Below, in pieces: positions 1-61,615 of a stretch of DNA of 61,615 bases. Both the position numbers and the translations under genes were made by a program. The stretch is from contig JBBTED010000063.1 of the NCBI GenBank assembly GCA_038042445.1, forward strand, positions 1 to 61,615, written 5' to 3'. The notes beneath the pieces are model-generated. The model worked only from the letters and a program-made list of their open reading frames with translations. It was not told the origin of the DNA and made no database searches. Within the stretch, counting starts at the first letter, position 1; each line of letters starts with the position of its first letter. The stretch comes from Candidatus Firestoneibacteriota bacterium. GTDB lineage: Bacteria > Oederibacteriota > D2-FULL-39-29 > JBBTED01.

Positions 1-9
1 TCAAAGCCT

Positions 10-41
10 CTGGATTCCCGATAAGAACATTCGGGAATGAC
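10..41. repeat. Half of a GTCATTCCC...GGGAATGAC hairpin element (truncated by the window edge)
   Basis: ctggattcccgataagaacattcgggaatgac resembles the right arms at 27107-27133 and 59558-59588. Confidence 0.75.
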
Positions 42-86
42 AACATAAAATATAATCGTTATGACACAGTCTCTTAAAGGATGAAT

Positions 87-644
87 TTAAAAAAGAGATT
101 CTTTGTTTTTCAAAAAGAAGTCTAGTGCAGAAAATACTGATGTGACGACAGCACCCAACATCAAAAAATATGAAAAATTAAGGACAAAAGAATCGCTCAA
201 AATGTCTGGGATGTAAGCTTTCAAAGACAATGTTATTAAAACTAATATTATTGAAACCATTTGCCATATAGTTTTATGTTTGCCTGTTTTAGCAGCTGCA
301 ATAATTTTTCCTTTTGACAAAGCTACTAACCTTAAACTTGTAATTATGAATTCACGCGCAATTATAACAATTATCATCCATGCTGGAACTATATTGATTT
401 GCACAAAAGAGATTAATACGGATATTACCAATAATTTATCAGCTACAGGATCCATAAGTTTTCCGAATTCTGTAACCTGATTATTTTTCCTTGCAAGCAA
501 TCCATCGTATAAATCAGTTAAAGACGCCAATATAAAAACTAATAATGCTACAGGCATTCCACAGGTTTTTTCCATAAAGAAAAAGAACAGAAAAAATGGA
601 ATAAAAAGTATTCGTAAAACTGTTAAAATATTTGATATATTCAT
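87..644 (-). CDS. pgsA: CDP-diacylglycerol--glycerol-3-phosphate 3-phosphatidyltransferase
   Basis: N-terminal NILTVLRI and CDP-alcohol phosphotransferase motif DLYDGLLAR...GKLMDPVADK; follows rimO; start moved to ATG 644 (overlaps rimO stop). Confidence 0.95.
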   Translation of the reverse strand: MNISNILTVLRILFIPFFLFFFFMEKTCGMPVALLVFILASLTDLYDGLLARKNNQVTEFGKLMDPVADKLLVISVLISFVQINIVPAWMIIVIIAREFIITSLRLVALSKGKIIAAAKTGKHKTIWQMVSIILVLITLSLKAYIPDILSDSFVLNFSYFLMLGAVVTSVFSALDFFLKNKESLF

Positions 645-2062
645 AGCAAATTTCCACAAAGGTCATATACATCTGCAGAAGTTATTTTAACTCTTCTGAA
701 TTCACCTGCAACTGGTAATGCAAAATCCCCCCTACCCCCCTTTAATAAAGGGGGGTTCATTTCAACATATACTCTGCCGTCAACTTCTGGAGCATCAGAC
801 TCTGTCCTTGCTTCAAATATGACATTATCACTACTTATTGAGTCTACCAGCACTTCAAGTTCTTGTCCAATTTTTTTCTTATTTTTATTTAATGAAATAT
901 CCTGCTGAGTTGACATTAAAATATTGTAACGTTCGTTTTTTAGAGATGCTGAAATTTGATTTTTCATATCATAAGCAATAGTATCTTCTTCTTTTGAATA
1001 TTTAAAAACACCGATTCTTTCAAATTCAACATCTTTAATGAATTCTAACAAGTTTTTAAAATGCTTATCCGTTTCCCCTGGGAATCCTACAATAAATGTT
1101 GTCCGTATAGCAATATTTTTAACATATTTACGTAGTTTTTTAATCAAATTATTAATATATTGTTTATTTATCCCACCCCTACCCATAGCTTTTAATATTT
1201 CATCTTCGCAGTGTTGCAAAGGCAAATCAATATATTTACATATATTAGGTTCTTGGGCAATAATATTAATTAACTCATCACTAATGTGCGCAGGATGACA
1301 ATAAAGCAATCTTATCCATTTTATATTTTTTATATGTGAAAGTTTCTTTAAAAGTTTTACTAATTGGTTTTTGCCATAAATATCAGTTCCATAAAATGCT
1401 GTATCCTGTGAAATCAAATTTATTTCAACAACACCTTCTTTTGCTAATTGCTCAACTTCATCTATGATATGTTCAATTTGCCTGCTCTTATAACTCCCAC
1501 GTATTGCAGGAATAACACAATAGGAACACCTGTTATCACATCCATCTGCAATTTTTACATAAGCAGTATGAGAAGGTGAAAGCCTTCTTTTTGACAAATT
1601 AAAATCCCCCGACCCATCTTTCAGATGGGTACCCCGCCCTTTAATAAAGGGGGAATAAGGGGAATTATTTTTATCAGCTATCGCAATTTGAGATTTTTTC
1701 TTTAAACTTTTATTGGCTGCGGCATTACAGATTTCTGAAATTTTAGAATAATCATTTAAACCGACCAAAGCATCCACTTCAGGCATAAGTTTTAGAAGTT
1801 CGTCTTTATATCTTTGCACCATACAACCAGTCAAAATTAATGTCTTGTATTTTTTTTCTTTTTTTAATTTTCCAGCCATAATTATATTTTCTATAGATTC
1901 CTGCTTTGCCTCATTTGTAAATGCACAGGTATTAACGATTATTATATCACCGGAATTTTGATTTACTGCCACTTCAAACCCATTATTTGCCAATTGATTA
2001 AGTATAATTTCCGAATCAACCAGATTTTTGTCACAACCTAATGTTATAATGTTTACTTTCAT
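641..2062 (-). CDS. rimO: Ribosomal protein S12 methylthiotransferase, with two in-frame repeat-derived insertions
   Basis: TLGCDKNLVDSE N-terminus, radical SAM CDNRCSYC, C-terminal TRAM with APEVDG; the ORF extension to 2149 is repeat-derived, so start placed at 2062. Confidence 0.95.
   Translation of the reverse strand: MKVNIITLGCDKNLVDSEIILNQLANNGFEVAVNQNSGDIIIVNTCAFTNEAKQESIENIIMAGKLKKEKKYKTLILTGCMVQRYKDELLKLMPEVDALVGLNDYSKISEICNAAANKSLKKKSQIAIADKNNSPYSPFIKGRGTHLKDGSGDFNLSKRRLSPSHTAYVKIADGCDNRCSYCVIPAIRGSYKSRQIEHIIDEVEQLAKEGVVEINLISQDTAFYGTDIYGKNQLVKLLKKLSHIKNIKWIRLLYCHPAHISDELINIIAQEPNICKYIDLPLQHCEDEILKAMGRGGINKQYINNLIKKLRKYVKNIAIRTTFIVGFPGETDKHFKNLLEFIKDVEFERIGVFKYSKEEDTIAYDMKNQISASLKNERYNILMSTQQDISLNKNKKKIGQELEVLVDSISSDNVIFEARTESDAPEVDGRVYVEMNPPLLKGGRGDFALPVAGEFRRVKITSADVYDLCGNLL
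722..755. repeat. CCCCCCTTTAATAAAGGGGGG hairpin, in frame inside rimO
   Basis: aaaatcccccctacccccctttaataaagggggg, translated NPPLLKGGRGDF. Confidence 0.8.
1601..1666. repeat. Composite CCCC/GGGG hairpin, in frame inside rimO
   Basis: aaaatccccc-gacccatctttcagatgggt-accccgccctttaataaaggggg...; translated NSPYSPFIKGRGTHLKDGSGDF. Confidence 0.8.
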
Positions 2063-2083
2063 AATTTTATGTATTAATCTGTA

Positions 2084-2180
2084 GCCGATAAATCGGCAAC
2101 TACAAATTCCGAAGGCTAAAGCCTGCGCTGCGACTACCATTTTCCCCACACCCTCCCCTCTCCCACAAGGGGAGAGGGGA
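2084..2180. repeat. Cluster of three repeats: REP-1 (GTAGTTGCCGATTTATCGGC), a GTAG..GGCTTTAGCC REP and a CCCCTCTCCC/GGGAGAGGGG hairpin
   Basis: Read directly at 2084-2103, 2111-2137 and 2154-2180 in the yajQ-rimO spacer. Confidence 0.85.
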
Positions 2181-2197
2181 AATATAATGATGAGAGA

Positions 2198-2695
2198 TTA
2201 TTTGTAATTGGTAAATTGTAAGGGGGTTTTAAAATCCTTGGATTTGAGAAGTACAATTACTGTTTGAAGATCATCTTTGCTTTTGCCTATAACACGAATA
2301 TAATCACCAAGAATTTGAGTGCGTACTTTTAAACCTGCATCTTTTATTGTACGAGTGATTTCTTTGCATTTATCCGAAACAATTCCCTGTTGTATTTTTA
2401 CTATCTGCGTTACAGTTTGATTGGCAGATGGATTAATAGTCTCGAAGTCCAATGCTGAAATTGATATGCCACGTTTAATTAATTTGGATTCCAACACATC
2501 TATTACACTTTCTAATTTTGTTTCATTATCTGATACCAGAGTAATTTTATTTTCAGTTTTATTTAGTGTAATTTCACTCTTGCTACCGCGAAAATCAAAA
2601 CGTTGGCTTATTTCTTTTACTGCCTGATTAACTGCATTATCAACTTCCTGCAAATCAGCTTTTGAAACTATATCAAATGAACATTCACTTGCCAT
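2198..2695 (-). CDS. yajQ: YajQ family nucleotide/c-di-GMP-binding protein
   Basis: SFDIVSK..LQEVDNAVNQ..KEI..RFDFRGS and C-terminal PLQFTNY. Confidence 0.95.
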   Translation of the reverse strand: MASECSFDIVSKADLQEVDNAVNQAVKEISQRFDFRGSKSEITLNKTENKITLVSDNETKLESVIDVLESKLIKRGISISALDFETINPSANQTVTQIVKIQQGIVSDKCKEITRTIKDAGLKVRTQILGDYIRVIGKSKDDLQTVIVLLKSKDFKTPLQFTNYK

Positions 2696-3434
2696 AAGGG
2701 TTAATAACCTCCTCTTTTCCTGATAAAAGTTCTTTAGACAAAACCAATTCTTTAATTACTTTGCCTTTTTTCTCTTCAGGAATAAATATACGTTTTTTAT
2801 TTAAAAAAAATGTGGCACCTGCAGGATTACCAATCCATAGTATAAACTTATTATTTGAGTACCACTCCTTTTTATCACCTGCATTTAAAACCATTTCTAT
2901 AGGTGCATTGTCATCTACTATCAACTGTAACCATGTTGCATCTATAACTTCTACAGACAATAAAAGTTTATCAGAAACATATTCAGGCGTTTCGCTAACA
3001 GGAACTGTAGTCTCAACAGGAACATTATATGAAGTATTCGGTTTGGATAATATTTTCCAAAAAATAGCAATAAGTACAACTATTATTCCTATTGCTACTA
3101 ATACTCGCAAAAATATTTTGTTTTGTGCCAATTGGACATCTGTAAATCTTATAGTTGATGTTTTCTTTTTTGTTCTATAGATAGTTTCATCAGAAGGCTT
3201 TGGAGCAGCCTGTTCTTCATAAAGAGCCATTATTTCAGGAACATCCAACCCTAAAAACTTGGCATAAGACCGCAAGAATATTTTAATATATAATGGATTT
3301 GGCAGAGCATCAAAATCCCCCTTTTCAATTGCTTCAATAAATTTTGCATTTATCCGTATTTTATCCTGAATTTCTAAAAGAGATAAACCCAATGACTCAC
3401 GTCTGTGTTTTAGAATTGCAATTATGTTAGGCAT
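2685..3434 (-). CDS. rodZ: RodZ-like protein (HTH, TM segment, DUF4115-type C-terminal domain)
   Basis: N-terminal HTH (IEAIEKGDF..LP..LY.K.FLRSYAKFLGL), single TM, C-terminal WLQL..D...IGNPAG. Confidence 0.85.
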   Translation of the reverse strand: MPNIIAILKHRRESLGLSLLEIQDKIRINAKFIEAIEKGDFDALPNPLYIKIFLRSYAKFLGLDVPEIMALYEEQAAPKPSDETIYRTKKKTSTIRFTDVQLAQNKIFLRVLVAIGIIVVLIAIFWKILSKPNTSYNVPVETTVPVSETPEYVSDKLLLSVEVIDATWLQLIVDDNAPIEMVLNAGDKKEWYSNNKFILWIGNPAGATFFLNKKRIFIPEEKKGKVIKELVLSKELLSGKEEVINPYGK

Positions 3435-3445
3435 AATGATTTTAA

Positions 3446-3475
3446 TTATATATTAGGTGATTATAGAAAAGCAAC
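3446..3475 (-). promoter_or_regulatory. Possible sigma70 promoter for rodZ
   Basis: TTGCTT-18 bp-TATAAT on the minus strand just upstream of the ATG. Confidence 0.35.
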
Positions 3476-3487
3476 TAAAATAAGAAT

Positions 3488-3507
3488 GCCGATAAATCGG
3501 CAACTAC
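3488..3507 (-). repeat. REP-1 single copy
   Basis: gccgataaatcggcaactac. Confidence 0.9.
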
Positions 3508-3560
3508 ATATTGTGTTTTAGAATGATTAACCTATTACCTTTAATAAAGGGGTAGAATAA

Positions 3561-4517
3561 TTAAGGTATAAAGGATAGGGAAATGCGATGTGTTCCTGAA
3601 ACATCATTCATAAAATTAAATGGGATTATAAATGCATAGTCAATGCCTATTTGGGAAGAATCCATAGGAAGTTTCACCCCAAATCCAACACTTGCATTTG
3701 AGTATTTGTTATTACCTATTGAATATCCGCCTCTTGCTGCAAATTCAAATGGGTCTTTTATTGAAAATTCAACACCTGTATTAATACTATAGTCTGATTT
3801 GCGCCAGTCATACTCCAAATTTCCTGTAACTGATTCTAAAAGTTTAGAGGATACTCCTGCTCTGAATAACATCGGGACTATATCTTCTTTATTAACACTT
3901 ACATCCGGTTGAGTCAAATTTTCTGCTGATAATCCAATTGTAAGATTATTGGTTAATGCTATTGGTTTTATTAAAAGCGAAATGTCTGCTGTGTATCCCC
4001 AAGCAGATGTTTTATTTGCAAACGCAGAATTTGCACTTGTATATTCATTTTCACCATACTTTTTGTTTAACAACTTTAATTTTAAACCAACATTAACCTC
4101 ATGAGTTTCTATTTTGGCATATTTTGTAGGTGAATAAGCTAAGGCCAAAGAAATAATACTTTCTCTGTAACTTGCACTTGATGAATCAGCTATTAAATGG
4201 TCCCACCCGCCTGCTAAAGTTGAATATTCTGATAATGGGTAAACATAAGATATTTCTCCCTGTGCTAAACCCGGAACCCCTACATAAAGCCTGGTATAAG
4301 TAGTTAAAAACATAAATTTTTGCACCTGAACTAAACCTGCTGGGTTATAATGCAATGCATTTACATCATCAGAAATTGCCACGAATGCCTTACCCATACC
4401 GGATGGCCTGGCGCCGCTGCCAATATCCATAAAGGCAGCATAAGAAGAAAATGCAAATGATAAAGTAAATAACATTAGAATTAAGAACATTTTAATTTTC
4501 AAATTATAATTTTTCAT
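3561..4517 (-). CDS. PorV/PorP-like (UPF0164-type) outer-membrane beta-barrel, copy 1
   Basis: Signal peptide, then AFMDIGSGARPSGMGKAFVAISDD..ALHYNPAGL; C-terminal IDYAF..P.....GTHRISL; start moved to ATG 4517 because the extension is a REP. Confidence 0.8.
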   Translation of the reverse strand: MKNYNLKIKMFLILMLFTLSFAFSSYAAFMDIGSGARPSGMGKAFVAISDDVNALHYNPAGLVQVQKFMFLTTYTRLYVGVPGLAQGEISYVYPLSEYSTLAGGWDHLIADSSSASYRESIISLALAYSPTKYAKIETHEVNVGLKLKLLNKKYGENEYTSANSAFANKTSAWGYTADISLLIKPIALTNNLTIGLSAENLTQPDVSVNKEDIVPMLFRAGVSSKLLESVTGNLEYDWRKSDYSINTGVEFSIKDPFEFAARGGYSIGNNKYSNASVGFGVKLPMDSSQIGIDYAFIIPFNFMNDVSGTHRISLSFIP

Positions 4518-4527
4518 TTTTAACTTT

Positions 4528-4650
4528 CGCAGGCTAAAGCCTGCGACTACCACTAAAATACACTAGATTCCAGCTATTTGTCAGGCAAGATGCCTGACCT
4601 ATTGCATGCGGGAATGACTTAACTTCCCTACCCCTCTTATCAGAGGGGGA
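4528..4650. repeat. Repeat cluster: GTAGTCGCAGGCTTTAGCCTGCG REP, nested composite element and a CCCCTCT/AGAGGGG hairpin
   Basis: 4528-4550 REP; 4561-4618 GATTCC...GCGGGAATGAC arm interrupted by gtcaggcaagatgcctgacctat; 4631-4649 hairpin. Confidence 0.8.
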
Positions 4651-4659
4651 TAAGAACAA

Positions 4660-7600
4660 TTATCTTGCAAGTATTACTGTGCCTTTACCTGCTACATTAT
4701 TTCCTGTTTTTATCTGGAATAAATATATTCCGCCTTCAACAACATCTCCTATAGAATTTTTGCCGTCCCAAGAAACACTTGTGGAACCTCCAGCTTGTAT
4801 TTCGTCACGAATTAATCTTCCTGTTATATCCCATATTTTCAGTCCAACATCGTCTCCTTCGTTATTCGGGAAACTAAATGTGACTTTATTAAAAACACTG
4901 TCAGGGCCCATAGGTGTAAATGGATTTGGAGACAAAGTAAGCTCTGAAATCAAATCCTGCTTTATAACTATAGCATATTTAGTAAGATGCGAAGTTTTGC
5001 CTTCTACAAGAACATTCCCACTCTTTACTTTAATTGTACTTGGCAAAATCTGCCAATTTAAACCATCCCAATATGCTACTGCCAATTTATTTTCTGCATC
5101 AGCAACTCTTGTTTTAGGATCACTATTATCAACATATATTCCATCTACACTTGGCGCACGCAAAGTAACAGTTATTGCTCCCTCAAGTGTATCTATTGAC
5201 TTGCCTGATTCAGTTGCTGTAATGTCAAAACATACTATTGCTTTTCTAGGTTGCCTTTTACCTTCTGGAGCAGTAGTAACTTTCTTTATACTATAAGATA
5301 ATGTTTTATTTATCACTCCAGCAGAAATATTTAGTTTTACTTCTGTATCATCAGCACTTGCTATTTCTGCAGCCTGGCCAGCTGGTATTTTCGAAGAAAA
5401 TATTAGTGATTGAATGGAACCAGTTTGGACCTGTGGGGTATCTCCAGACACAGTAACAGTTATGGTTTTTACCTCTGCTACTTTTGATTTGATTGTTGCC
5501 TTAACTTCACCATTAGCATCTGTAACCGTGCTCGCCTGCTCAAGTGTATTACCAGAACCACTTACAGCTATTGTAATAGTTGCATTACTTATTGCTCCAC
5601 CACCTCGGCTTTCATATTTAACAGTTACAGTTGCCAAAGTTGTATTATCTGCAGGTAATTCGTTTTTATCAGATGATATTGTTACATAAGTTTCGCCAAG
5701 CCACAAAACAGTACTTCCTGATTCTACTGAATCAGCATTACTACCAACTATGTAATTCATAAAAGATAATTTCGTACTGCTTTTTGCAGTTACATTAGTT
5801 CCAGATGAAATATCATCAAAAGTACATCCATTTAGTGTTTTAGTCTGACCATTTGAAATATTCAAATACGTTCCAGCAGCCTGGCCCTGCCTGAAATCAA
5901 CATAATTTAATTTATTTATTGTTGAACCAGTACTTATCACTAAACCACTTGTATTTGTTCCTTTTATTGTTAAACCACTTATATCTAATGTTCCACCTGC
6001 CACATTCATTCCATAATATGTCCCAGTTTCCTGCGACTTTATTGTGGCTTTATTATTAGAACTTGCATTACAAGTAAAAGCTCCATTTATTGTTATAGTT
6101 TTACCTGAATACACTTCCCAATTAGCACCTGAATTAAGTGTTACAACTTTTCCAGTTGCGATTGTGTAATCCCCTGTTATTAAAGTGCCTGATATTGTAG
6201 CTGCATTTAATGTAAGAGTGTATAAATTTTGTGTGCTAAGTGTGCCACCGAAAGATATATTAAAATTGTTTGAAACTGTGCAATTTCCAGCCAAATTAGC
6301 CCAACCAACAATATTCAAATTATACCAGGTTGTTGATGTTATAGGATTTGTATCACCTGTGGAAGTTGTATAAGGAAAACTTCCACCTGCAAAATTAAAA
6401 GTGCTTGTTCCAGCAGATATAGACAAATCTGCATTAGTAAGTGTTCCTTTTGTTACAGAACCTCCACTGCTATTGCTATTAGTTGCAGTATTGATAACTG
6501 ATGGTGTATACCCACCTGTTACTGTCCATGTGCTTGAACCTGCATCTATTCCAAGACGAGACATATTTATTATCCCAGCACTAACATTACCTGAAGCACC
6601 AGAAGCATTATTTGCAACCATTGAAATATAAGGATTTATAGTTCCAGTTACTGTCCATTTACTACTTTCAGCATTTATATAAACTTTACCAGTAATTGAA
6701 GCACCTGATATTGTCCTATTGCAATTAGCACTATTAGTATAATTATATATACTTGCATACATATTAACACTACCTCCGAGTGTCCAAGTGCTTGTTCCAC
6801 CATTTATTATCGCACTGCCAGCAATTGTTCCAGGAGTAATTGCATTTGTAGAAGTAGATGCACTATTATCATAATTTAAACAATATAAATACATATTTAC
6901 AGAGCCTGTAATATTAAATGTGGATGAACCTGCATCTATCCTTGCTTCAGTATTTGAATCCATACCACCAGATGAAGCATCTATTGCACCAGTTAAAGTA
7001 ACCGCATTAGTATAAAAAGTTTGCTGAAGATATATATTTAAATTATTTGTAACATTCACAGTTCCTCCGTTTTGCCCATTTAATATAACTTTACAATTTG
7101 TCCAAGCAAGTACAGTTTGAGAAGAACCAGTCGCTAGAATAGTTTTATTCTGATAAATATTTAAAGTACCACAAGTCAAAGTTTTGCTATTTAAATTTAG
7201 AGTCATAGAATAAGCATCACGAGCAGTAACAGCAGTGTAATATAGATACATATTAAAAACACCTGTAGTTTTTAAATCTCCTGCAAGTGTAACAGTAGAA
7301 GTAACTGCAGCAAACTGCCGAATAATTATAGTACCAGTATAATTTGTATATCCGGGAATTGAAGCAGTAGCTCCTGTAACAAGAAACGTAATATTTACAG
7401 TTATTGCAGTAGTATCAGAAATAATAAGATTACCAGCATTAGCATCACCATAACTGTATATATTTAGTGTTCCACTACCACCAACATTTGCAAAAGTACC
7501 ACTTCCAAGTGTAACCGTGCCATAAGCATCAACAACCTTTGAAGAAGGTATAGTTGTTGTAGTACTTGGCTGTGCGCAGGTTAGATTATAAAATGGTGCA

Positions 7601-8772
7601 TTACCACTACCATCTGTTTCAACTGTACCTGTTCCACTAAGGGTAACTGTTGAAGTACTTCGGACAAAATATGCAGTGGTAGCTGTAGCTAACCAATTGC
7701 CTGAACAAGTTATTAAACTCGTTCCTGAACAATTAATTCTTCCAAAAGCACCTATTGTAATATCATTTGCTGAAAGGCCTGTAGATGAACTTGCTGCTAT
7801 ACTTATCTGAGCACGATCATTTGAATCAGTGCCAGTAAGTGAAATATCGCCAGTTACTGTGCAATCATAAGTGCTTATATTCAATACCGTATCAGCGGTC
7901 CCATTATTATTATCCAAAATTGTTAAATTTCCGCCAATAGTTAAATTGGCTCCAAGTGTCATTATACTACTTGCATTTCCTGCAGAAGTAATACCTAAAT
8001 CACCGTCTATTGTAAGTGCATTGCTAACAGTTATTGTTCCTGTATAAGTGCTAATTGAAAAAGTTGTAAGCGAATTTGCAGGAGCTACATTCACTGTGCA
8101 ATTAGCACTACTTGTAGCATTAAATGTAACAGTATCACCAGCAGCCTGCCCCGGATATGTCCCATCATTTAAATCCCAGTTTGTAGTTGTGCCCCAATTA
8201 TTATCCCCACCGCCATTATTCCAAACAAAATTTTTAGCATAGCAAAAAGCAGGAACAATAAGTATTATTGCAAGTATTATTGTAGTTGCTGATTTATCAG
8301 CGGTTTTTTTTGCCGATGGGCCTGGAACTACTGATTTCGCCGATGAATCGGCAACTACATTATAGATTTCTTTTAAATCTATTTTTTCTTTCAATGGATT
8401 ATTTTTTATATATTCGCGGATTTTATCCAACGCTTTTTCTGTTCTTATTATATGTTCATAATAACCTGGTTGCCATAACCTCCGACCAGATTCCAAAGAA
8501 CACTTGGATTTAAATCTCCTAATTATTTCACCTAAACTAAATTTAGCCCCATCTAAAACCACAATTAAATGAAAATGATTGTTCATTATTTGATAAAAAT
8601 CTATTTTTACCCCACTAAATTCATCTTCAATTTTCTTTGTATGCCGCAGAATTATTTCTTTTTCTACATCAGAAAAGTTTAGATGATAATTACTAGAAAT
8701 AGTTACAAAGTAAAAACCATTTGTAGTATAGTCATATTGTTTCAACCGTATATTTTTTATTGTTTGTACCAT
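4660..8772 (-). CDS. Fusion ORF: N-terminal RAYT (Y1 HUH transposase) domain + translated REP cluster + signal h-region + large beta-rich surface protein with Ig-like domain and T9SS-like CTD (cargo 1)
   Basis: aa 1-137: RLKQYDY..GFYFVTI, MNNHFH (HUH), WQPGYYEHIIR, YIKNNP; no stop before VVADSSA...DKSATT-IILAIILIVPAFCYA; C-terminal PNPFTP...IWDITG...WDGKN...GKGTVILAR. Confidence 0.8.
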   Translation of the reverse strand: MVQTIKNIRLKQYDYTTNGFYFVTISSNYHLNFSDVEKEIILRHTKKIEDEFSGVKIDFYQIMNNHFHLIVVLDGAKFSLGEIIRRFKSKCSLESGRRLWQPGYYEHIIRTEKALDKIREYIKNNPLKEKIDLKEIYNVVADSSAKSVVPGPSAKKTADKSATTIILAIILIVPAFCYAKNFVWNNGGGDNNWGTTTNWDLNDGTYPGQAAGDTVTFNATSSANCTVNVAPANSLTTFSISTYTGTITVSNALTIDGDLGITSAGNASSIMTLGANLTIGGNLTILDNNNGTADTVLNISTYDCTVTGDISLTGTDSNDRAQISIAASSSTGLSANDITIGAFGRINCSGTSLITCSGNWLATATTAYFVRSTSTVTLSGTGTVETDGSGNAPFYNLTCAQPSTTTTIPSSKVVDAYGTVTLGSGTFANVGGSGTLNIYSYGDANAGNLIISDTTAITVNITFLVTGATASIPGYTNYTGTIIIRQFAAVTSTVTLAGDLKTTGVFNMYLYYTAVTARDAYSMTLNLNSKTLTCGTLNIYQNKTILATGSSQTVLAWTNCKVILNGQNGGTVNVTNNLNIYLQQTFYTNAVTLTGAIDASSGGMDSNTEARIDAGSSTFNITGSVNMYLYCLNYDNSASTSTNAITPGTIAGSAIINGGTSTWTLGGSVNMYASIYNYTNSANCNRTISGASITGKVYINAESSKWTVTGTINPYISMVANNASGASGNVSAGIINMSRLGIDAGSSTWTVTGGYTPSVINTATNSNSSGGSVTKGTLTNADLSISAGTSTFNFAGGSFPYTTSTGDTNPITSTTWYNLNIVGWANLAGNCTVSNNFNISFGGTLSTQNLYTLTLNAATISGTLITGDYTIATGKVVTLNSGANWEVYSGKTITINGAFTCNASSNNKATIKSQETGTYYGMNVAGGTLDISGLTIKGTNTSGLVISTGSTINKLNYVDFRQGQAAGTYLNISNGQTKTLNGCTFDDISSGTNVTAKSSTKLSFMNYIVGSNADSVESGSTVLWLGETYVTISSDKNELPADNTTLATVTVKYESRGGGAISNATITIAVSGSGNTLEQASTVTDANGEVKATIKSKVAEVKTITVTVSGDTPQVQTGSIQSLIFSSKIPAGQAAEIASADDTEVKLNISAGVINKTLSYSIKKVTTAPEGKRQPRKAIVCFDITATESGKSIDTLEGAITVTLRAPSVDGIYVDNSDPKTRVADAENKLAVAYWDGLNWQILPSTIKVKSGNVLVEGKTSHLTKYAIVIKQDLISELTLSPNPFTPMGPDSVFNKVTFSFPNNEGDDVGLKIWDITGRLIRDEIQAGGSTSVSWDGKNSIGDVVEGGIYLFQIKTGNNVAGKGTVILAR

Positions 8773-8801
8773 ATAATTATAGCCGATAAATCGGCGACTA
8801 C
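8282..8801 (-). mobile_element. RAYT1 module: RAYT domain flanked by REP-1 copies
   Basis: REP-1 at 8782-8801 upstream and a 77-bp REP cluster at 8282-8358 downstream of the HUH domain. Confidence 0.85.
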
Positions 8802-9886
8802 AATTCTGTTAATGTTAGTGAAACTCTATGTGTGCCTGTAACACCCTCTGCAAAATTTAATGGGTATATGAATGCATAATCAAGAGTAGAATGGACAAAA
8901 CCCAGTGGAAGTTTCAGACTAATGCCTCCACTTGCATCTGTGTATTTTCTGCTGCCGTAGCTTACTCCTGCTCTTAAACCGAAATTAGTCCATGTGTCAG
9001 GCAAGATGCTTGACCTATTAGCTGATGAATTAGATGCCGATAAATCGGCAACTACAGGACCAAACAACCAGTATTCCACGCCGTTATGGATGCTCCAATC
9101 AATGCCTCTTATTTTAAATTCAAAACTTTCAGTTAAATTATAGTCTAATTTTGCTGAGAAACCTGCTCTTATTATTGATGGAACTGAGCTTGTTGCAGCT
9201 ATACCCATATCCGGCTCATTTATATTTGTCAAAGAAAAACCTAAATTAAACTCTTCAAATATCACATCTTTCATTTTAAATAATGCTCCTATATCTATGC
9301 CAAAATTCCATTTATTTAAAGTAGTAAATAATGTATTTGCTTTTGTCCATTCATTTTCTATATATTTTTTATTTAATGCTTTTATATTTAAGCCAACTGC
9401 CATTTTAAAATTGGGTTCTGTTTTTTGTGCCGATAAATCGGCAACTACATTTTTTGACGGTGATATGGCAAAACTGATGCCATATATACCTTCTGCATAT
9501 CCTGCATCTGCACCTGATAAATTAAATGTAGATGCCATAAGCCCAAGTTTAAAATGCTTGGAAAACGGATAAATATATTCTAATGTTCCGTCATATAAAG
9601 ATTCAGGTATGCCCTGATATAATTTCGTATAAGTGGCAGAAAAAGTCATTTTGTCAATAAAAGCCATACCTGCAGGATTATAGTATAAAGCATTTGCATC
9701 ATCTGCAAGTGCAACAAACGCTTTACCTAAAGCAGAGGGCCTGGCGCCATAACCTGTGTCCATAAAGGCAGCATAAGAAGAAAATGTAAAATGAAAATTG
9801 CAAATTACAAAAGTAAGAATTAAAAAAATATTTCTACTTTTTCTTTTGAATTTTACACTTTGCAATTTACAATTTACAATTTTCAT
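8798..9886 (-). CDS. PorV/PorP-like beta-barrel, copy 2, with two in-frame REP insertions
   Basis: AFMDTGYGARPSALGKAFVALADDANALYYNPAG...GTHRVSLTLTEL; stop TAG is the GTAG of a REP. Confidence 0.8.
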   Translation of the reverse strand: MKIVNCKLQSVKFKRKSRNIFLILTFVICNFHFTFSSYAAFMDTGYGARPSALGKAFVALADDANALYYNPAGMAFIDKMTFSATYTKLYQGIPESLYDGTLEYIYPFSKHFKLGLMASTFNLSGADAGYAEGIYGISFAISPSKNVVADLSAQKTEPNFKMAVGLNIKALNKKYIENEWTKANTLFTTLNKWNFGIDIGALFKMKDVIFEEFNLGFSLTNINEPDMGIAATSSVPSIIRAGFSAKLDYNLTESFEFKIRGIDWSIHNGVEYWLFGPVVADLSASNSSANRSSILPDTWTNFGLRAGVSYGSRKYTDASGGISLKLPLGFVHSTLDYAFIYPLNFAEGVTGTHRVSLTLTEL

Positions 9887-9905
9887 TTTTTTATAATAAT
9901 TTATA

Positions 9906-9947
9906 GCCGATAAATCGGCAACTACAAATCCCCCTTTATCAAGGGGG
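9906..9947. repeat. REP-1 plus CCCCCTTT/AAGGGGG hairpin
   Basis: gccgataaatcggcaactac then ccccctttatcaaggggg. Confidence 0.85.
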
Positions 9948-9958
9948 AAGGAAAATTT

Positions 9959-12900
9959 TCATTTTGCTAATACTATTGTGCCTTTTTTAGCTACAGTATT
10001 GCCTACTTTCAGCATATAAATATATACACCGTCTTCTTCTATATTCCCTTGCTCATTTTTGCCATCCCAGGATAAACTTTCTCCATAACTTGCGGTTATT
10101 TCTTTGATTAGTATTCCTGTTAAATTCCATATTTTTATACTTACTGCTTGAACACTTGCATTTGGGAATGAAAACTGAACAGAGTTAAAACTGCTATCCC
10201 CGCTTAAAGGCATAAATGGATTTGGAAATACTTTCACTTCTGTAATAGGAATTGACTTAACTATAACTGCGAATCTTGAAAGATGATCAGTTTCACCTTC
10301 AACTAAAATATCCTTGCCATCACCAGATACAAGGACAGTTGAAGTTAATTCAGCCCACCTTTTTGAACTTTCATCCCATCTTGCTAATGTTAATTTGTCC
10401 GGAGCATCACTTATTCTAACAGCTCTGTTTGTATCATCTACATAAGTGCCATCTCCTGTAGTGTGCAATGTTATTTTTATTTTGCCGGAAAGCTGGCTTA
10501 CTTTAGACGAAGTACTATTATCAGTAGCCCATATATCATATACTACTACTGTATCTTTTGAACCAATAACTGCAACAGTTACTTCACTTGATAAAACTTT
10601 ATCAATATGAAAATTTAAACTCTTGTCAAGAACACCACCTGGAATATATACTTTTGTTTTATTATCATCTGATGAATAAAGAGAAGCTTCCTCACCTACA
10701 TTCACTAATGTATTAAAATTTATACTTGAATTTTGATATGTTATAGTTGCAGTGCTATCACCTTCAACGCTCGCTGTTATAGTTTTTACTTCTGATTTTG
10801 AAGATTTAACTGTAATTTGAACTTTACCATCAGTATCTGTAACACCAGAAGTTCCACTTACTGTATTACTGGTTCCACCTACTGTAATATTAATTGTCCC
10901 CCCTGGAATAGGGATATTAGCACGAGAGGTCAAAATTGCCGTAATAGTAGCTATACTTATATTATCCGCTCTGACTGAAGAAGAAGAAACAGAAACTGTT
11001 AAAACATTTCCGTTTGCCCACACAACACTTGAACCTGATTCCACAGTGTCCCCATTTGTTCCAACAGTATACCCTATAAATGTAAGTTTTGTGCTATTTG
11101 AAACTTTAACATTTTTACCAGATGAAATATCACTAAAAGTACAACCTGATAATGTTTTAGTTGCACCATTTGAAACGTCTAAATGGACACCACTTGCTTG
11201 CCCATTTGCAAAATCAACTGAATCTAATTTAGTTAATGTAGAAGCACTATTTATAACAAAACCATTTATATTTAAATATGATAATTGCAAACCTGAAACA
11301 TCTACTTCCCCACCTATACATCTCAATCCAAAAAACGAAGCAATATTAACAGAACTGATAGTTGGTTTTGAAGTATTAGTAGACGGGCAATAAAGTTTTC
11401 CGTTTATTGTTATTGTTTTGCCATTATTAAGATACCATGCTGAACCGCTATTTAAAGTAGCAGTTTTCCCTGAAGCAAGAAGGACATCATTAGTTGTCAT
11501 AACACCTGTATTAGTAAGCCCTCCATTTAGAACAAGAATATTTGTGTTTAAAGTTCCTGTATTGGTTAATAAACCTGCTACAGTTAAAGTGCTTGTATCA
11601 TTAGTTGAAAATGTACCACTGTTGCCAAAAGTCCCATTTAAAACCAAATTAGTCGCGTTAATACTTGATACAACAGAATTATTAGTTAATATACCTGTTA
11701 CAGTTAAAGTGTATGAACTCAAATCAATATTATTATTTAATGTAAGATTATTATTTACTGTCCCATTTTTTGTTAATGTAATTGCTCCGGTTAAATCCAG
11801 ATTATACCATGTGGTTGATGTTATAGGATTTGTAGCACCACTTGCACTAACAACTGGAAGATTTGCAGTATTTGAGAATTTAAAAGAACTTGTACTACTT
11901 GATATTGTTAAATCAGCATTTGTTAAAGTTCCTATATTAGCAGCACCTGCCCCACCTTGTGTGGCAGTATTTGTAACACTTGGATTATACGTTTGACCTA
12001 CTACCCATGTGCTTGCTCCTGCATCTATACCTATTCTTCCCACATTCATTGTTCCAGATGAAAGAGCATTTGAACTGGTATTACTTACAGTCATTGTTAC
12101 ATAAGGATTGACATTACCCGCTACATTCCATGTGCTATTTCCTGCATCAATATACGCTTTACCTGTAATTGAACCACCTGATATAGTTGCAGATGTAGAA
12201 GCACCTGTTGTAGAATAGTCCATACTTGCATAAGTATAAACACTACCTCCTACTGTCCAAGTGCTTGTGCCACCATCTATCACTGCATTTCCTGCAATTA
12301 TACCTTGTGTAACTGTCATATCACTTCCATTTGTAGAAGAACTATCCAATAATAAATATACTTTTACAGAACCTGTAATATTAAATGATGCTGAACCTGC
12401 ATTTATTCTTGCTTCAGTATTTGAATCAAAAGTAGAAGCTCCAGCATTTACTGTATCATCATCGGTTTCAGCATCACCAAAATAACGTTGGCGTAAATAT
12501 ATAGATACACTGTCAGAAACATTCACTATCCCACCACTTGCTCCGCTTAGTATAGCTTTACAATTAGTAAAATTTAAAGGAGTATATGTAGCAGAACCCG
12601 AAAGATTTAAAACTCTGTAACAATAAACATTTAAATTAGTACAAGACAAAGTTTTTCCATTTAAATTTAACGTTATAGAAGTATTCGCCAAGGCATTAAC
12701 AGTATTATTATTAATATATACTTCAACAGGCCCTGTGTTTCTCACATCACCAGCAAGAGTAAGTGTTCTGGAAGAACTATTATTAGGATAAATATAGAAT
12801 ATCCCATAATTCTGATATGCAGGCAAAGAAGCATCTGCTGAAAGATTAAAAGCTAAAGCAGTACTTATTGCAGCCGGATTACTAGAAACATCAAGAGAAG

Positions 12901-13831
12901 CTGTAGTGCCGTAATTTTGCAAGACAATCAGATTTGAAACTAAAGAACCTGTTCCGGGTTTTAAAGTACCATATACGTATATACCCGAGCTTGAAACTGT
13001 AGTAGTATTACCTGATTGAGCACAGGTTAAATTGTAAAAACAAGCGTTTGCTGTCCAAGTTCTTGATGCAAGAGTCCCTGTTCCTGTAAGAGTTACTGTG
13101 GATGTAATAGTACTTGTGGCAAAACTTGCATTAGCATTTGACATATCCCAATTTCCAGAAGCAGTTATTTTAGAACCATTTACAGGAAGTATACTTCCAT
13201 AAGCACCTATTGTAACATCATTTGCTGAAAGACCTGTGCTCGAGCTTGCTCCTATTGTTATCTGACCATAGTCATTTGAATCAGTACCAGTAAGTGAAAT
13301 ATCACCTGTTACAATACAATCAAAAGTTGATACAGCTAATATCACATTGGTCCCTGTATTACCATTATCGTATATTGTTAAATTTCCACCAACTGATATA
13401 TTAGCTCCAAGTGTCATTACTGTCCCGGCTGTAGAAGTAATACCTAAATCACCAGTTATAGTTAAAGTATTGCTTACAGTTACAGTATTCGTATAAGCGG
13501 TAATATAAAAATTTGCAATAGATGTAGGTGCAGATGCATCCCAAGTGCAAGCCTTAGTACCTGTAGGAAAAGTTACACTATCCCCAACTACAGGAGCTAC
13601 ATCAAGGTCCCAATTTGCACCTGCAGATGCATTAGCCCCTGCATCACCACCGTCCCAAATCTTATTAGCACTATAGCAAAAAACAGGAGCAAAAATAATC
13701 ATTGCAACTGTTATTATTGTAGTTGCCAATTTATTGGCGATTTTTTGTGAAAATGGACCGGCACCTACTGAGTTCGCCGATAAATCGGCAACTACATCCG
13801 ACAAGAAAGTTTTAAATTTTACACTTTTCAT
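9959..13831 (-). CDS. Large secreted beta-rich surface protein with Ig-like domain and T9SS-like CTD (cargo 2), paralog of cargo 1
   Basis: Shares TGDISLTGTDSND, FYNLTCAQ, DSNTEARI, NPITSTTWYNL with cargo 1; REP cluster in the signal peptide; CTD FPNPFMP...IWNLTG...WDGKN...KKGTIVLAK. Confidence 0.8.
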   Translation of the reverse strand: MKSVKFKTFLSDVVADLSANSVGAGPFSQKIANKLATTIITVAMIIFAPVFCYSANKIWDGGDAGANASAGANWDLDVAPVVGDSVTFPTGTKACTWDASAPTSIANFYITAYTNTVTVSNTLTITGDLGITSTAGTVMTLGANISVGGNLTIYDNGNTGTNVILAVSTFDCIVTGDISLTGTDSNDYGQITIGASSSTGLSANDVTIGAYGSILPVNGSKITASGNWDMSNANASFATSTITSTVTLTGTGTLASRTWTANACFYNLTCAQSGNTTTVSSSGIYVYGTLKPGTGSLVSNLIVLQNYGTTASLDVSSNPAAISTALAFNLSADASLPAYQNYGIFYIYPNNSSSRTLTLAGDVRNTGPVEVYINNNTVNALANTSITLNLNGKTLSCTNLNVYCYRVLNLSGSATYTPLNFTNCKAILSGASGGIVNVSDSVSIYLRQRYFGDAETDDDTVNAGASTFDSNTEARINAGSASFNITGSVKVYLLLDSSSTNGSDMTVTQGIIAGNAVIDGGTSTWTVGGSVYTYASMDYSTTGASTSATISGGSITGKAYIDAGNSTWNVAGNVNPYVTMTVSNTSSNALSSGTMNVGRIGIDAGASTWVVGQTYNPSVTNTATQGGAGAANIGTLTNADLTISSSTSSFKFSNTANLPVVSASGATNPITSTTWYNLDLTGAITLTKNGTVNNNLTLNNNIDLSSYTLTVTGILTNNSVVSSINATNLVLNGTFGNSGTFSTNDTSTLTVAGLLTNTGTLNTNILVLNGGLTNTGVMTTNDVLLASGKTATLNSGSAWYLNNGKTITINGKLYCPSTNTSKPTISSVNIASFFGLRCIGGEVDVSGLQLSYLNINGFVINSASTLTKLDSVDFANGQASGVHLDVSNGATKTLSGCTFSDISSGKNVKVSNSTKLTFIGYTVGTNGDTVESGSSVVWANGNVLTVSVSSSSVRADNISIATITAILTSRANIPIPGGTINITVGGTSNTVSGTSGVTDTDGKVQITVKSSKSEVKTITASVEGDSTATITYQNSSINFNTLVNVGEEASLYSSDDNKTKVYIPGGVLDKSLNFHIDKVLSSEVTVAVIGSKDTVVVYDIWATDNSTSSKVSQLSGKIKITLHTTGDGTYVDDTNRAVRISDAPDKLTLARWDESSKRWAELTSTVLVSGDGKDILVEGETDHLSRFAVIVKSIPITEVKVFPNPFMPLSGDSSFNSVQFSFPNASVQAVSIKIWNLTGILIKEITASYGESLSWDGKNEQGNIEEDGVYIYMLKVGNTVAKKGTIVLAK
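13719..13795. repeat. 77-bp REP-1 cluster translated inside the cargo 2 signal peptide
   Basis: Same length and layout as 8282-8358; encodes VVADLSANSVGAGPFSQKIANKLATT. Confidence 0.85.
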
Positions 13832-13900
13832 TTTTATCTTCTTTGGTGGCTAATTTAGATAGTTTATCCCCTAATATTTTCTCAATTTTTTCCATAATAC

Positions 13901-13959
13901 ACTCCACTTTAACTCCCCTTAATCCCCTCTTTACTAAAGAGGGGAATCAAAGTGGAGTT
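13901..13959. repeat. AACTCCCC...CCCCTCTTTACTAAAGAGGGG...GGAGTT hairpin element overlapping a stop codon
   Basis: Outer IR actccacttt/aaagtggagt and inner cccctctttactaaagagggg; related copies at 37861-37941 and 55057-55113. Confidence 0.85.
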
Positions 13960-14960
13960 CACAATTCTGTTAATGTTACTGAAACTCTGTGTGTTCCTGC
14001 TATGCCTTCAGCAAAACCTACGGGCAGAATAAATGCATAGTCAAACTGAAAATTTGCGAATGGCATAGGGAACCCATAACTTGCACCCATAGTATACTCC
14101 ATAAAATCGCCTGTGCCAATCCCTAATCCACCACGAATACCAACGCCAACTTGTTTAAACCAATACTCTAACCCAAGCCTGTTTTTTACGTGTTTATTTC
14201 TGTAATCAATTTCTGTAGTAAGCAATGCATCTGCCATTTTAAGAGTTACACCGCCTCGGAGTAGTAAAGGAACTTTATCATTACTATACAATTTAATATC
14301 CGGTTCAGTTATATTTTCAAATGAAAAACCAACCATTAACCTGTCAACAATAGGAATATAAAGTAAACCCAAATCAAAAGTTACCCCAAGCAAATTTGTA
14401 TTTTTACCTGTAAAATCAGGGTTTATTTCAGTGTCCTGATTAGTTCCATACTTTTTATTCAAAAGCTTAACTTTAACGCCGAAAAATAAATCCTGATGTT
14501 TTGGGAAAAACTTAATTTCTTTAAGTGTGTTTCCAATAGGATATGCAAAAGCCAAACCAATATTATTTTCATAATAAGTTGCAGGTGAATCCTGCAATCC
14601 AAAATACTGCCAGGAAACACCAAAAACCCCAAGAGCCGAAACAGGATAGATTACACCCGCAAATCCATCAACCAAACCTGGAAACCCAACATATAATTTA
14701 GTATATGTACCAGTAAGTGCAAACTTGTTTAATTTAGCAATACCTGCCACGTTATAATACAGTGAATTAGCATCATCAGCTATTGCCACAAAAGCTTTAC
14801 CCATACCAGCAGGCCTTGCTCCTTCGCCTATATCAACAAATGCAGCATCGGAAGAAAATGCAAAATGCAAAATGCAAAATGCAAAAGTAAGAATGAATAA
14901 AACATTAATCTTTTTTATTTTGAATTTTACACTTTGCATTTTACAATTTACAGTTTTCAT
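13959..14960 (-). CDS. PorV/PorP-like beta-barrel, copy 3
   Basis: AFVDIGEGARPAGMGKAFVAIADDANSLYYN...GTHRVSVTLTEL; heptamer-repeat signal peptide. Confidence 0.8.
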   Translation of the reverse strand: MKTVNCKMQSVKFKIKKINVLFILTFAFCILHFAFSSDAAFVDIGEGARPAGMGKAFVAIADDANSLYYNVAGIAKLNKFALTGTYTKLYVGFPGLVDGFAGVIYPVSALGVFGVSWQYFGLQDSPATYYENNIGLAFAYPIGNTLKEIKFFPKHQDLFFGVKVKLLNKKYGTNQDTEINPDFTGKNTNLLGVTFDLGLLYIPIVDRLMVGFSFENITEPDIKLYSNDKVPLLLRGGVTLKMADALLTTEIDYRNKHVKNRLGLEYWFKQVGVGIRGGLGIGTGDFMEYTMGASYGFPMPFANFQFDYAFILPVGFAEGIAGTHRVSVTLTEL

Positions 14961-14969
14961 TTTATTTTT

Positions 14970-15018
14970 GTAGTCGCTGATTCATCAGCAGTTTTTTCGC
15001 CGATAAATCGGCAACTAC
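14970..15018. repeat. REP-1 inverted doublet (REPIN-like)
   Basis: gtagtcgctgattcatcagc-agttttttc-gccgataaatcggcaactac. Confidence 0.9.
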
Positions 15019-15019
15019 A

Positions 15020-16435
15020 TTATTTTTTATTTTTTTGTTTGTTTAAAAACTCTTCTTCTGCTTCTTCCTCTTTTTTTCTTCTTTCAAGACGCTCTTTTTC
15101 TGCTTTTTCTTTTAATTTTAATTCTTCTTCTTCTTTCTGCCATTCTTCAAACCTTTGTTTTTCTTTTAGTTTCGCTTTTTCCTGTTCTTTTAGTTTGTAT
15201 TCTTCTTCTGACATTTCTGTTTCTTTATTGGTTTCAGTTTTTATTTCTTCCTTTTGTTCAATCTTTTTCATTTCTTCTTCGGTTTCTTTTTCAAGTTTTT
15301 CTTTTTCTTCTTGTGCTGCTTTTTCTTCTTTTAGTTTAGCTTCTTCTTTTTTCTTCTGCTCCATTTTTTCTTTTTCTTCCATTTTTTCCTGTGATTCTTC
15401 ATCTTCAAGTTTTTCTTTTTCTTCTCTTTCTTGCTCTTTGGTTTTAATCACACGAACAAATGGTCGGACAGGTTCCATTATTGCAAAAGAAATTCTATGA
15501 GTCCCAAAACTTCCATCTGCAAAATTAAATGGATAAGTATATGCATAATCAAGCTGACCTTCAATAACATCTAATGAAAAATTATACCCTGCCCCAATAT
15601 TTGCATTCATATATTTATTCATACCTATACCAAAACCAGACCTTAATTCCACTGTGTTTTTCACAAGAGAATATTCAGCACCAACATGAGCTTTCCATTC
15701 TTTATTTCTGTAATCTGCTTCATAACTTGTAAGCAAATCATCTAATAATCTAAGTCCAATCCCAGTTCGCAGTAAAAGAGGAACCTTTTCATCGGACTCT
15801 AATTTCATATTCGGTTGATTAATATTTTCAGCAGATACTCCTATTGAAAGTGTTCCTGGAAAAGGAGAATATAATAACCCTGTATCTACAGAAAAGCCCC
15901 ATATCGCTAACTTGGAAAATACTGGGTTTATATCTGTCCAAAGATTTTTGCCATATTGTTGATTTAATGCCTTGATTTTAAAACCCGCAGATAATTCATG
16001 GCTTTCTGGAAAACCCATTTTAGTCATAATTTCATCTAATACATAGGCATACGAAAAACCTATAGTGTTTTCAAAATAAGTTGCAGAGGCAGCAGATTCA
16101 GAAACATTCAAATGTGTCCAATTTATTCCAACACACCCATATTCATTAGACTCACCCAAAGGCTGAATATAGCCAACAAATCCACCATTTAACCCAGGCA
16201 CTCCTGTATATAATTTAGAATAAGTAGCACTTAAAGTTATTGAAGTCATTCTTGCAATACCTGCTATATTATAATATAGTGAATTCACATCATCAGCAAT
16301 TCCAACATAAGCTTTGCCCATACCCACAGGTCTTGCTCCTTCGCCTACATCCTGGAATGCAGCCTCCACAGAAAATGCAAAATGTAAAATGCAAATTGCA
16401 AAAGTAAGGATCAAGAATTTAAAATGTTTATACAT
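15020..16435 (-). CDS. PorV/PorP-like beta-barrel, copy 4, with a ~140-aa Glu/Lys-rich C-terminal tail
   Basis: AFQDVGEGARPVGMGKAYVGIADD...GTHRISF followed by KEQEREEKEKLE... low-complexity coiled coil. Confidence 0.8.
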   Translation of the reverse strand: MYKHFKFLILTFAICILHFAFSVEAAFQDVGEGARPVGMGKAYVGIADDVNSLYYNIAGIARMTSITLSATYSKLYTGVPGLNGGFVGYIQPLGESNEYGCVGINWTHLNVSESAASATYFENTIGFSYAYVLDEIMTKMGFPESHELSAGFKIKALNQQYGKNLWTDINPVFSKLAIWGFSVDTGLLYSPFPGTLSIGVSAENINQPNMKLESDEKVPLLLRTGIGLRLLDDLLTSYEADYRNKEWKAHVGAEYSLVKNTVELRSGFGIGMNKYMNANIGAGYNFSLDVIEGQLDYAYTYPFNFADGSFGTHRISFAIMEPVRPFVRVIKTKEQEREEKEKLEDEESQEKMEEKEKMEQKKKEEAKLKEEKAAQEEKEKLEKETEEEMKKIEQKEEIKTETNKETEMSEEEYKLKEQEKAKLKEKQRFEEWQKEEEELKLKEKAEKERLERRKKEEEAEEEFLNKQKNKK

Positions 16436-16477
16436 AATGTTTCCTCCAATTTATATGTTATGTCATCTATTATAATT

Positions 16478-16527
16478 GTAGTCGCTGATTTATCAGCGAT
16501 TTTTTATGCCGATAAATCGGCAACTAC
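16478..16527. repeat. REP-1 inverted doublet
   Basis: gtagtcgctgatttatcagc...gccgataaatcggcaactac. Confidence 0.9.
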
Positions 16528-16532
16528 AATTA

Positions 16533-19500
16533 CTATTTTGCTACTATTATTGTGCCTTTGCCTATTATACTATTTCCTGCTTTAACCTGATAAATATATA
16601 CTCCTGATTCAACAGCTTCTTCTTTTTCATTTGTGCCATACCAAGGAATTGCATTAGAAACACCACCATCTATAGTTTTAACCAAAGTACCTGTAATATC
16701 CCAGATTTTCACTTCAACATTTTCATTAGCATCATTTGAAAAAGCAAATGTAACTTTATTATAAAGACTATTACTGCCATAAGGCGTAAATGGATTTGGA
16801 GTTACACTTAAACCCGAAACAGTAGATTCTTTTGCCAGCACACCATAAATTCCAAATCTTGATGTTTTTGTGGATATTGTTATATCATTTCCACTTATTT
16901 CAACTGTGCCAGAAACTGGCTGCCAGAAAATTCCTGTCCAGAATCCAAGTGTTAATTTAGTTTTTACTTCATTAACAGAACAAATCAAATTATTAAAAGT
17001 ATCATAGACATTGCCATTCGTACTTTTATAATGCACATATATGCCTACTGGTCTTGTTATATTTAACTCTTTATCCGTAGTTGGGTCAAGTGCTCTAAAA
17101 TCATAAGCAATCGCAGGAGTTAATTTGGAATTATTTCCTTTTTCCGGGTTATCAACAAGTGAAATACGAAATTTTACACTCCTATTATAAACATAAGCAG
17201 GCACAGTAATTTTTGTAAGAGAGTCATCTGTATAAGTTACCTCACCTGATACTCCTGTAGCAATAACTGTTCCTTCAGAGGACTGTGGAGATTCACCTGA
17301 CATTGTTATATTAGTAAGAAGTATGGCAGTTTCACCATAACCATTCACACTATCTGAAAGAGTCGCAAAAAAAATTGCATCAGGCCAGTAAAGAGGCGAA
17401 GTTGTTTTATTGTAAAGTGTTGTTATTTCAGAAGTAGATAATTCCCTATTATAAATAGCTATATCTGAAATTATAGCATTAACATGTTTTGTTGTTTCTG
17501 CAGAACTTCCTATAAACATATTTCCACTTAAACTCGGCTGAGTAAAATTTGAAGTTGATGCAACCAAACTACCATCAATATAAAGTTTTAAACCTGAACC
17601 CCAGGTAGCAATTATATTATGGTCTGTAGTTGTTACCCAGGTTATTGCAGTTGAATTAATAGTATTTGCACCATCTGTAAATACTATTTGGTTTGAGGTG
17701 TTTTTATATAATGCAAATTTGCCTGTGTCAAAAAATCTGTGTTCTTTTTGATCTATTGACCAAGGAGTTTCAGGAGAATTAGTTGAAGTATCCGGAGTTC
17801 TAATCCATAAACTAATTGTTCCAACACTTTCTTTTATATTATTTTGCATAGCATATGACAATCTTTCAAAAGCGCGTAAATCAGAGCTTCCCGCAGGAGT
17901 AGACGTATATGTCGTAGGAACACTTGACACTTCCAATTGCGCAGAATCAACATAAAATTCGGATGTAGGACCTCCTGAAGTACTTGCATCATTATCATAA
18001 GAATAAATTCGGACTTGCAAATCATATAAATTTATCTCCGGCATTTGCTGAGTTACCACATATCTTTTCCAATTTAAAGCAGTATTATTATTTGTATATA
18101 CCAATGTATCGTTATTCACATCATTACTATACACAGCAGTTCCTCCTACATGTACAGCTGCTGTAGTTGAAAGAGCCCCTCTTGTGCAATTAATAAAAGA
18201 AGTTGGAGTTATACTTGTATATTGCAGGACCTCACTGTCTATATATATATAACCTGCACTTAAAAAACCAATAGTAGAAGCAACTGAAACATTACTTGTA
18301 CCAGTAGACCCAATATAGTAGTATACAAGAGTTGATGCAGTATGCTCAGATGCTGTTCCCCTTGTACAACCAGTAAAAGAAGTTGGAGTCACACCTGTAT
18401 ATTGCAATATTTCACTATCTATTCTTATGTAACCTGTACCTGGAAACCCAGCAGTAGATACAACTGCAATAGGAGTCTGAACAACTGTGCCAATATGATA
18501 ATATACAATAGCAGATGCAGAATGCGCAGCTGCTGAAGTTGAAAGCTGTGCCCTTGTGCAACCAGTAAAAGAAGTTGGAGTTACACCTGTATATGATATT
18601 TTCTCACTATCTATCTTTATATAAGCTACAGTAGTAGGAGTTACAAATCCAGCAGTAGATGTAACCGGAATAGTAGTATCTCCAGCAGTAATTGAAGTAC
18701 TTAATACAGCACTACTAATTAATGTGGTAGTCGTATATAATGTTGTAGATTTTTTCGCATAAATACTTATACCTACTGTCTGACTTCCACCAGCAGTAGC
18801 AGTCACACCTACCTGTTTTATCCATGCACTAAATGTCAATTGTTTACCTGCAAAATAACTTGCTGTAAGTCTGGTATTAAAATACATATATTCACTTCCA
18901 TTCAGTGCAGAACTATCAATTATATGCATACTGAAATTACCGTGAATTTTTTCTGAACTTAGAAGTTCTGCAGTTGCTATACCTGCCCCTCTAACCCAAT
19001 AATATGGAACTTCCGATGGTTCATCATAATACTCAAAACTTGAATTATAAAGATAATTCGTTATTCCTTCCTCTATATATAAACCTTTTCCAAATTTACT
19101 TGTTAAAAATCTTGGCACACTATAATTTGAAACATCCTGGACACTACCGCCTGTTTCATACGAAGCAATTGAAGAACGGGTAAAAATGCCAGAAACTGAA
19201 GGATAAATTCTTGAAAGCTCTGCTTTTGCAGATGTAGACTCATTTGGGCTATTATAATATACAAAATAATTGTTATCAGTTTTACCGGACAAAATTACAG
19301 ATTGTAAACCAAACCATATTTCTTTTGTATCAGAAAAATACAATCTGTCAATTTCCGTATTTTTCGTTCCATCATAATGGACAATTCGCAAATCTTTTAA
19401 ATCTGTTCTTAATTTACCTGCTGCAACCAGACTTTGTGCATCAAAACTAAATTTCACTGCCATTTGCGAAGAAACATCCGAATTAGCAGCTACTGTAATC

Positions 19501-19601
19501 TGACGCCTATAAATATAAGAATTATCCCACCAGGGTACTGCCTGTGCCATTCCCTGCAGCAACATTACTATACCTATAATTATGCAATATTTTCTAATCA
19601 T
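16533..19601 (-). CDS. Secreted protein with DUF2341-like N-terminus, three internal ~60-aa repeats, LamG-like domain and T9SS-like CTD (cargo 3)
   Basis: PWWDNSYIYRRQITV; GTISLWI...LYIDG...ISDIAIYNRELS (LamG-like); PNPFTP...IWDITG...GKGTIIVAK. Confidence 0.75.
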   Translation of the reverse strand: MIRKYCIIIGIVMLLQGMAQAVPWWDNSYIYRRQITVAANSDVSSQMAVKFSFDAQSLVAAGKLRTDLKDLRIVHYDGTKNTEIDRLYFSDTKEIWFGLQSVILSGKTDNNYFVYYNSPNESTSAKAELSRIYPSVSGIFTRSSIASYETGGSVQDVSNYSVPRFLTSKFGKGLYIEEGITNYLYNSSFEYYDEPSEVPYYWVRGAGIATAELLSSEKIHGNFSMHIIDSSALNGSEYMYFNTRLTASYFAGKQLTFSAWIKQVGVTATAGGSQTVGISIYAKKSTTLYTTTTLISSAVLSTSITAGDTTIPVTSTAGFVTPTTVAYIKIDSEKISYTGVTPTSFTGCTRAQLSTSAAAHSASAIVYYHIGTVVQTPIAVVSTAGFPGTGYIRIDSEILQYTGVTPTSFTGCTRGTASEHTASTLVYYYIGSTGTSNVSVASTIGFLSAGYIYIDSEVLQYTSITPTSFINCTRGALSTTAAVHVGGTAVYSNDVNNDTLVYTNNNTALNWKRYVVTQQMPEINLYDLQVRIYSYDNDASTSGGPTSEFYVDSAQLEVSSVPTTYTSTPAGSSDLRAFERLSYAMQNNIKESVGTISLWIRTPDTSTNSPETPWSIDQKEHRFFDTGKFALYKNTSNQIVFTDGANTINSTAITWVTTTDHNIIATWGSGLKLYIDGSLVASTSNFTQPSLSGNMFIGSSAETTKHVNAIISDIAIYNRELSTSEITTLYNKTTSPLYWPDAIFFATLSDSVNGYGETAILLTNITMSGESPQSSEGTVIATGVSGEVTYTDDSLTKITVPAYVYNRSVKFRISLVDNPEKGNNSKLTPAIAYDFRALDPTTDKELNITRPVGIYVHYKSTNGNVYDTFNNLICSVNEVKTKLTLGFWTGIFWQPVSGTVEISGNDITISTKTSRFGIYGVLAKESTVSGLSVTPNPFTPYGSNSLYNKVTFAFSNDANENVEVKIWDITGTLVKTIDGGVSNAIPWYGTNEKEEAVESGVYIYQVKAGNSIIGKGTIIVAK

Positions 19602-19610
19602 AATTTTGCT

Positions 19611-20180
19611 GTCATGCTGAGCATCAGCGAAGCATCTCGTCTTTTTTAAAAACTACGAGATTCTTCGGCTTTGCCTCAGAATGACTCAAATTCTTGCAAT
19701 TGTCATGCTGAGTATCAACGAAGCATCTCGTTTTAAAACTACGAGATTCTTCGGCTTTGCCTCAGAATGACTCTGCTAAATCCTTAAATTCTGAATTTTT
19801 ATTCATTATTAATTCTATTTTCTTTTTTCTAATCCATCCCTTAATTCTCTTTTCAGCGCAAATTGCTTCTTCCGGTTCATTAAATTCTTCAAAATAAACT
19901 AATTTGGTAACATTATATTTTTCAGTAAAACCTTTAACTAACTTATTTTTATGTTCATACATTCGCCTTTCTAAATTATTTGTAACACCAGTATACAAAA
20001 CAGTATTCCTTTTGTTAGTAGTTATATAAACATAATATTTCTTCATAATTTTGTTGTCATGCTGAGTGTCAACGAAGCATCTCGTTTTAACTGCTTTTAA
20101 CTACGAGATTCTTCACTTCGTTCAGAATGACATCACTTTGCCTCAGAATGACATCCTCAAAGGATGACGCTTCGCGTCAT
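19611..20180. mobile_element. GIY-YIG gene embedded in three direct copies of a ~70-75 bp GTCATGCTGAG...CTCAGAATGAC hairpin element
   Basis: Copies at 19611-19685, 19702-19771 and 20056-20131, plus partial arms to 20180. Confidence 0.75.
19762..20046 (-). CDS. Small stand-alone GIY-YIG nuclease
   Basis: YYVYI...VLYTGVTNNLERRMYEHK...FTEKYNVTKLVYFEEF...AI.AEKRIKGW.RKKK; stop TGA lies inside the flanking repeat. Confidence 0.9.
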   Translation of the reverse strand: MKKYYVYITTNKRNTVLYTGVTNNLERRMYEHKNKLVKGFTEKYNVTKLVYFEEFNEPEEAICAEKRIKGWIRKKKIELIMNKNSEFKDLAESF

Positions 20181-23100
20181 CGTGCCACAACAACCGTTCC
20201 TTTATGTAACACTTTTGTTCCAACTTTTATCTGGTAGATATATACTCCACCTTCAACTATATTACCCTGTTCATCTTTACCATCCCAGGAAGTTTCATTT
20301 ACCCCGCCTCTAATTACCATTTTTCGCATCAACGTTCCTGATACATCCCAGAATTTTATTTCTACTTCTTCAAAATTTGTATTTTCAATTCCGGAAAATC
20401 GGACTTCTCTAAATGAAGTGTCACTGCCTAAAGGAGTAAAAGGATTAGGCCTAGCATCCAAAGAAGAAGAACCAGCAGATTTAACAATAACAGCATAATA
20501 TCCCATCAAAGTTCCTTTTGCACGTATTATGACATCCTGATTATTTGGATAAACTGTGACACTACCACCTAATTTTGTCCATTTTTTAAATTTTTCGTCA
20601 TATACTGCAATACTTAAATTGTCTTTTGCGTCGGATATGGAAATAGACAGACGAGATAACTGTCCTACGTTAGATGGAGCTGTTCCGTCTATTGTGGCGC
20701 TGTTTGTGGCTTTAATATGAAAAGAAAATATTATAGGTGCTTCAAGCCTTGTAATTGCTACGCCATCTGAATCTTTTGCTCTTATGTCATAAGTAGTAAT
20801 TAACGTTTCACCTGCAGAAATATTCAAAGAACTCACCTCATCTGATAACAGCTGTTTAAAAGTATATGTAACAGGCCTATTTATAACACCTGTTGGAATT
20901 ATTATCTTACTCATTGAATCATAAGCTCCTGTTATTTCTCCGCCTATACCAGCTGGAATTAAACTCGTTGTACTCATAAGATAGTATGCCACAAATGTCT
21001 CTGTTGAAAAATCGCTTTCCAGAGCTGATGAATCTACAGATTTTATCTTGTAATAATAAGTATTTCCTTTTTGCACTGTTGTATCTTCATAAGAAACTGC
21101 AGTAGATGAAACAGTGCTTGTGTTAAGTTTTGAATAACCTGTGCCCGAACTCGTGCTTCTGTATATATCATAGCCTGCAAGTGTGCCGTCTGCCCCTAAA
21201 CTTGCATTCCAGGTAAGCTTAACTCTATCTATTTGTGCAGATGCAGAAAAATTCGCAGGTACACTTGCAGATTCATAACTATATATCATAACCCTGTTAT
21301 TACCATTATCTGCAATTGCCATTTTTTTACCATCTGTCCACAAGTAAGATGGCATATAAAACTTTGTATTACTTGTCCCATTAGTCCTGCCTGAAAAACC
21401 TACTTGTCCAAGCACTACATCACAAGCTTTATAACTTGTTAAACTATTAATATCATTCCATATCATTATTCTATTATTATATCTGTCAGTAACATAAAGT
21501 TTTTTGCCATCTGACCAACAGGCAATTGGGCTACGCATACCTGAAGCATTCGGAGTCGAGCTTGAAGCAATACCAGTGCTGTTATAATAACTTTCATTAA
21601 ATGCATCCTGGCCCAATACAACATCCGCAGCTACAAAATTTGAAGTTGGAATACTGTTATAAACTAAAACTCTATTATTAGTGTAGTCAACTATAAAAAG
21701 CTTTGTTCCATTTGACCATACGCATGTTGGATTGGACAGTGATTTTTCATTAACTGAAGTAGTTGCATCATCTCCTGTGCCATTATTACTAAGACGAGAA
21801 TTAAAATTTGGCTGGCCTATAACTACATCTGCAGATGCATTGTTTGATGTTGGAATTTTATTATATATTAAAACTCTGTTATTAGTTTTATCTGCAATAA
21901 AAAGCCGTGTGCCATCTGAAAATGTATGAAATGGATAATATAGTGAATAAGCATAAGCAGATGTATTAGTAATTGTTGTTCCCTGATTTATTGAAGTGGC
22001 TGTCATATTTCCCTGGCCTATAACTATATCTGCAGCAACACCATTTGTAGTAGGAATTGTATTATAAATTAATACTCTATTATAAGTCCAGTCTGTAATA
22101 AAAAGTTTTGTTCCATTAGAAAATACACCACACGGAAGCGACATTCCATAAGGAGAACCAGAACTACTCATACCATTAAAATCTGGCTGGCCTACAACTA
22201 CATCTGCTGATTTGCCACTTGCAACAGGAAAACTATTATAAATTAAAACACGTGCATTACCCTGGTCAGCAACAAAAAACTTAGCTCCATCATAATACAC
22301 GCCGGAAACATCAACCCCTATAGGATTAGTAGTTCTTGGACTTTGCAAAAAAATTCCGTTTGAATCTACGCGATAATCAGGTATTGTAGTTAAACTCGTT
22401 TGTCCTAAAACAAAATCAGCATTTGCATTATCTGACGTTGGAATAGTATTAAAACATAAAACTCTGCCATTACTCCTATCTGCAATAAAAAGCCTCGTAC
22501 CATCTGAAGTAATACCTTTAGGATTATTTAAACTATTTGCAGTTGCCATTCCACCACCTCTATTTATACCGCCTAATAAAGTTAAACTTGACTGGCCTAT
22601 AACTACATCTGCAGGCTGGCCAGAAGTTGGACTTGTAGTATTAAAAATCATCACCCTGTGGTCATTAGTATCAGATATAAAAATTTTACCTCCAGATACA
22701 CATACACCTTGAGGACTCGAAAGTCTTTTTACATATTTTGTAGAATCAGTTATAACAGCACTTGCAGTCATTGATTCCTGACCAAGCACTACATTTGCAG
22801 GTTGATTACTTGTAGGACTTATTGTATTCCAAATCAAAACTCTATTATTACTTCTATCAGCTACATAAATTTTTGAGCCATCTGAATAAACACAAGTAGG
22901 ATAATTAAGTGTATTTGCAGCAACACTTCCACCCTGATTAGCACTAGAATTTGTCCAATTTGTCTGACCTAATACAATAGACGCATTTGCATTAGTAGAT
23001 GGAATCCCGCTAAAAATCAAAACCCTGTGGTCATTTGGACTTGCTATATAAGTATTAGTTCCATCATAACAAACAGAACTTGGAGTCTCAAACCTATTTT

Positions 23101-23638
23101 GTGCTGCAGTAGCACTTCCAGCTGTTACAAGATCAACTGCACCAACTGCTATATCTGTTGCTGCACCATTTTTTGATGGAATAGAATTGTAAATCAACAC
23201 TCTTTGATTCATATTATCTGCTACAAAAAGATATGTTCCATCAGAATACACAGCACTTCCATTAGGTAAACCCTCACCAAAAAAGAAACTATCTGCAGAA
23301 ACTACCAAGTTACCATTATAATATGACTCACTCGTCCAAAAAGAAGGCTGGCCTACAACCCAACTTGCTTTTGCAGTTGAAGATGATGGAATAGAATCAT
23401 ATATAAGAACTCTGTTATTCTGCAAGTCAGTGATAAACAATTTTCCACCTGCAATACAAACACCATCCGGATATTTTAATTCATAAGAACCATCACCAGC
23501 ATTTGGTATCCCATTTAAAAAATTACTCTGTCCCACAACCGCTGTTGCAGATTTTTCGCCACCTGCAATCCAATTCACAGACCAACAGTTAATAGGAATT
23601 AACAAAACAAGTATTAGTACTACTATGAAATATTTCAT
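20177..23638 (-). CDS. Secreted NHL-repeat-like beta-propeller protein with FN3-like domain and T9SS-like CTD (cargo 4)
   Basis: Many DG.KLFIAD..NNRVLIYN.IPT....ADVV.GQ repeats; VKLTW..S...GYDIYRS...YYYKIKSVD; PNPFTP...FWDVSG...WDGKD...KGTVVVAR. Confidence 0.8.
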   Translation of the reverse strand: MKYFIVVLILVLLIPINCWSVNWIAGGEKSATAVVGQSNFLNGIPNAGDGSYELKYPDGVCIAGGKLFITDLQNNRVLIYDSIPSSSTAKASWVVGQPSFWTSESYYNGNLVVSADSFFFGEGLPNGSAVYSDGTYLFVADNMNQRVLIYNSIPSKNGAATDIAVGAVDLVTAGSATAAQNRFETPSSVCYDGTNTYIASPNDHRVLIFSGIPSTNANASIVLGQTNWTNSSANQGGSVAANTLNYPTCVYSDGSKIYVADRSNNRVLIWNTISPTSNQPANVVLGQESMTASAVITDSTKYVKRLSSPQGVCVSGGKIFISDTNDHRVMIFNTTSPTSGQPADVVIGQSSLTLLGGINRGGGMATANSLNNPKGITSDGTRLFIADRSNGRVLCFNTIPTSDNANADFVLGQTSLTTIPDYRVDSNGIFLQSPRTTNPIGVDVSGVYYDGAKFFVADQGNARVLIYNSFPVASGKSADVVVGQPDFNGMSSSGSPYGMSLPCGVFSNGTKLFITDWTYNRVLIYNTIPTTNGVAADIVIGQGNMTATSINQGTTITNTSAYAYSLYYPFHTFSDGTRLFIADKTNNRVLIYNKIPTSNNASADVVIGQPNFNSRLSNNGTGDDATTSVNEKSLSNPTCVWSNGTKLFIVDYTNNRVLVYNSIPTSNFVAADVVLGQDAFNESYYNSTGIASSSTPNASGMRSPIACWSDGKKLYVTDRYNNRIMIWNDINSLTSYKACDVVLGQVGFSGRTNGTSNTKFYMPSYLWTDGKKMAIADNGNNRVMIYSYESASVPANFSASAQIDRVKLTWNASLGADGTLAGYDIYRSTSSGTGYSKLNTSTVSSTAVSYEDTTVQKGNTYYYKIKSVDSSALESDFSTETFVAYYLMSTTSLIPAGIGGEITGAYDSMSKIIIPTGVINRPVTYTFKQLLSDEVSSLNISAGETLITTYDIRAKDSDGVAITRLEAPIIFSFHIKATNSATIDGTAPSNVGQLSRLSISISDAKDNLSIAVYDEKFKKWTKLGGSVTVYPNNQDVIIRAKGTLMGYYAVIVKSAGSSSLDARPNPFTPLGSDTSFREVRFSGIENTNFEEVEIKFWDVSGTLMRKMVIRGGVNETSWDGKDEQGNIVEGGVYIYQIKVGTKVLHKGTVVVAR

Positions 23639-24201
23639 AATTTATATTTTATGTTACTTTTTTGTACCTTTTGTTCTTGTAGCTTTTGTTCTTGTAGCTG
23701 CAAAGCGATAGCTTTGCTATCGTTTTTGCAATTGCATGCTTTAGCAGAGCTTCGCTCTGCCGCTACATTATAAAATTGTTTTACATCTATCTTTTCTTTA
23801 TATGCATTGTTATCTATATATCCCCTAATTATAGTTAAAGCATTTTCATTTCGTATTATATGTTCATAGTAATTTGGTTGCCAAAATCTTTTTTCATTAA
23901 ACCCATTATTTTTTATATCCAAAGTAGACTTAGATTTAAAATATTGAATTAGTTGAGGTAATGATTTATCCGTTCCCTCTAAAATTAAAATTATATGTAT
24001 ATGTGTAGGCATAATTTTATAATAATCTAATTTTACACCTTTATATTCAGATAAACTTTGTAAATGATTTTCAATAGTTTTGTTATAGTTTAAGCAAAGC
24101 TGACGCTTTGCAGCTACATAACTACAATGTATTGTTACAAAATAATAGCCATTTGTAGAATAATCATAATGTTTTAACCGTATATTTTTACGCAATTTCA
24201 T
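23635..24201 (-). CDS. RAYT (REP-associated tyrosine transposase), copy 2
   Basis: RLKHYDY..GYYFVTI, MPTHIH (HUH), FWQPNYYEHIIR, YIDNN; start moved to ATG 24201; C-terminus reads through its REPs. Confidence 0.9.
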   Translation of the reverse strand: MKLRKNIRLKHYDYSTNGYYFVTIHCSYVAAKRQLCLNYNKTIENHLQSLSEYKGVKLDYYKIMPTHIHIILILEGTDKSLPQLIQYFKSKSTLDIKNNGFNEKRFWQPNYYEHIIRNENALTIIRGYIDNNAYKEKIDVKQFYNVAAERSSAKACNCKNDSKAIALQLQEQKLQEQKVQKSNIKYKL

Positions 24202-24288
24202 AAATATTTGTTTTGTTGCTTTTGTAGTTTTTTGTAGCTGCAAAGCGTTAGCTTTGCTGTTGTTTGCAGAGCTTCGCTCTGCCGCTAC
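23694..24288. mobile_element. RAYT2 module flanked by direct copies of a private REP doublet
   Basis: gtagctgcaaagcg(a/t)tagctttgc...gcagagcttcgctctgccgctac at 23694-23766 and 24234-24288; single arm inside the gene at 24094-24117. Confidence 0.85.
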
Positions 24289-24325
24289 AAAAACAGCTAC
24301 ATAAATTAAACAAAATACATTACCA

Positions 24326-27025
24326 TTATTTCGCTACTATTATTGTGCCTTTGCCAAGCAGACTATCTGCAAGTTTAATCTGATAAATGTAAACGCCGCT
24401 CTCCACTATGCTTCCATCTTCCTTTTCGCCGGACCAGGATATTCTTGTGCCACTTCCTGACAAAACCCTGATTAGATCACCTGTAATATTCCATATCTTG
24501 ACTTCTGCAGTTTCATAATTATTATTTAAAAAAGAAAAATTAGCGATACTTAAATTAGAATTACTTGAAAGTGGCGTAAAAGGATTTGGTGAAACTTCCA
24601 ATTCTACACTTTTACCTGTTGAATTTACCACGATTGCATATTTGCCAAGCTGAGTAACTTTGCTTGATATAGTTATATCATTTCCACTTATGCTAATTGT
24701 TCCACCAATAGGGATCCAATTCATTCCATTCCAATAAGCTAATGTCAAAGATGTTCTTGCATCACTTAATAAAACTACTGGGTTGGAATTTGCTATTATA
24801 AAACCATCGTATGACTTACAATGCAAAGTTATAGTAACTGCTTTGTTAAGATTTTTTAGAAGTGCATTGCTAACATTATCATAAGCACTAAATTCATAAG
24901 CTGTTACTGCAACAGATGGCTCAAAACTACCAACAGGCGGTGATGTAAGTTTTGTTATGTAGTAAATTGCTCCATTTATAGTTGTCCCTGTTGGTATTGA
25001 TATTTTCACAAGAGAATCCTCAGGATATGTAAATTCGTATGATTCTGCTTTTAGAACCAATCCACCACCATTTAATTCTTCAGTTGCTGAAACAAAACTC
25101 GTTGGCTCTGAAGTCACTATGGGCCTTGTCCAACCATCTATTGTATCCTTAAAATTAGCAAAAAATGAAGCGCCTTTATACATTCTTGATTCTGTTCCTT
25201 TAGTATATATATCTAAAACATCCTGATCTGAAATAGGAAATTTATACAGTGCAAAATCTGAAATTATTGCATTCACATTATAATTCTTGCCTCCACCAAT
25301 ATAAATATATGGACCTAATATTTCAGGAAGCCGTGTATTTGAACCAGTTCCAGCTTTCACTCCATCTACATATAAAGTAATATACCTATCCCACCATTTA
25401 ATGACAATATTATGCCATTCATAACCAGTCCAACCTGCGCCTGCAGTATTAAAATTTGGAGCACTATACTGTGTTGTGCCTACAGGCCCACCCCATACTG
25501 CAAAATACAATCTATTATCTGTATCCCGATATATTATAAACTGGTGATAATCAGTTGCCACATTTTCAGAAAATAGAACATTATATGTGCCATCACTACC
25601 TGTCCACCTTGGATTTATCCACATAGATATACTACCACTCGTTATATCAAATATACCATTTGTTGGATATGCAAGACGTTCAGGTGATCTTATTGGATAA
25701 GCTGAAGTAACTATAACATCGGTAAAAACATAACTTGTTCTTGGGACCACAATATTAGAATCTAACCAATCCCTTTCAAGTTGATAACAATCAACCCAAA
25801 CACTTCTTCCTGCAATACTATCTGCTTTTTTAACTTTAACACCACAAAACCACATTACATTTGTTACTCCTGTAAAATATGCAAATATGCGGTACCAACC
25901 ATTAACAATAGGAACAGAATAAGTTGTAACTGGAACATCATAAGATACGGAAGCAGTAGCAGCATGTGTAGCAGCAGTTGTTCCAGAACTCCCTCTTACG
26001 ACTCCCAAAAAACTTGTAGTAGTTACACTGGTATACTGCATTATTTCATTATCAATCTTTAAATAACCATTAGTCGCTGGGAAATTAGTAGTTGAAGTAA
26101 CAACAATTATAGAAGTACTACTATTAACAGCATAAGTCAATTGTGATTCCAAATTTGTTGTAGCAAAAATAGAGCAGACTGAAATAGGATTGGTTCCATC
26201 ATAATAAACATAAGCAGATGCAACATGAGGAGTCGAAGTCAATATTCTTAACATATAAAAACTGGCATCTGTTGTTGTAGAGTAATTTGTAACTTTAGCA
26301 GAATAAGTTCCATTTAAAGCACGTGTATTATCTATCACAGCACCTATTCCAGTTTCTGCGAGCCAACTCCTGGGAGAACCAGAAGATACTTCAGAAGTTT
26401 CAAAACTTGAGTCTGGAATAAGATTTTTAACTCCCTGCTCCTGTAATATACCTTTATCAAATTTTCCTGCTACAAATCTTGGAATATTGCGGTTAAGACT
26501 TTTAATTTTATTATCTATTGGATCTAAATAAGTGGCAACACCATCAGTTTCAGCACCACTTGTTATCATATCAGGCCTTGAAAAAACACCTGGAACAACT
26601 GTATAAATATTTTTTAAATCTGATGGCGCTAAATCTGTCTCCTGTGGTGCATCATAATATATATAATAATTACTGTCACTACTATTTGCAGCAATTGCTG
26701 TCTGGAGTTTAAACCATGTTTCATTTACTGCAACATAATCCCTATCAAGTTGGACATTTTTTGAACCATCCCAGTAGACAATTCGTAAATCTTTCCTATC
26801 AGACTGAATTTTACCAGCAGTAACCAAAGAAGATGTATCAAAACTTGTTCTCACAACATATCCTTTAGGCACAGCATAAGCACCTGTTGAAATTGTTAAT
26901 TGCCGCCTGTTATGATATTTCCCATTCCACCAATCAACAGCAGAAGCAGAAGAAATAAATGCAAAATGTAAAATGAAGAATGCAAAATGCAAAATTTGTA
27001 TTTTTTTCACTAATAATTTTCTCAT
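24326..27025 (-). CDS. Secreted DUF2341-like/LamG-like protein with T9SS-like CTD (cargo 5)
   Basis: DWWNGKYHNRRQLTI; SGSISMWI...LYVDG...ISDFALY; PNPFTP...IWNITG...GKGTIIVAK; paralogous to cargo 3. Confidence 0.75.
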   Translation of the reverse strand: MRKLLVKKIQILHFAFFILHFAFISSASAVDWWNGKYHNRRQLTISTGAYAVPKGYVVRTSFDTSSLVTAGKIQSDRKDLRIVYWDGSKNVQLDRDYVAVNETWFKLQTAIAANSSDSNYYIYYDAPQETDLAPSDLKNIYTVVPGVFSRPDMITSGAETDGVATYLDPIDNKIKSLNRNIPRFVAGKFDKGILQEQGVKNLIPDSSFETSEVSSGSPRSWLAETGIGAVIDNTRALNGTYSAKVTNYSTTTDASFYMLRILTSTPHVASAYVYYDGTNPISVCSIFATTNLESQLTYAVNSSTSIIVVTSTTNFPATNGYLKIDNEIMQYTSVTTTSFLGVVRGSSGTTAATHAATASVSYDVPVTTYSVPIVNGWYRIFAYFTGVTNVMWFCGVKVKKADSIAGRSVWVDCYQLERDWLDSNIVVPRTSYVFTDVIVTSAYPIRSPERLAYPTNGIFDITSGSISMWINPRWTGSDGTYNVLFSENVATDYHQFIIYRDTDNRLYFAVWGGPVGTTQYSAPNFNTAGAGWTGYEWHNIVIKWWDRYITLYVDGVKAGTGSNTRLPEILGPYIYIGGGKNYNVNAIISDFALYKFPISDQDVLDIYTKGTESRMYKGASFFANFKDTIDGWTRPIVTSEPTSFVSATEELNGGGLVLKAESYEFTYPEDSLVKISIPTGTTINGAIYYITKLTSPPVGSFEPSVAVTAYEFSAYDNVSNALLKNLNKAVTITLHCKSYDGFIIANSNPVVLLSDARTSLTLAYWNGMNWIPIGGTISISGNDITISSKVTQLGKYAIVVNSTGKSVELEVSPNPFTPLSSNSNLSIANFSFLNNNYETAEVKIWNITGDLIRVLSGSGTRISWSGEKEDGSIVESGVYIYQIKLADSLLGKGTIIVAK

Positions 27026-27039
27026 AATATTTCTTTTTT

Positions 27040-27133
27040 GTCATTCCCAACTTGATTGGGAATCCAGTGTCTTGCTTTTAATGATGCTTTACCATATTTA
27101 AAGACTCTGGATTCCCGCTTTCGCGGGAATGAC
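27040..27133. repeat. GTCATTCCC...GGGAATCCAG / CTGGATTCCC...GGGAATGAC double hairpin
   Basis: Read directly; second full copy at 59508-59588. Confidence 0.85.
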
Positions 27134-27277
27134 GAGCTTGTGCCAAAACTCCATTTTGTCATCCTGAACACATTCGTTTTACTCAGTGTAAACTCCGTGA
27201 AGGATCTCGTTTTTAAAAGACTTTTAAACGAGATTCTTCGGCTACTGCCTCAGAATGACACCTTTTGGCACAGGCTC
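27134..27277. mobile_element. MITE-like element with 15-bp terminal inverted repeats, flanked by TGAC direct repeats and containing a nested GTCA...TGAC hairpin
   Basis: gagcttgtgccaaaa / ttttggcacaggctc (1 mismatch); TGAC at 27130-27133 and 27278-27281; inner element 27158-27259. Confidence 0.6.
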
Positions 27278-27289
27278 TGACGCTTCGCA

Positions 27290-28261
27290 TCATTTAAACA
27301 CAACTCCGAACTTATGTGTTCCATACACAGATTTAATTCCACTTAAGGAATAGATAAACGCATAATCAATACCTATCCCATGTTTTAAATAAATACCTAA
27401 ACCTGTTGTTGCATCCCAAAAATTATAATTGCCAAAACCTGTGCCAAGACGTAAAGCTATATTATCACCAAATAAAAAGTGTTCAAGTCCAATTCGTATT
27501 TTATAAAATGCGGCACGAAAATCAACATCTGATGCAAAAATGGTATCAGCTTTTGCACCTAATCTATAGGCAAAACCGCTACGAATACTAAATGACACAG
27601 GATTTGAATCACCTGTAAAACTTAAAGATGGCGTATTTGCATTCAAAAATCCAGCCCCAAAGCTAAACCGAGCAGATGGCTTAAATAAAATACCTACATC
27701 TACTGCAAAAGTAGAATCATAAAATTTTATTAACGCAGAATTTATATCTGTGTATTGATTCTTTTCAAGAGAAATTGATAACATTTTAAAATTTGCACCT
27801 ACATATATCTCTCCAAAAGTTATTTCAAATACTGCTAAAGGTAAAACAAAATTATCCATAACTTTAACACCGTAGCCAAAATGAAATTCTTCTTCCCCAT
27901 AAGAAGAAACAACACCTCTTCCTGTCCAACCTAAAGATACTACACCCAAATCAGATGGAATTGGATGCGTATAATAAATTGCTCCATCAAATATTTTGCT
28001 TTCATCTGTAAGACCAATGTATAATCTTGAATATTGCAAAGACAATTCACGTCGGGCAAGAAACCCAAGCCCTGCAGGATTATAAAAATACGTTGCACCA
28101 TCATCTGCAATTGCAGTATAAGCACCACCTAAAGCATCTGCACGTGGAGAAATACCGGAATCCTGAAAGGCAGCAAAAGAAGAAGTAGCAAATTGCAAAA
28201 TGAAAAATGCAATAGCAAAAATCAAAGAAATATTTTTTTTGTTAGTTTTTTTACTTTTCAT
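27290..28261 (-). CDS. PorV/PorP-like beta-barrel, copy 5
   Basis: AFQDSGISPRADALGGAYTAIADD...YFYNPAGL...IDYAF...GTHKFGVVFK. Confidence 0.8.
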   Translation of the reverse strand: MKSKKTNKKNISLIFAIAFFILQFATSSFAAFQDSGISPRADALGGAYTAIADDGATYFYNPAGLGFLARRELSLQYSRLYIGLTDESKIFDGAIYYTHPIPSDLGVVSLGWTGRGVVSSYGEEEFHFGYGVKVMDNFVLPLAVFEITFGEIYVGANFKMLSISLEKNQYTDINSALIKFYDSTFAVDVGILFKPSARFSFGAGFLNANTPSLSFTGDSNPVSFSIRSGFAYRLGAKADTIFASDVDFRAAFYKIRIGLEHFLFGDNIALRLGTGFGNYNFWDATTGLGIYLKHGIGIDYAFIYSLSGIKSVYGTHKFGVVFK

Positions 28262-28602
28262 TTTTTATTATCTTCCAATATAGATTTTATCTGCTTTTTT
28301 AAATTTGGCAATTCATGTTTTATGTTTTCCCAAACTGCAGAAATATCTACCCCAAAATATTCATGAATTAGTATATTTCGCAATCCTTTCATACTTTTCC
28401 ATGGTATGTGCGGATAATTCTTTTTAATCTCGTCTGAAATATTCTTACTGGCTTCGCCAATTATTTCAAAATTTCTTATAACCGCATCTATAGTTTTTCT
28501 ATCTTTTTCAAATTCCTCAAATAAAATATTTTCTGTGTATTTTTCTATTAAAATTATAGAATCAAAAATATGCTTAAGGTAAATTTTGTAATCTTTATCC
28601 AA
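28258..28602 (-). CDS. HEPN (DUF86/HepT-like) toxin
   Basis: DAVIRNFEIIGEA...IPW..M.GLRNILIHEYFGVD with R-X4-H motif; TTG start overlapping the MNT gene. Confidence 0.9.
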   Translation of the reverse strand: MDKDYKIYLKHIFDSIILIEKYTENILFEEFEKDRKTIDAVIRNFEIIGEASKNISDEIKKNYPHIPWKSMKGLRNILIHEYFGVDISAVWENIKHELPNLKKQIKSILEDNKK

Positions 28603-28885
28603 TCGCTTCTGCCTCTCTTAAAATATATGGTTCTACATATTTATTTAATCCATTTTTTGACACCACACTCACATCTTTTTCTAAAATTTCTGAAAGACAA
28701 TTTTGAAAATCAATAAGTTCAAATAATGTCACATCTTTATCAAATTCCACAAGAAAATCTATATCGCTATTTTTTTTTTGTTCATTTCTCACATAAGAGC
28801 CAAAAAGTGAAATAGATATCACTTTGTATTTTTTTAAAAGTATTTCATTTTTTAATATAATATTTTTAATTTCTTCTTTTGTCAT
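28595..28885 (-). CDS. Minimal nucleotidyltransferase (MntA-like antitoxin)
   Basis: LFGSYVRNEQ..SDIDFLVEF; 96 aa; directly upstream of HEPN. Confidence 0.9.
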   Translation of the reverse strand: MTKEEIKNIILKNEILLKKYKVISISLFGSYVRNEQKKNSDIDFLVEFDKDVTLFELIDFQNCLSEILEKDVSVVSKNGLNKYVEPYILREAEAIG

Positions 28886-28894
28886 TTTAAACCT

Positions 28895-29033
28895 GCCGAT
28901 AAATTTTCTCTCTTTCGGCGACTACAGATCCTTCGCTTCGCTCAGGATGACGCTTCGCGCAGATCCTTCGCTTCGCTCAGGATGACGCTTCGCGCAGATC
29001 CTTCGCTTCGCTCAGGATGACGCTTCGCGTCAT
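28895..29033. repeat. Interrupted REP-1 followed by three tandem 35-bp units
   Basis: agatccttcgcttcgctcaggatgacgcttcgcgc starts at 28926, 28961 and 28996; the last unit ends in the ATGACGCTTCGCGTCAT hairpin. Confidence 0.9.
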
Positions 29034-31675
29034 TTTGCTACTATTACTGTGCCGTTATATCTGGAATTTCCTACTTCTATTTGCCAGATATGTATTCCGC
29101 TTTCAACAACTGTATTAGATGAATTAACACCTGTCCATTCAATATTTTGTGATGAAGAAAATGTATCCTCTCGGATCAAAGCGCCCTCAAGATTGAAAAT
29201 TTTAAGAGACACTGAATTACCTTCAGCATTATCAACACTAAATACAACTTTATTATTAGGAGAATAATTTGGGGTAAATGGATTTGGGCCAAAAGCAATA
29301 CCGCCTTTCTTTTCAACCATAACCATTATAGTAAGTGCCTGGCTAATAAGACCTGTGCCTTTTGCTTCAACTATATAAAATCCAATCATTTTAGTTTCGT
29401 TTGAAGACAACGTATAACTAACCAAACCTGTTAAATCTGTACTTGTATTTACAACATATTGGCTTTTATCTGGCCTTGTAATTGTAATAGTTATCGCTAT
29501 ATTAGACAAAGGATTCCCTGCTTCGTCTTTTGCCGACCAATTTAAAACAACACTATTGCCTGTTATAATATTTTGATTGCCAGATGTTGGAACTAAATTC
29601 TTACTGCTTTCAGAACTAACACTAATTGTTGGCTCAGATAAAACTACAGGTCTTTTATATGCATTTAAGCTATTTGCAAATGGAGCAAAAAATACTGCAT
29701 CAAAAAGACACAAAGGCTGATATGTTCTACTATAAATTGCCCTTATTTCTGCATCAGTTAATACTCTATCATAAATAGCTACATCTGAAATAATAGCTTC
29801 AGGATTATTATTACCAGGTGCAAAATACATTCCGTTACTATAATCTCCTACAATAGACGATTTCATAGAATTTGCATCACTACTTGCCTGGTAATCCGAA
29901 TTAACAAAAATTTTTGCACCTTCACTACCCCAGGTATATGCAAGGAAAATCCAGCCATCTGTATCTAAATGTGTAAGACTGCCAAAATAACTTGAGTTTG
30001 ATATGTAATAGTCTAAATTCTTCAACAAAAATGGAGATGGCAAAACAAAATCCACATACGAACCAGATAATTTAAATACATCTGTCAATTGCCTACGCCA
30101 TCCTGTAAATTTCATATTGTTACTATCGGACCCATAAAATCTTAATATATGATATTCTGACGCTGTTACAATATAAAAATAATTGTACACACCTATATCA
30201 CCTGCAATACTACCATATCTTGTATCAGTCGTATAAAACTCAGGTTTCACCCACATAACCAAAGTTCCTTTATCTCTATTAAAATTTCCTGAAGTAATTG
30301 GATAATATAATGTTTCAACAGCACGTGTGGTATTCGAACTTGGATTTGCAACTAATGGTGGAGTAAAACTTGTAGGATGAAAACTTTCTTCAATCTGAAC
30401 ACAATCTATATCTACAGAACCACCACCATCTTGATAATAGAAAAACGCCACCTGTAAATATCTAACGTTTGAGGTCGGAACTATATATTTAAGCCAAAAT
30501 CTCTCCCACGTATTTGCCTTTGTGTTTCTTATATTCATTGGAGTTATGTCAATTCCAGAACCTGTTGCAGGAATATTAGCATTATAAGTAGTACTATCTA
30601 CTTTCCATCCTATAGGAGCAGCTGATGAAGTTATATTAGAACCAGTAGAATCAATATTTCTTATTCCTACCATATATCTTGCAGAAGTACTACTTGCCCT
30701 TCCATACCAGGAAATTATAACTGTTTTCCCATCCCAATTTGTTGATGAGCTACTAGGATCATACAGCATAACATTTTTTGCAATTGCTATTCCACAATTA
30801 GTACTTGTTCCATTTCCAAGACGCACATAACCACTACCTTTTGCTCCACCATCGCTTTGCCGGGATATTCTACCGCTTGAACCACCTATGCTCGTATCCC
30901 AATCCGTAGAAGGATTTATACCTATATCATTCCAATTTGAAAGATCTGTTTCAAAATCTGTATTTATAATATAATTTCTGACATATCGTTCAAGCAGTAT
31001 TCCTCTGTCATACTTGCCGTAAGTAAAACGTGGTGTATTAGTTCCTACTTCTGTTAAATCGTCCGGCTGGCATGCACTTGACCCTCTGGTAAAATTTGGT
31101 ATTTGCGCCACAAATATTTTATCAAGATTTTTTGGTGGAAATTCTGTCTCTTTTGAATTTCCATAATAGATATAATAATTTTCATCTATTGCACCTGTAA
31201 GTATATTTGTTTGTAATCTAAAATAAGTGGAAGAAACTGAATATACCAAACCAGTATCTAATGTTATATCATTATAATTGGAGTCCTGGTCAGGAACATA
31301 ATATCTATCTAACTCTGTCCATGCTAAACCGTTCCAATAAAGAATACGCCAGTCTTTTCTATCCGGCGTGATTCCTGTAAATGCCTGAAGCCCGCCTGTT
31401 TTTTGCAAAGCAATTGTATCAACTGAAAGTTTGACAACATAATTGGTATCTAATGTATAAGGTACAGTATTTGTAATTGTAATTTTTTTTCTGTATGTAT
31501 AGCCGGTAAAATCTTTATTTCCCACTATAGTAGGCCAAGGCAAAGAAGCAGATATACAAGCAGAAACAAATGCAAATTGCAAAATGTAAAATGCAAAATG
31601 TAAAATTAAAGAATTAGTAATAAATTTTCTTTTTCTTAATTTTGCAATTTTCATTTTGCAATTTTCATTTTGCAT
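29030..31675 (-). CDS. Secreted DUF2341-like/LamG-like protein with T9SS-like CTD (cargo 6)
   Basis: YTYRKKITITN; KGTLVMWVKP...ISDVAIYDRVLT; GPNPFTP...IFNLEG...NGTVIVAK. Confidence 0.75.
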   Translation of the reverse strand: MQNENCKMKIAKLRKRKFITNSLILHFAFYILQFAFVSACISASLPWPTIVGNKDFTGYTYRKKITITNTVPYTLDTNYVVKLSVDTIALQKTGGLQAFTGITPDRKDWRILYWNGLAWTELDRYYVPDQDSNYNDITLDTGLVYSVSSTYFRLQTNILTGAIDENYYIYYGNSKETEFPPKNLDKIFVAQIPNFTRGSSACQPDDLTEVGTNTPRFTYGKYDRGILLERYVRNYIINTDFETDLSNWNDIGINPSTDWDTSIGGSSGRISRQSDGGAKGSGYVRLGNGTSTNCGIAIAKNVMLYDPSSSSTNWDGKTVIISWYGRASSTSARYMVGIRNIDSTGSNITSSAAPIGWKVDSTTYNANIPATGSGIDITPMNIRNTKANTWERFWLKYIVPTSNVRYLQVAFFYYQDGGGSVDIDCVQIEESFHPTSFTPPLVANPSSNTTRAVETLYYPITSGNFNRDKGTLVMWVKPEFYTTDTRYGSIAGDIGVYNYFYIVTASEYHILRFYGSDSNNMKFTGWRRQLTDVFKLSGSYVDFVLPSPFLLKNLDYYISNSSYFGSLTHLDTDGWIFLAYTWGSEGAKIFVNSDYQASSDANSMKSSIVGDYSNGMYFAPGNNNPEAIISDVAIYDRVLTDAEIRAIYSRTYQPLCLFDAVFFAPFANSLNAYKRPVVLSEPTISVSSESSKNLVPTSGNQNIITGNSVVLNWSAKDEAGNPLSNIAITITITRPDKSQYVVNTSTDLTGLVSYTLSSNETKMIGFYIVEAKGTGLISQALTIMVMVEKKGGIAFGPNPFTPNYSPNNKVVFSVDNAEGNSVSLKIFNLEGALIREDTFSSSQNIEWTGVNSSNTVVESGIHIWQIEVGNSRYNGTVIVAK

Positions 31676-31720
31676 TGTCCTTATTCCCCTGTTCCAAACA
31701 TAGCATCAGTTAATCTACTT

Positions 31721-31771
31721 GTAGTCGCTGATTTATCAGCAGTTTTTTTATGCCGATAAATCGGCAACTAC
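31721..31771. repeat. REP-1 inverted doublet between two copies of the pilX-like 3' end
   Basis: gtagtcgctgatttatcagc...gccgataaatcggcaactac. Confidence 0.9.
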
Positions 31772-31780
31772 ATTATTCTG

Positions 31781-34700
31781 CTATTCTCCTGTTCCAAATA
31801 GTGAATCAATTAATCCACTTGTAGTATTAGCTACTATAGTTTCAGGCATATCAAGTGAATTTTTTAAATCAACTAAAAAATCCTCTGCCTGACTTGGCTT
31901 AGTTTCCTGCCAATTTGTAATTCGTATATCTATTGGCATATGAGGTGGTAAATCCTTTCTGAAACTTGTAGCATAAGACCACATTATGGCATCATTATAA
32001 TTACTGTAAGAATGATTTGTAATTAGCTCATCTATATATCTATCAGCATAATATGCATCTTTTGGATCTGTTTTTGAAACATTGATACTATTTCCCAATA
32101 TATTTGAACCATATAACCAGCAATTATTATAATCCTTATTTAATGAACGTGGATAACCTCCTAAACTAAACAATCTATTTCCCTGGGTAATTGCTACTAC
32201 TTTATTGAGTTTCATAAAAAACGCCTGATCAGTTGAAGATAATTCAAACACTGGTTTAGCTATATTATTACAATAGAACTTAAATACATTTTTTGCTGTA
32301 ACTATTCCAACTGGATTTGCACGTTCATCATCCCAGGTTAAATTACTAGAACGATATGTCCCATTTTTACTTAAATCACCATCATTATCATAATAACCAG
32401 CATTTATAGTTGATAAATATACATCCTCTGTAGAAACAACAGTAATTTTTTTCTTTGGAATACCGAAAACTACAATCGGAACTTCAGAAAATATAACACC
32501 ATCTTTAGGATAATTAGCTTCAGGTATATCGGATAAATTAATAGATATTGCTTCAACATAAGGATCCGTACCAATAGCATACCCTTGTGAACTTGGATTT
32601 GCAATTTGAACATTTAGAGTTGTAGCTTCAGTGTCGGTGGAATTATATGAAATTGTCAGTAATTTACCGCCTTTTAAATTAGGAACATTATTTGCAAACT
32701 GAATCATTCCAGAAGCAGGAAAATTCGTATATGTATAATAAGGATATTGCGCATCATTTGGATATATCTTACCAGCAGTGCCAAAACTTGTATCAACTGT
32801 ATTATCAAGCTTTATTACTTCAAGATATGCATAGTATCCCGGAAATATAGCCCTACTATTAACACTAGACGAAATAATATTAATACTCAGACAACCAAAC
32901 CACCATTGTGTTGGAGCAGTTCCTGTATCATAAACTCCATTATAATTCGGAATCATTGGACGCCTGCTAATTGTAACACCATAGAGACAGCGTATCGCAC
33001 CAAAAGTTTTATAACCAGTTCCAAAAGAAGTACTAGGCAAAGAACGTGTGTTTATTACTTCATTAACATATAAACCAAAATCGCCTCCAGAAGGCAAACC
33101 CAACATTTTAAATCTTGGGTCACTACTATTACCATAGTTTCCACCATAAGTAAAACCACTTGACGCATCATATAAAACATCATTTCCTTCAAGCCCACCC
33201 TCTCCAAGTGGATGTGAATGCACACCACTTGTAGGATTATATACTGCCATAGTGTAACTATAACCAGGTATAGCCCCATTATCTGCTACAATATCTACAT
33301 TTCCTGACAATATAAATTGTGGCAACTGGTACAAAGGAACGTTATAATGTCCTGCGCCATCTGCTACTTTCATCGGCCCATTTATTTGCGAAGCAAGTGT
33401 TATTGTATTTGTCAAATCATCTATATTAGCTATATTTATATCCGGCATAGTATATACTACTTCCTGTGTAGAAGGATTAATTGCATATAAATATTTTAAT
33501 CTATTTGCAGAAACTAATTTACCTGCAGTAGTTACACCTTGATTAAATATTATATTAGATTTCATCGTTGATGTCTCAGCTCCACTTCCTATAAATGAAG
33601 GCAAATATTGATAGTCAACATCATTAGTTAAAGGCACAGTAGTTGGCTGATTTTCTGAAACAGCAACATCAACTCTAACACCTGCTACTATACGTTGTGT
33701 TCCAGGAGCAATATCTACTAACATAGGCGTAAATGCTGACCAGTAAAAACCATTATTTGCAACATCAATTTTATCCATTGCATCTGTTTGAATAGAATAA
33801 GGAAACCTTTGGCTGTTTTTTGCCCTATAAGTAGCAGACGGACCTGCATTCCATGGATTAATTGCTCTAGTAGTTCCTATATATTCTGTGCCATGATTTT
33901 TAAATTTATATTTATATTCTGAAATTTTCTCAAGTGGCTCTTTCTTTTTTATAACATCATTATAAAACCCGACTTTTTTACCATAATATGCAGATGCAGA
34001 ATCAACACTTTTTATATGCCAACGTTCATCAATAAATGGTTTAAAAGCAGTAACAATTTCAGTTATTGATGGAATTTTAATTGTCTGTCCCCCATGCAAA
34101 CCGTCCATTAAAAGTCTCTCTATACTTCCATCTGTTTTTGTAATCTGAAATGTTACATCAGGTGATTTTCCACCTGAATAAGACGGCAAAGGAACATAAG
34201 GGTCTTTAACTCTTGTCGTATTATTAACATATCCAATTGTATTAAATCTATTTGATAAATAAAACCTTCCTGTATCAAGTTCATTGATGCTTGTTCCATA
34301 ACTAAAACTTGATTCATCTGACCCTTGAGTCATATTGAATTTAACTTTACCCATTCCAATTATTACCTTGCTTTCCGGGGTAGTATAATTAGAACCAGCA
34401 GAATTAGTCCACTTTTCAGTGCATTTCCCACGCCATACTATGCCAGTACAAGATACAGCTGGCCCTTTTAATTCCTCAGGCTTTAATATTATAGTAGCAG
34501 ACCCTGGAATTTGTATACTTGAATAAGGTGCCATTGTCCCAGAAGGACCAGAATCTATAAAAATTGAACCATTCGCATGAACAGGACCATATACTTTAAG
34601 TGGAACCCAATAACCTTCATTTATATTCATACTTCCAAATAATGCACCATTCCCATTAAAAAAAAATAAAAAATCTGTAGGGCAGGTTATACTTACAGCC

Positions 34701-35107
34701 ATTATTAACGCCTGCTTTGATAATTTTGCCTCTTCACCTATTTGTTTTGCATTTGAATATTCATTCGTTGAAACTGCAAAACCTTCTGCAGCTATATTCA
34801 TTTCACGCACACCTAAACCTTCAGTAGGCGCCATTCCTGCTTTAAACATTCCTTCTCCAAAATCTACTCCTGCAATATAATCGTACTGCAATTGCTTAAA
34901 TTTATCTGGGTCATCAAAATAATATTTTCTGATATCGTATAGTATCTGATTTGCACCTGCTTTAGCTATCCATCTTGCCTTCACAACATCACCCTCAACA
35001 GAAACCAACTTAAACTGCGTAACAGTAAGCGATAAAAATGTCCCGGCAAGCACAAGTAAAACAGACATAACAACAAGACTCAATATCAGAATCGAACCTT
35101 TATCCAT
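31781..35107 (-). CDS. Very large PilX/GspK-like minor pilin (~1,108 aa)
   Basis: MDKG|SILILSLVVMSVLLVLAG...KARWIAKAG is a PilX-type N-terminus; YGPVHANG; the upstream ORF extension is REP-derived. Confidence 0.65.
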   Translation of the reverse strand: MDKGSILILSLVVMSVLLVLAGTFLSLTVTQFKLVSVEGDVVKARWIAKAGANQILYDIRKYYFDDPDKFKQLQYDYIAGVDFGEGMFKAGMAPTEGLGVREMNIAAEGFAVSTNEYSNAKQIGEEAKLSKQALIMAVSITCPTDFLFFFNGNGALFGSMNINEGYWVPLKVYGPVHANGSIFIDSGPSGTMAPYSSIQIPGSATIILKPEELKGPAVSCTGIVWRGKCTEKWTNSAGSNYTTPESKVIIGMGKVKFNMTQGSDESSFSYGTSINELDTGRFYLSNRFNTIGYVNNTTRVKDPYVPLPSYSGGKSPDVTFQITKTDGSIERLLMDGLHGGQTIKIPSITEIVTAFKPFIDERWHIKSVDSASAYYGKKVGFYNDVIKKKEPLEKISEYKYKFKNHGTEYIGTTRAINPWNAGPSATYRAKNSQRFPYSIQTDAMDKIDVANNGFYWSAFTPMLVDIAPGTQRIVAGVRVDVAVSENQPTTVPLTNDVDYQYLPSFIGSGAETSTMKSNIIFNQGVTTAGKLVSANRLKYLYAINPSTQEVVYTMPDINIANIDDLTNTITLASQINGPMKVADGAGHYNVPLYQLPQFILSGNVDIVADNGAIPGYSYTMAVYNPTSGVHSHPLGEGGLEGNDVLYDASSGFTYGGNYGNSSDPRFKMLGLPSGGDFGLYVNEVINTRSLPSTSFGTGYKTFGAIRCLYGVTISRRPMIPNYNGVYDTGTAPTQWWFGCLSINIISSSVNSRAIFPGYYAYLEVIKLDNTVDTSFGTAGKIYPNDAQYPYYTYTNFPASGMIQFANNVPNLKGGKLLTISYNSTDTEATTLNVQIANPSSQGYAIGTDPYVEAISINLSDIPEANYPKDGVIFSEVPIVVFGIPKKKITVVSTEDVYLSTINAGYYDNDGDLSKNGTYRSSNLTWDDERANPVGIVTAKNVFKFYCNNIAKPVFELSSTDQAFFMKLNKVVAITQGNRLFSLGGYPRSLNKDYNNCWLYGSNILGNSINVSKTDPKDAYYADRYIDELITNHSYSNYNDAIMWSYATSFRKDLPPHMPIDIRITNWQETKPSQAEDFLVDLKNSLDMPETIVANTTSGLIDSLFGTGE

Positions 35108-35108
35108 A

Positions 35109-35231
35109 TTAGTTGCCGATTTATCGGCTTGTAGTTGCCGATTTATCGGCAAAAAAAACGCTGATGAATCAGCAACTACAAAACAATTATTATAATAATA
35201 TTTGTAGGGAACAGGCATGCCTGTTCCCTAC
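35109..35231. repeat. Three REP-1 arms plus GTAGGGAACAGGCATGCCTGTTCCCTAC palindrome
   Basis: Arms at 35109-35128, 35131-35150 and 35160-35179; perfect palindrome at 35204-35231. Confidence 0.9.
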
Positions 35232-35253
35232 AAAAAATGACGGCTACTATTTC

Positions 35254-36897
35254 TTAGTCTTCTGGTATTGTTATTACTGCATTATACTTTGGATCCGGAG
35301 ATGTTGCCTGTTCCATATCAGATGGATTTACAGAAGTAACCACATAATAATATGTGCGACCTCTTCTTTTTGGTGATGTATCAACAAAAGAAGTTGCATC
35401 TCCTGAAATGTTGTTATATAAAGGTTCTAAATCAGCCGTACTTACTATTGGCTCTCTGTCACGGTAAAGTTTGTATTTAAATATACCATTTGCACCCCAT
35501 GGAACATCTTCTGACCAATCTATAAGAACATCTGTTCCTTCCTGGAATATTGCTTTCAATTTACTTATCCATGGAGTTTCTTTACATCTTGGTGGTGTAA
35601 AATCATATATATGCGGGCTTACAAATATGTTAAGTTCAACTTTATCAACTCTTGGATTTGTCTTTTTAAACAACAAGCCGATTAAAGGAATATCCCCAAG
35701 AATTGGAATTTTTTCTTCACTTATAGTAGTTTTATCTTTTAAAAACCCGCCCAAACGCACAGTTCCACCATTTTTCACAAATAAAGTAGTTTTAATTTCA
35801 CGCGTATCAATTATAGGAACATCATTTGAAACAGATAAACCACTACCATCAGTACTACTACTACCACCAACAGACGTTATACTTTTATATCCAAAAACAT
35901 CTCTTAATTGCGGATATAAGCTTAACTGAATATTACCGTCTTTCTGTGAAGAAGGTGTAACTGTAAGAGTTATATTAACATCTTCATAAGTAATTGTAGT
36001 TGTTATTACACCTTGCGAAGCAGTTGTCTGAGCTATGGGCTCACGTCTACCTATTACAATTTTTGCTTCTGTTCCATCAGTAACAAGAACTTCCGGCTCA
36101 GCAATAATATTTACATTAGTTGATGATGCAATAGCAAACAATTTTGCTGTTATATCTTCTATTGACATTGCCCAAGGGTAATAGAAATATCCACCTGCTT
36201 GTGATGCTGACACTAATCCACTTGTAGAATTATAAGATACTGGAGTTGAAAAAAATGTGCCATATCCAATAGTAGCTTCACCTGTTTTTCTCTTATTATA
36301 TGCCTCTACATAAAGTGCAGTATTAGTTGATTTAGTAGATTCAATTAGTTTTAATTTAACCACAACAAGTTTATTTTTTCGTTTTTCTACATCCATTTCT
36401 TTTATTATTTTCTCAACTCCGTCAAAAACTGTAGGAATATCTGTAATAATCAAAGAATTTGTTGCTACATCTGTATTTACCTGACCATCTGCTGTCATAG
36501 CAGAGCGGATAATTCTTGTTAATTCCAAAGGATTTGCATAAGTTAAAGGATATATTTTAGTTGCTAAAGCCATTTTGCCAGCAGATATGCTAATAGTTTT
36601 AGTTCCTATATGATATATTCCATCTTTATCCAAATTCCATGCTATAGTTTTAGGCTTAAGCAAATTATCAAGCACATCATCAAGCTTCATCCTTTGCGTA
36701 AGATGTATTGTAACTTTTTGTCCCTCAACTCCACCCTCTATTAAATAGTTTTGTTTTACCTTTGTAAAAATAGTACCTAATGCAGTTTGCAAGTCTGTAT
36801 TTTCAAAATCCAACGGCGGCTCAATTGTTATATCTGCTGCCCAAGAAACTGCAGACAAACAAATAAAAGCTATACAAATAGCTATTTTCTTTACCAT
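35254..36897 (-). CDS. Secretin (PilQ/GspD family) with an extra C-terminal FN3-like domain
   Basis: N3-like DVATNSLIITD; secretin signature KIPILGDIPLIGLLFK...ELNIFVSPHI; AGGAGG RBS before ATG 36897. Confidence 0.9.
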   Translation of the reverse strand: MVKKIAICIAFICLSAVSWAADITIEPPLDFENTDLQTALGTIFTKVKQNYLIEGGVEGQKVTIHLTQRMKLDDVLDNLLKPKTIAWNLDKDGIYHIGTKTISISAGKMALATKIYPLTYANPLELTRIIRSAMTADGQVNTDVATNSLIITDIPTVFDGVEKIIKEMDVEKRKNKLVVVKLKLIESTKSTNTALYVEAYNKRKTGEATIGYGTFFSTPVSYNSTSGLVSASQAGGYFYYPWAMSIEDITAKLFAIASSTNVNIIAEPEVLVTDGTEAKIVIGRREPIAQTTASQGVITTTITYEDVNITLTVTPSSQKDGNIQLSLYPQLRDVFGYKSITSVGGSSSTDGSGLSVSNDVPIIDTREIKTTLFVKNGGTVRLGGFLKDKTTISEEKIPILGDIPLIGLLFKKTNPRVDKVELNIFVSPHIYDFTPPRCKETPWISKLKAIFQEGTDVLIDWSEDVPWGANGIFKYKLYRDREPIVSTADLEPLYNNISGDATSFVDTSPKRRGRTYYYVVTSVNPSDMEQATSPDPKYNAVITIPED

Positions 36898-36935
36898 TTT
36901 ACTACCTCCTTTTATATATTTCATTTTGTATATTT

Positions 36936-36992
36936 GTCATCCTGAACTTGTTTCAGGATCTCAATTAGATGCTGAAATAAATTCAGCATGAC
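36936..36992. repeat. GTCATCCTGAACTTGTTTCAGGATC...GATGCTGAAATAAATTCAGCATGAC double hairpin
   Basis: Inverted relative at 47023-47094. Confidence 0.85.
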
Positions 36993-37018
36993 AATATTTT
37001 TACATTAGCCCTATTACA

Positions 37019-37047
37019 AATATATGTAATATATTTATTTTTGTCAA
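37019..37047 (-). promoter_or_regulatory. Sigma70-type promoter upstream of the secretin gene
   Basis: TTGACA-17 bp-TATATT on the minus strand. Confidence 0.6.
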
Positions 37048-37139
37048 CACAAACTAAGGTCTAAAAACAGACTTACTACAATTGTGCCTTTTATGCTAAT
37101 ACCAAAGTGCTATTATCAATGAACTAACGGACAATTCTT

Positions 37140-37194
37140 GTAGGGACTTGATTTATCAAACCCGTGCATCGGGGCGGATAAATCCGCCCCCTAC
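37140..37194. repeat. GTAG REP doublet of another family
   Basis: gtagggacttgatttatcaaaccc...ggggcggataaatccgccccctac. Confidence 0.8.
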
Positions 37195-37195
37195 A

Positions 37196-37846
37196 TCAAT
37201 CTAATAAATGCGCGCTTGAGTAAATTCTTGCTATTGCTTCACTTCTTTTTCTGACTTTTAATTTTTTATATAAAGAAGAACAATAGTATTTTACTGTTCT
37301 CTCTGCTATACCTAAAGTGTTAGCCATTTCTTTATTAGCTTTTCCTTCTATCAAAAGCTTAATCACAGTTCTTTCACGAGAAGTAAAAGGTATATTTAAA
37401 CTTTCCGGAGAAATAAAACGTCTTATTTCTTTTATCAAAATTGTGATTAAAGCTCTCGGCAAAATTATTTCTCCCTCTTTTAGAAAAGACAACGCCTTAT
37501 TTAATTCTTTTATCCCCCATTCTCTGGAAATATACCCGTCAATACCTGCTATTAGCTCTTCAAGAATATAATTTGTTTTTTCCGGTTCAGAAATAAGAAT
37601 AATTTTTGCAGACGGAAAAGTATTTTTTACTGTTTTCATCATTTTAATATCTACTCGCTGTCCTAATTCAGTCTCTCCTATAAAAACCATTTCCGGCTTT
37701 GTATTTTTTTTCATATCCCCCAAAGCAGATTTAATATCGCAAGCATACCCTACAACCTGTATATTTTCCAGTTTGGAGAATATACTAACCAAACTTTCTC
37801 GTATTAACTTTCTAAATTCTATTATATATATTTTAATTTTAGTCAT
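37196..37846 (-). CDS. NarL/LuxR-type regulator with a degenerate receiver domain
   Basis: FTSRERTVIKLLIEGKANKEMANTLGIAERTVK HTH; start moved to ATG 37846. Confidence 0.85.
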   Translation of the reverse strand: MTKIKIYIIEFRKLIRESLVSIFSKLENIQVVGYACDIKSALGDMKKNTKPEMVFIGETELGQRVDIKMMKTVKNTFPSAKIILISEPEKTNYILEELIAGIDGYISREWGIKELNKALSFLKEGEIILPRALITILIKEIRRFISPESLNIPFTSRERTVIKLLIEGKANKEMANTLGIAERTVKYYCSSLYKKLKVRKRSEAIARIYSSAHLLD

Positions 37847-37860
37847 ATCCCTTTTTTTGC

Positions 37861-37941
37861 AACTCCCCTTAATCCCCTCTTTAGCAAAGAGGGGAAACAT
37901 TTAATTCACCCCTCTTTACTAAAGAGGGGGCTGGGGGAGTT
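37861..37941. repeat. Two CCCCTCTTTA.CAAAGAGGGG hairpins within AACTCCCC/GGGGAGTT ends
   Basis: Read directly; right end overlaps the pilO stop codon. Confidence 0.85.
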
Positions 37942-38843
37942 TATTCTTCTCTTTGCAGCAGAATTTTTTTTGCACCTTTTTGGATTAAAATAACTTCACC
38001 TGATGCAATTGAAAAAATTTTGATTCCAGGAGCTACTTCTTCATTAGTTCTTTTATACACTACAGCACCATTTACACTTATTGCAGCAACATCAGAAACA
38101 ATACCTACACATTCTAAAGATGGCCATGATATAGTTTCTGCTTGTGCAACTTCTGTTCCTGCTAATGCTTTAAATATATTTCTTGAATAAACTGGAATAG
38201 GCGATGTACTTTCTAATACAATTTTTGCAGGTTTTGGTTCAATACCGGGATATATATTGGCAATTCTTGATTTTAAATTCTCAGTTAAAATAAATCCGTT
38301 AATCGTTAATGCCATTTGGACTTTTCCTACACCTGTTGCACGCAAACTTAAATGGCCTATTTCTACAAATTTATTTGTATTTTCTAAATAATGCATGAAT
38401 TTAAGTAACGAATCGTATGCTATTTCCATACTTAAAATAACAGGAGTTCTTGAATAATCCCCCTGAACTTGTTCTGTTCTTGGTATAGCAGAAAGACTTT
38501 TAGCACCAAATTTCAAAGCAGTATTATTTAAGAAAGCTACAAATTCAGCCTTTTCACGGTCAACAAGGAAACTATTCTGAAGTTTTGCAATTTTGACAGG
38601 TAATTGTTCATAATTTTCTCGTAACACATCTTCTGTTGTCCCCAATTCTTCTGAAAATTTTAATTTCTCTTGGACATTTGTAAATTCTTTTTTTGTAGAA
38701 TTAATATTTAAAATTGACAGGGATAATATTGCTATGCAAATTAATAGGACTCCACTGCAAATTGCATATAGTATTATGTCAAAATTTTCAAGTTTTTTCC
38801 CTGTAAAAACCAGATATTCATTTTTTTTAGATTTATCTTCCAT
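37941..38843 (-). CDS. pilO: PilO-like alignment protein
   Basis: N-terminal TM, coiled coil, Y.RTPV.LSME.AYDSLLKFMHYLEN..KFVEI; follows pilM/N. Confidence 0.65.
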   Translation of the reverse strand: MEDKSKKNEYLVFTGKKLENFDIILYAICSGVLLICIAILSLSILNINSTKKEFTNVQEKLKFSEELGTTEDVLRENYEQLPVKIAKLQNSFLVDREKAEFVAFLNNTALKFGAKSLSAIPRTEQVQGDYSRTPVILSMEIAYDSLLKFMHYLENTNKFVEIGHLSLRATGVGKVQMALTINGFILTENLKSRIANIYPGIEPKPAKIVLESTSPIPVYSRNIFKALAGTEVAQAETISWPSLECVGIVSDVAAISVNGAVVYKRTNEEVAPGIKIFSIASGEVILIQKGAKKILLQREE

Positions 38844-38885
38844 AAATTTACATCCTTATCCTTTCTTTAAACATTCTTCAAAATT

Positions 38886-38949
38886 GTCATTGCGAGAAAC
38901 GAAGTGACGAAGCAATCTCGAGATTGCTTCGCCTTCGGCTCGCAATGAC
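38886..38949. repeat. GTCATTGCGAG...GAAGCAATCTC/GAGATTGCTTC...CTCGCAATGAC palindromic element
   Basis: Near-perfect long inverted repeat. Confidence 0.9.
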
Positions 38950-38987
38950 AAATAAACGTGACGGTGTTCAGTGAAGGGTTTTGTCAC

Positions 38988-40793
38988 TTATTCTCTTCCT
39001 TTCACAGGTGATGTTTCTGCTTGGCTCTTATCTCTTCTTGCAAGTGAAAAATCAAGAATTCCACCTGTATCAATTAAAGAAGCTGTCTGAACACCTTTGA
39101 AATATTTTGATCCCTCACACTTAAACATAAGCTCATCTATCTCACTTCTAAACTCAGATTTAACTTTTCCATCAATCCGTATTCCACCAGTATTTCTTAT
39201 AGTATACTCCTCAATCCATATATTTGATGGAAGCATATTACAAAACTCTACATACGTCTGAAGATTACCTTTATTACCAATATTAACATTTTTTAACTCA
39301 TTTTCAAATGCAGAAACTTTATCCATAGTATTTTTCATTGCGATAAGTTCTTTTGTTTGTGGAGTCAGTGTATTTAACTTCTCTCTTGCAATTTTCAATT
39401 CATTTTTAAGATTGCTTTTTTCTTTAGTTTTAAACCATATACCCCCTAAAATAATTAAAAATAGAACACAAAAGATTGTTATAACATTTGATCTTTTTGA
39501 TTTTAGTTTTCTTTGCAATAAATGTTCAAAAGGCAAAAGATTTATAGTGTTTTTAAATTGAATAAGTCTTCTAAGTGCTGCTCCAATTGCAATATCTAAA
39601 ATTGGCAAACAATCAGAAAGTTCTGCTTTTTTACTAATGCGCAATCTTGGGTTAGGCTTATCTAAAATTTCTACATTCCTTTCAAGTTTTGCTTGTAAAT
39701 ATATACCTAAATTTGCCAATTTTGAATTGCCACCACTTAAGTATATCTTCGCTACAGGTTTACTATCTGGCCTGCTTTCATAATATTTTAATGCACCTGA
39801 TACCTGCCTAACTAAATCTTTAAGTTTTATCTCAAGCTGTGGTAAAATTTCTTTATCAATTTGTTCGTCATTGCGAACTACATTCTCTTCACTCAGTGTA
39901 GACTCCGGCGAAGCAATCTCTTGAGATTCTTCGCTTTGCTCAGAATGACCATTCGGATCATTTATTAATCCACCAAAATCTAATGTCCTTTTTATTTCAT
40001 CTGCCTTATCAAAATTCGCATCAGTTTTTTGTACTATATCAACATTAAGGTCAGACGAGACGTCTGACCTATTATCACAATCTAAATTTAATTTTTGTGC
40101 TATAGCAAGTGTTAAATCATCACCTGCCCATGGGAAATCCAAATTAAACCGTAGAGTCTGACCTTCTATAATATTAAGACTTGATGCTTTAGCTCCTAAA
40201 TTTATTATCGCTATACCTTCTTTTCCCTCCACCTGTGACAAATTAAAATATAGAAAATTTGCCATAGCCATAGAAGGAGCCTCAAGGACATCCGGTACAA
40301 TATTTAATTCTTCAAATAATTGGAGATGAGATGCTATCATCTCTTTTTTAGCAACAATTAAAGTAACATCCATCTTCTGTTTTCCATCTGCATCAAGCTC
40401 AGCTTTTCGTCTATACCATCGAGACACCTGTATATCCCACACCATATCTTTTAAATCAAATGGAATATATTCAGGCATACCACCCCAAAATATAGCTTCT
40501 TTTAAACTTTTTTCAGATAAAACCGGCATTGTAAAAAATCTTATATTTATTGCTTCTTCAGGTAAAACACTAACCATATTCTCTTGTTTTAACTTATGTT
40601 CTTTAAAAAGCTGTTTTATCACTGATGCAATTTTTTTATTTTTCAAATCTACAGATGTAGATTCCTCAGGTGTAAAATCCAATTTATGAATTATGTAATC
40701 ATCAATTTTTATATTTGCACCAGATTTTTTAAGCTTTACTATTTTTATATAACGACTTCCTATATCTATCCCTATACTTGTATCTTTAGCCAC
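38988..40793 (-). CDS. pilM: PilM-PilN fusion protein with two in-frame repeat insertions
   Basis: IGIDIGSRYIKIV, IINLGA, IYLSGGNSKL, AIGAALR (PilM), then INLLP, TM and LPSNIWIE (PilN); GTG start with GAGG RBS. Confidence 0.85.
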   Translation of the reverse strand: MAKDTSIGIDIGSRYIKIVKLKKSGANIKIDDYIIHKLDFTPEESTSVDLKNKKIASVIKQLFKEHKLKQENMVSVLPEEAINIRFFTMPVLSEKSLKEAIFWGGMPEYIPFDLKDMVWDIQVSRWYRRKAELDADGKQKMDVTLIVAKKEMIASHLQLFEELNIVPDVLEAPSMAMANFLYFNLSQVEGKEGIAIINLGAKASSLNIIEGQTLRFNLDFPWAGDDLTLAIAQKLNLDCDNRSDVSSDLNVDIVQKTDANFDKADEIKRTLDFGGLINDPNGHSEQSEESQEIASPESTLSEENVVRNDEQIDKEILPQLEIKLKDLVRQVSGALKYYESRPDSKPVAKIYLSGGNSKLANLGIYLQAKLERNVEILDKPNPRLRISKKAELSDCLPILDIAIGAALRRLIQFKNTINLLPFEHLLQRKLKSKRSNVITIFCVLFLIILGGIWFKTKEKSNLKNELKIAREKLNTLTPQTKELIAMKNTMDKVSAFENELKNVNIGNKGNLQTYVEFCNMLPSNIWIEEYTIRNTGGIRIDGKVKSEFRSEIDELMFKCEGSKYFKGVQTASLIDTGGILDFSLARRDKSQAETSPVKGRE

Positions 40794-40818
40794 GTTAATA
40801 CCTCACTTTCAAAACATG

Positions 40819-40846
40819 GTAGGGAACGGTCGCGACCGTTCCCTAC
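40819..40846. repeat. GTAGGGAACGGTCGCGACCGTTCCCTAC perfect palindrome
   Basis: Read directly. Confidence 0.9.
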
Positions 40847-40850
40847 ATTA

Positions 40851-41690
40851 TCATTTTTCAGAAGCACTTTGCAACAAACCCATATTTATCAAACTTATCA
40901 TTGTTGCTATGTTTTTTGTCCTTGACTCCTGTCCCTTTTCACCCCTTATTAAATATGTTAACTCAACACGTATACTTTTTGAAGATTTAAGAGCTGTATA
41001 GTCAAAACCATAAGTATTTTCTTCACCTTTTGAATCATACGGAATAAATTTAATTGTCTGCAATAGAAATTCCTTACCTTTTTCAGGCTCTACAACATCT
41101 TCATATTCATATTGTTTGGTTATTCTTTTTCCTGTAACAGGATCTTTAATATCCGGCAAATATCCATCTGTATCCAATTCCTGTGGATGTCCAAAAACTT
41201 GTGTCCATTCGTATTCAGTTTTTTTACTTTGAATAATCAAATAATCATTTCCATATAAATCGTGTGCTTTTTCTACTTTATAATTTATAATTTTACCGTT
41301 AATTAACTGATCATTAGTAGTGGAATCTGTACTTAATACTTTATCCTTAAATATATCCACTTCTATAGAATCCCTTGTAGAAGAAATATAATTTATCCGT
41401 GAGGCGAATTGAAAATCCATAGTCATTTTCCCAAATAGTATCTTTATCAAATTTTCTTCATTTACTAAATCTGTTCCTTTATCAAAGAAATTTTTTGAAA
41501 CTATAAAAGCTTCATATATAACCATCATAATGATAAAAGATATCCCGGTTGCTACAATTATTTCAAGTAAAGTAAAGCCATGGGATGTACCTGAACGAAG
41601 TGAATGGTTCACCCCTGCACCATTCGCTTTGCTCAGGTTCAGGGCACGCCCTTTATTGCGACAGAAGTGTCTCAAGCTGATATGTTCCAT
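40851..41690 (-). CDS. Minor pilin/pseudopilin (PilW/GspJ-like) with a repeat-expanded leader
   Basis: G|FTLLEIIVATGISFIIMMVIY prepilin motif. Confidence 0.8.
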   Translation of the reverse strand: MEHISLRHFCRNKGRALNLSKANGAGVNHSLRSGTSHGFTLLEIIVATGISFIIMMVIYEAFIVSKNFFDKGTDLVNEENLIKILFGKMTMDFQFASRINYISSTRDSIEVDIFKDKVLSTDSTTNDQLINGKIINYKVEKAHDLYGNDYLIIQSKKTEYEWTQVFGHPQELDTDGYLPDIKDPVTGKRITKQYEYEDVVEPEKGKEFLLQTIKFIPYDSKGEENTYGFDYTALKSSKSIRVELTYLIRGEKGQESRTKNIATMISLINMGLLQSASEK

Positions 41691-42216
41691 CCTTCATTTC
41701 TTTTCTCGGATCTGTCCATTTAACTATCACCCATATATGAACAAGAAGCGGTCGAACATCTTCTACTTCCCATTCAACGTTCCTTGTGTAATTTACCCTA
41801 TAAGAAGCGTCTCTTAAACTATCAGAAGTATCTTTTGTCTCTTCACTTAATATTCTTCTCTCACCAAGTACTATTGTTCTACTTTGAACAAGATCCCATG
41901 CTGTTACTGTCCCATTTTTCAAATCACTTATTACAGCGTCACTTAAGCCTATATAAAGTGGGTTTTCAAAATTTGTCAGGCGCACCATTTCATTATCAGC
42001 TAAAGTAACTGCCTGTGCCTTAACATCTCCAAAGCTTATATTCCTATATGAATCAAAAAACGTAGTTGTAATAAAAATATAAATTGCAGAGACAAAAGAA
42101 ACCGTAATTATAACCTCTAACAGGGTAAAACCTGCACCATTTCGGTGCAGGGGTGAACTTGAGCAAAACGAATAGTTCATCCCACCGTTTTTAAATCTAT
42201 TTAATTTAAAATTCAT
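41653..42216 (-). CDS. Minor pilin/pseudopilin (PilV/GspI-like)
   Basis: G|FTLLEVIITVSF; C-terminal IWVIVKW...YQLETL. Confidence 0.8.
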   Translation of the reverse strand: MNFKLNRFKNGGMNYSFCSSSPLHRNGAGFTLLEVIITVSFVSAIYIFITTTFFDSYRNISFGDVKAQAVTLADNEMVRLTNFENPLYIGLSDAVISDLKNGTVTAWDLVQSRTIVLGERRILSEETKDTSDSLRDASYRVNYTRNVEWEVEDVRPLLVHIWVIVKWTDPRKEMKDGTYQLETLLSQ

Positions 42217-42233
42217 TTGTATTGCGTTTTTCT

Positions 42234-42316
42234 GTAGTTGCCGATTTATCGGCGATTTTTAAAACAGTGGTTTGTCTTTTTAGAACAAACCACAACGCCG
42301 ATAAATAGACAACTAC
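42234..42316. repeat. REP-1 doublet with an internal hairpin
   Basis: gtagttgccgatttatcggc...gtggtttgtc/gaacaaaccac...gccgataaatagacaactac. Confidence 0.85.
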
Positions 42317-42327
42317 ATCTTACTATC

Positions 42328-42762
42328 CTATTGCGAACCACCTGCAGCTTTAAATGAATGACGTTTTGGATTCACAGGTGCCTCTACATCATCATCAGAA
42401 CCATTCCTGCCATCAGGACCAGAACTTCCAAGCAAATAATTACTTGCTATTGTAGAACCACCTTCTTTTTTAGGTTGATAATTATACACATTACTCCATG
42501 GATCTTTATCTGAACCTTCTGAAACATATCCTTCTGTAATCAATGCCTGTAGATTATCTGGATAATATTTGTAATGAGTGTAATAAAGTTCCAGACTTGA
42601 CTGTATACCACGCAAACTTGCTGTGCAAGCTTCCCTATTTGATGTTTCACGTGTTTTAAACATATCAGGAATTACTATAGTCATCAGCAATCCGATTATG
42701 CCCAACACTATGAGCATTTCAATTAAGGTAAATCCTCTTTCATTTTTTCTTACCATTACCAT
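42328..42762 (-). CDS. GspG-like major pseudopilin
   Basis: RG|FTLIEMLIVLGIIGLL; KDPWSNVYNY and SSGPDGRNGSDDD typical of GspG; GGAGG RBS before ATG 42762. Confidence 0.85.
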   Translation of the reverse strand: MVMVRKNERGFTLIEMLIVLGIIGLLMTIVIPDMFKTRETSNREACTASLRGIQSSLELYYTHYKYYPDNLQALITEGYVSEGSDKDPWSNVYNYQPKKEGGSTIASNYLLGSSGPDGRNGSDDDVEAPVNPKRHSFKAAGGSQ

Positions 42763-42812
42763 TTCACCTCCATTGTGTCTTAGATATAGAACAGAAGACA
42801 AAAAATATACAA

Positions 42813-42835
42813 GCAAGGCTAAAGCCTTGCCCTAC
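42813..42835 (-). repeat. GTAGGGCAAGGCTTTAGCCTTGC REP
   Basis: Same GGCTTTAGCC core as 2111-2137, 4528-4550 and 60687-60706. Confidence 0.8.
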
Positions 42836-42851
42836 ATAAAAAATTTTATCA

Positions 42852-44084
42852 TTAATATGTCTTTCTCAATAACTGATGCATACGAAACACAGGTAAATAC
42901 AATCCAACTACAACTGAACCAACCATACCAGCTAATAATAGCATTAAAGCCGGCTCTATTATTGACATTAAAGCTGCTGTGGAAATATTAACCTCCTCAT
43001 CATAATATTCAGCTATTTGATCCATCGCTTCTCCAAGCTTCCCTGTCTGTTCTCCAACTTTTATCATTTGCACAATCATTGGAGGGAAAAACGCATATTT
43101 ACGCAAAGCTTCAGCTATTTTTTCACCCTCTTTAATACGTTCCCTTGCCTCATTTAAACTCTTCTCTATAGGTTTACTACCAACTGTTTTTGAAAGCAAA
43201 TCAAAACATTCTAAAATTGGCACACCACTTGTAACAAGTATGCCCATAGTATTTGAAAATTTTGCAAAAATAACTTTCTGTATATAAACCCCAAGTATTG
43301 GAAGTTTTAATATTAAACTATCGAATTGCATTTTACCTTTTTCTGTCTGCAAATAATTTTTCAATAGTACCCATCCAACGAATAAACTACCAAAAAATAT
43401 TACATTTACCGGAGTTTTTAGAATTAAAAAACCTATTCCATGACTTAAAGCTATAAGCACATTCGTAAGAGCAGGTAAATTGGCTCCAAACTGCCCATAT
43501 AATTTTTCAAATTGGGGTATAACTACAGTCATAATAAAAATTACAACTGCTATGGCAACACAAATAACTATTAATGGATAAATCATAGCATTTTTTAATT
43601 TTGACCGTAACCTTGCAGAACTTTCCATATATTTTGCAACTCGTATTAAAACCACAGGAAGTTTTCCTGCAGCCTCACCAGCTTTTACCATTCCTGCATA
43701 TAGTGGAGGAAATAATTTTGGATATTTTTCAAATGCAGTTGATAAACTATTTCCTGCAATTATATCGTCTTGTATCTTTTTTACTATTTCTTTAAATTTA
43801 GGATTCATTGTTTGTTCAGCTAATACTCCAAAACATTGATCAAGTGGTATATTTGCTTTGACTAAAGCAGCTAATTGCCTGCTGAAATTCAAAACGTCTT
43901 CCATTTTTATTTTAGCGCCTGAGCCTTTAAGTTGCTGCAAAAACATAGAAACTTTTCTCATACTGGTAACAATAAGTTTTTGGGACTGAAGTTTAGCAAC
44001 TAATGCTTCTTTGCCATCAACTTCCATTGTTCCAGATACTTCCTCACCTTTATCATTTACTGCCGTATATTTAAAAAGTGCCAT
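42852..44084 (-). CDS. pilC: Inner-membrane platform protein PilC/GspF
   Basis: FSRQLAAL, MVKAGEAAGKL, AMIYP, MIKVGEQTGKL, IEP.. Confidence 0.92.
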   Translation of the reverse strand: MALFKYTAVNDKGEEVSGTMEVDGKEALVAKLQSQKLIVTSMRKVSMFLQQLKGSGAKIKMEDVLNFSRQLAALVKANIPLDQCFGVLAEQTMNPKFKEIVKKIQDDIIAGNSLSTAFEKYPKLFPPLYAGMVKAGEAAGKLPVVLIRVAKYMESSARLRSKLKNAMIYPLIVICVAIAVVIFIMTVVIPQFEKLYGQFGANLPALTNVLIALSHGIGFLILKTPVNVIFFGSLFVGWVLLKNYLQTEKGKMQFDSLILKLPILGVYIQKVIFAKFSNTMGILVTSGVPILECFDLLSKTVGSKPIEKSLNEARERIKEGEKIAEALRKYAFFPPMIVQMIKVGEQTGKLGEAMDQIAEYYDEEVNISTAALMSIIEPALMLLLAGMVGSVVVGLYLPVFRMHQLLRKTY

Positions 44085-44099
44085 TTTTTTAAAATTATT

Positions 44100-44142
44100 G
44101 TAGTTGCTGATTTATCAGCTATGCCGATAAATCGGCAACTAC
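44100..44142. repeat. REP-1 doublet whose GTAG supplies the pilB stop codon
   Basis: Minus strand GAG-TAG-TTGCCGATTTATCGGC. Confidence 0.9.
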
Positions 44143-45839
44143 TCTGTGCTTGCTACTGCTACTCTTAAAACTTCCTCTATTGTTGTTGCACCCTTAAGTA
44201 CTAAATTTATTCCACTTTGCATAAGTGTATTCATTCCCTGCTGAATACAAAGCTTTCGTATAACATGGTCAGGAGACCTTTTCATTATCAAATCCCTTAC
44301 TTCATCGGTCAGAGTCATTATTTCAAACAAAGCAATTCTGCCACTATAACCAGATTTACCACACAGCTCACATCCTTCTCCCCTAAAAAACTCTATTTTT
44401 TCCCCTTCTTTGTAAATTCCAAGTTCCTTAAGCTGTTCATCAGAAGGTAGATATGGTTTTTTACATCTTTCACAAGCTTTTCTAACCAATCGCTGTGCAA
44501 CTACCATATGCAAACAGGAGTTTATCAAAAATGGCTCTATACCCATATCAATAAGTCTTGTAACTGAACTTGGAGCATCATTAGTATGAATAGTTGAAAA
44601 AACCAAATGTCCTGTAAGAGATGCCCTCATTGCAATATCAGCAGTTTCGAAATCGCGCATTTCACCAACTAAAACTATATCTGGATCCTGTCTCAAAAAA
44701 CTTCTAAGCGCTCTTCCAAATGTTAAACCTATTTCTTCTTTAACTTCTGTCTGGCCTATACCTACAAGAGAATATTCCACAGGATCTTCAACAGTAAGAA
44801 TATTATGACCTGGGTGATTTATTCTGTTTAATGCTGCATAAAGAGTTGTCGTTTTACCTGAACCTGTAGGACCACTGACTAAAATCATTCCATGAGGTCT
44901 TTTAATTGCAGCCTCAAGTTTTCTCAGGTCATCACCTGCCATTCCCAAAGCTTCAAGACTTAATAAATTTATACCTCTATCTAAAATTCTTAATACTACT
45001 CTTTCGCCAAACTGATTTGGAATTGTTGATACACGAAAATCTATGTCTCTTCCTTCAACTTTTCTACTTATGCTGCCATCTTGCGGTAATCTGCTTTCTG
45101 CAATATCCAATTTTGCCATAATCTTTACTCTTGATACTATTGCAGAATATATTGCAAGTGGAGGAGATGGAACCTCGTGTAACACACCGTCTTTTCTATA
45201 TCTAATACGGCAATGTGTTTCAAATGGTTCTAAATGAATATCAGTAGCTCTATCTTTAACTGCATTTAAAATTATAAAGTTGACAAGTTTAATAACAGGA
45301 GCATCTTCAACAAGCTCCTGCATTTTATCCTGATTGGTATCTTCAAGAAGTTTCTCATCAATTTCTTTTACCATATCACGCATTCCATCCGGCAAACCAA
45401 AATATTGGACTATTGCTCTTTCTACAGCTTTAGAAGAAGCTAACAAAGCTTTTATTTCCTTATTAGTAATAAATTTTATATCATTTATGGCACTATAATT
45501 AAGAGGATCTATCATCGCTACAGTCAAAACATTGTTCTCATACGCTATAGCTAAAGCCTGATAACGTCTACAAGCATCCTCAGGCATCATTTTAACTACA
45601 TCAGGATCTATTAAAGTTTCATTAAGATTTACAGTCTCAACATCAAGCTGCTTACCTAAAGCATCAAGCAAATCTTCTTCCTTTATATATCCTAAATCCA
45701 ATAAAATATGCCCGATCTTTTTACCTGAAACTTTTTGTTCAGCTAAAACCTTATCAAGCTGCATCTGATTTATTTTATGAGATTCTTTTAATATCTCACC
45801 TAATGTAGCATGCTTTGATTTATTTGTTGTTTCAGCCAT
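44139..45839 (-). CDS. pilB: Assembly ATPase PilB/GspE
   Basis: N-terminal LGEIL/IGHILL (MshEN-like), GPTGSGKTTT, LRQDPDIVLVGEMRD, TGHLVFSTIHTN, CERC/CELC. Confidence 0.95.
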   Translation of the reverse strand: MAETTNKSKHATLGEILKESHKINQMQLDKVLAEQKVSGKKIGHILLDLGYIKEEDLLDALGKQLDVETVNLNETLIDPDVVKMMPEDACRRYQALAIAYENNVLTVAMIDPLNYSAINDIKFITNKEIKALLASSKAVERAIVQYFGLPDGMRDMVKEIDEKLLEDTNQDKMQELVEDAPVIKLVNFIILNAVKDRATDIHLEPFETHCRIRYRKDGVLHEVPSPPLAIYSAIVSRVKIMAKLDIAESRLPQDGSISRKVEGRDIDFRVSTIPNQFGERVVLRILDRGINLLSLEALGMAGDDLRKLEAAIKRPHGMILVSGPTGSGKTTTLYAALNRINHPGHNILTVEDPVEYSLVGIGQTEVKEEIGLTFGRALRSFLRQDPDIVLVGEMRDFETADIAMRASLTGHLVFSTIHTNDAPSSVTRLIDMGIEPFLINSCLHMVVAQRLVRKACERCKKPYLPSDEQLKELGIYKEGEKIEFFRGEGCELCGKSGYSGRIALFEIMTLTDEVRDLIMKRSPDHVIRKLCIQQGMNTLMQSGINLVLKGATTIEEVLRVAVASTE

Positions 45840-46879
45840 TAAAGTTTTTTCTCCATTTTATCTAATTTTTCTTTTATTACGATATCCTCTGGATTATCTT
45901 GAAGCCATTCCTTACAAGTTTTAACAGCTTTATCATACATCCCAGAAGCTTCATAAATATCAATTAATAATGATGATATTTTTCCTGCATTTTTTTTTGC
46001 TTCTTCAATTACTTTTCCTCTCCTAATCAAAAAGAATTTATCCTCTGTTATACCTGGAATTAAATTGTATGGAATCCCTTCTTCTATAAGCCTTGATTTT
46101 TCAATTGCATCATTGGGACGACCCAACTTACCAATATAATTATTAAAATTTTCAACTGCATTAGTATAATCTGAAATTTTTTCATCTGAATCCTTATGGT
46201 TTTTTAAAAAGTAACTGTATCCAATCATACAATAGCCCCGTGTAAAAAAAGAATCTTCATTTATAGATTTTTCAAAACCTGCCAATGCTTTCTCATAGTC
46301 AAAAGCCTTAAAATCCTCATACGCAGTTTTGTAAATGTTAGCAAGATTTTCCTGCTTTTTTATAAAACCTGAATTTTCTTTAATTATTTTCTCATTATAT
46401 ACAACAATACGTTTATTTTCTCCCTCTATCAGCTGATTTTCTGTAACAGCTTTTTCTTTTTCTTTATGTAATTCTATTCCCTGAAACAATCTGTTAATAC
46501 CGTCAAAAAGCCCTATACCAATACCAATTCCTCCTGCAAATGATAATGTCCTTCCTTCTTTAATTCCATACTTATTAGGATCTGCGCCTACTATCAAGCT
46601 TGCTACTCCAGCAAGAATAACTATACCATCTGAAATATATCCCCACCTATTTGCATCTATATTCTCATCATATTCTTCTATCTTTTTATACTTTTTCAAA
46701 GGAATAATTGGGAGGTCTACCTGATTTATTGTCCACTCAGGATTAATCTGGCCAACATCGACACCTGGGAATAATCTAATATCCTTAGGTTGTATATCTT
46801 CTGCATTCGCCTCAGACGAATTAAATACAATAACAGCCAGGAATATAAATAAAATTATACTATAGTTTTTTATACCCAT
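45839..46879 (-). CDS. Exported/membrane TPR-like protein
   Basis: Signal peptide, two short hydrophobic segments, TPR-like helices (YEKALAGFEKSI, YDKAVKTCKEWL..NP). Confidence 0.55.
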   Translation of the reverse strand: MGIKNYSIILFIFLAVIVFNSSEANAEDIQPKDIRLFPGVDVGQINPEWTINQVDLPIIPLKKYKKIEEYDENIDANRWGYISDGIVILAGVASLIVGADPNKYGIKEGRTLSFAGGIGIGIGLFDGINRLFQGIELHKEKEKAVTENQLIEGENKRIVVYNEKIIKENSGFIKKQENLANIYKTAYEDFKAFDYEKALAGFEKSINEDSFFTRGYCMIGYSYFLKNHKDSDEKISDYTNAVENFNNYIGKLGRPNDAIEKSRLIEEGIPYNLIPGITEDKFFLIRRGKVIEEAKKNAGKISSLLIDIYEASGMYDKAVKTCKEWLQDNPEDIVIKEKLDKMEKKL

Positions 46880-46948
46880 GTTCGGTTCTCCAACATTCCT
46901 TTTACCAAGGACTGAGGCTTTGTCACCATGGCAAAAATATTAATAATT

Positions 46949-46977
46949 ATTTTAACTGTATTTTCATATACAGTCAA
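46949..46977 (-). promoter_or_regulatory. Sigma70-type promoter heading the TPR-pilB-pilC operon
   Basis: TTGACT-17 bp-TAAAAT. Confidence 0.55.
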
Positions 46978-47022
46978 TAGTTTTATTTAAAAAAGTAGTG
47001 GGGACACTGAATGAATGAAATT

Positions 47023-47106
47023 GTCACGCTGAATTTATTTCAGCATTTAATAAAAACAATGTGTTTTGAGATCCTGAAACAAGTTCAGGATGACGCTTCG
47101 CGTCAT
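47023..47106. repeat. GTCA...TGAC double hairpin ending in ATGACGCTTCGCGTCAT over a stop codon
   Basis: gtcacgctgaatttatttcagc...gatcctgaaacaagttcaggatgacgcttcgcgtcat. Confidence 0.85.
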
Positions 47107-48998
47107 TTTGCAACTAACAGGATTTCTACTTTTCTATTTCTTATATCACTTTTATCTGATTTAGTTGAACCATAAGCTAAAACTATTATTCTCTGCCTTT
47201 CTATTTTTTCTTTATTTATAAAAAAATCAAATACTGCATTTGCTCTATCCATAGAAACCTTCAAAAGATCACTTGCAGTTTCTGTTTTGTCTGAATACCC
47301 TTTAATTTGAACAGAATACGATGAATATTTTCTTATCATTTCAGCAGCTTTAGATAATTCTTTTTCATCTGATGGTCTCAATGTAGCATTACCATTATTA
47401 AAAAATATATTGGCAAGTGTAATAACCAAAACTTTGCTTGACGCCCTCAACAAATCCACAATAATTACGCCATTACTTTCTAATGTCCCACCTGCATTAC
47501 TTACAATACTAACTGCAAAATTATATATTCCCGGATCTGCAATTTTACCGTTATTATCTTTACCATCCCATTTAAAAGTATCTGGTGGATTTATAAAGGT
47601 TTTTATAACTTTATCATCTTTTAAAATATTAAATGTTTTTGTCCTTATATCATTTTTATCAAGATTCATCTTCATAATTATTTTTGTTTCTTCCCGGGAT
47701 GAAGGAGAAAAAATTTGTGGAGATACAAATACTGATAATTTTGGTTTAAATGTCTTTACTGATATAGTTTTTGTTGGAGATACTGATTTAAACCCGCTAC
47801 TGTCTGTAGCACTAAAAGAAACAATATAATCTCCGGGATCAATAACTTTACCTTTATCACTTTTACCATCCCATTTGATTTCTTTTGAAATATCTTTATA
47901 TCCATAAAATGTTTTAAAAACCGTATCGCTTTTATCCTTAATCGCCAATTGCCAGCTTTCAGGATTTCCTTCAACAGTAATTTTAAAATTAAAAATAATT
48001 TCGCTTGTAACTCCTAATATAAATTCAGTAGAGCTCATATCAAATACAGCAGAAATTGGGCAACAAGACAAAACAGTTCCATTATCGCCAACTATCCAAC
48101 CACCCCAATCCGCAAAATATCCACCATATAAACTTTCCTGTGTATCAATTGCTTCCGGATTCCATGTGCGTCCTCTATCAGTTGAATGCAATAGTGCGCC
48201 ACTTCCAACAATTGCCCAAATATTAGAGTATCCAATAGCATAAATGTTTTTTATTGCTTCTCCACCAATTTTAGTAAGCAATTTCCAGGTTGAACCTGAA
48301 TCAGAAGATTTTATTATGGTTCCAAATGCCCCAGCAGCATATCCTTCATAGCTTCCTAAAAAATTTATTCCATAAAGATTATCTGTAACTTCTACATTTT
48401 TAACCTGCCACTTAGTTCCACCATCAGAACTCATAACAATAGTTCCACCATTGCCAACAGCCCATATATTATTAGACTTTGCATAAACTCCATAAAGATC
48501 AGTTGCTACAGAAGTCTGTAAAGAAATCCATGTTTTGCCACCATCACGTGTAGTAACAATTGTACCATTTGTACCTACAGCAAATCCTTTATAAAAACTG
48601 GAAAATGTTATCCCAAAAAGTGAATTCATTACATCACATTTAGCATTTTGCCAGGTATTTCCTCCATCAGTAGTATATATTGCAGTTCCTCCAATACCAA
48701 CAGCACAACCTGAACGGTCATTTGAAAAATATACTCCGTTGAGATTTACCCCTGTTCCACTATCTTGCTGTTTCCATGTATCGCCAGCATCATTTGTATA
48801 AAAAACCGCTCCCTGATTTCCAACTATCCAACCATTCTTTCCATCTTCAAGAAAATGCACTGCTCGTAAATCCACATTTGTTACTGGCAAGGTCTTTTTT
48901 GTCCATGTTGCTGATTCTACAGAAAATGCAAAATGTAGAATGTAAAGCATAAAAACTATGATTGTATTTTTTTTAATAGCATTTCTTGCCATTATCAT
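47103..48998 (-). CDS. YCF48/BNR-type beta-propeller + two FlgD-like Ig domains + OmpA-like domain
   Basis: Repeated GWIVG..G....T.DGG.TW; two WDGK...G....PG.Y; C-terminal IFF...A.L...IKGYSD...SMDRA...NRKVEI; start placed after AGGGGG. Confidence 0.8.
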   Translation of the reverse strand: MIMARNAIKKNTIIVFMLYILHFAFSVESATWTKKTLPVTNVDLRAVHFLEDGKNGWIVGNQGAVFYTNDAGDTWKQQDSGTGVNLNGVYFSNDRSGCAVGIGGTAIYTTDGGNTWQNAKCDVMNSLFGITFSSFYKGFAVGTNGTIVTTRDGGKTWISLQTSVATDLYGVYAKSNNIWAVGNGGTIVMSSDGGTKWQVKNVEVTDNLYGINFLGSYEGYAAGAFGTIIKSSDSGSTWKLLTKIGGEAIKNIYAIGYSNIWAIVGSGALLHSTDRGRTWNPEAIDTQESLYGGYFADWGGWIVGDNGTVLSCCPISAVFDMSSTEFILGVTSEIIFNFKITVEGNPESWQLAIKDKSDTVFKTFYGYKDISKEIKWDGKSDKGKVIDPGDYIVSFSATDSSGFKSVSPTKTISVKTFKPKLSVFVSPQIFSPSSREETKIIMKMNLDKNDIRTKTFNILKDDKVIKTFINPPDTFKWDGKDNNGKIADPGIYNFAVSIVSNAGGTLESNGVIIVDLLRASSKVLVITLANIFFNNGNATLRPSDEKELSKAAEMIRKYSSYSVQIKGYSDKTETASDLLKVSMDRANAVFDFFINKEKIERQRIIVLAYGSTKSDKSDIRNRKVEILLVAK

Positions 48999-49008
48999 AT
49001 TCCCCCTT

Positions 49009-49030
49009 GTTGCCTTACGGCAACCGCTAC
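49009..49030 (-). repeat. GTAGCGGTTGCCGTAAGGCAAC REP-like hairpin
   Basis: GTAG tag plus gttgcc-ttac-ggcaac stem; single copy. Confidence 0.55.
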
Positions 49031-49073
49031 CAATAACCTGCATCCGCCTAAGACAAACGCCCACATTAGCATA

Positions 49074-49700
49074 TTACAAATTGCGAATTTTATATCTATC
49101 CATACTATCTTTTAGCTTTTTTACCAAATCAACAAGTTCTTTTATTTTAGCATCACTACTTTCTGCAGAAATCTCTTCAAGTTTTACACTAATTGTATTT
49201 GTAAGATTTTTATCTTCATTAATTGCATTTGATATTGCAATATTTACTTCTTCAATTTCCGGCTCAAGTATTTTAAGGTCATCTTTCGTCCTAAATTTCA
49301 CAGGAATACTAAAATCGTAATTTTTTATACTTATCATCCATTTATTGAGCCGAACTAATGGGCCTGCAAAACGATGTGACATAAAAACACTAAAAATAGA
49401 AAATGCTCCACCTAACACCACAATAACTATAGGCATCCACAATAACACAAATTTGTCAACATCAGTGAATATGATTTCACTCGTAAGTTTTTGTTCCATT
49501 ACATCAGTTAATCTAAATAGTATAGCTTTCTTTACTAAGTAATATATTCCACCTCCAAATGTAACAGCACTTATAATAGCTGATGCAAAAACTCCCGCTA
49601 AAACTAATTTCATATAACTAAATTGCAGTTGTTTATTTATCCAGTAATGTTTTCTCTTATAACCTTCACTATTTTTATTTTCTTCCATTTTGCCCTCCAC
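49074..49700 (-). CDS. Two-TM membrane protein with HAMP-like segment
   Basis: RKHYWINKQLQF, two TMs, SHRFAGPLVRL...FRTKDD. Confidence 0.6.
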   Translation of the reverse strand: MEGKMEENKNSEGYKRKHYWINKQLQFSYMKLVLAGVFASAIISAVTFGGGIYYLVKKAILFRLTDVMEQKLTSEIIFTDVDKFVLLWMPIVIVVLGGAFSIFSVFMSHRFAGPLVRLNKWMISIKNYDFSIPVKFRTKDDLKILEPEIEEVNIAISNAINEDKNLTNTISVKLEEISAESSDAKIKELVDLVKKLKDSMDRYKIRNL

Positions 49701-51005
49701 TTATTTCTTTGATTTTGTTGACGATGTTGTTTTTGACTTCGGTGCTAATTTTTTTACTTTTTCTAAAACTGCCTTAGCATCTATATTTGCTTTATCAGCT
49801 ATCTCTTTAGCTTTAAGAATATCTGATTTCATTATATCAGATGCTAAACTAAGTGAATCTTCTGCTGCTTTCAATTCATCAGGACAAAGTTTTTCTGCAT
49901 TTAATTTTTTCGCTGATACTATTGCATTCTTAACCTCTTCTAAAAGTTTTGCTAAAGATTCCTCTGCTCCCTTTTTTTCACTTGTTTCCTTTGCAAGTTT
50001 AGCATCTGTAATAACTTTGTTTGCAATTTCTTTAGCTTTTGCAAAGTTTTTTTCAGTAACTAAAGTTTTAGCAGAAGCATAAGAAGTTTCTATAGATTTT
50101 AATAAATCCGGACAATATTTCCCTGCAGAAACCTGTTTAGCTGAATCAATCATTTTTGTTGCATCATCAATTAATTTAGGCACTTCCACCTCAAGCGATT
50201 TTTTGGCTGATTCAATACCTTGCATAACCTGTTTTGCCAAAGATATAGCTTCGCCTGCTTTTTTAATTGCAATATCAAGTTTTTTATCGCTATAAAAAGC
50301 TGTTCTCGCATCCCGCAAAGCTGTATATGCCTTATTATATAAATCAGGCATATATATACTTCCATCCATATCACGCACATTATAAACTTCTGTTCTTGCC
50401 TGTTCAACAGAATTATTAGCATTATCAATTGTAGCCTTTGCATCAGTTATACTTTTATTTATTGAATCTGCAAGAGCTTTAGTAGTAGAAAAATCATTCT
50501 CATAAAATGCTTTCTGGGCTATAACAATATTTTTGTCTGAAGTATCCAGTAAAGCAGAATAATATTTTCCTATATTTTCATCGGTTTTTGCAGTAGTAAG
50601 TGCAGACATTGCATTATCTAAAGATTTCTTAGCATCCAAAGGAAGCTGAACTATCAATAATAAATCATAAGTTGCTTTTGATGCAAACTCCTCAGCACGT
50701 TCATATTGCTTTGACTCAAACAATGATTCTGCTGTTGCAAGATACCCTTTGGCTCTGTTATATACAGTTTTATTTGTTTCTCCTGCTTTTAATTTATTAG
50801 CAACTTCAATATCATTTTTTGCTTTTTTTATAACAGCTTCAGCTGATGCTTTTACATCAGCCTGTTTTTTCTGCGCCTCAATTTGCTCACTTCCAGTATT
50901 CCCTGCGGTCACAAGTTTTTCTTGCGCATTACCATTTCTTGAAATACTGCCTATACTTAAAAAAAATACAACTCCAACAACTAACATCATAAATTTTCTT
51001 GCCAT
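49701..51005 (-). CDS. Exported Ala/Lys-rich helical-repeat protein
   Basis: Signal peptide; repeated A.KY.PD.L..A...Y..A.....K.F..A...A units. Confidence 0.6.
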   Translation of the reverse strand: MARKFMMLVVGVVFFLSIGSISRNGNAQEKLVTAGNTGSEQIEAQKKQADVKASAEAVIKKAKNDIEVANKLKAGETNKTVYNRAKGYLATAESLFESKQYERAEEFASKATYDLLLIVQLPLDAKKSLDNAMSALTTAKTDENIGKYYSALLDTSDKNIVIAQKAFYENDFSTTKALADSINKSITDAKATIDNANNSVEQARTEVYNVRDMDGSIYMPDLYNKAYTALRDARTAFYSDKKLDIAIKKAGEAISLAKQVMQGIESAKKSLEVEVPKLIDDATKMIDSAKQVSAGKYCPDLLKSIETSYASAKTLVTEKNFAKAKEIANKVITDAKLAKETSEKKGAEESLAKLLEEVKNAIVSAKKLNAEKLCPDELKAAEDSLSLASDIMKSDILKAKEIADKANIDAKAVLEKVKKLAPKSKTTSSTKSKK

Positions 51006-51017
51006 ACTTACACTCTC

Positions 51018-52031
51018 CTATTTAGTTTTAACACTATCTTCCTTTGGCGGAGATAATGCCTTTAATGAAATATTTGATAATGTTTGTGATTTAATTATTG
51101 AATCATCTATCATTTCTGCAATTGAAACTGCCTTATCAATATCTTTAGCTGACACTTCTTCTGCAATTCTTGACAAAGTATACATTTTTGCACTAGGAGT
51201 ATCCAATTCCTGAATAAGTGATAATGCAAGATCCGCATCAACCTTTGCTTGTTTAATTGCCAAAGAACTCGCAGCACGTCTTTTACAAGTTGCATCATCT
51301 ATTGTTTTAATAAAATCCAATGCTTCATTTAAATCTGTTTCAGCTATTATATCTACTATACTAGCTACAGTTTTAGCCTTAAGATCAATATCATCTATTT
51401 TTTTTGCAATTTTCATTGCAGCATCTGCATCAGTTTTTGCCTGCTCTATAGCCAAAGTACTTAAAGCCTGAAATCTAACTTTATCATCCTGAATTTTTTC
51501 TAAAACTGCAAGCGCTTTTTCAGGATTAGAAATTGTCTGCTTTGCAACTATTGCACTAAGTGTTTGCGACTTAACAGCTTCATCATCCAATTTTTCAGCA
51601 ACTAATAATGCTCTTTCAAAATCTCCGACTTCTGCAAGTTCTTTTGCAATAAAATCATATCCTTCATTACGCATCTGCTTAGCACGATTTGTTTCATCTG
51701 AAGCTTTTTTAACAGACATTGGTCTTGGATTAACTATATACAATCTGTCTAACACATCTAATGCCCTGTCAACCTTACCAATTTTTATAAACCCACGTAT
51801 TATATCATACATCACTTTTACTCTTTTATTATCTTTTAAACTTGCGTCTTTTATATCCTCTGCAACAGACAACGCTCTTTCAAGCACAACCTTTATCTTA
51901 TCAGCTTTTTCTGAATCCAACTGTACCGTTTTAGTAATTACAACATTCCCTTTAGTCTCAGGTTCTAGGGCAAATATATTGTATGGAATTACTAATAACA
52001 TAATTATGATTACTACCAATATTTTACACAT
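51018..52031 (-). CDS. Exported helical-repeat (TPR/HEAT-like) protein
   Basis: Signal peptide; ~33-aa repeats D.D.AL.IA.KIDD...K...L..IA. Confidence 0.6.
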   Translation of the reverse strand: MCKILVVIIIMLLVIPYNIFALEPETKGNVVITKTVQLDSEKADKIKVVLERALSVAEDIKDASLKDNKRVKVMYDIIRGFIKIGKVDRALDVLDRLYIVNPRPMSVKKASDETNRAKQMRNEGYDFIAKELAEVGDFERALLVAEKLDDEAVKSQTLSAIVAKQTISNPEKALAVLEKIQDDKVRFQALSTLAIEQAKTDADAAMKIAKKIDDIDLKAKTVASIVDIIAETDLNEALDFIKTIDDATCKRRAASSLAIKQAKVDADLALSLIQELDTPSAKMYTLSRIAEEVSAKDIDKAVSIAEMIDDSIIKSQTLSNISLKALSPPKEDSVKTK

Positions 52032-52108
52032 AACCTCTCCTGTTTTAAAAAGTAGTTAGTAGTTAGGGAAAATCCTTTCTACTACCTACTTTTTCCTACT
52101 GCCTACCT

Positions 52109-53584
52109 TCATCTACAACCTACCTTTTTACGTTGGCTCGCAGTAAGTATTCTTAATTCTTCCCTATATTTATTTACAGTTCGCCTTGCAATATTTATTC
52201 CTTTTTTTACCAATTCATTCACTATATCCTGATCACTTAAAGGATTTGATAAATCTTCATTGAGCAGTATGTCTTTTACAGATTCCTTAACACTCATAGC
52301 ACTAATAGGACTATTAGTATTTATTGATATAGAAGAAGTGAAAAAATATTTCAAAGGAAAAATCCCTTTTGGAGTCTGAATATATTTATTTGCAACTACC
52401 CTACTCACTGTAGATTCATGCATACTAATTTTTTTTGCTATATCATCTAACGTAAGTGGCTTAAGTGAAACTTCTCCGTTTTTGAAAAATTCATTTTGAA
52501 AATTAAATATTTCGTCAATAACCTTACAGAATACCGTTTTCCTTTGCTCAATCCCATTTATTAATCCTATTGCTTTCTGGAATTTATTTTCCATAAATTT
52601 CTTTGTAGACTCAGGGAGAGATTTAATATCCTTAAGTAATTTTTTATATATAGAATTTATTTTTAATTTTGGCAAGCCTTCATCATTTAATGAAATTATA
52701 TATTTGTTATCATCTTCTTCTATAACTGCATCCGGATATATATATCTTGGTTCAATATTTCCTATTGACCTTCCTGGATGTGGATTAAGTTTAGATATTA
52801 ATACTGCAGCATTACAAATATCTTCTATGGGAATATTCAGACTTTTTGCAATATCTTTATATCGTTTTAATTTAAAATTATCCCAATGCTCTTTGATTAT
52901 TTCCTGTACAAGTAAATTCTCACTTCCAGTATTCCTTTCAGTCTCATTTTTAATTACTTTAAGCTGTAGAAGCAAACACTCTTTTATGTCACGTGCACCT
53001 ACACCTATTGGCTCAAAAGTCTGAATTATATTTAAAATTTTTTCCACATTACTCACAGGCAACTTCATATCAGTTGCAATTTCTTCTACAGAAACTGTAA
53101 GATATCCATCATCATTTATGTTAGCAATTACCTCTTCCCCTATATCATATTCTTCTTCCGTAGTAACAACAAAACTTAATTGCTCCCAAAGATACTCTGC
53201 CAAAGATTCAGGTTTTTCTATGGACTCCTCATAAAATTTTTTTCTATCTTCACTATCAGCATTTGTCCTAACATACCCAAAATCGGTAGCTCCATCATTT
53301 ATATACTTATCCCAATCCTGGAGTTTTATCTCAGAGCTATTTTTTAGAGAAATTTCTATATTATTTTCTTTATCTTCATCTAATACTAATTGATTTTCAG
53401 CAGAAACAGAATTAATATCTTTGGTAGAATCTCCTTCTTCAAGAAAAGGATTTTCAGAAATTTCCTTATTGAGTAATTCCTGTAATTCTAAAGTCGGAAG
53501 TTGTAATATATGCAACGCAGTTTGCAAAGCAGGAGTTAAAACAAGTTTTTGTTGCTGTGATAGTACTAATCCTAATCCTTTCAT
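52109..53584 (-). CDS. rpoN: RNA polymerase sigma-54 factor
   Basis: QQQKLVLTPALQ..L.ILQLP, ENPFLE, GVGARDIKECLLLQL, HESTVSR, RpoN box ARRTVNKYRE. Confidence 0.97.
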   Translation of the reverse strand: MKGLGLVLSQQQKLVLTPALQTALHILQLPTLELQELLNKEISENPFLEEGDSTKDINSVSAENQLVLDEDKENNIEISLKNSSEIKLQDWDKYINDGATDFGYVRTNADSEDRKKFYEESIEKPESLAEYLWEQLSFVVTTEEEYDIGEEVIANINDDGYLTVSVEEIATDMKLPVSNVEKILNIIQTFEPIGVGARDIKECLLLQLKVIKNETERNTGSENLLVQEIIKEHWDNFKLKRYKDIAKSLNIPIEDICNAAVLISKLNPHPGRSIGNIEPRYIYPDAVIEEDDNKYIISLNDEGLPKLKINSIYKKLLKDIKSLPESTKKFMENKFQKAIGLINGIEQRKTVFCKVIDEIFNFQNEFFKNGEVSLKPLTLDDIAKKISMHESTVSRVVANKYIQTPKGIFPLKYFFTSSISINTNSPISAMSVKESVKDILLNEDLSNPLSDQDIVNELVKKGINIARRTVNKYREELRILTASQRKKVGCR

Positions 53585-53587
53585 TTT

Positions 53588-53673
53588 AGATTCTTCACTT
53601 CGTTCAGAATGACCCTCTGGGTCATTTTACATTTTACAATTTACATTTTGCAATTTATGCTTTACGTTTTGCG
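53588..53673. repeat. Half GTCA/TGAC hairpin followed by a non-coding heptamer run (CATTTTA/CAATTTA/CATTTTG)
   Basis: agattcttcacttcgttcagaatgac-cctctgg-gtcattttacattttacaatttacattttgcaattta... Confidence 0.7.
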
Positions 53674-53700
53674 CTACTATAATATATGCCACAAAACGGG

Positions 53701-55014
53701 TCATTTGTCAAATGAACTTTCACCTTTAAATACTGTGCGAAGAGTCAGAAATAATATTTTTATATCAAGCAGTAGTGACTGATTATTTATATATAATATA
53801 TCATATCTAAGTTTGTCTTTTGCAGAAGTGTCATAACCACCTATAACCTGCGCCAAACCAGTTATACCTGGTTTTATCTTAAATCGCTCTAAATATCCAG
53901 GCACGGTTTTTGCAAATTCCTCAACAAAATTAGGCCTTTCTGGTCTGGGTCCAACTAAACTCATATTACCCTTTAGAACATTAAAAAACTGAGGTATTTC
54001 ATCTATATGTAATTGCCTCAAAATTTTTCCTGTTCTGGTTATTCTGGAATCTTCTTTTATGGCAAAAACAGGCCCTGTTTTTTCTTCAGCATTTGCAGAC
54101 ATTGTCCGAAATTTGTAAATTGTAAATATTTTCTCTTTCTCACCAACGCGCTTTTGTTTATATAACACATTCCCTTGTGAATCAAGTTTAATTACAAGTA
54201 TAACACCTATTGACAATGGCAATGTAATAATAAGAATAAGTATAGATATTAAAATATCAATAATCCGTTTTATGTTCTGAACTACACCTGAATTTGGCTC
54301 TCTTGATACTTCTACAAGAAACATATTACCAAGCTGCTCAATTCTACCTTTTCCAACTAAAATAGCATAAATATCCGGAAGCATTTTAAAATTAACATCT
54401 CTTTCTTCACATTTCAAAATAATATCAAGTATTTCCTGATGTGTAAAATCAGAATCAGCAATAATAACATCTGTTATTTTAAATTCATCAATTGTTTTTA
54501 TTATGTTATTTTTATCTTCCTTTTTATTCAAAAGTTTTACAATTCTTCTATTTAGGTGTCCCATATTTATTATTCTGGATAATCTTTTTCCTTCTTCATC
54601 GCCACCTATCATTAGTATTCTCTCTTCTTTGTTTTGGTGCGACAAATTAAAAAGTAGTCGCCAACCACATACGAAAATTATGTTGAACACACAGGATAAC
54701 AAAAAAACAGAAGTAGGGAATGCAGAAGCCACATCACGAAAAACATAAGTTGCTGCCATAGAAATCAAGCTGGCAATCACTATTGCACTGGAGACCCGTG
54801 AAATAATATCTAATGGAAAAATTTTACGCCTCTTAGTATAGAGCTCAAAAATATATATACACGTTAGATTAACCAGTGTCATAAATAAATATATACTTTT
54901 AAAAGCATTGAAATTGAATTCAGGAAGAACACCACCAAATCTAATAAGAAAAGCAAGAATCGTGCCAAGATTTACAAGAATTGCATCAAGAATTACAGAA
55001 AACAACGTATTCAT
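53701..55014 (-). CDS. Polyprenyl-phosphate sugar phosphotransferase (WcaJ/WbaP family)
   Basis: Four N-terminal TMs; KRIIDI, YKFRTM, IDEIPQFFNVLKGNMSLVGPRPERP, KPGITGLAQV. Confidence 0.93.
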   Translation of the reverse strand: MNTLFSVILDAILVNLGTILAFLIRFGGVLPEFNFNAFKSIYLFMTLVNLTCIYIFELYTKRRKIFPLDIISRVSSAIVIASLISMAATYVFRDVASAFPTSVFLLSCVFNIIFVCGWRLLFNLSHQNKEERILMIGGDEEGKRLSRIINMGHLNRRIVKLLNKKEDKNNIIKTIDEFKITDVIIADSDFTHQEILDIILKCEERDVNFKMLPDIYAILVGKGRIEQLGNMFLVEVSREPNSGVVQNIKRIIDILISILILIITLPLSIGVILVIKLDSQGNVLYKQKRVGEKEKIFTIYKFRTMSANAEEKTGPVFAIKEDSRITRTGKILRQLHIDEIPQFFNVLKGNMSLVGPRPERPNFVEEFAKTVPGYLERFKIKPGITGLAQVIGGYDTSAKDKLRYDILYINNQSLLLDIKILFLTLRTVFKGESSFDK

Positions 55015-55022
55015 ATTGACAT

Positions 55023-55050
55023 TTTATACTTTTACAGTCTCTTCTGTCAA
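55023..55050 (-). promoter_or_regulatory. Sigma70-type promoter, near-leaderless, for the sugar transferase
   Basis: TTGACA-16 bp-TATAAA, 8 nt before the ATG. Confidence 0.5.
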
Positions 55051-55056
55051 TATCTT

Positions 55057-55113
55057 AAACTCCCCTTTAATTCCCCTCTTTACTAAAAAGGGGATTGGGG
55101 AAAGTTGGGAGTT
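55057..55113. repeat. AACTCCCC...GGGAGTT hairpin element overlapping the lolA stop codon
   Basis: aaactcccctttaattcccctctttactaaaaaggggattggggaaagttgggagtt. Confidence 0.8.
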
Positions 55114-55771
55114 ACTCAAACAACTTAGCTTCTACAACTTCCACACCTTGAGGAATTTTAAATTCAAATACAGAAGAATCTATTGTTTTGTTGAGCTGAA
55201 TATCTTTAAAAATCACAAGTAATTCTGACGAATTTGTATCTGTAATTTTTATTTGCACGGGCAACCATAATTCTTTTGAAATCCAGGAAACCATTTTAAA
55301 ATCGCCTACAGCATTTTGTTTTGGAATAAATTCTATAACACAAGTATCTTTACCATTAACTTTTTCCTCACGTATAAACTGTGTATTAAAATTATCCGCA
55401 ATAACTTTAAATGAACGTTCAAACTCCATAAAATATGGCAACTTACCACTCTTATCTGAAATTTCCTGTTTTACAACCTGATTTAATTCACGAGCATACA
55501 TCCAAATCGTCTTTCCATTTGATACTATAATTTGACTGGTTGGCTTGGTAAATTCAACATACATTTTATCCGGTTTTTTTAAAATAAACCTGCCCTCCAA
55601 AATCTGTTTCTCAGGAATTCCTTGGACAGAAATCTCTTCTAATATATTCGTATTCATACTAATTAATTTATCCTGCGCAATTTCCATATTTTTTAAAACT
55701 TCATCTATTGTTATGGCATAAGAAAATGATGGAAATAAAAAAATTGCAAATAGTAAAATGTAATATATCAT
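55112..55771 (-). CDS. lolA: Outer-membrane lipoprotein carrier LolA family
   Basis: G.FILKKPDKMYVEF..P..QIIVSNGKTIWMY..ELNQV; FEFKIPQGVEV; downstream of ftsK. Confidence 0.85.
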   Translation of the reverse strand: MIYYILLFAIFLFPSFSYAITIDEVLKNMEIAQDKLISMNTNILEEISVQGIPEKQILEGRFILKKPDKMYVEFTKPTSQIIVSNGKTIWMYARELNQVVKQEISDKSGKLPYFMEFERSFKVIADNFNTQFIREEKVNGKDTCVIEFIPKQNAVGDFKMVSWISKELWLPVQIKITDTNSSELLVIFKDIQLNKTIDSSVFEFKIPQGVEVVEAKLFE

Positions 55772-55782
55772 AATTTTAAAAA

Positions 55783-55844
55783 CACTGGATTCTCACCATT
55801 TGTCAGGCAAGATGCCTGACCTATTGTCTACATGCGGAAATGAC
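55783..55844. repeat. Nested composite element, second copy of 4561-4618
   Basis: cactggattc...tttgtcaggcaagatgcctgacctattg...catgcggaaatgac. Confidence 0.75.
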
Positions 55845-55851
55845 AGTCGAA

Positions 55852-58035
55852 TTAAAGTTCTTTTAGCTTTTCTTCTATTTTATCTAAATAAATTTCTCTT
55901 GGCTTGGAACCCTGGTCAGGACCTATAAAACCCAACATTTCCAATTCACTTGCTAAGTTTGTTGCTTTGGGCCCGCCTATTTTAAAATAACCCTGCAATG
56001 AAGTAATAGAAACACGTTTTCTTTCTTTTATTAATAATAATGCTTCTTTTATTAGTTTTTTATCTTCTTCCTGCTCCACTGTTCCAACTTCTTGTGCTTT
56101 AGGTTCTAAAGCCTTTTCCAAAATATATAATGGCAAGCTCTGATTTCTCCAAAATTCCACTACTTTTTCAGTTTCTTCTGTTGAAACATACGCAGCCTGA
56201 CCTCTTATAGGCTTCGGCGAACTAACTGGAGAAAAAAGCATATCTCCTTTTCCAAGCAACTTGTCTGCTCCATTTGTATCAAGAATTGTTCTGGAATCAA
56301 CTTTTGAAGCTACCTGAAATGCAATTCTGGATGGAAAATTTGCTTTTATAACTCCTGTTATTACATCAACTGACGGACGTTGTGTGGCTAAAATCAAATG
56401 TATTCCAACACCACGTGCAAGTTGTGCAAGCCGGGTTATTGAAGTTTCCACTTCCCTTGCTGCTACTAACATTAAATCTGCCAATTCATCTATTACAACT
56501 ATTATATATGGCATTTTCCCTTCTGACTGTTTATTGTTATAAGCAGTTATATCTCTTGCATTAATTTCAGCAAATTGTTTGTATCGATTTTCCATTTCAA
56601 CAACTAATTTTCTTAAACTTACTGTAGCATATTTAGCATCATTAACTATTGGAGAATACAAATGTGGAATATCATTATAAATCATAAGTTCAACTCTTTT
56701 GGGATCAACAAGAAGTAATCTTAATTCTTTAGGTGTAAATTTATAAAGCAAGCTCATAATTATTGTATTAATACATACACTTTTTCCAGACCCAGTAGCC
56801 CCTGCTATTAATAAATGCGGAAGACTAGACAAATCTGATAATAATAATTTCCCATCTATAGTCTTGCCAAGAGCTATAGGGATCCTTCCTTTATATTTAT
56901 TCCATTCTTCTGCTTCTAAAATTTCGCGCAGTGCAACTAAAAGCGACTGACTATTTGGAACTTCTATTCCAACAGCAGCTTCCCCAGGAATAGGAGCTAC
57001 AACTCTGATATGTGTAGCCCTTAACACCAATGATAAATCATCAGCCAAACTTGTAATTTTGCTGACTTTAACTCCTTTAGCCGGCTCCAATTCGTATCTT
57101 GTTATTACAGGACCACATACTGTCCTATGTATTTTTACCTCAATTCCAAAATCTTTTAGTGTATTAATTAAAAGCTCTTCATTTATTTTTATATCCGCAG
57201 GAGAATCCACATCAGACTTATCTAAAACATTTTGGTTTAAAAGTTCGAGTGGAGGAAGTATATAATTTATTGCCGATACCACTGGTTGTGGTATTTTAGA
57301 AACTTCCTTTTTTTGATTTTTGATTTTTGATTTTTGATTTTTGAAATTTTCCTCGCTGGGTTCAATTTTTATCTTACCTGAATATGCTTTTTCTATTACC
57401 TCTTCAACAGGAGGCACAGGTGGTAAAGATATAGTAGCTTTTTTCTCAAGTCTTCTGATTTTATATTTAGCAAAATATTCTTTTATATCAACTTGTACCT
57501 GCTTAGAAAGTGACAGAATTTTGCAAAATAAAAGTGTTGTCCAATTTTTAAGCTTTTTTATCCCATTCCACACAGTAATTTCCCACTCAAGCAAATATAT
57601 AGCCAAAATCAAAAATGCAATAGAAAATATCCATGCACCTGTTTTAGCAAAAGCAGAAATTAAAATTCTGCTGGATAGTAACCCAAGTTTTCCACCAGTA
57701 AAACCAGGATTTTCTATAAGCACAAAAATAGTACAAAAGGATATAAGAAGTGCTAATACTCCTGCTCCGTGTATATAAGGTTTTTCTATTGTTTTACGCT
57801 TCAGTAAATAACCAGATATAACACCTGTAAGAAGTGGAGAAAAAAATGCCATACAACCGAATACATAAGTTAAAAGTTTTTCAATGCCTAATCCTACAGG
57901 TCCAAGATAATTTGAACTTTGTGGATGAGGCCAAAGACTTATTAAAAGCAATACAGTAATAAATAACCATATAATACCTATAAATTCTTCTTTTCTGTCT
58001 TTTTTTACCTTTTCAAAAAGTTTTTTATATTTCAC
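55852..58035 (-). CDS. ftsK: DNA translocase FtsK
   Basis: N-terminal TMs, GPVITRYE, PHLLIAGATGSGKSV, IDELADLM, ATQRPSVDVITG, C-terminal gamma domain. Confidence 0.97.
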   Translation of the reverse strand: MKYKKLFEKVKKDRKEEFIGIIWLFITVLLLISLWPHPQSSNYLGPVGLGIEKLLTYVFGCMAFFSPLLTGVISGYLLKRKTIEKPYIHGAGVLALLISFCTIFVLIENPGFTGGKLGLLSSRILISAFAKTGAWIFSIAFLILAIYLLEWEITVWNGIKKLKNWTTLLFCKILSLSKQVQVDIKEYFAKYKIRRLEKKATISLPPVPPVEEVIEKAYSGKIKIEPSEENFKNQKSKIKNQKKEVSKIPQPVVSAINYILPPLELLNQNVLDKSDVDSPADIKINEELLINTLKDFGIEVKIHRTVCGPVITRYELEPAKGVKVSKITSLADDLSLVLRATHIRVVAPIPGEAAVGIEVPNSQSLLVALREILEAEEWNKYKGRIPIALGKTIDGKLLLSDLSSLPHLLIAGATGSGKSVCINTIIMSLLYKFTPKELRLLLVDPKRVELMIYNDIPHLYSPIVNDAKYATVSLRKLVVEMENRYKQFAEINARDITAYNNKQSEGKMPYIIVVIDELADLMLVAAREVETSITRLAQLARGVGIHLILATQRPSVDVITGVIKANFPSRIAFQVASKVDSRTILDTNGADKLLGKGDMLFSPVSSPKPIRGQAAYVSTEETEKVVEFWRNQSLPLYILEKALEPKAQEVGTVEQEEDKKLIKEALLLIKERKRVSITSLQGYFKIGGPKATNLASELEMLGFIGPDQGSKPREIYLDKIEEKLKEL

Positions 58036-58453
58036 AATGAAGTTCTCCTTGTTTCCCCTGTTTTACTTCTATTAAAAACCCGTCAGGGTCTTTGCAGAAA
58101 AAATATCTTGAATCAAATATTTCTGTTATAAATTCAATATTGTTCTCTTTTAACTTCCTATATGTAGAATTAATATCAGCTACACTTAATGAAAAATGAA
58201 CTAATTTAATTTCGTGTAATATTTCACATATTTGATTTTTGGTATTTGATTTTTGATTTTCCATACTTGTCGTATATGGCTGTAAAAATTCAATTAAAAA
58301 ATCCCCGAGTTTAATTACTGCACCTTTTAATTCCAAATCCGGTTTGTCAAATCTTTTAATTTCCTCAATTCCAAAGTTGTCTTTATACCACCCAATAGCT
58401 TTTTCAATATCTCTAACAGTTAATCCTATATGCTCAAATTTTGCTTCACTCAT
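58025..58453 (-). CDS. VOC/glyoxalase family protein
   Basis: EHIGLTVRDIEKAIGWY, HFSLSVADI, FCKDPDGFLIEV. Confidence 0.9.
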   Translation of the reverse strand: MSEAKFEHIGLTVRDIEKAIGWYKDNFGIEEIKRFDKPDLELKGAVIKLGDFLIEFLQPYTTSMENQKSNTKNQICEILHEIKLVHFSLSVADINSTYRKLKENNIEFITEIFDSRYFFCKDPDGFLIEVKQGKQGELHCEI

Positions 58454-59489
58454 TTTTATTTGGTATTATTACAACTTTAAGGCATTGTTTCCCTTCGCTT
58501 GCTATTTTAAATCCTTCACCTATTTCATCAAGATTTAACCTATGAGTAATCATATCCATAACCTGAACATTGCCGGCTCTGATTAATTCTAATGCCTGCA
58601 TATTATCTAATGGCGCTGCGCCATAACTTGTTTTGAAATTTATATCATTTCTCCAGTAAGAATTAAAATCCATTGCAACAGTTTCACCAGGTTTTGGCAC
58701 AGCAAAAAACAATATAGTTCCACCTTTATCCACTGACTGCAAAGCCTGTTCTACTGCAGGTAATACACCTGTGCAAAGAACAACTTTGTCCACAAGTTTG
58801 CCATTATTAATTTTTTTTATATTCGCAGAAAGTTTATTTATATCAACCGTTGCATTAAACACATATTCTGCGCCGAATTTATTTGCTGATTCAAGTCTGT
58901 AATCACTAACATCTGTTGCAATAATTCTACCAGCACCTAATGCTTTAGCTAATTTTACATTCAACAATCCTGCAATACCACATCCAAGTATAAGAACACT
59001 ATTTCCGGGATGCAAATCTATCATTCTCAATCCTCTTACTACTGTCCCTAACGGTTCAACAAATGTCCCCTGTTCATAAGACATTTCATCTGGAAGTATA
59101 AATGTGCCTGTATCCAAACTTTTTCCGGAAATTTTTAAATATTCAGCAAATCCTCCTGGATGAAAATTATTTTTTGTATGAAATGTTTCACAAGCTGTTT
59201 CGTGATTAGTCAAACAGTAATAACATTCACCACAAGGAACATGGTGTGTTGAAACAATCCTATCTCCAACTTTATATTTTTTTACATCCTTACCAACTTC
59301 TACTACTTTTCCTGCTAATTCATGTCCTAAAACCAAAGGAGCTCTTTTTATCCTGTACCATTCCATTATATCACTACCACAAATACCACAAGCCATAACT
59401 TTCACTAATATATCTTTATCTCCAATATCAGGCTTGAGCATCTCTTCAACTCTGACATCCCTATTATTATAATACATTCCTATTTTCAT
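58446..59489 (-). CDS. Zinc-dependent alcohol/polyol dehydrogenase (MDR family)
   Basis: CGICGSD, LGHE, CGECYYC...C, GCGIAG. Confidence 0.92.
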   Translation of the reverse strand: MKIGMYYNNRDVRVEEMLKPDIGDKDILVKVMACGICGSDIMEWYRIKRAPLVLGHELAGKVVEVGKDVKKYKVGDRIVSTHHVPCGECYYCLTNHETACETFHTKNNFHPGGFAEYLKISGKSLDTGTFILPDEMSYEQGTFVEPLGTVVRGLRMIDLHPGNSVLILGCGIAGLLNVKLAKALGAGRIIATDVSDYRLESANKFGAEYVFNATVDINKLSANIKKINNGKLVDKVVLCTGVLPAVEQALQSVDKGGTILFFAVPKPGETVAMDFNSYWRNDINFKTSYGAAPLDNMQALELIRAGNVQVMDMITHRLNLDEIGEGFKIASEGKQCLKVVIIPNKNE

Positions 59490-59507
59490 CTAAAAATTCC
59501 CTTGTAT

Positions 59508-59641
59508 GTCATTCCCGCAATTATTTAGCGGGAATCCAGTGTCTTTAAAACAAGACTCTGGATTCCCAATTAAAACCTTGGGAGTGACAAAAAAATAATT
59601 GTAACACAGTCTGTTTTTGGGGCGGGTAAACCCGCCCCTAC
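59508..59641. repeat. GTCATTCCC double hairpin plus GTAGGGGCGGGTTTACCCGCCCC REP
   Basis: 59508-59588 and 59619-59641. Confidence 0.85.
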
Positions 59642-59649
59642 GCGAACCC

Positions 59650-60534
59650 CTATTTTTTATTTTTAGCGAGTTTGTTATAAAATCTATATGCTTCTTCTGC
59701 TGTATTACCTTCGTGAACTATAGATCGAACTGCCTGTATCATAGCAACAGGATGTTCATTCTGAAAAATATTTCGTCCCATATCAACACCAACAGCACCT
59801 GCTTTGATTGCATTATAAGTAAAATCTAGCGCTTCTTTTGTAGGTTTTTTTGTTCCACCTGCAATAACAATTGGCGCAAGACAGGACCCAACAACTTCTT
59901 CAAAACCATCACAGTAATAGCTCTTGACTATATCCGCTCCATCTTCAGAAAGAACGCGACAAGCATGTTTAAGATATTTAAGTGCCTCTTTTTTATCCTC
60001 TGAAGTAAGTTCTCCGCCATCTTCTCTTTCTCCCTTAACAAATTTTGTAAGTTTCGGATCACTTCCCACTGCTGTTATTCCTATTGAAATTAAACCATAT
60101 TTATGTGCCTGATTTGTTAAACTAACCAAATTACCTATTGTATCTTTCTGATGTGGCAAACCTATATATGCCGAAGCAGTAAATCCAATAGCATTTGTTC
60201 TTATAATTTCATCTACAGAAACAGTAACTATTTCATCGTCTAAGTCTGCTGGTTTTGTCATACTATTACCACCAGTTGCCCTTAAAATAACCGGAGTTTT
60301 CATCCAGGGATTCATATTTGTTTTCAAACCACCAATAGTAGGACTAATTGCATCGCAATAAGGTAATAATGGTTCAATAGTTTTTCTCAAATTTTCAAGA
60401 CCTTTCGGTGCGCCCTGAAAATACCCATGGTCAACTGCAAGCAAAACTGTTCTCCCAGATTTCGGATTAAACATTTGCGCCAACCTATTCTCCAACCCAC
60501 TCCATTCAACCTGATAATCAAATACTTTTTTCAT
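59650..60534 (-). CDS. lsrF: Class I aldolase/thiolase, LsrF/DhnA family
   Basis: G.ENRL...FNPKSGRTVLLAVDHGYFQG, GADIVKSYY, PIVIAGG, GVDMGRNIFQ. Confidence 0.8.
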   Translation of the reverse strand: MKKVFDYQVEWSGLENRLAQMFNPKSGRTVLLAVDHGYFQGAPKGLENLRKTIEPLLPYCDAISPTIGGLKTNMNPWMKTPVILRATGGNSMTKPADLDDEIVTVSVDEIIRTNAIGFTASAYIGLPHQKDTIGNLVSLTNQAHKYGLISIGITAVGSDPKLTKFVKGEREDGGELTSEDKKEALKYLKHACRVLSEDGADIVKSYYCDGFEEVVGSCLAPIVIAGGTKKPTKEALDFTYNAIKAGAVGVDMGRNIFQNEHPVAMIQAVRSIVHEGNTAEEAYRFYNKLAKNKK

Positions 60535-60686
60535 ATTAACGACCCCTCCTTTTTTGTTAATTATTTATCAATTATCAATAAAAGTCAATGTTAAAATCCG
60601 TGGAGTTTCCCCATTTTTATAAAAATAGTACAAACATTTGCCAACAATTCAATGCACCTAAGATGTCATTTTCACAAAACAATAAT

Positions 60687-60744
60687 GTAGAAGAGGCTTT
60701 AGCCTCGGTATTTTTTCTTTATCCGCCTCTAAAGAGGCTTCTAC
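60687..60744. repeat. GTAG REP doublet in the divergent intergenic region
   Basis: gtagaagaggctttagcctc...gcctctaaagaggcttctac. Confidence 0.75.
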
Positions 60745-60846
60745 ATAAAAATTTCATTTCCACATTCTAATTTTAAAAAATCCTTTATTTATCTATACTT
60801 TCTTACATTTAGTGCAGAATTTTGGGGAAACTCCATTAAAATCCAC

Positions 60847-60875
60847 TTGACATAGTCATAATTTTTAAGTAGTTT
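60847..60875 (+). promoter_or_regulatory. Sigma70-type promoter with a very short leader for the ECF sigma gene
   Basis: TTGACA-17 bp-TAGTTT, 11 nt before ATG 60887. Confidence 0.5.
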
Positions 60876-60886
60876 TAAGTTCATAT

Positions 60887-61510
60887 ATGGATTCCAAGCA
60901 AGTCAATTCAGAGCATACTGATGAACAAGAATTAATAAAAAAAGTACAGGAAAAGGACAGAAACGCATTTAATCAATTGGTTAAAAAATATATGGAAAGA
61001 GCGTATGCTATTGCTTATAGAATAACACATAATCATCATGATGCCCAAGACTTGTCTCAAGAAGCATTTATTAAAGTATGGAATTCTATAAATTCATTCA
61101 CAGGAAAATCAAGTTTTTATACATGGTTTTATCGTATTCTTGTAAATCTGTGTATAGATTTTCAGCGGAAACATTCTTTTTTAAAAATTTTTTATACATC
61201 GGATTCTAATTCGGATAAAAACCCTGAAATGGGACACGCTACACACAACATCTGGCAAAATTCTTCTAACCAAGAAAATCCTGAAAAATCTTTATTGAAT
61301 AAAGAACTTGAATATAAGATAAATAATGCACTTAAAAAATTACCTGCAAAACAAAAAGTGGTTTTTGAACTAAAATATTATCAAGGTCTACAGTTCTCTG
61401 AAATTGCAAAAATTTTAAAATGTTCAGAAGGAACAGTAAAAAGCCATATGTTTCGTTCTACAAGAAAACTACAAAAACTATTAGTGCAGACTACAGACAT
61501 TAGACTATAG
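60887..61510 (+). CDS. ECF sigma-70 family factor
   Basis: AFNQLVKKY, DAQDLSQEAFIKVW, FYTWFYRILVNLCID, EIAKILKCSEGTVKSHMFR. Confidence 0.95.
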   Translation: MDSKQVNSEHTDEQELIKKVQEKDRNAFNQLVKKYMERAYAIAYRITHNHHDAQDLSQEAFIKVWNSINSFTGKSSFYTWFYRILVNLCIDFQRKHSFLKIFYTSDSNSDKNPEMGHATHNIWQNSSNQENPEKSLLNKELEYKINNALKKLPAKQKVVFELKYYQGLQFSEIAKILKCSEGTVKSHMFRSTRKLQKLLVQTTDIRL

Positions 61511-61615
61511 TGTGGTGTCCCTAACAGTTCTTTACATTTGATCTAACAGATGTGGTTAGGCAAGTTAAGGAAGTAGTAAAATGTTAAGGCTATTTGAAGC
61601 TGTCTGTCATTCTGA

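Follow-up and report, generated by a model that had tools for sequence, protein, structure and literature searches.

Tandem cargo and PorV/PorQ-family barrel genes next to a pilus/secretin cluster: probable T9SS-like sorting modules in an uncultured bacterium from groundwater

Does a row of large proteins sharing one C-terminal domain (CTD), encoded directly behind a type IV pilus/T2SS-like cluster, leave the cell through that neighbouring machine, or does it belong to a sorting system with its own route? The window (the whole stretch of 61,615 nucleotides analysed) comes from an uncultured bacterium of groundwater that does not belong to the phylum in which the T9SS is known, and its source genome is 90% complete. 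The array holds six large ORFs (881-1370 aa; the cargo genes) that share the CTD and are interleaved with five paralogous 14-strand barrels; all its genes are on the minus strand, in the orientation of the pilus/secretin cluster, and this layout is as the initial annotation had described it. From the layout that annotation had proposed barrel-plus-CTD surface display, possibly with export by the adjacent secretin (a T2SS/T9SS hybrid); display from T9SS parts is upheld by our analysis, export by the secretin is not. The array probably represents tandemly expanded cargo-plus-anchor modules of a T9SS-like sorting system, and most likely relies on a translocon encoded at another site in the genome rather than on the neighbouring pilus machine.

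Parts of the array

The features of the array are as follows.

3561..4553, minus strand: barrel 1, 330 aa, PorV/PorQ-family outer-membrane barrel (NF033709 102.2 bits, above the cut-off of 90)
4660..8772, minus strand: cargo 1 ORF, 1370 aa (Big_1 47 bits; TIGR04183 18.7 bits; own CTD HMM 147.5 bits)
8798..9886, minus strand: barrel 2, 362 aa (NF033709 67.2 bits; PF11751 25.3 bits)
9959..13831, minus strand: cargo 2, 1290 aa, Big_1 and CTD (Big_1 47.3 bits)
13959..14960, minus strand: barrel 3, 333 aa (NF033709 86.2 bits)
15020..16435, minus strand: barrel 4, 471 aa (NF033709 74.6 bits over residues 25-318)
16533..19601, minus strand: cargo 3, 1022 aa, Laminin_G_3 and CTD (Laminin_G_3 49.2 bits; FlgD_ig 27.5 bits; TIGR04183 25.2 bits, cut-off 23)
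19762..20046, minus strand: GIY-YIG nuclease-domain ORF, 94 aa, between cargo 4 and cargo 3 (PF01541 64 bits)
20177..23638, minus strand: cargo 4, 1153 aa, NHL-repeat propellers and CTD, without an adjacent barrel (NHL 94.6 bits; own CTD HMM 139.3 bits)
23635..24243, minus strand: RAYT, 202 aa (NF047646 68.4 bits; Y1_Tnp 43.5 bits)
24326..27025, minus strand: cargo 5, 899 aa, Laminin_G_3 and CTD (Laminin_G_3 47.7 bits; CHU_C 24.4 bits; own CTD HMM 140.9 bits)
27290..28261, minus strand: barrel 5, 323 aa (NF033709 54 bits; PorQ NF033711 33.2 bits)
28258..28885, minus strand: HepT-like toxin (114 aa) and MNT nucleotidyltransferase (96 aa) pair (PF01934 112 bits; PF01909 56.8 bits)
29030..31675, minus strand: cargo 6, 881 aa, Laminin_G_3, Big_1-like domain and CTD (Laminin_G_3 37.1 bits; TIGR04183 18.9 bits; own CTD HMM 123.4 bits)

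The cargo N-termini are signal-peptide-like, as judged by eye from the translations, and the N-terminal regions differ: Big_1 occurs in cargo 1 and 2, Laminin_G_3 in cargo 3, 5 and 6, and NHL repeats in cargo 4. The last ~95 aa align at 39-50% identity to cargo 2 (the reference) with 17 invariant columns, among them the PNPF, W.G and GT..A motifs that had been picked out from the sequence earlier. Scored with an HMM made from all six, the CTDs reach 123-151 bits each (E 1e-37 to 1e-45), a likeness far beyond chance. The CTDs are T9SS-type, closest to the tails of PorU and PorZ: across the genome all 24 match both TIGR04183 and the CTD part of PorU, 20 of them the PorZ tail as well, and the fold matches are PorZ (5m11), PorU (6za2) and the NucA CTD in 8glk. 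TIGR04183 also fits better than TIGR04131, another profile suggested at the outset; the isolated CTD of cargo 2 scores 26.0 bits on the former (cut-off 23) and 17.6 bits on the latter (cut-off 35). The 1370-aa ORF is indeed a CTD cargo, but its first ~135 aa are a RAYT-like (REP-associated tyrosine) transposase (NF047646 63.5 bits), followed by REP units, signal peptide, repeat-rich body, Big_1 and CTD, in that order; the stretch from the REP units to the signal peptide contains no ATG, GTG or TTG.

The barrels are members of the PorV/PorQ family. Identity to barrel 2, the reference, is 32-44% (42% for barrel 1, which lies directly downstream of cargo 1), and barrels 1 to 5 score 102, 67, 86, 75 and 54 bits on NF033709 (cut-off 90), a better fit than TIGR03519, on which the window barrels reach 23-28 bits against a cut-off of 90.55. 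Genome-wide, 23 of 23 barrels match NF033709 and NF052325, 15 match PorV and 13 PorQ; many bear periplasmic extensions, e.g. LysM, LpoB or TPR. In its AF2 model barrel 2 has 14 strands (pLDDT 81.8), and the model's highest query-normalised TM-scores in Foldseek are to chain F of the T9SS translocon entries 8gl6 (0.60; rmsd 5.0) and 6h3i (0.59), which are also the matches of lowest rmsd among its full-length barrel matches. Barrel 4 adds a ~150-aa Glu/Lys-rich C-terminal tail, seen in its translation, and barrel 5 is the most divergent, on a long branch away from barrels 1-4 in a quick tree.

Pairing of CTDs and barrels

The surface-display reading needs the barrels to hold the CTDs, and the initial annotation had held that it would fall if no such interface were predicted. 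One pair, barrel 2 with the CTD of cargo 2, was folded; its complex score is 0.91, against 0.01 for the best of three controls, a value that may reflect likeness to a known structure and not binding by this copy, since PorV-CTD complexes have already been solved (as passages of PMC10994853 describe). Of 157 solved complexes 116 reach this mark, as do 2 of 215 mismatched pairs. Contacts agree between runs to at least 98% with partner pLDDT of at least 87, and are predicted to involve all seven odd-even strand loops on the barrel side and the conserved PNPF, KIW, GVYIY and KGT motifs on the CTD side. Together with the family of the barrels and the type of the CTDs, this confident predicted interface speaks for barrel-plus-CTD surface display.

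Within the array a barrel is directly downstream in four cargo genes only, not in cargo 5 and cargo 4. The genome encodes about 26 cargo genes and 28 barrels; 19 of 26 CTD ORFs, on 14 contigs, have a same-strand barrel within 1 kb, and the cargo-barrel pair is present in 13 of 15 loci of same-class relatives and in 62 of 80 loci from other phyla. The identities of CTDs and barrels co-vary (Mantel r 0.58; none of 5000 permutations got as high), a signal that is expected where modules were duplicated as units; nearest neighbours agree between CTDs and barrels in only 10 of 18 cases. Two near-duplicate locus pairs inflate the Mantel signal.

A translocon elsewhere in the genome

No SprA, PorK/L/M/N or PorU catalytic match was found in the window, which agrees with what had been claimed for it. 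The genome search proposed at the same time gave a mixed outcome: a SprA-like ORF was found on another contig (C87:24881-30109; TIGR04189 225.9 bits, above the cut-off of 200), whereas the genome yielded no GldL, GldM, GldN or PorU, the three Gld searches having no positive control. The putative SprA assignment comes from this one HMM, the protein being highly diverged (1742 aa against a 2319-position model, matched in five separate segments); phmmer against PDB sequences returned nothing and Pfam no SprA family. A SprA-like ORF is present in each of the 31 phylum genomes, although the relatives' copies score below the cut-off (171.2 bits in G005), and in 4 of 15 loci of relatives a distance of 2.4 kb, containing lptF and lptG, separates the SprA-like gene from window-type barrels.

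Passages of PMC10994853 state that T9SS transport in Bacteroidota requires the GldLM motor; that none was found here means either a different mechanism or an overlooked motor. The latter would fit a canonical T9SS that works as in Bacteroidota, its PorL/M-, PorK/N- and PorU-like proteins being too diverged or in unassembled DNA, which we consider unlikely. It draws on the incomplete assembly, on the high divergence of the genome's SprA itself, and on the GldL, GldM and GldN searches, which were silent too in 14 control genomes, 5 genomes of other phyla and 26 genomes of the phylum of an Ignavibacteria MAG. Those same searches, however, found GldL and GldM in none of the 31 phylum genomes, 21 of which are at least 90% complete and several of which are in 1 to 7 contigs. 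A PorK/N ring was not detected in the genome, and the GldK-like matches are stand-alone FGE-type proteins, far below the cut-off and without L/M/N-like neighbours. Peptidase_C25 (PF01364) is above its cut-off in 2 of the 31 genomes, so the search is able to find the family, and has no match in this one.

We keep to cargo-plus-anchor modules served by the SprA-like protein. Adhesin- or lectin-like cargo would cross the inner membrane by Sec, as the signal peptides suggest, and the outer membrane presumably through the genome's single SprA-like translocon; the extracellular loops on a 14-strand barrel of the PorV/PorQ family, in most cases the one encoded alongside, would then catch the C-terminal beta-sandwich, a step for which the interface is predicted and the pairing is seen in the genomes. 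As the search for a PorU-type sortase came up empty, the CTD probably stays uncleaved, and the barrel may remain a permanent surface anchor, by analogy with PorQ-PorZ and with the PorP/SprF-like barrels of type B cargo in Bacteroidota.

That the barrels merely shuttle, taking cargo from the translocon and then releasing it or handing it to another anchor, is less probable still than a canonical system, although PorV acts so for type A cargo (passages of PMC10994853) and it is the type A model, TIGR04183, that all 24 CTDs match. One general shuttle would suffice for release, yet about one barrel per cargo gene is kept, and the LysM, LpoB and TPR extensions of many barrels suit fixed anchors. 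The best CTD matches, moreover, are the PorU and PorZ tails, which stay attached and uncleaved, and no PorU-like protease was found in the genome.

Three known systems come closest to the array. In the attachment complex of Porphyromonas gingivalis (PorQ-PorZ/PorV-PorU), a PorV/PorQ-family 14-strand barrel likewise holds a T9SS-exported surface protein, and the PorU and PorZ tails are those that the CTDs here resemble in sequence and fold; parts of PMC10947112 report that PorZ is anchored by PorQ and that the PorQ-PorZ subcomplex forms without PorU or PorV. Here, in contrast, the pairing is multiplied across the genome with adjacent genes, the cargo are adhesin- or lectin-like rather than parts of an attachment complex, and no sortase or A-LPS attachment step is evident. 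Type B cargo genes adjoin their own FadL-family barrel genes, whose products anchor the cargo on the surface, some being tied to the cell wall via PorE-like partners (sections of PMC9143113 and PMC12618676). SprB-SprF, PG1035-PorP and the Flavobacterium johnsoniae Fjoh pairs resemble our array in gene pairing and, for several barrels, in the kind of extension, but the sequence families differ (PorV/PorQ and the type A model fit better here), as does the organism, which is outside Bacteroidota. With the SprA-PorV-CTD translocon of F. johnsoniae (6h3i, 8gl6, 8glk) the genome shares a SprA-family ORF, a PorV-like barrel fold and a CTD predicted on the extracellular loops of the barrel, as in the solved complexes (passages of PMC10994853); it differs in the shorter, segmentally matched SprA-like protein and in that GldLM motor, PorK/N ring and PorU all went undetected.

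The neighbouring pilus/secretin cluster and inserted elements

Upstream of the array the window continues as follows.

31781..35107, minus strand: ~1108-aa protein between secretin and array, with an N-terminal transmembrane segment and without CTD
35110..35234, no strand: palindrome with a 15-bp stem and three REP units, in the gap from the secretin stop codon to the following gene
35254..45839, minus strand: type IV pilus/T2SS-like cluster (TIGR02538 631.9, TIGR02120 361.4, TIGR01175 125.8, Secretin 140 and PilO 22.2 bits)

The cluster encodes PilB, PilC, three pilin-like proteins, PilM(N), a PilO-like protein, a LuxR-type response regulator and the secretin. From the secretin stop to the likely start of the next gene (ATG at 35107) there are 146 bases, and from that gene to cargo 6 there are 105; the ~1108-aa product has no Pfam or NCBIfam family and no match in the secretin loci of relatives. 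The linkage is not conserved: at eight orthologous secretin loci of relatives the pilus gene order is kept and CTD cargo genes are lacking from all eight (a lone weak barrel match, 5 kb off, occurs at one), a pilus gene occurs in 0 of 15 relatives' loci holding the nearest barrels and in only 1 of 80 loci from other phyla, and among the 14 contigs with cargo-barrel pairs only that of the window has a secretin match. Export of the cargo by the adjacent secretin machine, with the barrels as cognate anchors, is accordingly very improbable, for neither the close, co-oriented genes nor the other energy source needed if no GldLM-type motor is detected outweighs these counts, the SprA-like gene in every phylum genome and the strong palindrome with REP units after the secretin. 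Two findings together were to have spoken against the initial interpretation, a linkage that is not conserved and a complete canonical T9SS elsewhere; the former was obtained, the latter was not (GldL, GldM, GldN and PorU were searched for and not found). The pilus/T2SS-like cluster is a neighbour of the array and not a shown partner, and the position of the array behind it is, under the same probable explanation taken as a whole, particular to the lineage and not mechanistic.

The array probably grew as modules were duplicated locally, in a region full of REP/RAYT and other selfish elements. The GIY-YIG ORF is probably a selfish-element insert outside the system, and the HepT/MNT pair is inserted between cargo 6 and barrel 5; these genes and the second RAYT had been absent from the earlier gene list. 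Barrel 2 carries two in-frame REP-derived inserts (REP matches at 9036 and 9429), and the signal peptide of barrel 3 is encoded by a perfect 4.6-copy heptamer repeat (14855-14886).

Layout of the cargo-barrel array

The genome to which the window (contig C63) belongs comprises 2.81 Mb in 181 contigs, with a completeness estimate of 90%. All genes of the region lie on the minus strand; in order of transcription they are:

44139-45839, minus strand: PilB
following PilB, minus strand: PilC, three pilin-like genes, PilM(N), a PilO-like gene, a LuxR-type response regulator
35254-36924, minus strand: secretin
31781-35107, minus strand: protein of about 1108 aa
29030-31675, minus strand: cargo 6
28258-28885, minus strand: HepT/MNT pair
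27290-28261, minus strand: barrel 5
24326-27025, minus strand: cargo 5
23635-24243, minus strand: REP-associated tyrosine transposase (RAYT)
20177-23638, minus strand: cargo 4
19762-20046, minus strand: GIY-YIG ORF
16533-19601, minus strand: cargo 3
15020-16435, minus strand: barrel 4
13959-14960, minus strand: barrel 3
9959-13831, minus strand: cargo 2
8798-9886, minus strand: barrel 2
4660-8772, minus strand: cargo 1
3561-4553, minus strand: barrel 1
beyond barrel 1, minus strand: RodZ, YajQ, RimO, PgsA

The six cargo ORFs share one C-terminal domain (CTD) and the five barrels are paralogues, as the initial annotation had proposed. The domain is about 95 aa long, is 39-50% identical to that of cargo 2 and has 17 invariant columns; a hidden Markov model (HMM) built from the six scores 123-151 bits on each. 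The barrels are 32-44% identical to barrel 2, and barrel 4 carries a Glu/Lys-rich tail. The cargo bodies contain Big_1 domains (cargo 1 and 2), Laminin_G_3 domains (cargo 3, 5 and 6) or NHL repeats (cargo 4), and neither cargo 4 nor cargo 5 has a barrel directly downstream. Several selfish elements lie within the array. A RAYT-like transposase forms the first ~135 aa of the 1370-aa cargo 1 ORF, and the stretch from the REP units to the signal peptide of cargo 1 contains no ATG, GTG or TTG; cargo 1 may therefore be disrupted or fused. The ~1108-aa protein between the secretin and the array matches no known family and has no paralogue in the genome; a stretch of 100-140 aa (32-35% identity) is common to it and the cargo proteins of two relatives. 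No Rfam family reached its gathering score in window 3000-37500, and a search of the intergenic gaps for remnants of barrels or CTDs gave only scores below 1 bit.

Nature and pairing of the tails and barrels

The CTDs are intermediate between types A and B from type 9 secretion systems (T9SS), and the tails of PorU and PorZ are their nearest relatives. The cut-off of the type A model TIGR04183 (23 bits) is reached by cargo 3 as a whole protein (25.2 bits) and by the cargo 2 CTD alone (26.0 bits), while the other cargo of the window, as whole proteins, stay below it at 18.7-18.9 bits. When 24 aligned CTDs of the genome were scanned alone, all 24 matched TIGR04183 (E <=0.01) and all 24 the CTD part of the PorU model; 20 matched the PorZ tail, and nine the type B model TIGR04131 (E <=0.01), for which the cargo 2 CTD, at 17.6 bits, falls short of the cut-off of 35 bits. 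Pfam assigned CHU_C to 21 of these CTDs, FlgD_ig to 19 and Por_Secre_tail to 17; the CHU_C matches of the window proteins (16.9-24.4 bits) are below the cut-off of 27 bits. The best PDB folds for an AF2 model of the CTD (pLDDT 88) were PorZ (5m11), PorU (6za2) and the translocon-bound CTD of NucA (8glk_D, rmsd 2.9).

Judged by sequence, the barrels are putative members of the PorV/PorQ group rather than PorP/SprF-like. Barrel 1 exceeds the cut-off of the PorV/PorQ family model NF033709 (102.2 bits against 90), and barrels 2 to 5 score below it, at 67.2, 86.2, 74.6 and 54.0 bits (E 1e-14 to 1e-24); 12 of the 26 matches to this model in the genome are above cut-off. The window barrels also match the PorV2, PorV, PorQ and PorP/SprF models more weakly. 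Among 23 aligned barrels of the genome, NF033709 and NF052325 match all 23, PorV 15, PorQ 13 and PorP/SprF nine (E <=0.001). The PorV equivalog NF033710 (cut-off 250 bits) is not reached, barrel 1 scoring 41.2 bits and the best E of the 23 barrels being 1.1e-24. The PorP/SprF model TIGR03519 (cut-off 90.55 bits) is not reached either: the window barrels score 23.4-27.7 bits, with no match for barrel 5. The cut-off of Pfam PF11751 (22.3 bits) is passed by barrel 2 only (25.3 bits). All 23 barrels weakly match the NCBIfam model "putative type IX sorting system protein PorV2", whose existence indicates that its curators are aware of variant systems. The AF2 model of barrel 2 (pLDDT 81.8) has the 14 strands of a FadL-type barrel, and Foldseek matched it to FadL-family barrels at E 1e-11. 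Its highest query-normalised TM scores were to chain F of the translocon entries 8gl6 (TM 0.60, rmsd 5.0) and 6h3i (TM 0.59), which we take to be PorV and which also gave the lowest rmsd among full-length barrel matches. Many barrels of the genome bear periplasmic extensions with a LysM, LpoB, TPR or caspase domain.

Tails and barrels are encoded in pairs. Iterated HMM searches of the genome gave 26 ORFs ending in a CTD, together with 28 that encode barrels; 19 of the 26 have a barrel on the same strand within 1 kb, spread over 14 contigs. The barrel mostly lies directly downstream, and upstream on contigs C155, C18 and C21. The barrel alignment, run against one genome per species, gave 80 loci in other phyla, from MAGs labelled Elusimicrobiota, Poribacteria, Spirochaetes, Zixibacteria, KSB1, Gemmatimonadota and others, and a CTD ORF adjoins the barrel in 62 of them. 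A carrier gene beside its cargo gene, which is a type B-like trait, is the prevailing arrangement both here (19/26) and in the other phyla (62/80). The identities of CTDs and barrels covary over 18 pairs (Mantel r 0.58, with none of 5000 permutations as high), a value inflated by two near-duplicate locus pairs and accompanied by agreement of nearest neighbours in only 10 of the 18; the 14 dispersed pairs alone give r 0.48 (0/5000 permutations). Such covariation is to be expected if the modules duplicate as units.

One complex was predicted, between residues 40-362 of barrel 2 and the CTD of the cargo gene directly upstream, and for this pair the model has the barrel-CTD interface that the initial annotation had anticipated. 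The complex scored 0.91, and the best of three controls 0.01; the score mark used is reached by 116 of 157 solved complexes and by two of 215 mismatched pairs. Contact agreement between runs was at least 98%, and partner pLDDT at least 87. In the predicted complex, the contacts on the barrel side fall in the loops between strands 1-2, 3-4, 5-6, 7-8, 9-10, 11-12 and 13-14, that is, on the extracellular face by the usual barrel topology, and those on the CTD side in the conserved PNPF, KIW, GVYIY and KGT motifs. Since PorV-CTD complexes have already been solved, as described in passages of PMC10994853, the score of 0.91 indicates likeness to a known interface, is not proof of binding by this copy, and does not bear on cognate specificity.

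A candidate export route and its T9SS context

A search of the whole genome for SprA, which the initial annotation had recommended, gave a candidate: contig C87, outside the window, encodes a SprA-like protein of 1742 aa (24881-30109) that scores 225.9 bits with TIGR04189 (SprA/Sov; cut-off 200) over five collinear segments. A phmmer search of the PDB gave no match for this protein, and it has no Pfam SprA family. SprA-like ORFs occur in all 31 sampled genomes of the phylum (1450-2252 aa, and one contig-truncated fragment of 959 aa), each of which also has 8 to 54 PorV-family barrels. In four relatives from two families (G004, G005, G010 and G012), the barrels nearest to those of the window belong to small arrays of cargo and barrels at 2.4 kb from the SprA-like gene, separated from it only by lptF and lptG; the SprA-like copy of G005 scores 171 bits, below the cut-off. 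In a quick tree, barrels 1-4 group together (aLRT 94) within an unresolved cluster that includes the SprA-linked barrels of relatives, and barrel 5 stands apart on a long branch. Five genomes from other phyla, each having cargo-barrel pairs, all contain SprA-like ORFs, and none of the five gave a GldM match. Directly upstream of the SprA-like gene on C87 (30055-32498; 14056-16499 in the fetched locus L010) are an ABC_tran_2 protein (396 bits) and an ABC ATPase for which GldA ranks second among the matches (199 bits; cut-off 402.6). ComF follows just downstream of the SprA-like gene, immediately so in relatives and after a nitroreductase-family ORF in the present genome.

The initial annotation had listed no PorK, PorL, PorM or PorN in the window; over the whole genome, PorL/M and PorN gave no match, in searches for which no control rang, and PorK gave only stand-alone ORFs of the FGE type below cut-off. 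The best GldK score was 69.8 bits (cut-off 350), and no PorK/L/M/N-like operon lies beside any of the three GldK-like matches. GldL and GldM (TIGR03513 and TIGR03517) had no match in this 90% complete genome nor in any of the 31 genomes of the phylum, and GldN none in this genome. The GldM control likewise gave none in 26 genomes from the phylum to which an Ignavibacteria MAG belongs or in five genomes of other phyla, and no positive control rang for GldN; the absence of GldL, GldM and GldN is thus unproven, as these profiles were silent in every genome searched. The PorU model NF033707 matched at 25 places in the genome, all of them at its CTD positions (about 955-1094). Peptidase_C25 (PF01364) had no match in this genome, and this negative is better founded, because the same search did ring, with matches above cut-off in two of the 31 phylum genomes. 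At 47103-49064 there is an exported protein of 653 aa with a BNR/Ycf48-like propeller, two FlgD_ig domains and OmpA_C, whose architecture resembles that of PorE, a wall-binding T9SS component. Its match to the PorE model is confined to the OmpA part (26 bits; cut-off 600), and the protein has the heptamer-type signal peptide in common with the array.

Export through the adjacent secretin machine, in a hybrid of T2SS and T9SS parts as the initial annotation had suggested, is unsupported: the linkage of array and secretin is not conserved in relatives. Full-length secretin orthologues occur in relatives of the same class (44-48% identity by blastp), and eight of their loci were fetched as ten stretches, covering 4 to 32 kb downstream. 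The order PilC, pilin, two minor pilins, PilM(N), PilO-like and secretin is preserved in four of them. The eight all lack a CTD ORF, the ~1108-aa protein and the response regulator, and a single weak barrel match (39.8 bits) lies 5 kb off in one of them (L048). Conversely, for window-type barrels 30 matches are listed in 12 relatives, and 15 loci holding 18 of the 30 were fetched: 13 of the 15 have an adjoining CTD ORF, and matches to PilB, PilC, pilin, PilM or secretin are absent from all 15. Of the 80 loci from other phyla, one has a match to PilB no more than 10 kb away. The other secretin-like matches of the present genome are on contigs without barrels or CTDs (C134, C158 and C72). Within the window, the secretin stop is followed by a palindrome with a 15-bp stem and three REP units before the next gene, which probably starts with the ATG at 35107. 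The pilus cluster is probably no more than a neighbour of the array; adjoining a pilus operon is, on its own, a poor guide to mechanism. The N-terminal domain of PilB is of the MshE type, which binds cyclic-di-GMP (59.3 bits; cut-off 38), and the YajQ-family cyclic-di-GMP-binding protein (2198-2695) is encoded just beyond the array. Cyclic-di-GMP control may be common to the pilus and the adhesin array.

We tentatively propose, at somewhat short of even confidence, a stripped-down type 9 sorting system far outside the Bacteroidota, in which a translocon resembling SprA, tails of the T9SS type and, for each cargo, a private PorV/PorQ-like barrel would operate without a GldLM motor, PorK/N ring or sortase, extraction being powered or biased otherwise, for example by irreversible capture on the barrel. 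The mechanism proposed for the array itself, which we hold to be likelier than not, has four steps. The signal peptides suggest that the cargo would first be exported by Sec. It would then pass through the SprA-like pore, a step suggested by the presence of that protein, its co-occurrence throughout the phylum and its linkage in four relatives. The tail would next be captured by the loops of the PorV/PorQ-like barrel, in line with the predicted interface and the genomic pairing. Finally, the uncleaved tail would be kept on the barrel as a surface anchor; retention is suggested by the lack of any sortase found, the roughly 1:1 ratio of cargo to barrels, and a resemblance to the PorU and PorZ tails.

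The proposed mechanism joins two known principles: the anchoring of PorZ by PorQ, and a PorP/SprF-type barrel encoded beside its cargo. Passages of PMC10947112 describe PorZ as anchored by PorQ in a subcomplex whose assembly requires neither PorU nor PorV. According to PMC9143113 and PMC12618676, type B proteins are anchored by PorP/SprF-like barrels, the genes of which often adjoin those of the cargo, and PorE-like partners can link such barrels to the wall. Reviews and primary papers, PMC5317091 among them, state that the T9SS is confined to the Bacteroidota or the FCB superphylum and that TIGR04183 is FCB-exclusive; the literature, including PMC10994853, describes the system as dependent on a proton-driven motor. 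In the literature found, nothing was on point for such a system in this phylum or outside the Bacteroidota.

Among T9SS parts, the genome and its phylum appear to retain only the translocon, the tails and many carrier barrels, and the stripped-down system appears to be present in all 31 sampled genomes. The Bacteroidota machine could have been elaborated from it, which would make it the ancestral form. Should the motor really be missing, the energy-requiring step known from Flavobacterium must have another solution; one barrel per cargo would then be the general design, and sharing a PorV shuttle would be derived. The adjacency rule offers a simple route to surface proteins and their anchors in uncultured phyla.

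Repeats and inserted elements

REP-type hairpins, with GCCGAT-N-ATCGGC or GCTGAT-N-ATCAGC cores in GTAGTTGC...GCAACTAC palindromes, number 18 in 31.9 kb (window 3400-35300). At 0.56 per kb, their density in the array is about ten times that of the genome (0.057 per kb; 160 in total). Sites include 3488, 8288, 8339, 8782, 9036, 9429, 9906, 13776, 14976, 14999, 16484, 16508, 31727, 31752 and 35115-35160, and two RAYT copies lie amid them, one at 23635-24243 and one at the N-terminus of the cargo 1 ORF. Two in-frame units within the barrel 2 coding sequence (9036-9049 and 9429-9442) give VVADLSA-type inserts at residues ~147-153 and ~279-286. In the model, both inserts are placed in periplasmic-side turns, away from the predicted CTD-binding loops, the second with low pLDDT.

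The cores "ILHFAF" of signal peptides are encoded by a tandem repeat of the heptanucleotide AAAATGC (plus strand, 4.6-5.6 copies), found at:

14855-14886: barrel 3 (the only perfect one)
16372-16403: barrel 4
26957-26995: cargo 5
31568-31606: cargo 6

A slip of seven bases would shift the reading frame, so the repeat could be a phase-variation switch. No copy-number variants were seen in contigs from four DNA runs of four studies over 14500-34499, which span the array yet break at the repeats. Contig joints between signal-peptide repeats, with sides of at most 36 letters, were treated as assembly cross-links.

Between cargo 6 and barrel 5, the HepT/MNT pair consists of a toxin of 114 aa, a HepT-like RNase, and an antitoxin of 96 aa, an MNT nucleotidyltransferase, and is preceded, at higher coordinates, by three perfect copies of a 35-base repeat (28925-29029). 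The GIY-YIG nuclease-domain ORF (94 aa) between cargo 4 and cargo 3 is flanked by repeats of 86 and 21 bases. A short GC-rich element (GTCATTCCCGCGAAAGCGGGAATCC) lies between cargo 5 and barrel 5 (27100-27135); four metagenome runs gave it summed contig depths of 160-1340, where the background is roughly 1-10, which points to a repeat common to many organisms in those samples.

Follow-up and report, generated by a model that had tools for sequence, protein, structure and literature searches.

The gene array studied here is, quite probably, a lineage-specific series of old paralogs whose gene borders have been colonised by independent kinds of element that are already known. The pattern looks like that of known selfish or domesticated repeat systems that settled where they are least harmful, and not like a new gene-shuffling machine. 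In the scenario that we favor, several such elements would have settled at the array gene borders independently: REP/REPIN families headed by GTAG, each with a RAYT (HUH/Y1) gene of its own, a small GIY-YIG gene between hairpins, and one MNT-HepT toxin-antitoxin pair. Of the REPtrons, two lie within the array, one of them being the putative source of the main REP family of the genome (REP_A). The window, that is the whole stretch of DNA analysed, comprises 61,615 nucleotides from a Candidatus Firestoneibacteriota bacterium (GCA_038042445.1 JBBTED010000063.1:1-61615), and its features are listed in Table 1.

Organization of the array

The array appears to encode a series of large secreted proteins that end in T9SS-type tails; the next gene after each of them usually specifies a PorV/PorQ-like outer-membrane barrel. 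Bacteroidota T9SS cargos and their PorV/PorQ or PorP/SprF-like carriers present the same arrangement, a cargo with a C-terminal beta-sandwich sorting tail and then a FadL-fold PorV-family barrel; here, in contrast, barrel_330 and cargoE alone score above the family cut-offs, and SprA, GldM and full-length PorU were not found in the 90%-complete genome (the SprA and GldM searches having no positive control). CargoA, in which neither a Pfam family nor a CTD was found, probably belongs with the neighbouring pilus genes, outside the cargo/barrel series. Across the array the paralogs are 31-44% identical and hence are not recent copies. Only one duplicated unit is clear, cargoF-barrel_362 / cargoG-barrel_330, which has REP_A at both ends; the REPs at its edges may have provided homology for an old tandem duplication through ordinary unequal recombination.

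Table 1. Features of the array, from the highest position to the lowest (positions count from the first letter of the window)
Feature	Position	Strand	Remarks
GTAG-type palindrome	35201..35234	-	Type as beside the C74 RAYT; directly after the secretin gene; contains the listed ORF start of cargoA
REP_A REPIN doublet	35131..35179	.	Hairpin + T-run on sense strand, terminator-like; upstream of likely cargoA ATG
cargoA	31781..35107	-	Large protein, MDKG + hydrophobic helix at start; likely true ATG 35107
REP_A REPIN	31721..31771	.	Between cargoA and cargoB
cargoB	29030..31675	-	881 aa; Laminin_G_3, weak T9SS-type tail; signal peptide encoded by heptamer palindrome 31568-31670
Junction	28886..29029	-	Three tandem 35-nt CGTCAT-headed units + degenerate REP_A
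MNT + HepT pair	28258..28885	-	MNT 28595-28885, HepT 28258-28602, 8-nt overlap
barrel_323	27290..28261	-	PorV/PorQ-family outer-membrane barrel, below family cut-off
Junction, 264 nt	27026..27289	-	Several hairpin elements; exact match to published NTS/SRM pattern 27107-27134
cargoC	24326..27025	-	899 aa; Laminin_G_3, CTD-like tail
REPtron 2	23635..24288	-	RAYT2 gene 23635-24243, core 23767-24201; preceded by its own REP type (GTAGCGGCAGAGC...) at 24266-24288, which recurs in frame at 3' end (23744-23766); ORF reads through REPs, stop overlaps cargoD ATG
cargoD	20177..23638	-	1153 aa; NHL beta-propeller repeats, CTD-like tail
GIY-YIG module	19602..20176	-	94-aa single-domain gene 19762-20046, stop inside GTCATTCTGA; GTCAT-headed ~70-nt hairpin elements, one upstream and two downstream of gene
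cargoE	16533..19601	-	1022 aa; Laminin_G_3; T9SS type A sorting domain, barely above cut-off
REP_A REPIN	16478..16527	.	Between cargoE and barrel_471
barrel_471	15020..16435	-	PorV-like barrel, charged ~150-aa C-terminal extension
REP_A REPIN	14970..15018	.	Exact fill of barrel_471/barrel_333 gap
barrel_333	13959..14960	-	Signal peptide encoded by heptamer palindrome 14855-14956 (4 perfect TTTTGCA units)
REPIN, 78 nt	13719..13795	.	In-frame VVADLSA...ANKLATT in cargoF leader, 12 codons past ATG
cargoF	9959..13831	-	1290 aa; Big_1, CTD-like tail; paralogous to cargoG over full length
Junction	9887..9958	-	G-rich hairpin + T-run (9948-9929, terminator-like, sense strand); REP_A 9906-9925
barrel_362	8798..9886	-	In-frame REP-derived inserts 9429-9448 (REP_A) and ~8996-9055 (REP_A + C59-type REP); TAG stop is TAG of GTAG in REP_A 8782-8801
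RAYT1 core	8359..8772	-	138 aa; HUH = H-F-H, WQ, YIKNNP
REPIN, 78 nt	8282..8358	.	In-frame VVADSSA...ADKSATT, joins RAYT1 to cargoG signal peptide
cargoG body	4660..8281	-	Big_1, CTD-like tail; 44% identity with cargoF, starting at REP
Junction	4554..4659	-	G-rich hairpin, GTCATTCCCGC-type piece, C59-type REP 4580-4601
barrel_330	3561..4553	-	PorV/PorQ family, 102 bits (cut-off 90 bits)
Last junction	3435..3560	-	REP_A 3488-3507, terminator-like on sense strand

Repeats at gene borders

From the secretin gene to a RodZ-like gene, we counted 17 gene boundaries, 14 gaps (25-264 nt) and three overlaps (4-8 nt). A sequence-only reading of this DNA had stated that essentially every boundary carries a repeat or a module linked to one, and this proved correct for all 14 gaps, each of which contains a genome-repeated element. 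Repeated 14-mers were present in 14/14 array gaps at a threshold of at least 3 copies, in 13 at 5 or more and in 12 at 10 or more, compared with 87.7%, 64.5% (683) and 42.5% (450) of the 1059 co-directional gaps of at least 20 nt in the rest of the genome. The difference is significant at the two higher thresholds (p=0.019 and p=0.0013, respectively; one-sided Fisher), bearing in mind that the gene calls are a crude longest-ORF set and that, with MAG assemblies tending to be interrupted at repeats, the value for the genome as a whole may be too low. The array is richer, but the background itself is high and the excess over chance is only moderate: hairpin repeats in intergenic spacers are a genome-wide trait.

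The repeats found at the array junctions come from at least five families that are unrelated to one another. REP_A occupies 6 of the 14, versus 82/1059 elsewhere (p=4.5e-4, one-sided Fisher). On other contigs, repeats are not more frequent at junctions beside surface-protein genes than in the background (22/36 vs 760/1185); REP_A was found at 7/36 of these junctions vs 87/1185 (p=0.017), and near PorV-family genes, at distances of up to 2-5 kb, it is 2.4-3x enriched.

Co-oriented genes separated by imperfect palindromes, with a toxin-antitoxin pair inside, are also what integron and superintegron arrays look like, an analogy that had been drawn and that was not supported. No integrase or other recombinase was detected among 20 proteins scanned, the palindromes belong to the unrelated genome-wide families rather than to one attC class (an Rfam search returned no match), and each "cassette" is a paralog of 3-4 kb that encodes a signal peptide of its own. 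The four accessory modules are indeed all on the minus strand, but so are 41 of the 42 genes called on the contig, and their shared orientation is not module-specific. The suggested stabilization of the array by MNT-HepT finds no support in the distribution of HepT genes: one of the six HepT genes of the genome within 31.8 kb is unremarkable (P=0.066), and the other HepT genes lie in unrelated contexts.

RAYT genes and their REP families

Five RAYTs are encoded in the genome, two of them within the array (post-hoc Poisson P=0.0015) and the others in unrelated gene contexts. Each adjoins its own palindrome, GTAG-headed in four cases and TAGG-headed in that of contig C59, and the corresponding REP families count 177, 23, 71, 10 and 51 copies. 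RAYT1 is the only RAYT flanked by REP_A, which is 8.4x enriched in the array relative to the genome, peaks in the 4-kb bins around RAYT1 (7 and 4 copies) and forms 42 REPINs as inverted doublets. REP copies of the array are no closer to the consensus than copies elsewhere (p=0.69).

The best match of RAYT1 and RAYT2 among solved structures is TnpA-REP (4ER8, E=3.3e-5), in an alignment that takes in the HUH and Tyr regions, and both carry the subclass 2.4 motifs listed in PMC6006769 (in RAYT1, NH[IFV]H, WQ and YIxNNP). By analogy with E. coli TnpA-REP, these enzymes would act on REP hairpins in single-stranded DNA, cleaving and rejoining them at GTAG, and would thereby disperse REPs, which would then be densest near their own RAYT gene. 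In a tree of 31 hand-picked loci out of 49, RAYT1 and RAYT2 are not sisters, RAYT2 pairing with an Elusimicrobia RAYT (support 98/98); therefore two separate REPtrons ended up in one array.

Altogether, the layout matches what is described of REPIN-RAYT systems (E. coli TnpA-REP, 4ER8; P. fluorescens; TnpA-Y1 subclass 2.4, Quentin et al., 2018, PMC6006769): the same HUH/Y1 RAYT with GTAG-palindrome flanks, a dispersed REP family mostly in inverted doublets, and multiple families per genome, each with its own RAYT. In contrast to these systems, a single paralog array holds two non-sister REPtrons 15 kb from each other, the host belongs to an uncultured lineage (a groundwater bacterium), RAYT1 and RAYT2 have no stop before the 3' REP, and the RAYT1 frame stays open into a secreted protein of 1,200 aa without a start codon of its own. 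Given the enrichment and the two of five RAYTs, some special relation of these elements to the array locus is possible.

REPs within reading frames

The in-frame fusion of RAYT1, noted earlier, was borne out, as ORF 4660-8772 continues unbroken into cargoG. The RAYT1 core has no stop codon of its own, and from its end (8359) to the hydrophobic region of the signal peptide (~8250) the frame contains no ATG, GTG or TTG. CargoG itself lacks a canonical start codon, a feature that passive tolerance explains only partly. Fusion of RAYT ORFs to envelope proteins via translated REPs recurs independently in other phyla and is a new detail; in 7/45 RAYT relatives examined, the TAG of the 3' GTAG is the stop codon. 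Both ATGA overlaps (23635-23638, RAYT2 stop/cargoD start; 28258-28261, HepT stop/barrel_323 start) are present as well.

That the intruding modules keep the operon translatable is observed, but properties of the elements combined with selection would explain this "designed" look. On the one hand, REP_A is open in 4/6 frames, GTAG yields TAG stops and this RAYT clade abuts a 3' REP. On the other hand, selection would purge gene-breaking insertions, with survivors in gaps, cleavable leader peptides and barrel loops. We found 44 REP_A copies wholly inside ORFs, 33 of which read VVADLSA or ADKSATT and 32% of which fall in the first tenth of the ORF; the REP inserts of barrel_362 fall between predicted strands. 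The leader REPIN is common to cargoF and cargoG, with compensatory arm changes (arms 19/20 and 16/20 identical, spacer 28/38, next 600 nt 73%), which points to inheritance via duplication rather than new insertion. Rickettsia palindromic elements are CGTC-tagged and have no known dedicated transposase. They too are short palindromes translated in frame within apparently intact genes (PMC3733652), whereas the copies here are GTAG-tagged, have a cognate RAYT and are concentrated in leader regions and barrel loops. TAG stops derived from GTAG and REPs within ORFs are likewise already described for REPIN-RAYT systems in PMC3733652.

The hairpins could also be kept for host use, tuning expression along an extended transcription unit of co-directional genes by protecting mRNA 3' ends, by attenuation between cargo and barrel or by terminating antisense transcripts, a proposal that is unlikely in our estimate and compatible with colonisation of the borders by known elements. 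Most array REPINs carry a hairpin and T-run on the antisense strand, and the sole terminator-like sites on the sense strand are those that follow the secretin, cargoF and barrel_330; however, REPINs between co-directional genes outside the contig show no orientation bias (7 A-run vs 6 T-run, sense) and the promoter scan equals its own shuffles. REP roles in mRNA stability and termination, as summarised in PMC3733652, would fit the better conservation of the leader REPIN arms than of the spacer and the REP stems, 6/6 pairs of which are kept in 178/200 copies through compensatory changes, but stem conservation is equally expected of a RAYT substrate.

The GIY-YIG module

The GIY-YIG gene appears to be a small Ssn-like gene carried between GTCAT-headed hairpins. 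As had been reported, its start context is copied: the string CTCAGCATGACA[A/G]CAAAATTATGA precedes both this gene and cargoE, because the same ~70-nt hairpin element precedes both, the last element of the module recreating the cargoE start context. On contig C79, a second GIY-YIG gene has the same hairpin bracketing, and the architecture of the two loci suggests that the unit would insert beside a start codon, bringing a copy of the hairpin and of the spacer before the ATG. The other GIY-YIG genes of the genome are in unrelated contexts, and the solved chains nearest to the protein are UPF0213 proteins.

The NTS-ssnA-NTS layout described in PMC11893778 (Chenal et al., 2025) has the same 94-aa single-domain enzyme and oriented GTCAT hairpins on both sides, and its NTS/dRS3 hairpins cluster near Neisseria surface and virulence genes, where they are discussed as recombination substrates. 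True NTS/SRM matches exist here, one in the array at 27107 and 46 in the genome. Unlike in the published system, the elements beside the array and C79 genes fail the SRM pattern (0 matches at 400 nt or less from any of the 4 small GIY-YIG genes), and the hairpin copy downstream of the gene reproduces the context in which the next gene starts.

The proposed gene shuffling and the assembly

The sequence-only reading had inferred that the repeats and HUH/GIY-YIG nucleases may provide an integrase-free means to duplicate, insert and swap surface-protein genes, with MNT-HepT stabilising the array. What stands of it is that the junction elements are nuclease-linked and over-represented, that the array is enriched in REP_A and RAYTs, and that REP_A bounds the duplicated unit; in addition, four large genes have a RAYT or REPIN exactly at the 5' border, and the Neisseria hairpins at surface genes (PMC11893778) offer a published parallel. 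A dedicated system of this kind for exchanging gene cassettes is nevertheless quite improbable, for we found no evidence of gene insertion or swapping among paralogs this old, the array REPs are no younger than copies elsewhere, the leader REPIN came with the duplication, the junctions mix unrelated families, and RAYT, GIY-YIG and HepT copies occur elsewhere in unrelated contexts in a setting where the scanned proteins included no recombinase. Moreover, RAYTs are described in the literature as single-copy, domesticated and acting on REPs, not cargo. The predicted changes of gene order at repeats did not appear: no alternative joint with at least 30 letters on both sides occurs in contigs of four runs from four studies (a search of low power, these contigs being short), and all 15 joints listed rest on 21-27 letters on one side and are repeat noise.

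Finally, it is hardly credible that the gene order or the RAYT1-cargoG read-through is a metagenome mis-join at repeats, even in a 181-contig MAG with repeats everywhere and with one contig of run X4 in which 15 nt are inserted at 8798, where the barrel_362 stop meets the REP (depth 4.3 of 21.8), as independent contigs of run X3, a run that shares its study with the probable source samples, bridge 8281-9447 with 0 differences and 12190-14712, 19744-22580, 22659-24292 and 24263-27064 with 0-1 differences, and an X4 contig, from another study, bridges 13195-13946.

The array and its genome

In our view, the array is probably an old series of tandem genes for envelope proteins, which known hairpin-nuclease systems have colonised. 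Its contig belongs to a MAG of 2.81 Mb (181 contigs, about 33% G+C, 90% complete). Five of its genes encode paralogous outer-membrane barrels of the PorV/PorQ family, 31-42% identical to barrel_330, which itself scored 102.2 bits against the PorV_fam cut-off of 90, with the other four at 54-86 bits. The large secreted-protein genes cargoB to cargoG carry Ig-like, Laminin_G_3 or NHL domains; about 250 C-terminal residues are common to cargoC to cargoG, and cargoB has only the last ~90-190 of these. The CTD part of the PorU model matched five cargos (C to G), and only cargoE passed the cut-off for the TIGR04183 type A sorting domain (25.2 vs 23 bits). Genome-wide, we counted 26 PorV-family and 21 CTD-type matches; the PorU model matched in 21 places through its CTD part only, and full-length PorU was not found. 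SprA_N and GldM had no match in this 90%-complete genome and none in 14 control genomes, which thus gave no positive control, and 'T9SS-like' is therefore used here for a resemblance and not for a demonstrated system.

A long Glu/Lys-rich C-terminal tail of ~150 aa, probably helical, sets barrel_471 apart from its four paralogs. The array is wedged between a pilus/secretion cluster and RodZ/DUF520/MiaB. Rfam and tRNA scans returned no hits, and a promoter scan gave the same counts as shuffles and was thus uninformative.

Genes, repeats and other features of the locus, array genes in transcription order
Feature	Position	Strand	Remarks
Pilus/secretion cluster	35254-46879		upstream of array; PilQ-type secretin, LuxR-type response regulator, PilO-like gene
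PilQ-type secretin	35254-36924	-	precedes array in transcription order
cargoA			1,108-1,145 aa; no family; N-terminus MDKG + hydrophobic helix
cargoB
MNT, HepT	28258-28885		toxin-antitoxin pair
barrel_323
cargoC
RAYT2			own REP at 24266 and 23744
cargoD
GIY-YIG			94 aa
cargoE
barrel_471			C-terminal tail at 15020-15480
barrel_333
cargoF
barrel_362			15-nt insertion in one contig at 8798
RAYT1-cargoG ORF	4660-8772		REP_A at 8782; REPIN at 8282-8358; RAYT1 core ends at 8359
barrel_330
RodZ-like gene
ATGA overlaps	23635-23638; 28258-28261
NTS/SRM-matching repeat	27107
High-depth segment	26946-27612
Heptamer inverted repeats	14855-14956; 9781-9882; 31568-31670; 16372-16435		also on contigs C11, C44 and C90
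Small GIY-YIG on C79	16902-17646		tandem 11-nt units before hairpins
Small GIY-YIG on C21	49418-50147		beside apparent tRNA gene end

Hairpin repeats at gene borders

The 17 gene boundaries of the array comprise 14 gaps (25-264 nt) and three overlaps (4-8 nt), and both ATGA overlaps described in the sequence-only reading are real. That reading had also placed a repeat at essentially every boundary, and indeed a 14-mer occurring at least three times in the genome was present in 14/14 gaps, one occurring at least five times in 13/14 and one occurring at least ten times in 12/14. Such junctions stand out from the rest of the genome only modestly, and the background itself is high: of 1059 other co-directional gaps with a length of at least 20 nt, the same three thresholds were reached by 87.7%, 64.5% and 42.5% (figures based on a crude, self-made ORF set), giving p=0.019 for 13/14 at five copies or more and p=0.0013 for 12/14 at ten or more. 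The genome as a whole, and not the array alone, is characterised by hairpin repeats between genes. Likewise, the four accessory modules do share one orientation, as had been pointed out, but this is a property of the entire contig, with 41 of its 42 called genes on the minus strand.

REP_A, the main REP family of the genome, has 19 of its 200 copies within the 1.1% of the genome that the array represents, an 8.4-fold enrichment, and is present at 6/14 array junctions vs 82/1059 elsewhere (p=4.5e-4). Its density peaks in the two 4-kb bins around RAYT1, a Y1 HUH gene of the array (7 and 4 copies), and we attribute this local peak to the presence, inside the array, of the RAYT cognate to the main REP family. 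Two of the five RAYTs of the genome lie within 31.8 kb (post-hoc Poisson P=0.0015). On other contigs, REP_A was in weak excess beside PorV-family/CTD genes (7/36 vs 87/1185 junctions, p=0.017), and 15.3% of its copies lie within 5 kb of such genes, which account for 6.3% of the genome at that distance. Other candidate patterns were dropped: surface-gene junctions are not generally repeat-rich (22/36 beside PorV-family/CTD genes on other contigs vs 760/1185), array REP_A copies are no nearer the consensus than other copies, as younger REPs would be (p=0.69), and a REPIN orientation rule showed a 5:1 bias in the array but 7:6 outside the contig. Regulatory use of the hairpins by the host would be compatible with an old, secondarily colonised gene array; as the explanation of the array we consider it improbable.

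Tests of cassette exchange

The repeats and modules at the junctions had suggested a dedicated system for shuffling surface-protein genes, which we now regard as very improbable. Such an array would recall an integron; in contrast to integrons, which have an IntI-type tyrosine recombinase beside the array, no recombinase family was found among 20 proteins from 2685-38843, and whereas attC sites are of one class, the junction palindromes here belong to several unrelated genome-wide families. Alternative gene joints in metagenomes, a further expectation, did not hold up: among the joints listed (15 of 27), the shorter side spanned only 21-27 letters, and we thus took them to be repeat cross-matches. 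No joint with 30 letters on both sides was among those listed in contigs of the four runs, a test of low power since these contigs are short.

The relatives considered numbered 30, with 12 of the same class and none of the same family. Secretin orthologs in the 12 same-class genomes are 46-51% identical. In two of these relatives (G002 and G004), housekeeping genes come next after the secretin, among them enolase, a CsgG-like gene, DUF1646 and ThrRS, and in G002 the RodZ-like and DUF520 genes come 9.8 kb further on. The eight loci examined behind secretin orthologs held no match to any of 16 array proteins at E<=1e-5 with >50 bits, which argues that the array is lineage-specific at this site, a class-level result that is silent on strain-level order and recent dynamics. 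A metagenome-contig scan with barrel_333 gave two weak partial matches (45-51% identity, 36-43 residues) and no usable close relative.

Near-identical DNA was present in groundwater runs from four studies. Logan contigs of these runs (X3, X4, X6 and X10), which are short and break at repeats, were compared with 8270-28269 and agreed with the window wherever a junction was bridged; that the array is an assembly artefact is hardly credible.

REP families and their RAYT genes

The preferred reading, colonisation of an old gene array, involves two hairpin-nuclease systems, the first of which is REP-RAYT. In REP_A, GTAG leads into a 6-bp stem with a short loop, and the element is mostly found as inverted doublets (REPINs). 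At up to four mismatches there were 200 copies and 42 doublets, and all six stem pairs are kept, via compensatory variants, in 178 of the 200. The genome has five Y1/RAYT genes, each adjoining its own palindrome, GTAG-headed in four and starting with TAGG on contig C59. The five linked REP families comprise 177, 23, 71, 10 and 51 copies (up to three mismatches), and several are represented at array junctions. REP_A, with 177 copies on 50 contigs at this threshold, flanks RAYT1 and no other RAYT of the genome, and RAYT2 is flanked by REPs of its own 23-copy family.

Against Pfam Y1_Tnp (cut-off 23), RAYT1 scored 23.5 bits within its fusion ORF and RAYT2 43.5 bits; against NCBIfam REP_Tyr_transpos both were under the 80-bit cut-off (63.5 and 68.4 bits). 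The best solved match of a RAYT1/RAYT2 profile was E. coli TnpA-REP (4ER8, E=3.3e-5), with H-x-H and ...YI.NNP aligned. In excerpts of Quentin et al. 2018 (PMC6006769), TnpA-Y1 subclass 2.4 has the signature NH[IFV]H / WQ / YIxNNP, to which RAYT1 conforms (NHFH, WQ, YIKNNP; a motif-based assignment) and from which RAYT2 departs at two positions (THIH, YIDNNA). By analogy with what the excerpted account of E. coli TnpA-REP describes (PMC3733652), RAYT1 and RAYT2 may bind and cleave their own REP as single-stranded DNA. The two proteins are 54-55% identical, and no RAYT1 homolog was found in the 12 other genomes of the class at E<=1e-10. In a tree of 34 RAYTs, for which 31 of 49 loci were picked by hand, RAYT2 was sister to an Elusimicrobia sequence (98/98) and not to RAYT1, so that the two REPtrons (a RAYT with its REPs) are not a recent local duplicate. 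Of the other RAYTs of the genome, one follows a single CTD protein, one belongs to an integrase/primase island and one has uvrB and a radical-SAM gene as its neighbours.

Translated REPs

REP_A can readily be translated: four of its six frames are open, and in a fifth the GTAG supplies a TAG stop; barrel_362 ends at the TAG of such a GTAG. At this stop/REP_A border, one X4 contig carries a 15-nt insertion (depth 4.3 of 21.8), so that the population varies here at the edge of a REP. Among the 44 REP_A copies wholly within called ORFs, 33 read VVADLSA or ADKSATT, and 32% of the 44 fall in the first tenth of the ORF. Compared with its paralogs, barrel_362 has two in-frame, REP-made inserts, the second a composite of REP_A and a C59-type REP, and both are located between predicted strands in a model of moderate confidence (pLDDT 62.5, pTM 0.65; five-sequence alignment).

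A full-length alignment of the proteins cargoF and cargoG shows 44% identity and starts exactly at a translated 78-nt leader REPIN. This REPIN aligns without gaps (arms 19/20 and 16/20 identical, spacer 28/38), and the four changes in its second arm amount to two compensatory pairs; over the 600 nt of coding sequence that follow, identity is 73%. The gapless match and the compensatory changes argue that the REPIN was in the leader before the unit was duplicated and has been kept as a hairpin since: REPINs persist in frame within signal-peptide leaders through an old gene duplication.

The ends of RAYT1 and RAYT2 (...KEKID.K..YN) both lead directly into the 3' REP of the gene itself, whose GTAG falls in codon phase 0 and is hence read as Val. 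In the 45 of 49 RAYT relatives examined, from many phyla, the stop is the TAG of the 3' GTAG in 7, and the majority of the rest end within 36 codons; a phase that differs by a single base is thus enough to turn a REP that supplies the stop into a read-through. It is already in print that GTAG REPs supply TAG stops, lie inside ORFs, exist as several families alongside several RAYTs and border a surface-polysaccharide gene cluster (excerpts of PMC3733652); in-frame REPs within subclass 2.4 RAYT genes have been published as well (excerpts of PMC6006769).

RAYT ORFs joined to envelope proteins

The in-frame fusion of RAYT1 with cargoG, read earlier from the sequence, stands: the ORF is unbroken. 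From the point where the RAYT1 core ends to the hydrophobic core of the signal peptide of cargoG, no in-frame ATG, GTG or TTG occurs, and a contig of run X3 matches 8281-9447 with no differences. At two loci in Omnitrophota MAGs, L032 (2489-4678) and L037 (2027-4042), the RAYT ORF passes through translated REPs (GAIYR...) into a large protein, extending by 592 codons in L032 and 533 in L037. This partner starts with K-G and a hydrophobic helix, without a Met of its own, a motif that we take to be prepilin-like, and both loci are downstream of or within operons of genes with a prepilin N-methylation motif (N_methyl). PilX_N was not detected in cargoA or the fusion partners at E<=1, and 'prepilin-like' thus refers to the K-G and helix motif and to the N_methyl genes upstream in L032 and L037.

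Among longer homologs, three more fusions were found: P0005 and P0006 resemble L032 and L037, and in P0004, which has an internal Met, the partner is an unrelated protein, likewise with a hydrophobic helix at its start. The partners are therefore of three unrelated kinds, namely cargoG, one Omnitrophota minor-pilin-operon family (L032, L037, P0005, P0006) and the partner of P0004, and in two of these three cases the fusion has no internal canonical start codon. No significant similarity was found between cargoA and P0005, and cargoA is not detectably related to the fusion partners.

RAYT ORFs joined via translated REPs to secreted or membrane proteins are a recurrent oddity. Our literature search, which covered texts other than supplementary tables, found no description of them, and a 2018 enzyme-family survey put such long proteins aside, in its excerpted text, as 'gene fusions or annotation errors' (PMC6006769). 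In our reading, a large N-terminal addition would be tolerated where the N-terminus is cleaved off anyway, in signal or prepilin leaders, so that only RAYT fusions of this kind survive. It is conceivable, although we think it unlikely, that the fusions are functional and not accidental, the RAYTs of this clade being sometimes expressed as an N-terminal 'leader' whose ORF runs through its own REP/REPIN into a protein with a signal or prepilin helix; signal or leader peptidase would then separate the two, and the nuclease would ride on the translation of the surface-protein gene. Were the fusions real proteins, they would constitute a new expression route for a domesticated transposase and offer a simple experimental handle on RAYT biology.

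Ssn-like modules and the MNT-HepT pair

The second group of repeats in the genome comprises elements starting with (C)GTCAT. One copy in the array exactly matches both the NTS motif and the SRM search pattern, published hairpin repeats of Ssn GIY-YIG nucleases, as excerpts of Chenal et al. 2025 (PMC11893778) give them; this SRM pattern has 46 sites in the genome vs about 0.2 per Mb in Markov shuffles. In each of the four runs, contig depth over the segment around this copy was within 164-1379, vs about 1-12 in most other bins, which indicates that the NTS/SRM-type and neighbouring hairpins there are common to many organisms of these groundwater communities.

The array GIY-YIG protein is a single domain (Pfam GIY-YIG, 64 bits over residues 3-76), and its nearest solved chains are the UPF0213 proteins 1ZG2 and 1YWL. 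Its gene is bracketed by ~70-nt hairpins of general GTCAT-headed shape, and its start context, CTCAGCATGACA[A/G]CAAAATTATGA, recurs upstream of cargoE, as had been noticed. This layout recurs around a second small GIY-YIG gene, on contig C79, where a hairpin and spacer copy likewise lies before the ATG of the next gene. In both places the bracketing is the NTS-ssnA-NTS architecture published for Ssn (excerpts of PMC11893778). However, no match to the SRM pattern lies within 400 nt of any of the four small GIY-YIG genes, and the flanking hairpins have only a GTCAT head and a GAATC tail in common; we therefore call the module Ssn-like and not Ssn, an assignment made independently of cd10448 membership. 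That hairpin repeats with a small GIY-YIG nuclease cluster around surface genes is already in print (same excerpts). On C79, tandem 11-nt units (GAGATGCTGAT) precede the GIY-YIG hairpins, five upstream and about two downstream, and the small GIY-YIG on C21 has no GTCAT hairpins.

The MNT-HepT pair scored above the Pfam cut-offs (NTP_transf_2, 56.8 bits; HepT-like, 112 bits) and under those of the NCBIfam equivalogs. The antitoxin gene comes first and the two genes overlap by 8 nt. By Pfam domain content and layout, this is an ordinary type VII (MntA-HepT) pair, and its HepT gene is one of six in the genome.

Origin of the array

REP_A borders the clearest duplicated unit of the array on both sides: a REPIN marks the 5' edge, and a REP coincides with the barrel stop or lies no more than 55 nt from it. 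These edge REPs could have served as homology for unequal recombination; in E. coli, REPs are reported at a minority of amplification junctions and at the origin of F'128 (excerpts of PMC1428787). As an old envelope-gene array that was later colonised, the locus suggests that ordinary ingredients can produce what looks like an engineered 'cassette array': saturation of a genome with repeats, hairpin-nuclease systems of the REP-RAYT and Ssn-like kinds, and selection, which leaves insertions only where they are harmless. With it, an uncultured groundwater lineage joins the hosts of REPtrons and Ssn-like modules.

Heptamer palindromes in signal peptides

The array also contains inverted repeats of 7-nt units (TTTTGCA/TTTTACA and complement) whose two arms each encode one half of a signal peptide, the Lys-rich start (MK.VNCKMQSVKFK) coming from the A-rich arm and the hydrophobic core (ILTFAFCILHFAF) from the T-rich one. 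The coding sequence of barrel_333 holds four perfect heptamers, which recall the slipped-strand phase variation of opa genes. Contigs of the four runs, which drop rare variants, showed no 7-nt change in length. Tracts of at least three units number 17 genome-wide, 8 of which are at gene 5' ends in signal-peptide orientation, on non-homologous proteins.

Follow-up and report, generated by a model that had tools for sequence, protein, structure and literature searches.

A REP transposase and hairpin repeats at the front of a putative secreted-protein gene, a layout that appears to recur in other uncultured bacteria

A gene for a large and apparently exported protein that begins with a complete transposase raises two questions: how the two came to share a frame, and from which start codon the exported part is made. 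The window considered here is the whole 61,615-nucleotide stretch of a Candidatus Firestoneibacteriota contig. Its minus strand carries, at 4660-8772, a single unbroken frame of 1370 codons with an ATG start, as listed with its translation among the open reading frames. A RAYT-cargo fusion exists at the DNA level.

One frame from RAYT to cargo

In order, the product comprises a RAYT (TnpA-REP) domain (aa 1-140), a REP cluster translated over 26 codons, a hydrophobic segment and a 1191-aa cargo (cargo 1). In the translation, HFH (aa 66-68) and YIKNNP (aa 121-126) are followed by VVADSSAKSVVPGPSAKKTADKSATT and IILAIILIVPAFCYA. The first-pass annotation had described a RAYT lacking a stop codon and reading through a REP cluster into a signal region and cargo, which the 1370-aa frame bears out; the presence and readthrough of the cluster stand, and only its length, given there as 77 bp, was off by one (78 nt measured). 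The genome is the sole member of its family among those compared, and no ortholog of cargo 1 was found in the genomes searched.

RAYTs are marked by an HUH motif and a catalytic tyrosine within Y-I-x-x-N-P. Both are present here, in agreement with the earlier description of the domain as intact, and homology ends at aa ~137-139. In an alignment of 27-31 relatives, all 12 invariant columns were retained, with H66, H68, Y121 and N125 invariant throughout, and the active-site residues align with HMH and YIYINP of 4ER8. The domain scored 23.5 bits against Pfam Y1_Tnp (cut-off 23) and 63.5 bits against NCBIfam REP_Tyr_transpos, under the 80-bit cut-off. As modelled with AF2 (mean pLDDT 86.1), its predicted fold is closest to E. 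coli TnpA-REP, the top Foldseek match being 4ER8_A (E 3.9e-7, TM 0.69, rmsd 2.2, 112 columns), followed by the TnpA proteins of IS608 and ISDra2. All but one of the 150 best relatives were 90-285 aa long, and stand-alone relatives end 0-14 codons beyond the point where homology stops. This RAYT (RAYT-1) is single-copy in the genome, its nearest paralog being 49% identical.

The segment at aa 165-179 is the only hydrophobic one in the product and looks like a cleavable signal core: its 12-13 apolar residues come with a proline at position -6 and with C-Y-A occupying -3 to -1; it lies 164 residues after the RAYT ATG and 38 after an in-frame TTG (Table 1). At its far end, cargo 1 carries a putative T9SS-type C-terminal domain (TIGR04183/Por_Secre_tail) that reached 25.2 bits in a six-frame genome search (cut-off 23) and 18.7 bits in a whole-protein scan; Pfam FlgD_ig gave 19.2 bits, under its cut-off of 27. 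The genome holds 19 such C-terminal domains. SprA_N, from the core T9SS translocon, had no match in the genome, and control genomes gave none either. The putative barrel gene upstream of RAYT matched Pfam PorP_SprF (25.3 bits, cut-off 22.3) and, below its cut-off of 90, NCBIfam PorV_fam (67.2 bits). Two REPs with cores at 9036 and 9429 have been inserted into this gene in frame, and its stop codon (8798-8800) is the TAG inside the GTAG of the REP that flanks RAYT on the 5' side.

Table 1 Features of the fused gene and its surroundings in the window
Feature	Position	Strand	Remarks
PorV-like paralog	3561..4553	-	downstream of fused gene
Mature cargo 1 (putative)	4663..8235	-	aa 180-1370, 1191 aa
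T9SS type A-like C-terminal domain of cargo 1	nt 4684-4929		
Big_1 domain of cargo 1	aa 1030-1113		
Hydrophobic segment IILAIILIVPAFCYA	8236..8280	-	aa 165-179; signal-peptide-like core, ends PAFCYA
Inverted REP variant	8282..8301	-	translated ADKSATT
A8 spacer	8304..8311	-	
REP'	8312..8331	-	degenerate REP copy
REP1	8339..8358	-	GTAG-headed, TC loop variant, translated VVADSSA
RAYT/TnpA-REP domain	8353..8772	-	complete, aa 1-140; HUH H66/H68; catalytic Tyr Y121 in YIKNNP
In-frame TTG	8392..8394	-	Leu127 of RAYT, 12 codons before REP1; no SD-like motif upstream
5' flanking REP of RAYT gene	8782..8801	-	GTAG head + palindrome
PorV/PorP-like beta-barrel gene	8798..9886	-	upstream of RAYT
Paralog cargo 2	9959..13831	-	own ATG + 12 codons, homologous REP cluster, homologous hydrophobic core
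Second RAYT paralog	23635..24201	-	49-55% identical, other REP family

The REP cluster and the origin of the join

Between RAYT and the hydrophobic segment lie REP1, a 7-nt spacer, REP', the A8 run and, after CC, the inverted REP. REP1 pairs with the inverted REP in a REPIN-type hairpin that holds the degenerate third REP in its loop; the cluster folds at -28.3 kcal/mol as RNA (z -4.9) and at -14.4 kcal/mol as DNA (z -4.0), and in neither case did any of 200 shuffles fold as well. Removing one A from the A8 run would yield a 164-aa RAYT ending at TAA, and adding one a 158-aa RAYT ending at TGA. Within the window, 15 sites carry the REP core (30 strand matches, versus 0.04 expected), and the genome contains 102 perfect copies of it. 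GTAG-headed REPs flank RAYT on both sides, as the 5' REP and as REP1, joined on the 3' side by the inverted REP. Translated REPs of this family were also located within ArgS (DALR domain), a GH2 enzyme, an sCache cyclase, IF-2 and PorV-2.

One alternative is an assembly fault, either a false join at the inverted REP or a miscalled length of the A-run; RAYT would then have a stop and the cargo would lie elsewhere. The genome has two copies of the 30-mer at 8281-8310, one on contig C63 and one on C126; every public k=31 contig terminates at it, and one contig of run X6 leads from the RAYT side to the sequence flanking the C126 copy. Public k=31 contigs from four runs match both sides of the junction with 0 differences and all break inside the inverted REP because its 30-mer is shared with C126, so the join itself rests on the original assembly and on agreement with the paralog. 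However, sequencing reads are normally much longer than a repeat of 30 nt, and the stretches 8198-8310 and 8281-8656, with all of A8, are matched at 0 differences by contigs that come from an independent study (X4). REP1, spacer and the start of REP' stand on the RAYT side and were found elsewhere only directly before the homologous leader of cargo 2, and, as we read the C126 sequence, a join to that contig would deprive cargo 1 of any start codon. We consider an artefact very improbable.

Cargo 2, the sole other member of its gene family besides cargo 1, bears on how the join arose. Its REP cluster (13795-13718) is directly preceded by MKSVKFKTFLSD and is identical to that of cargo 1 at 63/78 nt with 0 gaps, while the next 600 nt share 411/631 columns with 62 gap columns. 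The earlier observation of the same cluster behind a 12-codon leader is hereby confirmed, and the accompanying proposal that RAYT replaced the N-terminus of the cargo by way of the REP fits: the join falls exactly at REP1, and the cargo's own ATG and n-region, still kept in the paralog, are gone. These two features are in keeping with REP-mediated replacement of the 5' end.

Such a replacement could also be a recent accident, in which a REP-mediated rearrangement or the alteration of a single base in the A-run left cargo 1, RAYT-1 or both poorly expressed or mislocalized, in a neutral to mildly harmful state bound to decay. A7 or A9 would restore an ordinary 164- or 158-aa RAYT, a single slip away; the fusion was observed in just one lineage; and the lack of junction differences among four runs makes the population look young or clonal. 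We nevertheless hold an accident to be unlikely, as the frame and length of A8 are equal in cargo 2, which marks the in-frame cluster as old and not as a fresh slip, and A7 or A9 would leave cargo 1 without a start codon. The 1191-codon cargo frame has moreover stayed intact in a stop-rich genome of 32% GC, and no RAYT but RAYT-1 has members of the nearly invariant, 102-copy REP family on its flanks, which argues for an active enzyme.

Start codons and predicted products

The in-frame TTG near 8394 that the first-pass annotation named as an alternative start is present and remains a candidate. No ATG, GTG or TTG was found between it and the hydrophobic segment, which leaves the RAYT ATG and this TTG as the two starts from which cargo 1 could be made. 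The choice is not readable from sequence, since an SD-like motif stands ahead of just one in three first ATGs genome-wide and is missing at every candidate start of the fused gene.

Separate initiation would have cargo 1 made mainly from the TTG, or from a rare ATA or ATT near the core; the precursor would have an n-region of 39 REP-coded residues, as in cargo 2; readthrough from RAYT would then be a functionless minor by-product and the frame a run-on. The TTG precedes REP1 by 12 codons, exactly the spacing of the cargo 2 ATG, and would allow a precursor of normal length whose leader carries 7 K/R versus 5 D/E; the sequence upstream of it is A/T-rich, as at other starts in the gene array. In this genome, most REPs at 5' ends are followed by an ATG. 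RAYT run-ons elsewhere (P0151, P0169, P0171, P0172 and P0178) have an internal Met at the start of the partner, and in one Omnitrophota fusion (L014) the linker contains a GTG preceded by AAAGGC, an SD-like motif. Di Nocera 2013 (PMC3733652) cautions that a REP which appears to lie at the N-terminus of an ORF is often extragenic, with translation beginning beyond it. Against this, the TTG lacks an SD-like motif and needs no special explanation, because TTG makes up 20% of Leu codons in the genome and RAYTs commonly have Leu at this position. Translation begun at the RAYT ATG would still meet no stop, so that the fusion is made whenever RAYT is made, and three fusions in other genomes (L013, L015 and L073) keep long intact partners with no ATG, GTG or TTG before the hydrophobic core. 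On balance, separate initiation strikes us as possible but doubtful.

The explanation that we favor, at a probability of roughly 0.4, is that a REPtron consisting of 5' REP, RAYT and 3' REPIN-like cluster took over the 5' end of a large exported-protein gene, giving a cleaved RAYT-leader-cargo precursor. The cluster would earlier have been inserted in frame between the n-region and hydrophobic core of an ancestral signal peptide, and a recombination or RAYT-mediated event at REP1 would then have swapped all upstream sequence for the RAYT gene. Translation initiated at its ATG would run on without termination and yield the precursor, the internal hydrophobic core would direct it to Sec, and signal peptidase I would cleave after Ala179. 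The freed 1191-aa cargo could enter a PorV-like/C-terminal-domain route, while RAYT would remain at the cytoplasmic face, attached to a short membrane stub for as long as the stub escapes degradation. Removal of the leader would render the N-terminal takeover harmless, which would also explain why the same layout is encountered before both signal and prepilin-type leaders.

The polyprotein reading of the first-pass annotation, in which signal peptidase would cut the full-length product and leave a tethered RAYT made 1:1 with the cargo, is possible, although a folded 160-aa domain ahead of a bacterial signal core is unusual. Y1 transposases must dimerize and reach single-stranded DNA, and a membrane tether might hinder both.

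Similar fusions and known systems

Searching other genomes for similar fusions, as the first-pass annotation had proposed, was productive. In L073, a RAYT is followed by an inverted REP abutting a hydrophobic core, a cargo with a C-terminal domain and then a PorV-like gene; no start codon lies between inverted REP and core, and no ATG, GTG or TTG precedes the core. L074, the 71% ortholog of L073, lacks RAYT and has its own ribosome-binding site (AAAGGAG) and TTG. Among 201 Omnitrophota genomes sampled, RAYT adjoins a PilX-like gene in three, each from a different species (L013-L015), and in all three the two are in frame with no stop; the linkers of L013 and L015 contain no ATG, GTG or TTG. 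RAYT-less Omnitrophota orthologs have their own start in 14/14 judgeable cases (13 ATG, 1 GTG with an SD-like motif), a count that leaves out L049, which is cut by a contig end, and L039. A further RAYT-leader ORF has a PorV-like partner (P0170). Judged from these sequences, the placement of a REP transposase with hairpin repeats at the front of a putative secreted-protein gene is found again in other uncultured bacteria.

The fused gene shares with L073/P0173, L013-L015 and P0170 the order of RAYT, translated REPs, hydrophobic export core and partner, as well as an inverted REP that abuts the core; RAYT-less orthologs start normally. It differs from them in REP family, partner family and phylum, and fusion across several species was seen only in Omnitrophota. 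We tentatively propose, as a generalization more open to doubt than to belief, a recurrent class of RAYT-as-leader polyproteins comprising the window gene and the Omnitrophota members, in which a REPtron replaces the start and n-region before a cleaved leader (Sec or prepilin-type), a peptidase separates the parts and selection keeps the joint frame. The host protein would be translated from the RAYT start codon, tying the amount and place of RAYT to an envelope protein; in the Omnitrophota RAYT-PilX-like genes, which would be a conserved member, prepilin peptidase would cut after Lys-Gly and free RAYT inside the cell.

Work on the REPtron, a RAYT gene flanked by its REPs, includes Ton-Hoang 2012, Messing 2012, Nunvar 2010 and Bertels & Rainey 2011. 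Eukaryotic host-transposase fusion genes, which supply DNA-binding domains to nuclear proteins, offer a parallel, since there too a host protein has gained a domain from a domesticated transposase. Known extended bacterial signal peptides, tens of residues long, likewise place extra N-terminal sequence before an export signal; here it is a folded 140-aa enzyme instead. Measured against the REPtron as a RAYT/TnpA-REP gene between its REPs (Corneloup 2021, PMC8266576), the fused RAYT conforms in its HUH/Tyr residues, 4ER8-like fold, GTAG REPs on both sides, single-copy gene and cognate REP doublet family of about 100 genome copies, but differs in falling under the NCBIfam equivalog cut-off (63.5 vs 80 bits) and in running, without its own stop, in frame into an exported-protein gene. 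GTAG REPs and REP dimers lying in frame within coding regions are described as encoding 20-30 residues, with an excess at ORF N-termini, and REPs as overlapping RAYT gene ends (Di Nocera, De Gregorio & Rocco 2013, PMC3733652). Our cluster resembles such intragenic REPs and Rickettsia palindromic elements in its in-frame insertion into coding sequence; unlike them, it links a whole RAYT to a host gene whose start is gone.

The statement in the first-pass annotation that no RAYT-secreted protein fusion had been described holds only in part. Many such ORFs exist in public data, and 'unexpectedly long' TnpA-Y1 proteins, which like ours combine a Y1 HUH domain with foreign sequence in a long ORF, were noted by Quentin et al. 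2018 (PMC6006769), who left them out as products of gene fusion or of faulty annotation; in the passages concerned, that study describes neither the types of partner nor the anatomy of the junction nor its conservation. To judge from the same passages, such ORFs are currently discarded as errors by gene callers and in family studies.

RAYTs are the textbook domesticated bacterial transposase. Were RAYT made only as the front of an exported protein, this would constitute a new form of control through membrane targeting, co-dosage and leader-peptidase release, and a new route by which a gene survives loss of its own start. Should internal initiation hold instead, the case would be a warning about run-on ORFs through stop-free REPs. 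The question can be put to the test in L073/L074 and in the Omnitrophota set, where a fused form is matched by a close ortholog that lacks RAYT. RAYT fusions to cytoplasmic enzymes also occur, and the internal Met present in those examined suggests that they are plain run-ons. In the window itself, the second RAYT reads on in frame through its 3' REPs and ends in a TGA overlapping the start codon (ATG) of the secreted C-terminal-domain gene that comes next (20177-23638).

The fused reading frame and its paralog

In an ORF listing of the window, 4660..8772 (-) forms one ORF of 1,370 aa, residues 1–140 of which represent a complete RAYT (RAYT-1). This domain scored 23.5 bits against Pfam Y1_Tnp (cut-off 23) and 63.5 bits against NCBIfam REP_Tyr_transpos, under the 80-bit cut-off of that model. 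With phmmer, it matched the Escherichia coli TnpA-REP structure 4ER8 (E 5.5e-5), the HFH motif being aligned opposite HMH and YIKNNP opposite YIYINP, and 4ER8_A was also the closest fold to its AF2 model (E 3.9e-7, TM 0.69; mean pLDDT 86.1). An alignment with 26–30 relatives revealed 12 of 12 invariant columns. When the domain was scored against 1.84 billion representative proteins, 11,123 matches were obtained at E<=1e-3, and 149 of the best 150 were 90–285 aa long. Homology of these relatives stops at query residue ~137–139; the enzyme is, therefore, whole where the REP cluster starts. In E. coli, activity of the enzyme is altered by its C-terminal tail (PMC8266576).

The 78-nt cluster that follows (see table) comprises 26 codons in the RAYT-1 frame without a stop. 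Its inverted REP runs straight into the hydrophobic stretch IILAIILIVPAFCYA (aa 165–179), the sole hydrophobic segment among all 1,370 residues, in which C-Y-A occupies -3 to -1 and position -6 is Pro. The remaining 1,191 residues of the product, belonging to the secreted protein termed cargo 1, contain a Big_1 domain together with a C-terminal domain (CTD) that is T9SS type A-like (25.2 bits versus a cut-off of 23 in one search, 18.7 bits in another). The unbroken RAYT-to-cargo frame proposed in the first-pass annotation was, thus, confirmed. SprA_N, representing the T9SS translocon, had no match in the genome, and control genomes were equally silent. Searches for relatives of cargo 1 by its N-terminal domain in metagenome contigs and by residues 100–520 among proteins of 753–2398 aa returned none.

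Coordinates of the linker cluster, of RAYT-PilX-like frames and of in-frame REPs
Feature	Location	Strand	Setting
REP1	8358-8339	-	linker cluster
Spacer, 7 nt	between REP1 and REP'	-	linker cluster
REP', degenerate	8331-8312	-	linker cluster
A8 run	8311-8304	-	linker cluster
Inverted REP	8301-8282	-	linker cluster
RAYT-PilX-like single frames	L013:2027-4039, L014:2501-4687, L015:75-1985		three Omnitrophota species (MAG contigs)
In-frame main-family REPs, loci L023-L032	C136:45007, C81:49016, C22:13805, C72:43575, C86:21679, C50:676, C11:15976, C83:7541, C164:706, C116:6477		

The assembly (2.81 Mb, 31.9% GC, 181 contigs) contains a main REP family, whose members have a palindrome of 14 nt behind a GTAG head and which is represented by 15 sites in the window versus 0.04 expected and by 102 perfect cores in the genome. 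Many of these REPs pair with an inverted variant over an A-rich spacer. In the linker, REP1 and the inverted REP form a long hairpin (RNA fold -28.3 kcal/mol, z -4.9). One base more or fewer in the A8 run would yield an ordinary RAYT of 158 or 164 aa, and slippage at this run could be a source of some free RAYT.

The sole relative of the cargo 1 N-terminal domain in the genome is cargo 2 (9959..13831 (-)), with 44% identity. As had been noted at first pass, it carries the same cluster, which is triple here too (63 of 78 nt identical, gapless); in the next 600 nt after the clusters, 62 of 631 alignment columns are gaps. REP1 followed by the spacer and the first part of REP' occurs in the genome only at these two genes. 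Ahead of the cluster, cargo 2 has an ATG and 12 Lys-rich codons, and cargo 1 has the last 12 codons of RAYT. That these codons are RAYT's own follows from a second RAYT of the genome, RAYT-2, and from database relatives, all of which end alike with a K-E-K-I-D-x-K-x-x-Y-N type motif immediately before their own REP. The join, therefore, lies exactly at REP1, and the start and n-region of cargo 1 itself are gone. On sequence comparison, cargo 2 shows the putative earlier state of cargo 1. The position of the join and the lost start fit the proposal that RAYT replaced the cargo N terminus by recombining at the REP, and the first-pass interpretation as a whole is partly supported.

The inverted REP of cargo 2 (13718–13740) is changed in both arms with the palindrome kept (GCTGAT..ATCAGC to GCCAAT..ATTGGC), yielding an in-frame TTG three codons ahead of the hydrophobic core that could serve as an alternative cargo 2 start. 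A different nested palindrome, GAACTCCACTTT...AAAGTGGAGT enclosing CCCCTCTTTAGTAAAGAGGGG, lies in the interval that separates cargo 2 from the PorV-like gene (13832–13958); in the public sequencing runs X4 and X5, contigs with this palindrome appear as loose ends at 8800.

The fused ORF belongs to an array in which large secreted-protein genes all point the same way and each has a PorV/PorP-like barrel gene after it. At 3561–14960 (-), there are three tandem pairs of a large CTD-bearing protein gene with its own barrel gene. The same pairing is repeated at L073 (the contig of protein P0173) and L074 and may represent a cargo-specific shuttle arrangement. The TAG stop of the PorV-like gene at 8798–9886 is part of the GTAG head of the RAYT-flanking REP (8798–8801). 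Just upstream of the RAYT-1 start, a contig of run X5, which comes from another study, contains extra letters within 8768–8842 (15 inserted after 8798 and another 32 between 8774 and 8768), which may reflect a strain variant of the RAYT-1 5' region with the cargo junction unaffected.

Assembly support and the start of translation

The stretch is present in twelve public runs from five studies, all groundwater or unlabelled and none recorded as RNA. We compared contigs of four of these runs, all k=31 contigs, with the window. Contigs of run X1 match 7700–8309 and 8281–9300 and those of run X4, from another study, match 8198–8310 and 8281–8656, in each case with no differences and including the A8 run. 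All k=31 contigs stop within the inverted REP, neither bridging nor breaking the junction, and so cannot prove the join. This breakage would be compatible with a contig mis-joined at the junction, as would one contig of run X6, which departs from the window sequence at 8275 and passes from the RAYT side into the flank of C126, another contig of the genome. A mis-join is nevertheless very improbable, as the cargo-specific REP1/REP' pair lies on the RAYT side and, in cargo 2, stands directly before the homologous leader; moreover, the alternative join would deprive cargo 1 of every start codon. The 30-mer at 8281–8310 occurs twice in the genome, in the window contig (C63) and in C126, and we rejected the X6 contig as a variant, reading it as a graph path through this shared sequence. 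Contig joints from 8301/8307 to 9034–9036 and from 8301 to 8772 were likewise rejected as deletions, their sides of 20–23 nt being other genomic REP doublets. We consider the fusion very probably real at the DNA level.

A ribosome starting at the RAYT-1 ATG would have to run on into cargo 1, and we favor, with a probability of roughly 0.4, that cargo 1 is made by translation from this ATG. A somewhat less likely alternative is initiation at the in-frame TTG at 8394 (Leu127 of RAYT-1), the last codon of the ATG, GTG or TTG type ahead of the hydrophobic core. SD-like motifs precede 33% of first ATGs in the genome versus 11% background; none was found at the candidate starts of the fused ORF, so this feature does not discriminate between them. 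The TTG share of Leu codons (20.5%) is unremarkable, and a promoter scan was uninformative (10 sites versus 11.1 expected). That the fused locus arose by a recent accident and works poorly seems quite improbable. Among known kinds of loci, it corresponds to a REPtron, with intragenic REPs. The fusion matters mainly through its recurrence and testability.

Long RAYT forms and parallel fusions

The other three Y1 genes of the genome stop at 187, 177 and 164 aa. Among 29 matches in 41 related genomes, open frames span 121–286 aa except for the fused ORF at 1382, and at six RAYT-only loci from other phyla the stop lies 0–14 codons past the conserved end. RAYT-2 (23635–24201 (-); locus 23635–24243), 49–55% identical to RAYT-1, has its own REP family with the head GTAGCGGCAGAGC...; its frame continues for 43 codons through its 3' REPs and stops at a TGA overlapping the start ATG of the secreted CTD gene that comes next (20177–23638 (-)). 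Both RAYTs of the clade are located directly upstream of large exported-protein genes.

Of 8000 candidates scored in a profile search limited to proteins of 297–2000 aa, 228 matched at E<=1e-8. In 16 inspected long forms, RAYT was N-terminal in 11 and C-terminal in two (after TrpF and after acetate kinase), and three were RAYTs lengthened by REP-coded inserts. The partners of the N-terminal RAYTs were five PilX-like proteins and one each of CTD cargo, pseudopilin, PorV-like protein, MurC, radical-SAM enzyme and CobT. A Met at the partner's start was kept in five of these 11 fusions and absent in six. A bias toward exported partners is not supported by the count, as the hydrophobic leaders in 8 of 11 cases, five from one PilX-like family, are too few and not independent. 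Fusions of Y1_Tnp to signal or CTD proteins in other genomes, for which the first-pass annotation proposed a search, were found at L073, in the protein P0170 and as PilX-like cases in Omnitrophota. P0170 (600 aa) is a RAYT-2 relative with the same REP-coded VAAERSSA peptide, and its frame goes on to encode a signal-like core followed by a PorV-like barrel and an HHH domain of the ComEA type. The initial claim that no such fusion had been described holds insofar as a full-text literature search found no paper analyzing a RAYT fused to an exported protein. It falls short in that public long forms exist and that Quentin et al. 2018 noted such long proteins and set them aside as 'gene fusions or annotation errors' (PMC6006769).

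At L073, a large gene is followed by two REPs, a single ORF (2791–6141) and a PorV-like gene. The ORF encodes a RAYT and an inverted REP that abuts a new hydrophobic core; a PQQ-propeller cargo with a CTD follows, and the ORF contains no ATG, GTG or TTG ahead of the hydrophobic core. Its cargo gene has a 71% ortholog without RAYT in another record (L074, 2558–5416), which features a clear AAAGGAG and TTG start, a signal peptide differing from the L073 leader, and a PorV-like gene next to it.

In the three Omnitrophota loci L013–L015, a RAYT is joined in frame and without a stop to a PilX-like minor-pilin gene, the whole lying behind a pseudopilin gene. Among 201 sampled genomes of the order, RAYT adjoins the PilX-like gene only here, in frame in three of three; these cases are related by descent, and the count is, thus, not a statistic. 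All 14 judged RAYT-less orthologs (a count leaving out L049, whose 5' end is cut by the contig end, and L039) have their own start, 13 with ATG and one with GTG and an SD-like motif, located 5–25 codons before Lys-Gly and the hydrophobic core. A canonical start is absent from the linker in two of the three fusions, and the L014 linker has a GTG. Linkers vary in length and REP content, and in L015 the C-terminal, catalytic half of RAYT was lost through a REP-to-REP deletion with the frame still open. One idea is that prepilin peptidase would separate RAYT from the PilX-like part by cutting after the conserved Lys-Gly. The recurrence of fusions before cleavable leaders suggests that genes tolerate a take-over of their 5' end when the N terminus of the product is cut off anyway.

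Translated REPs elsewhere in the genome

REPs inside genes are a described behavior (Di Nocera 2013, PMC3733652). We counted 37 REP/frame combinations within open frames that are 150 or more codons long; 16 of these combinations have at least 60 codons on each side. Ten ORFs from these sixteen were scanned, with Pfam family matches for nine. The REP lies within the domain match in ArgS (aa 469; DALR_1, 452–575), a GH2 enzyme (aa 78; 23–194) and an sCache adenylate cyclase (aa 121; 57–196); further in-frame REPs were detected in IF-2, an Eco57I-type methylase and Wzy_C and GH42-like proteins. They mostly translate as VVADLSAK or, on the other strand, as ADKSATT. The PorV-like paralog PorV-2 carries a 22-residue REP-coded insert absent from its two paralogs.

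At most REPs located at ORF 5' ends in the genome, the ATG comes after the REP. Such REPs are probably untranslated, with cargo 1 and cargo 2 as exceptions. One large ORF in the window (31781–35218 (-)) has a REP doublet at 35115–35150 within its first 35 open codons and an ATG after the REPs (MDKGSILIL...), and this doublet probably belongs to a 5' untranslated region.
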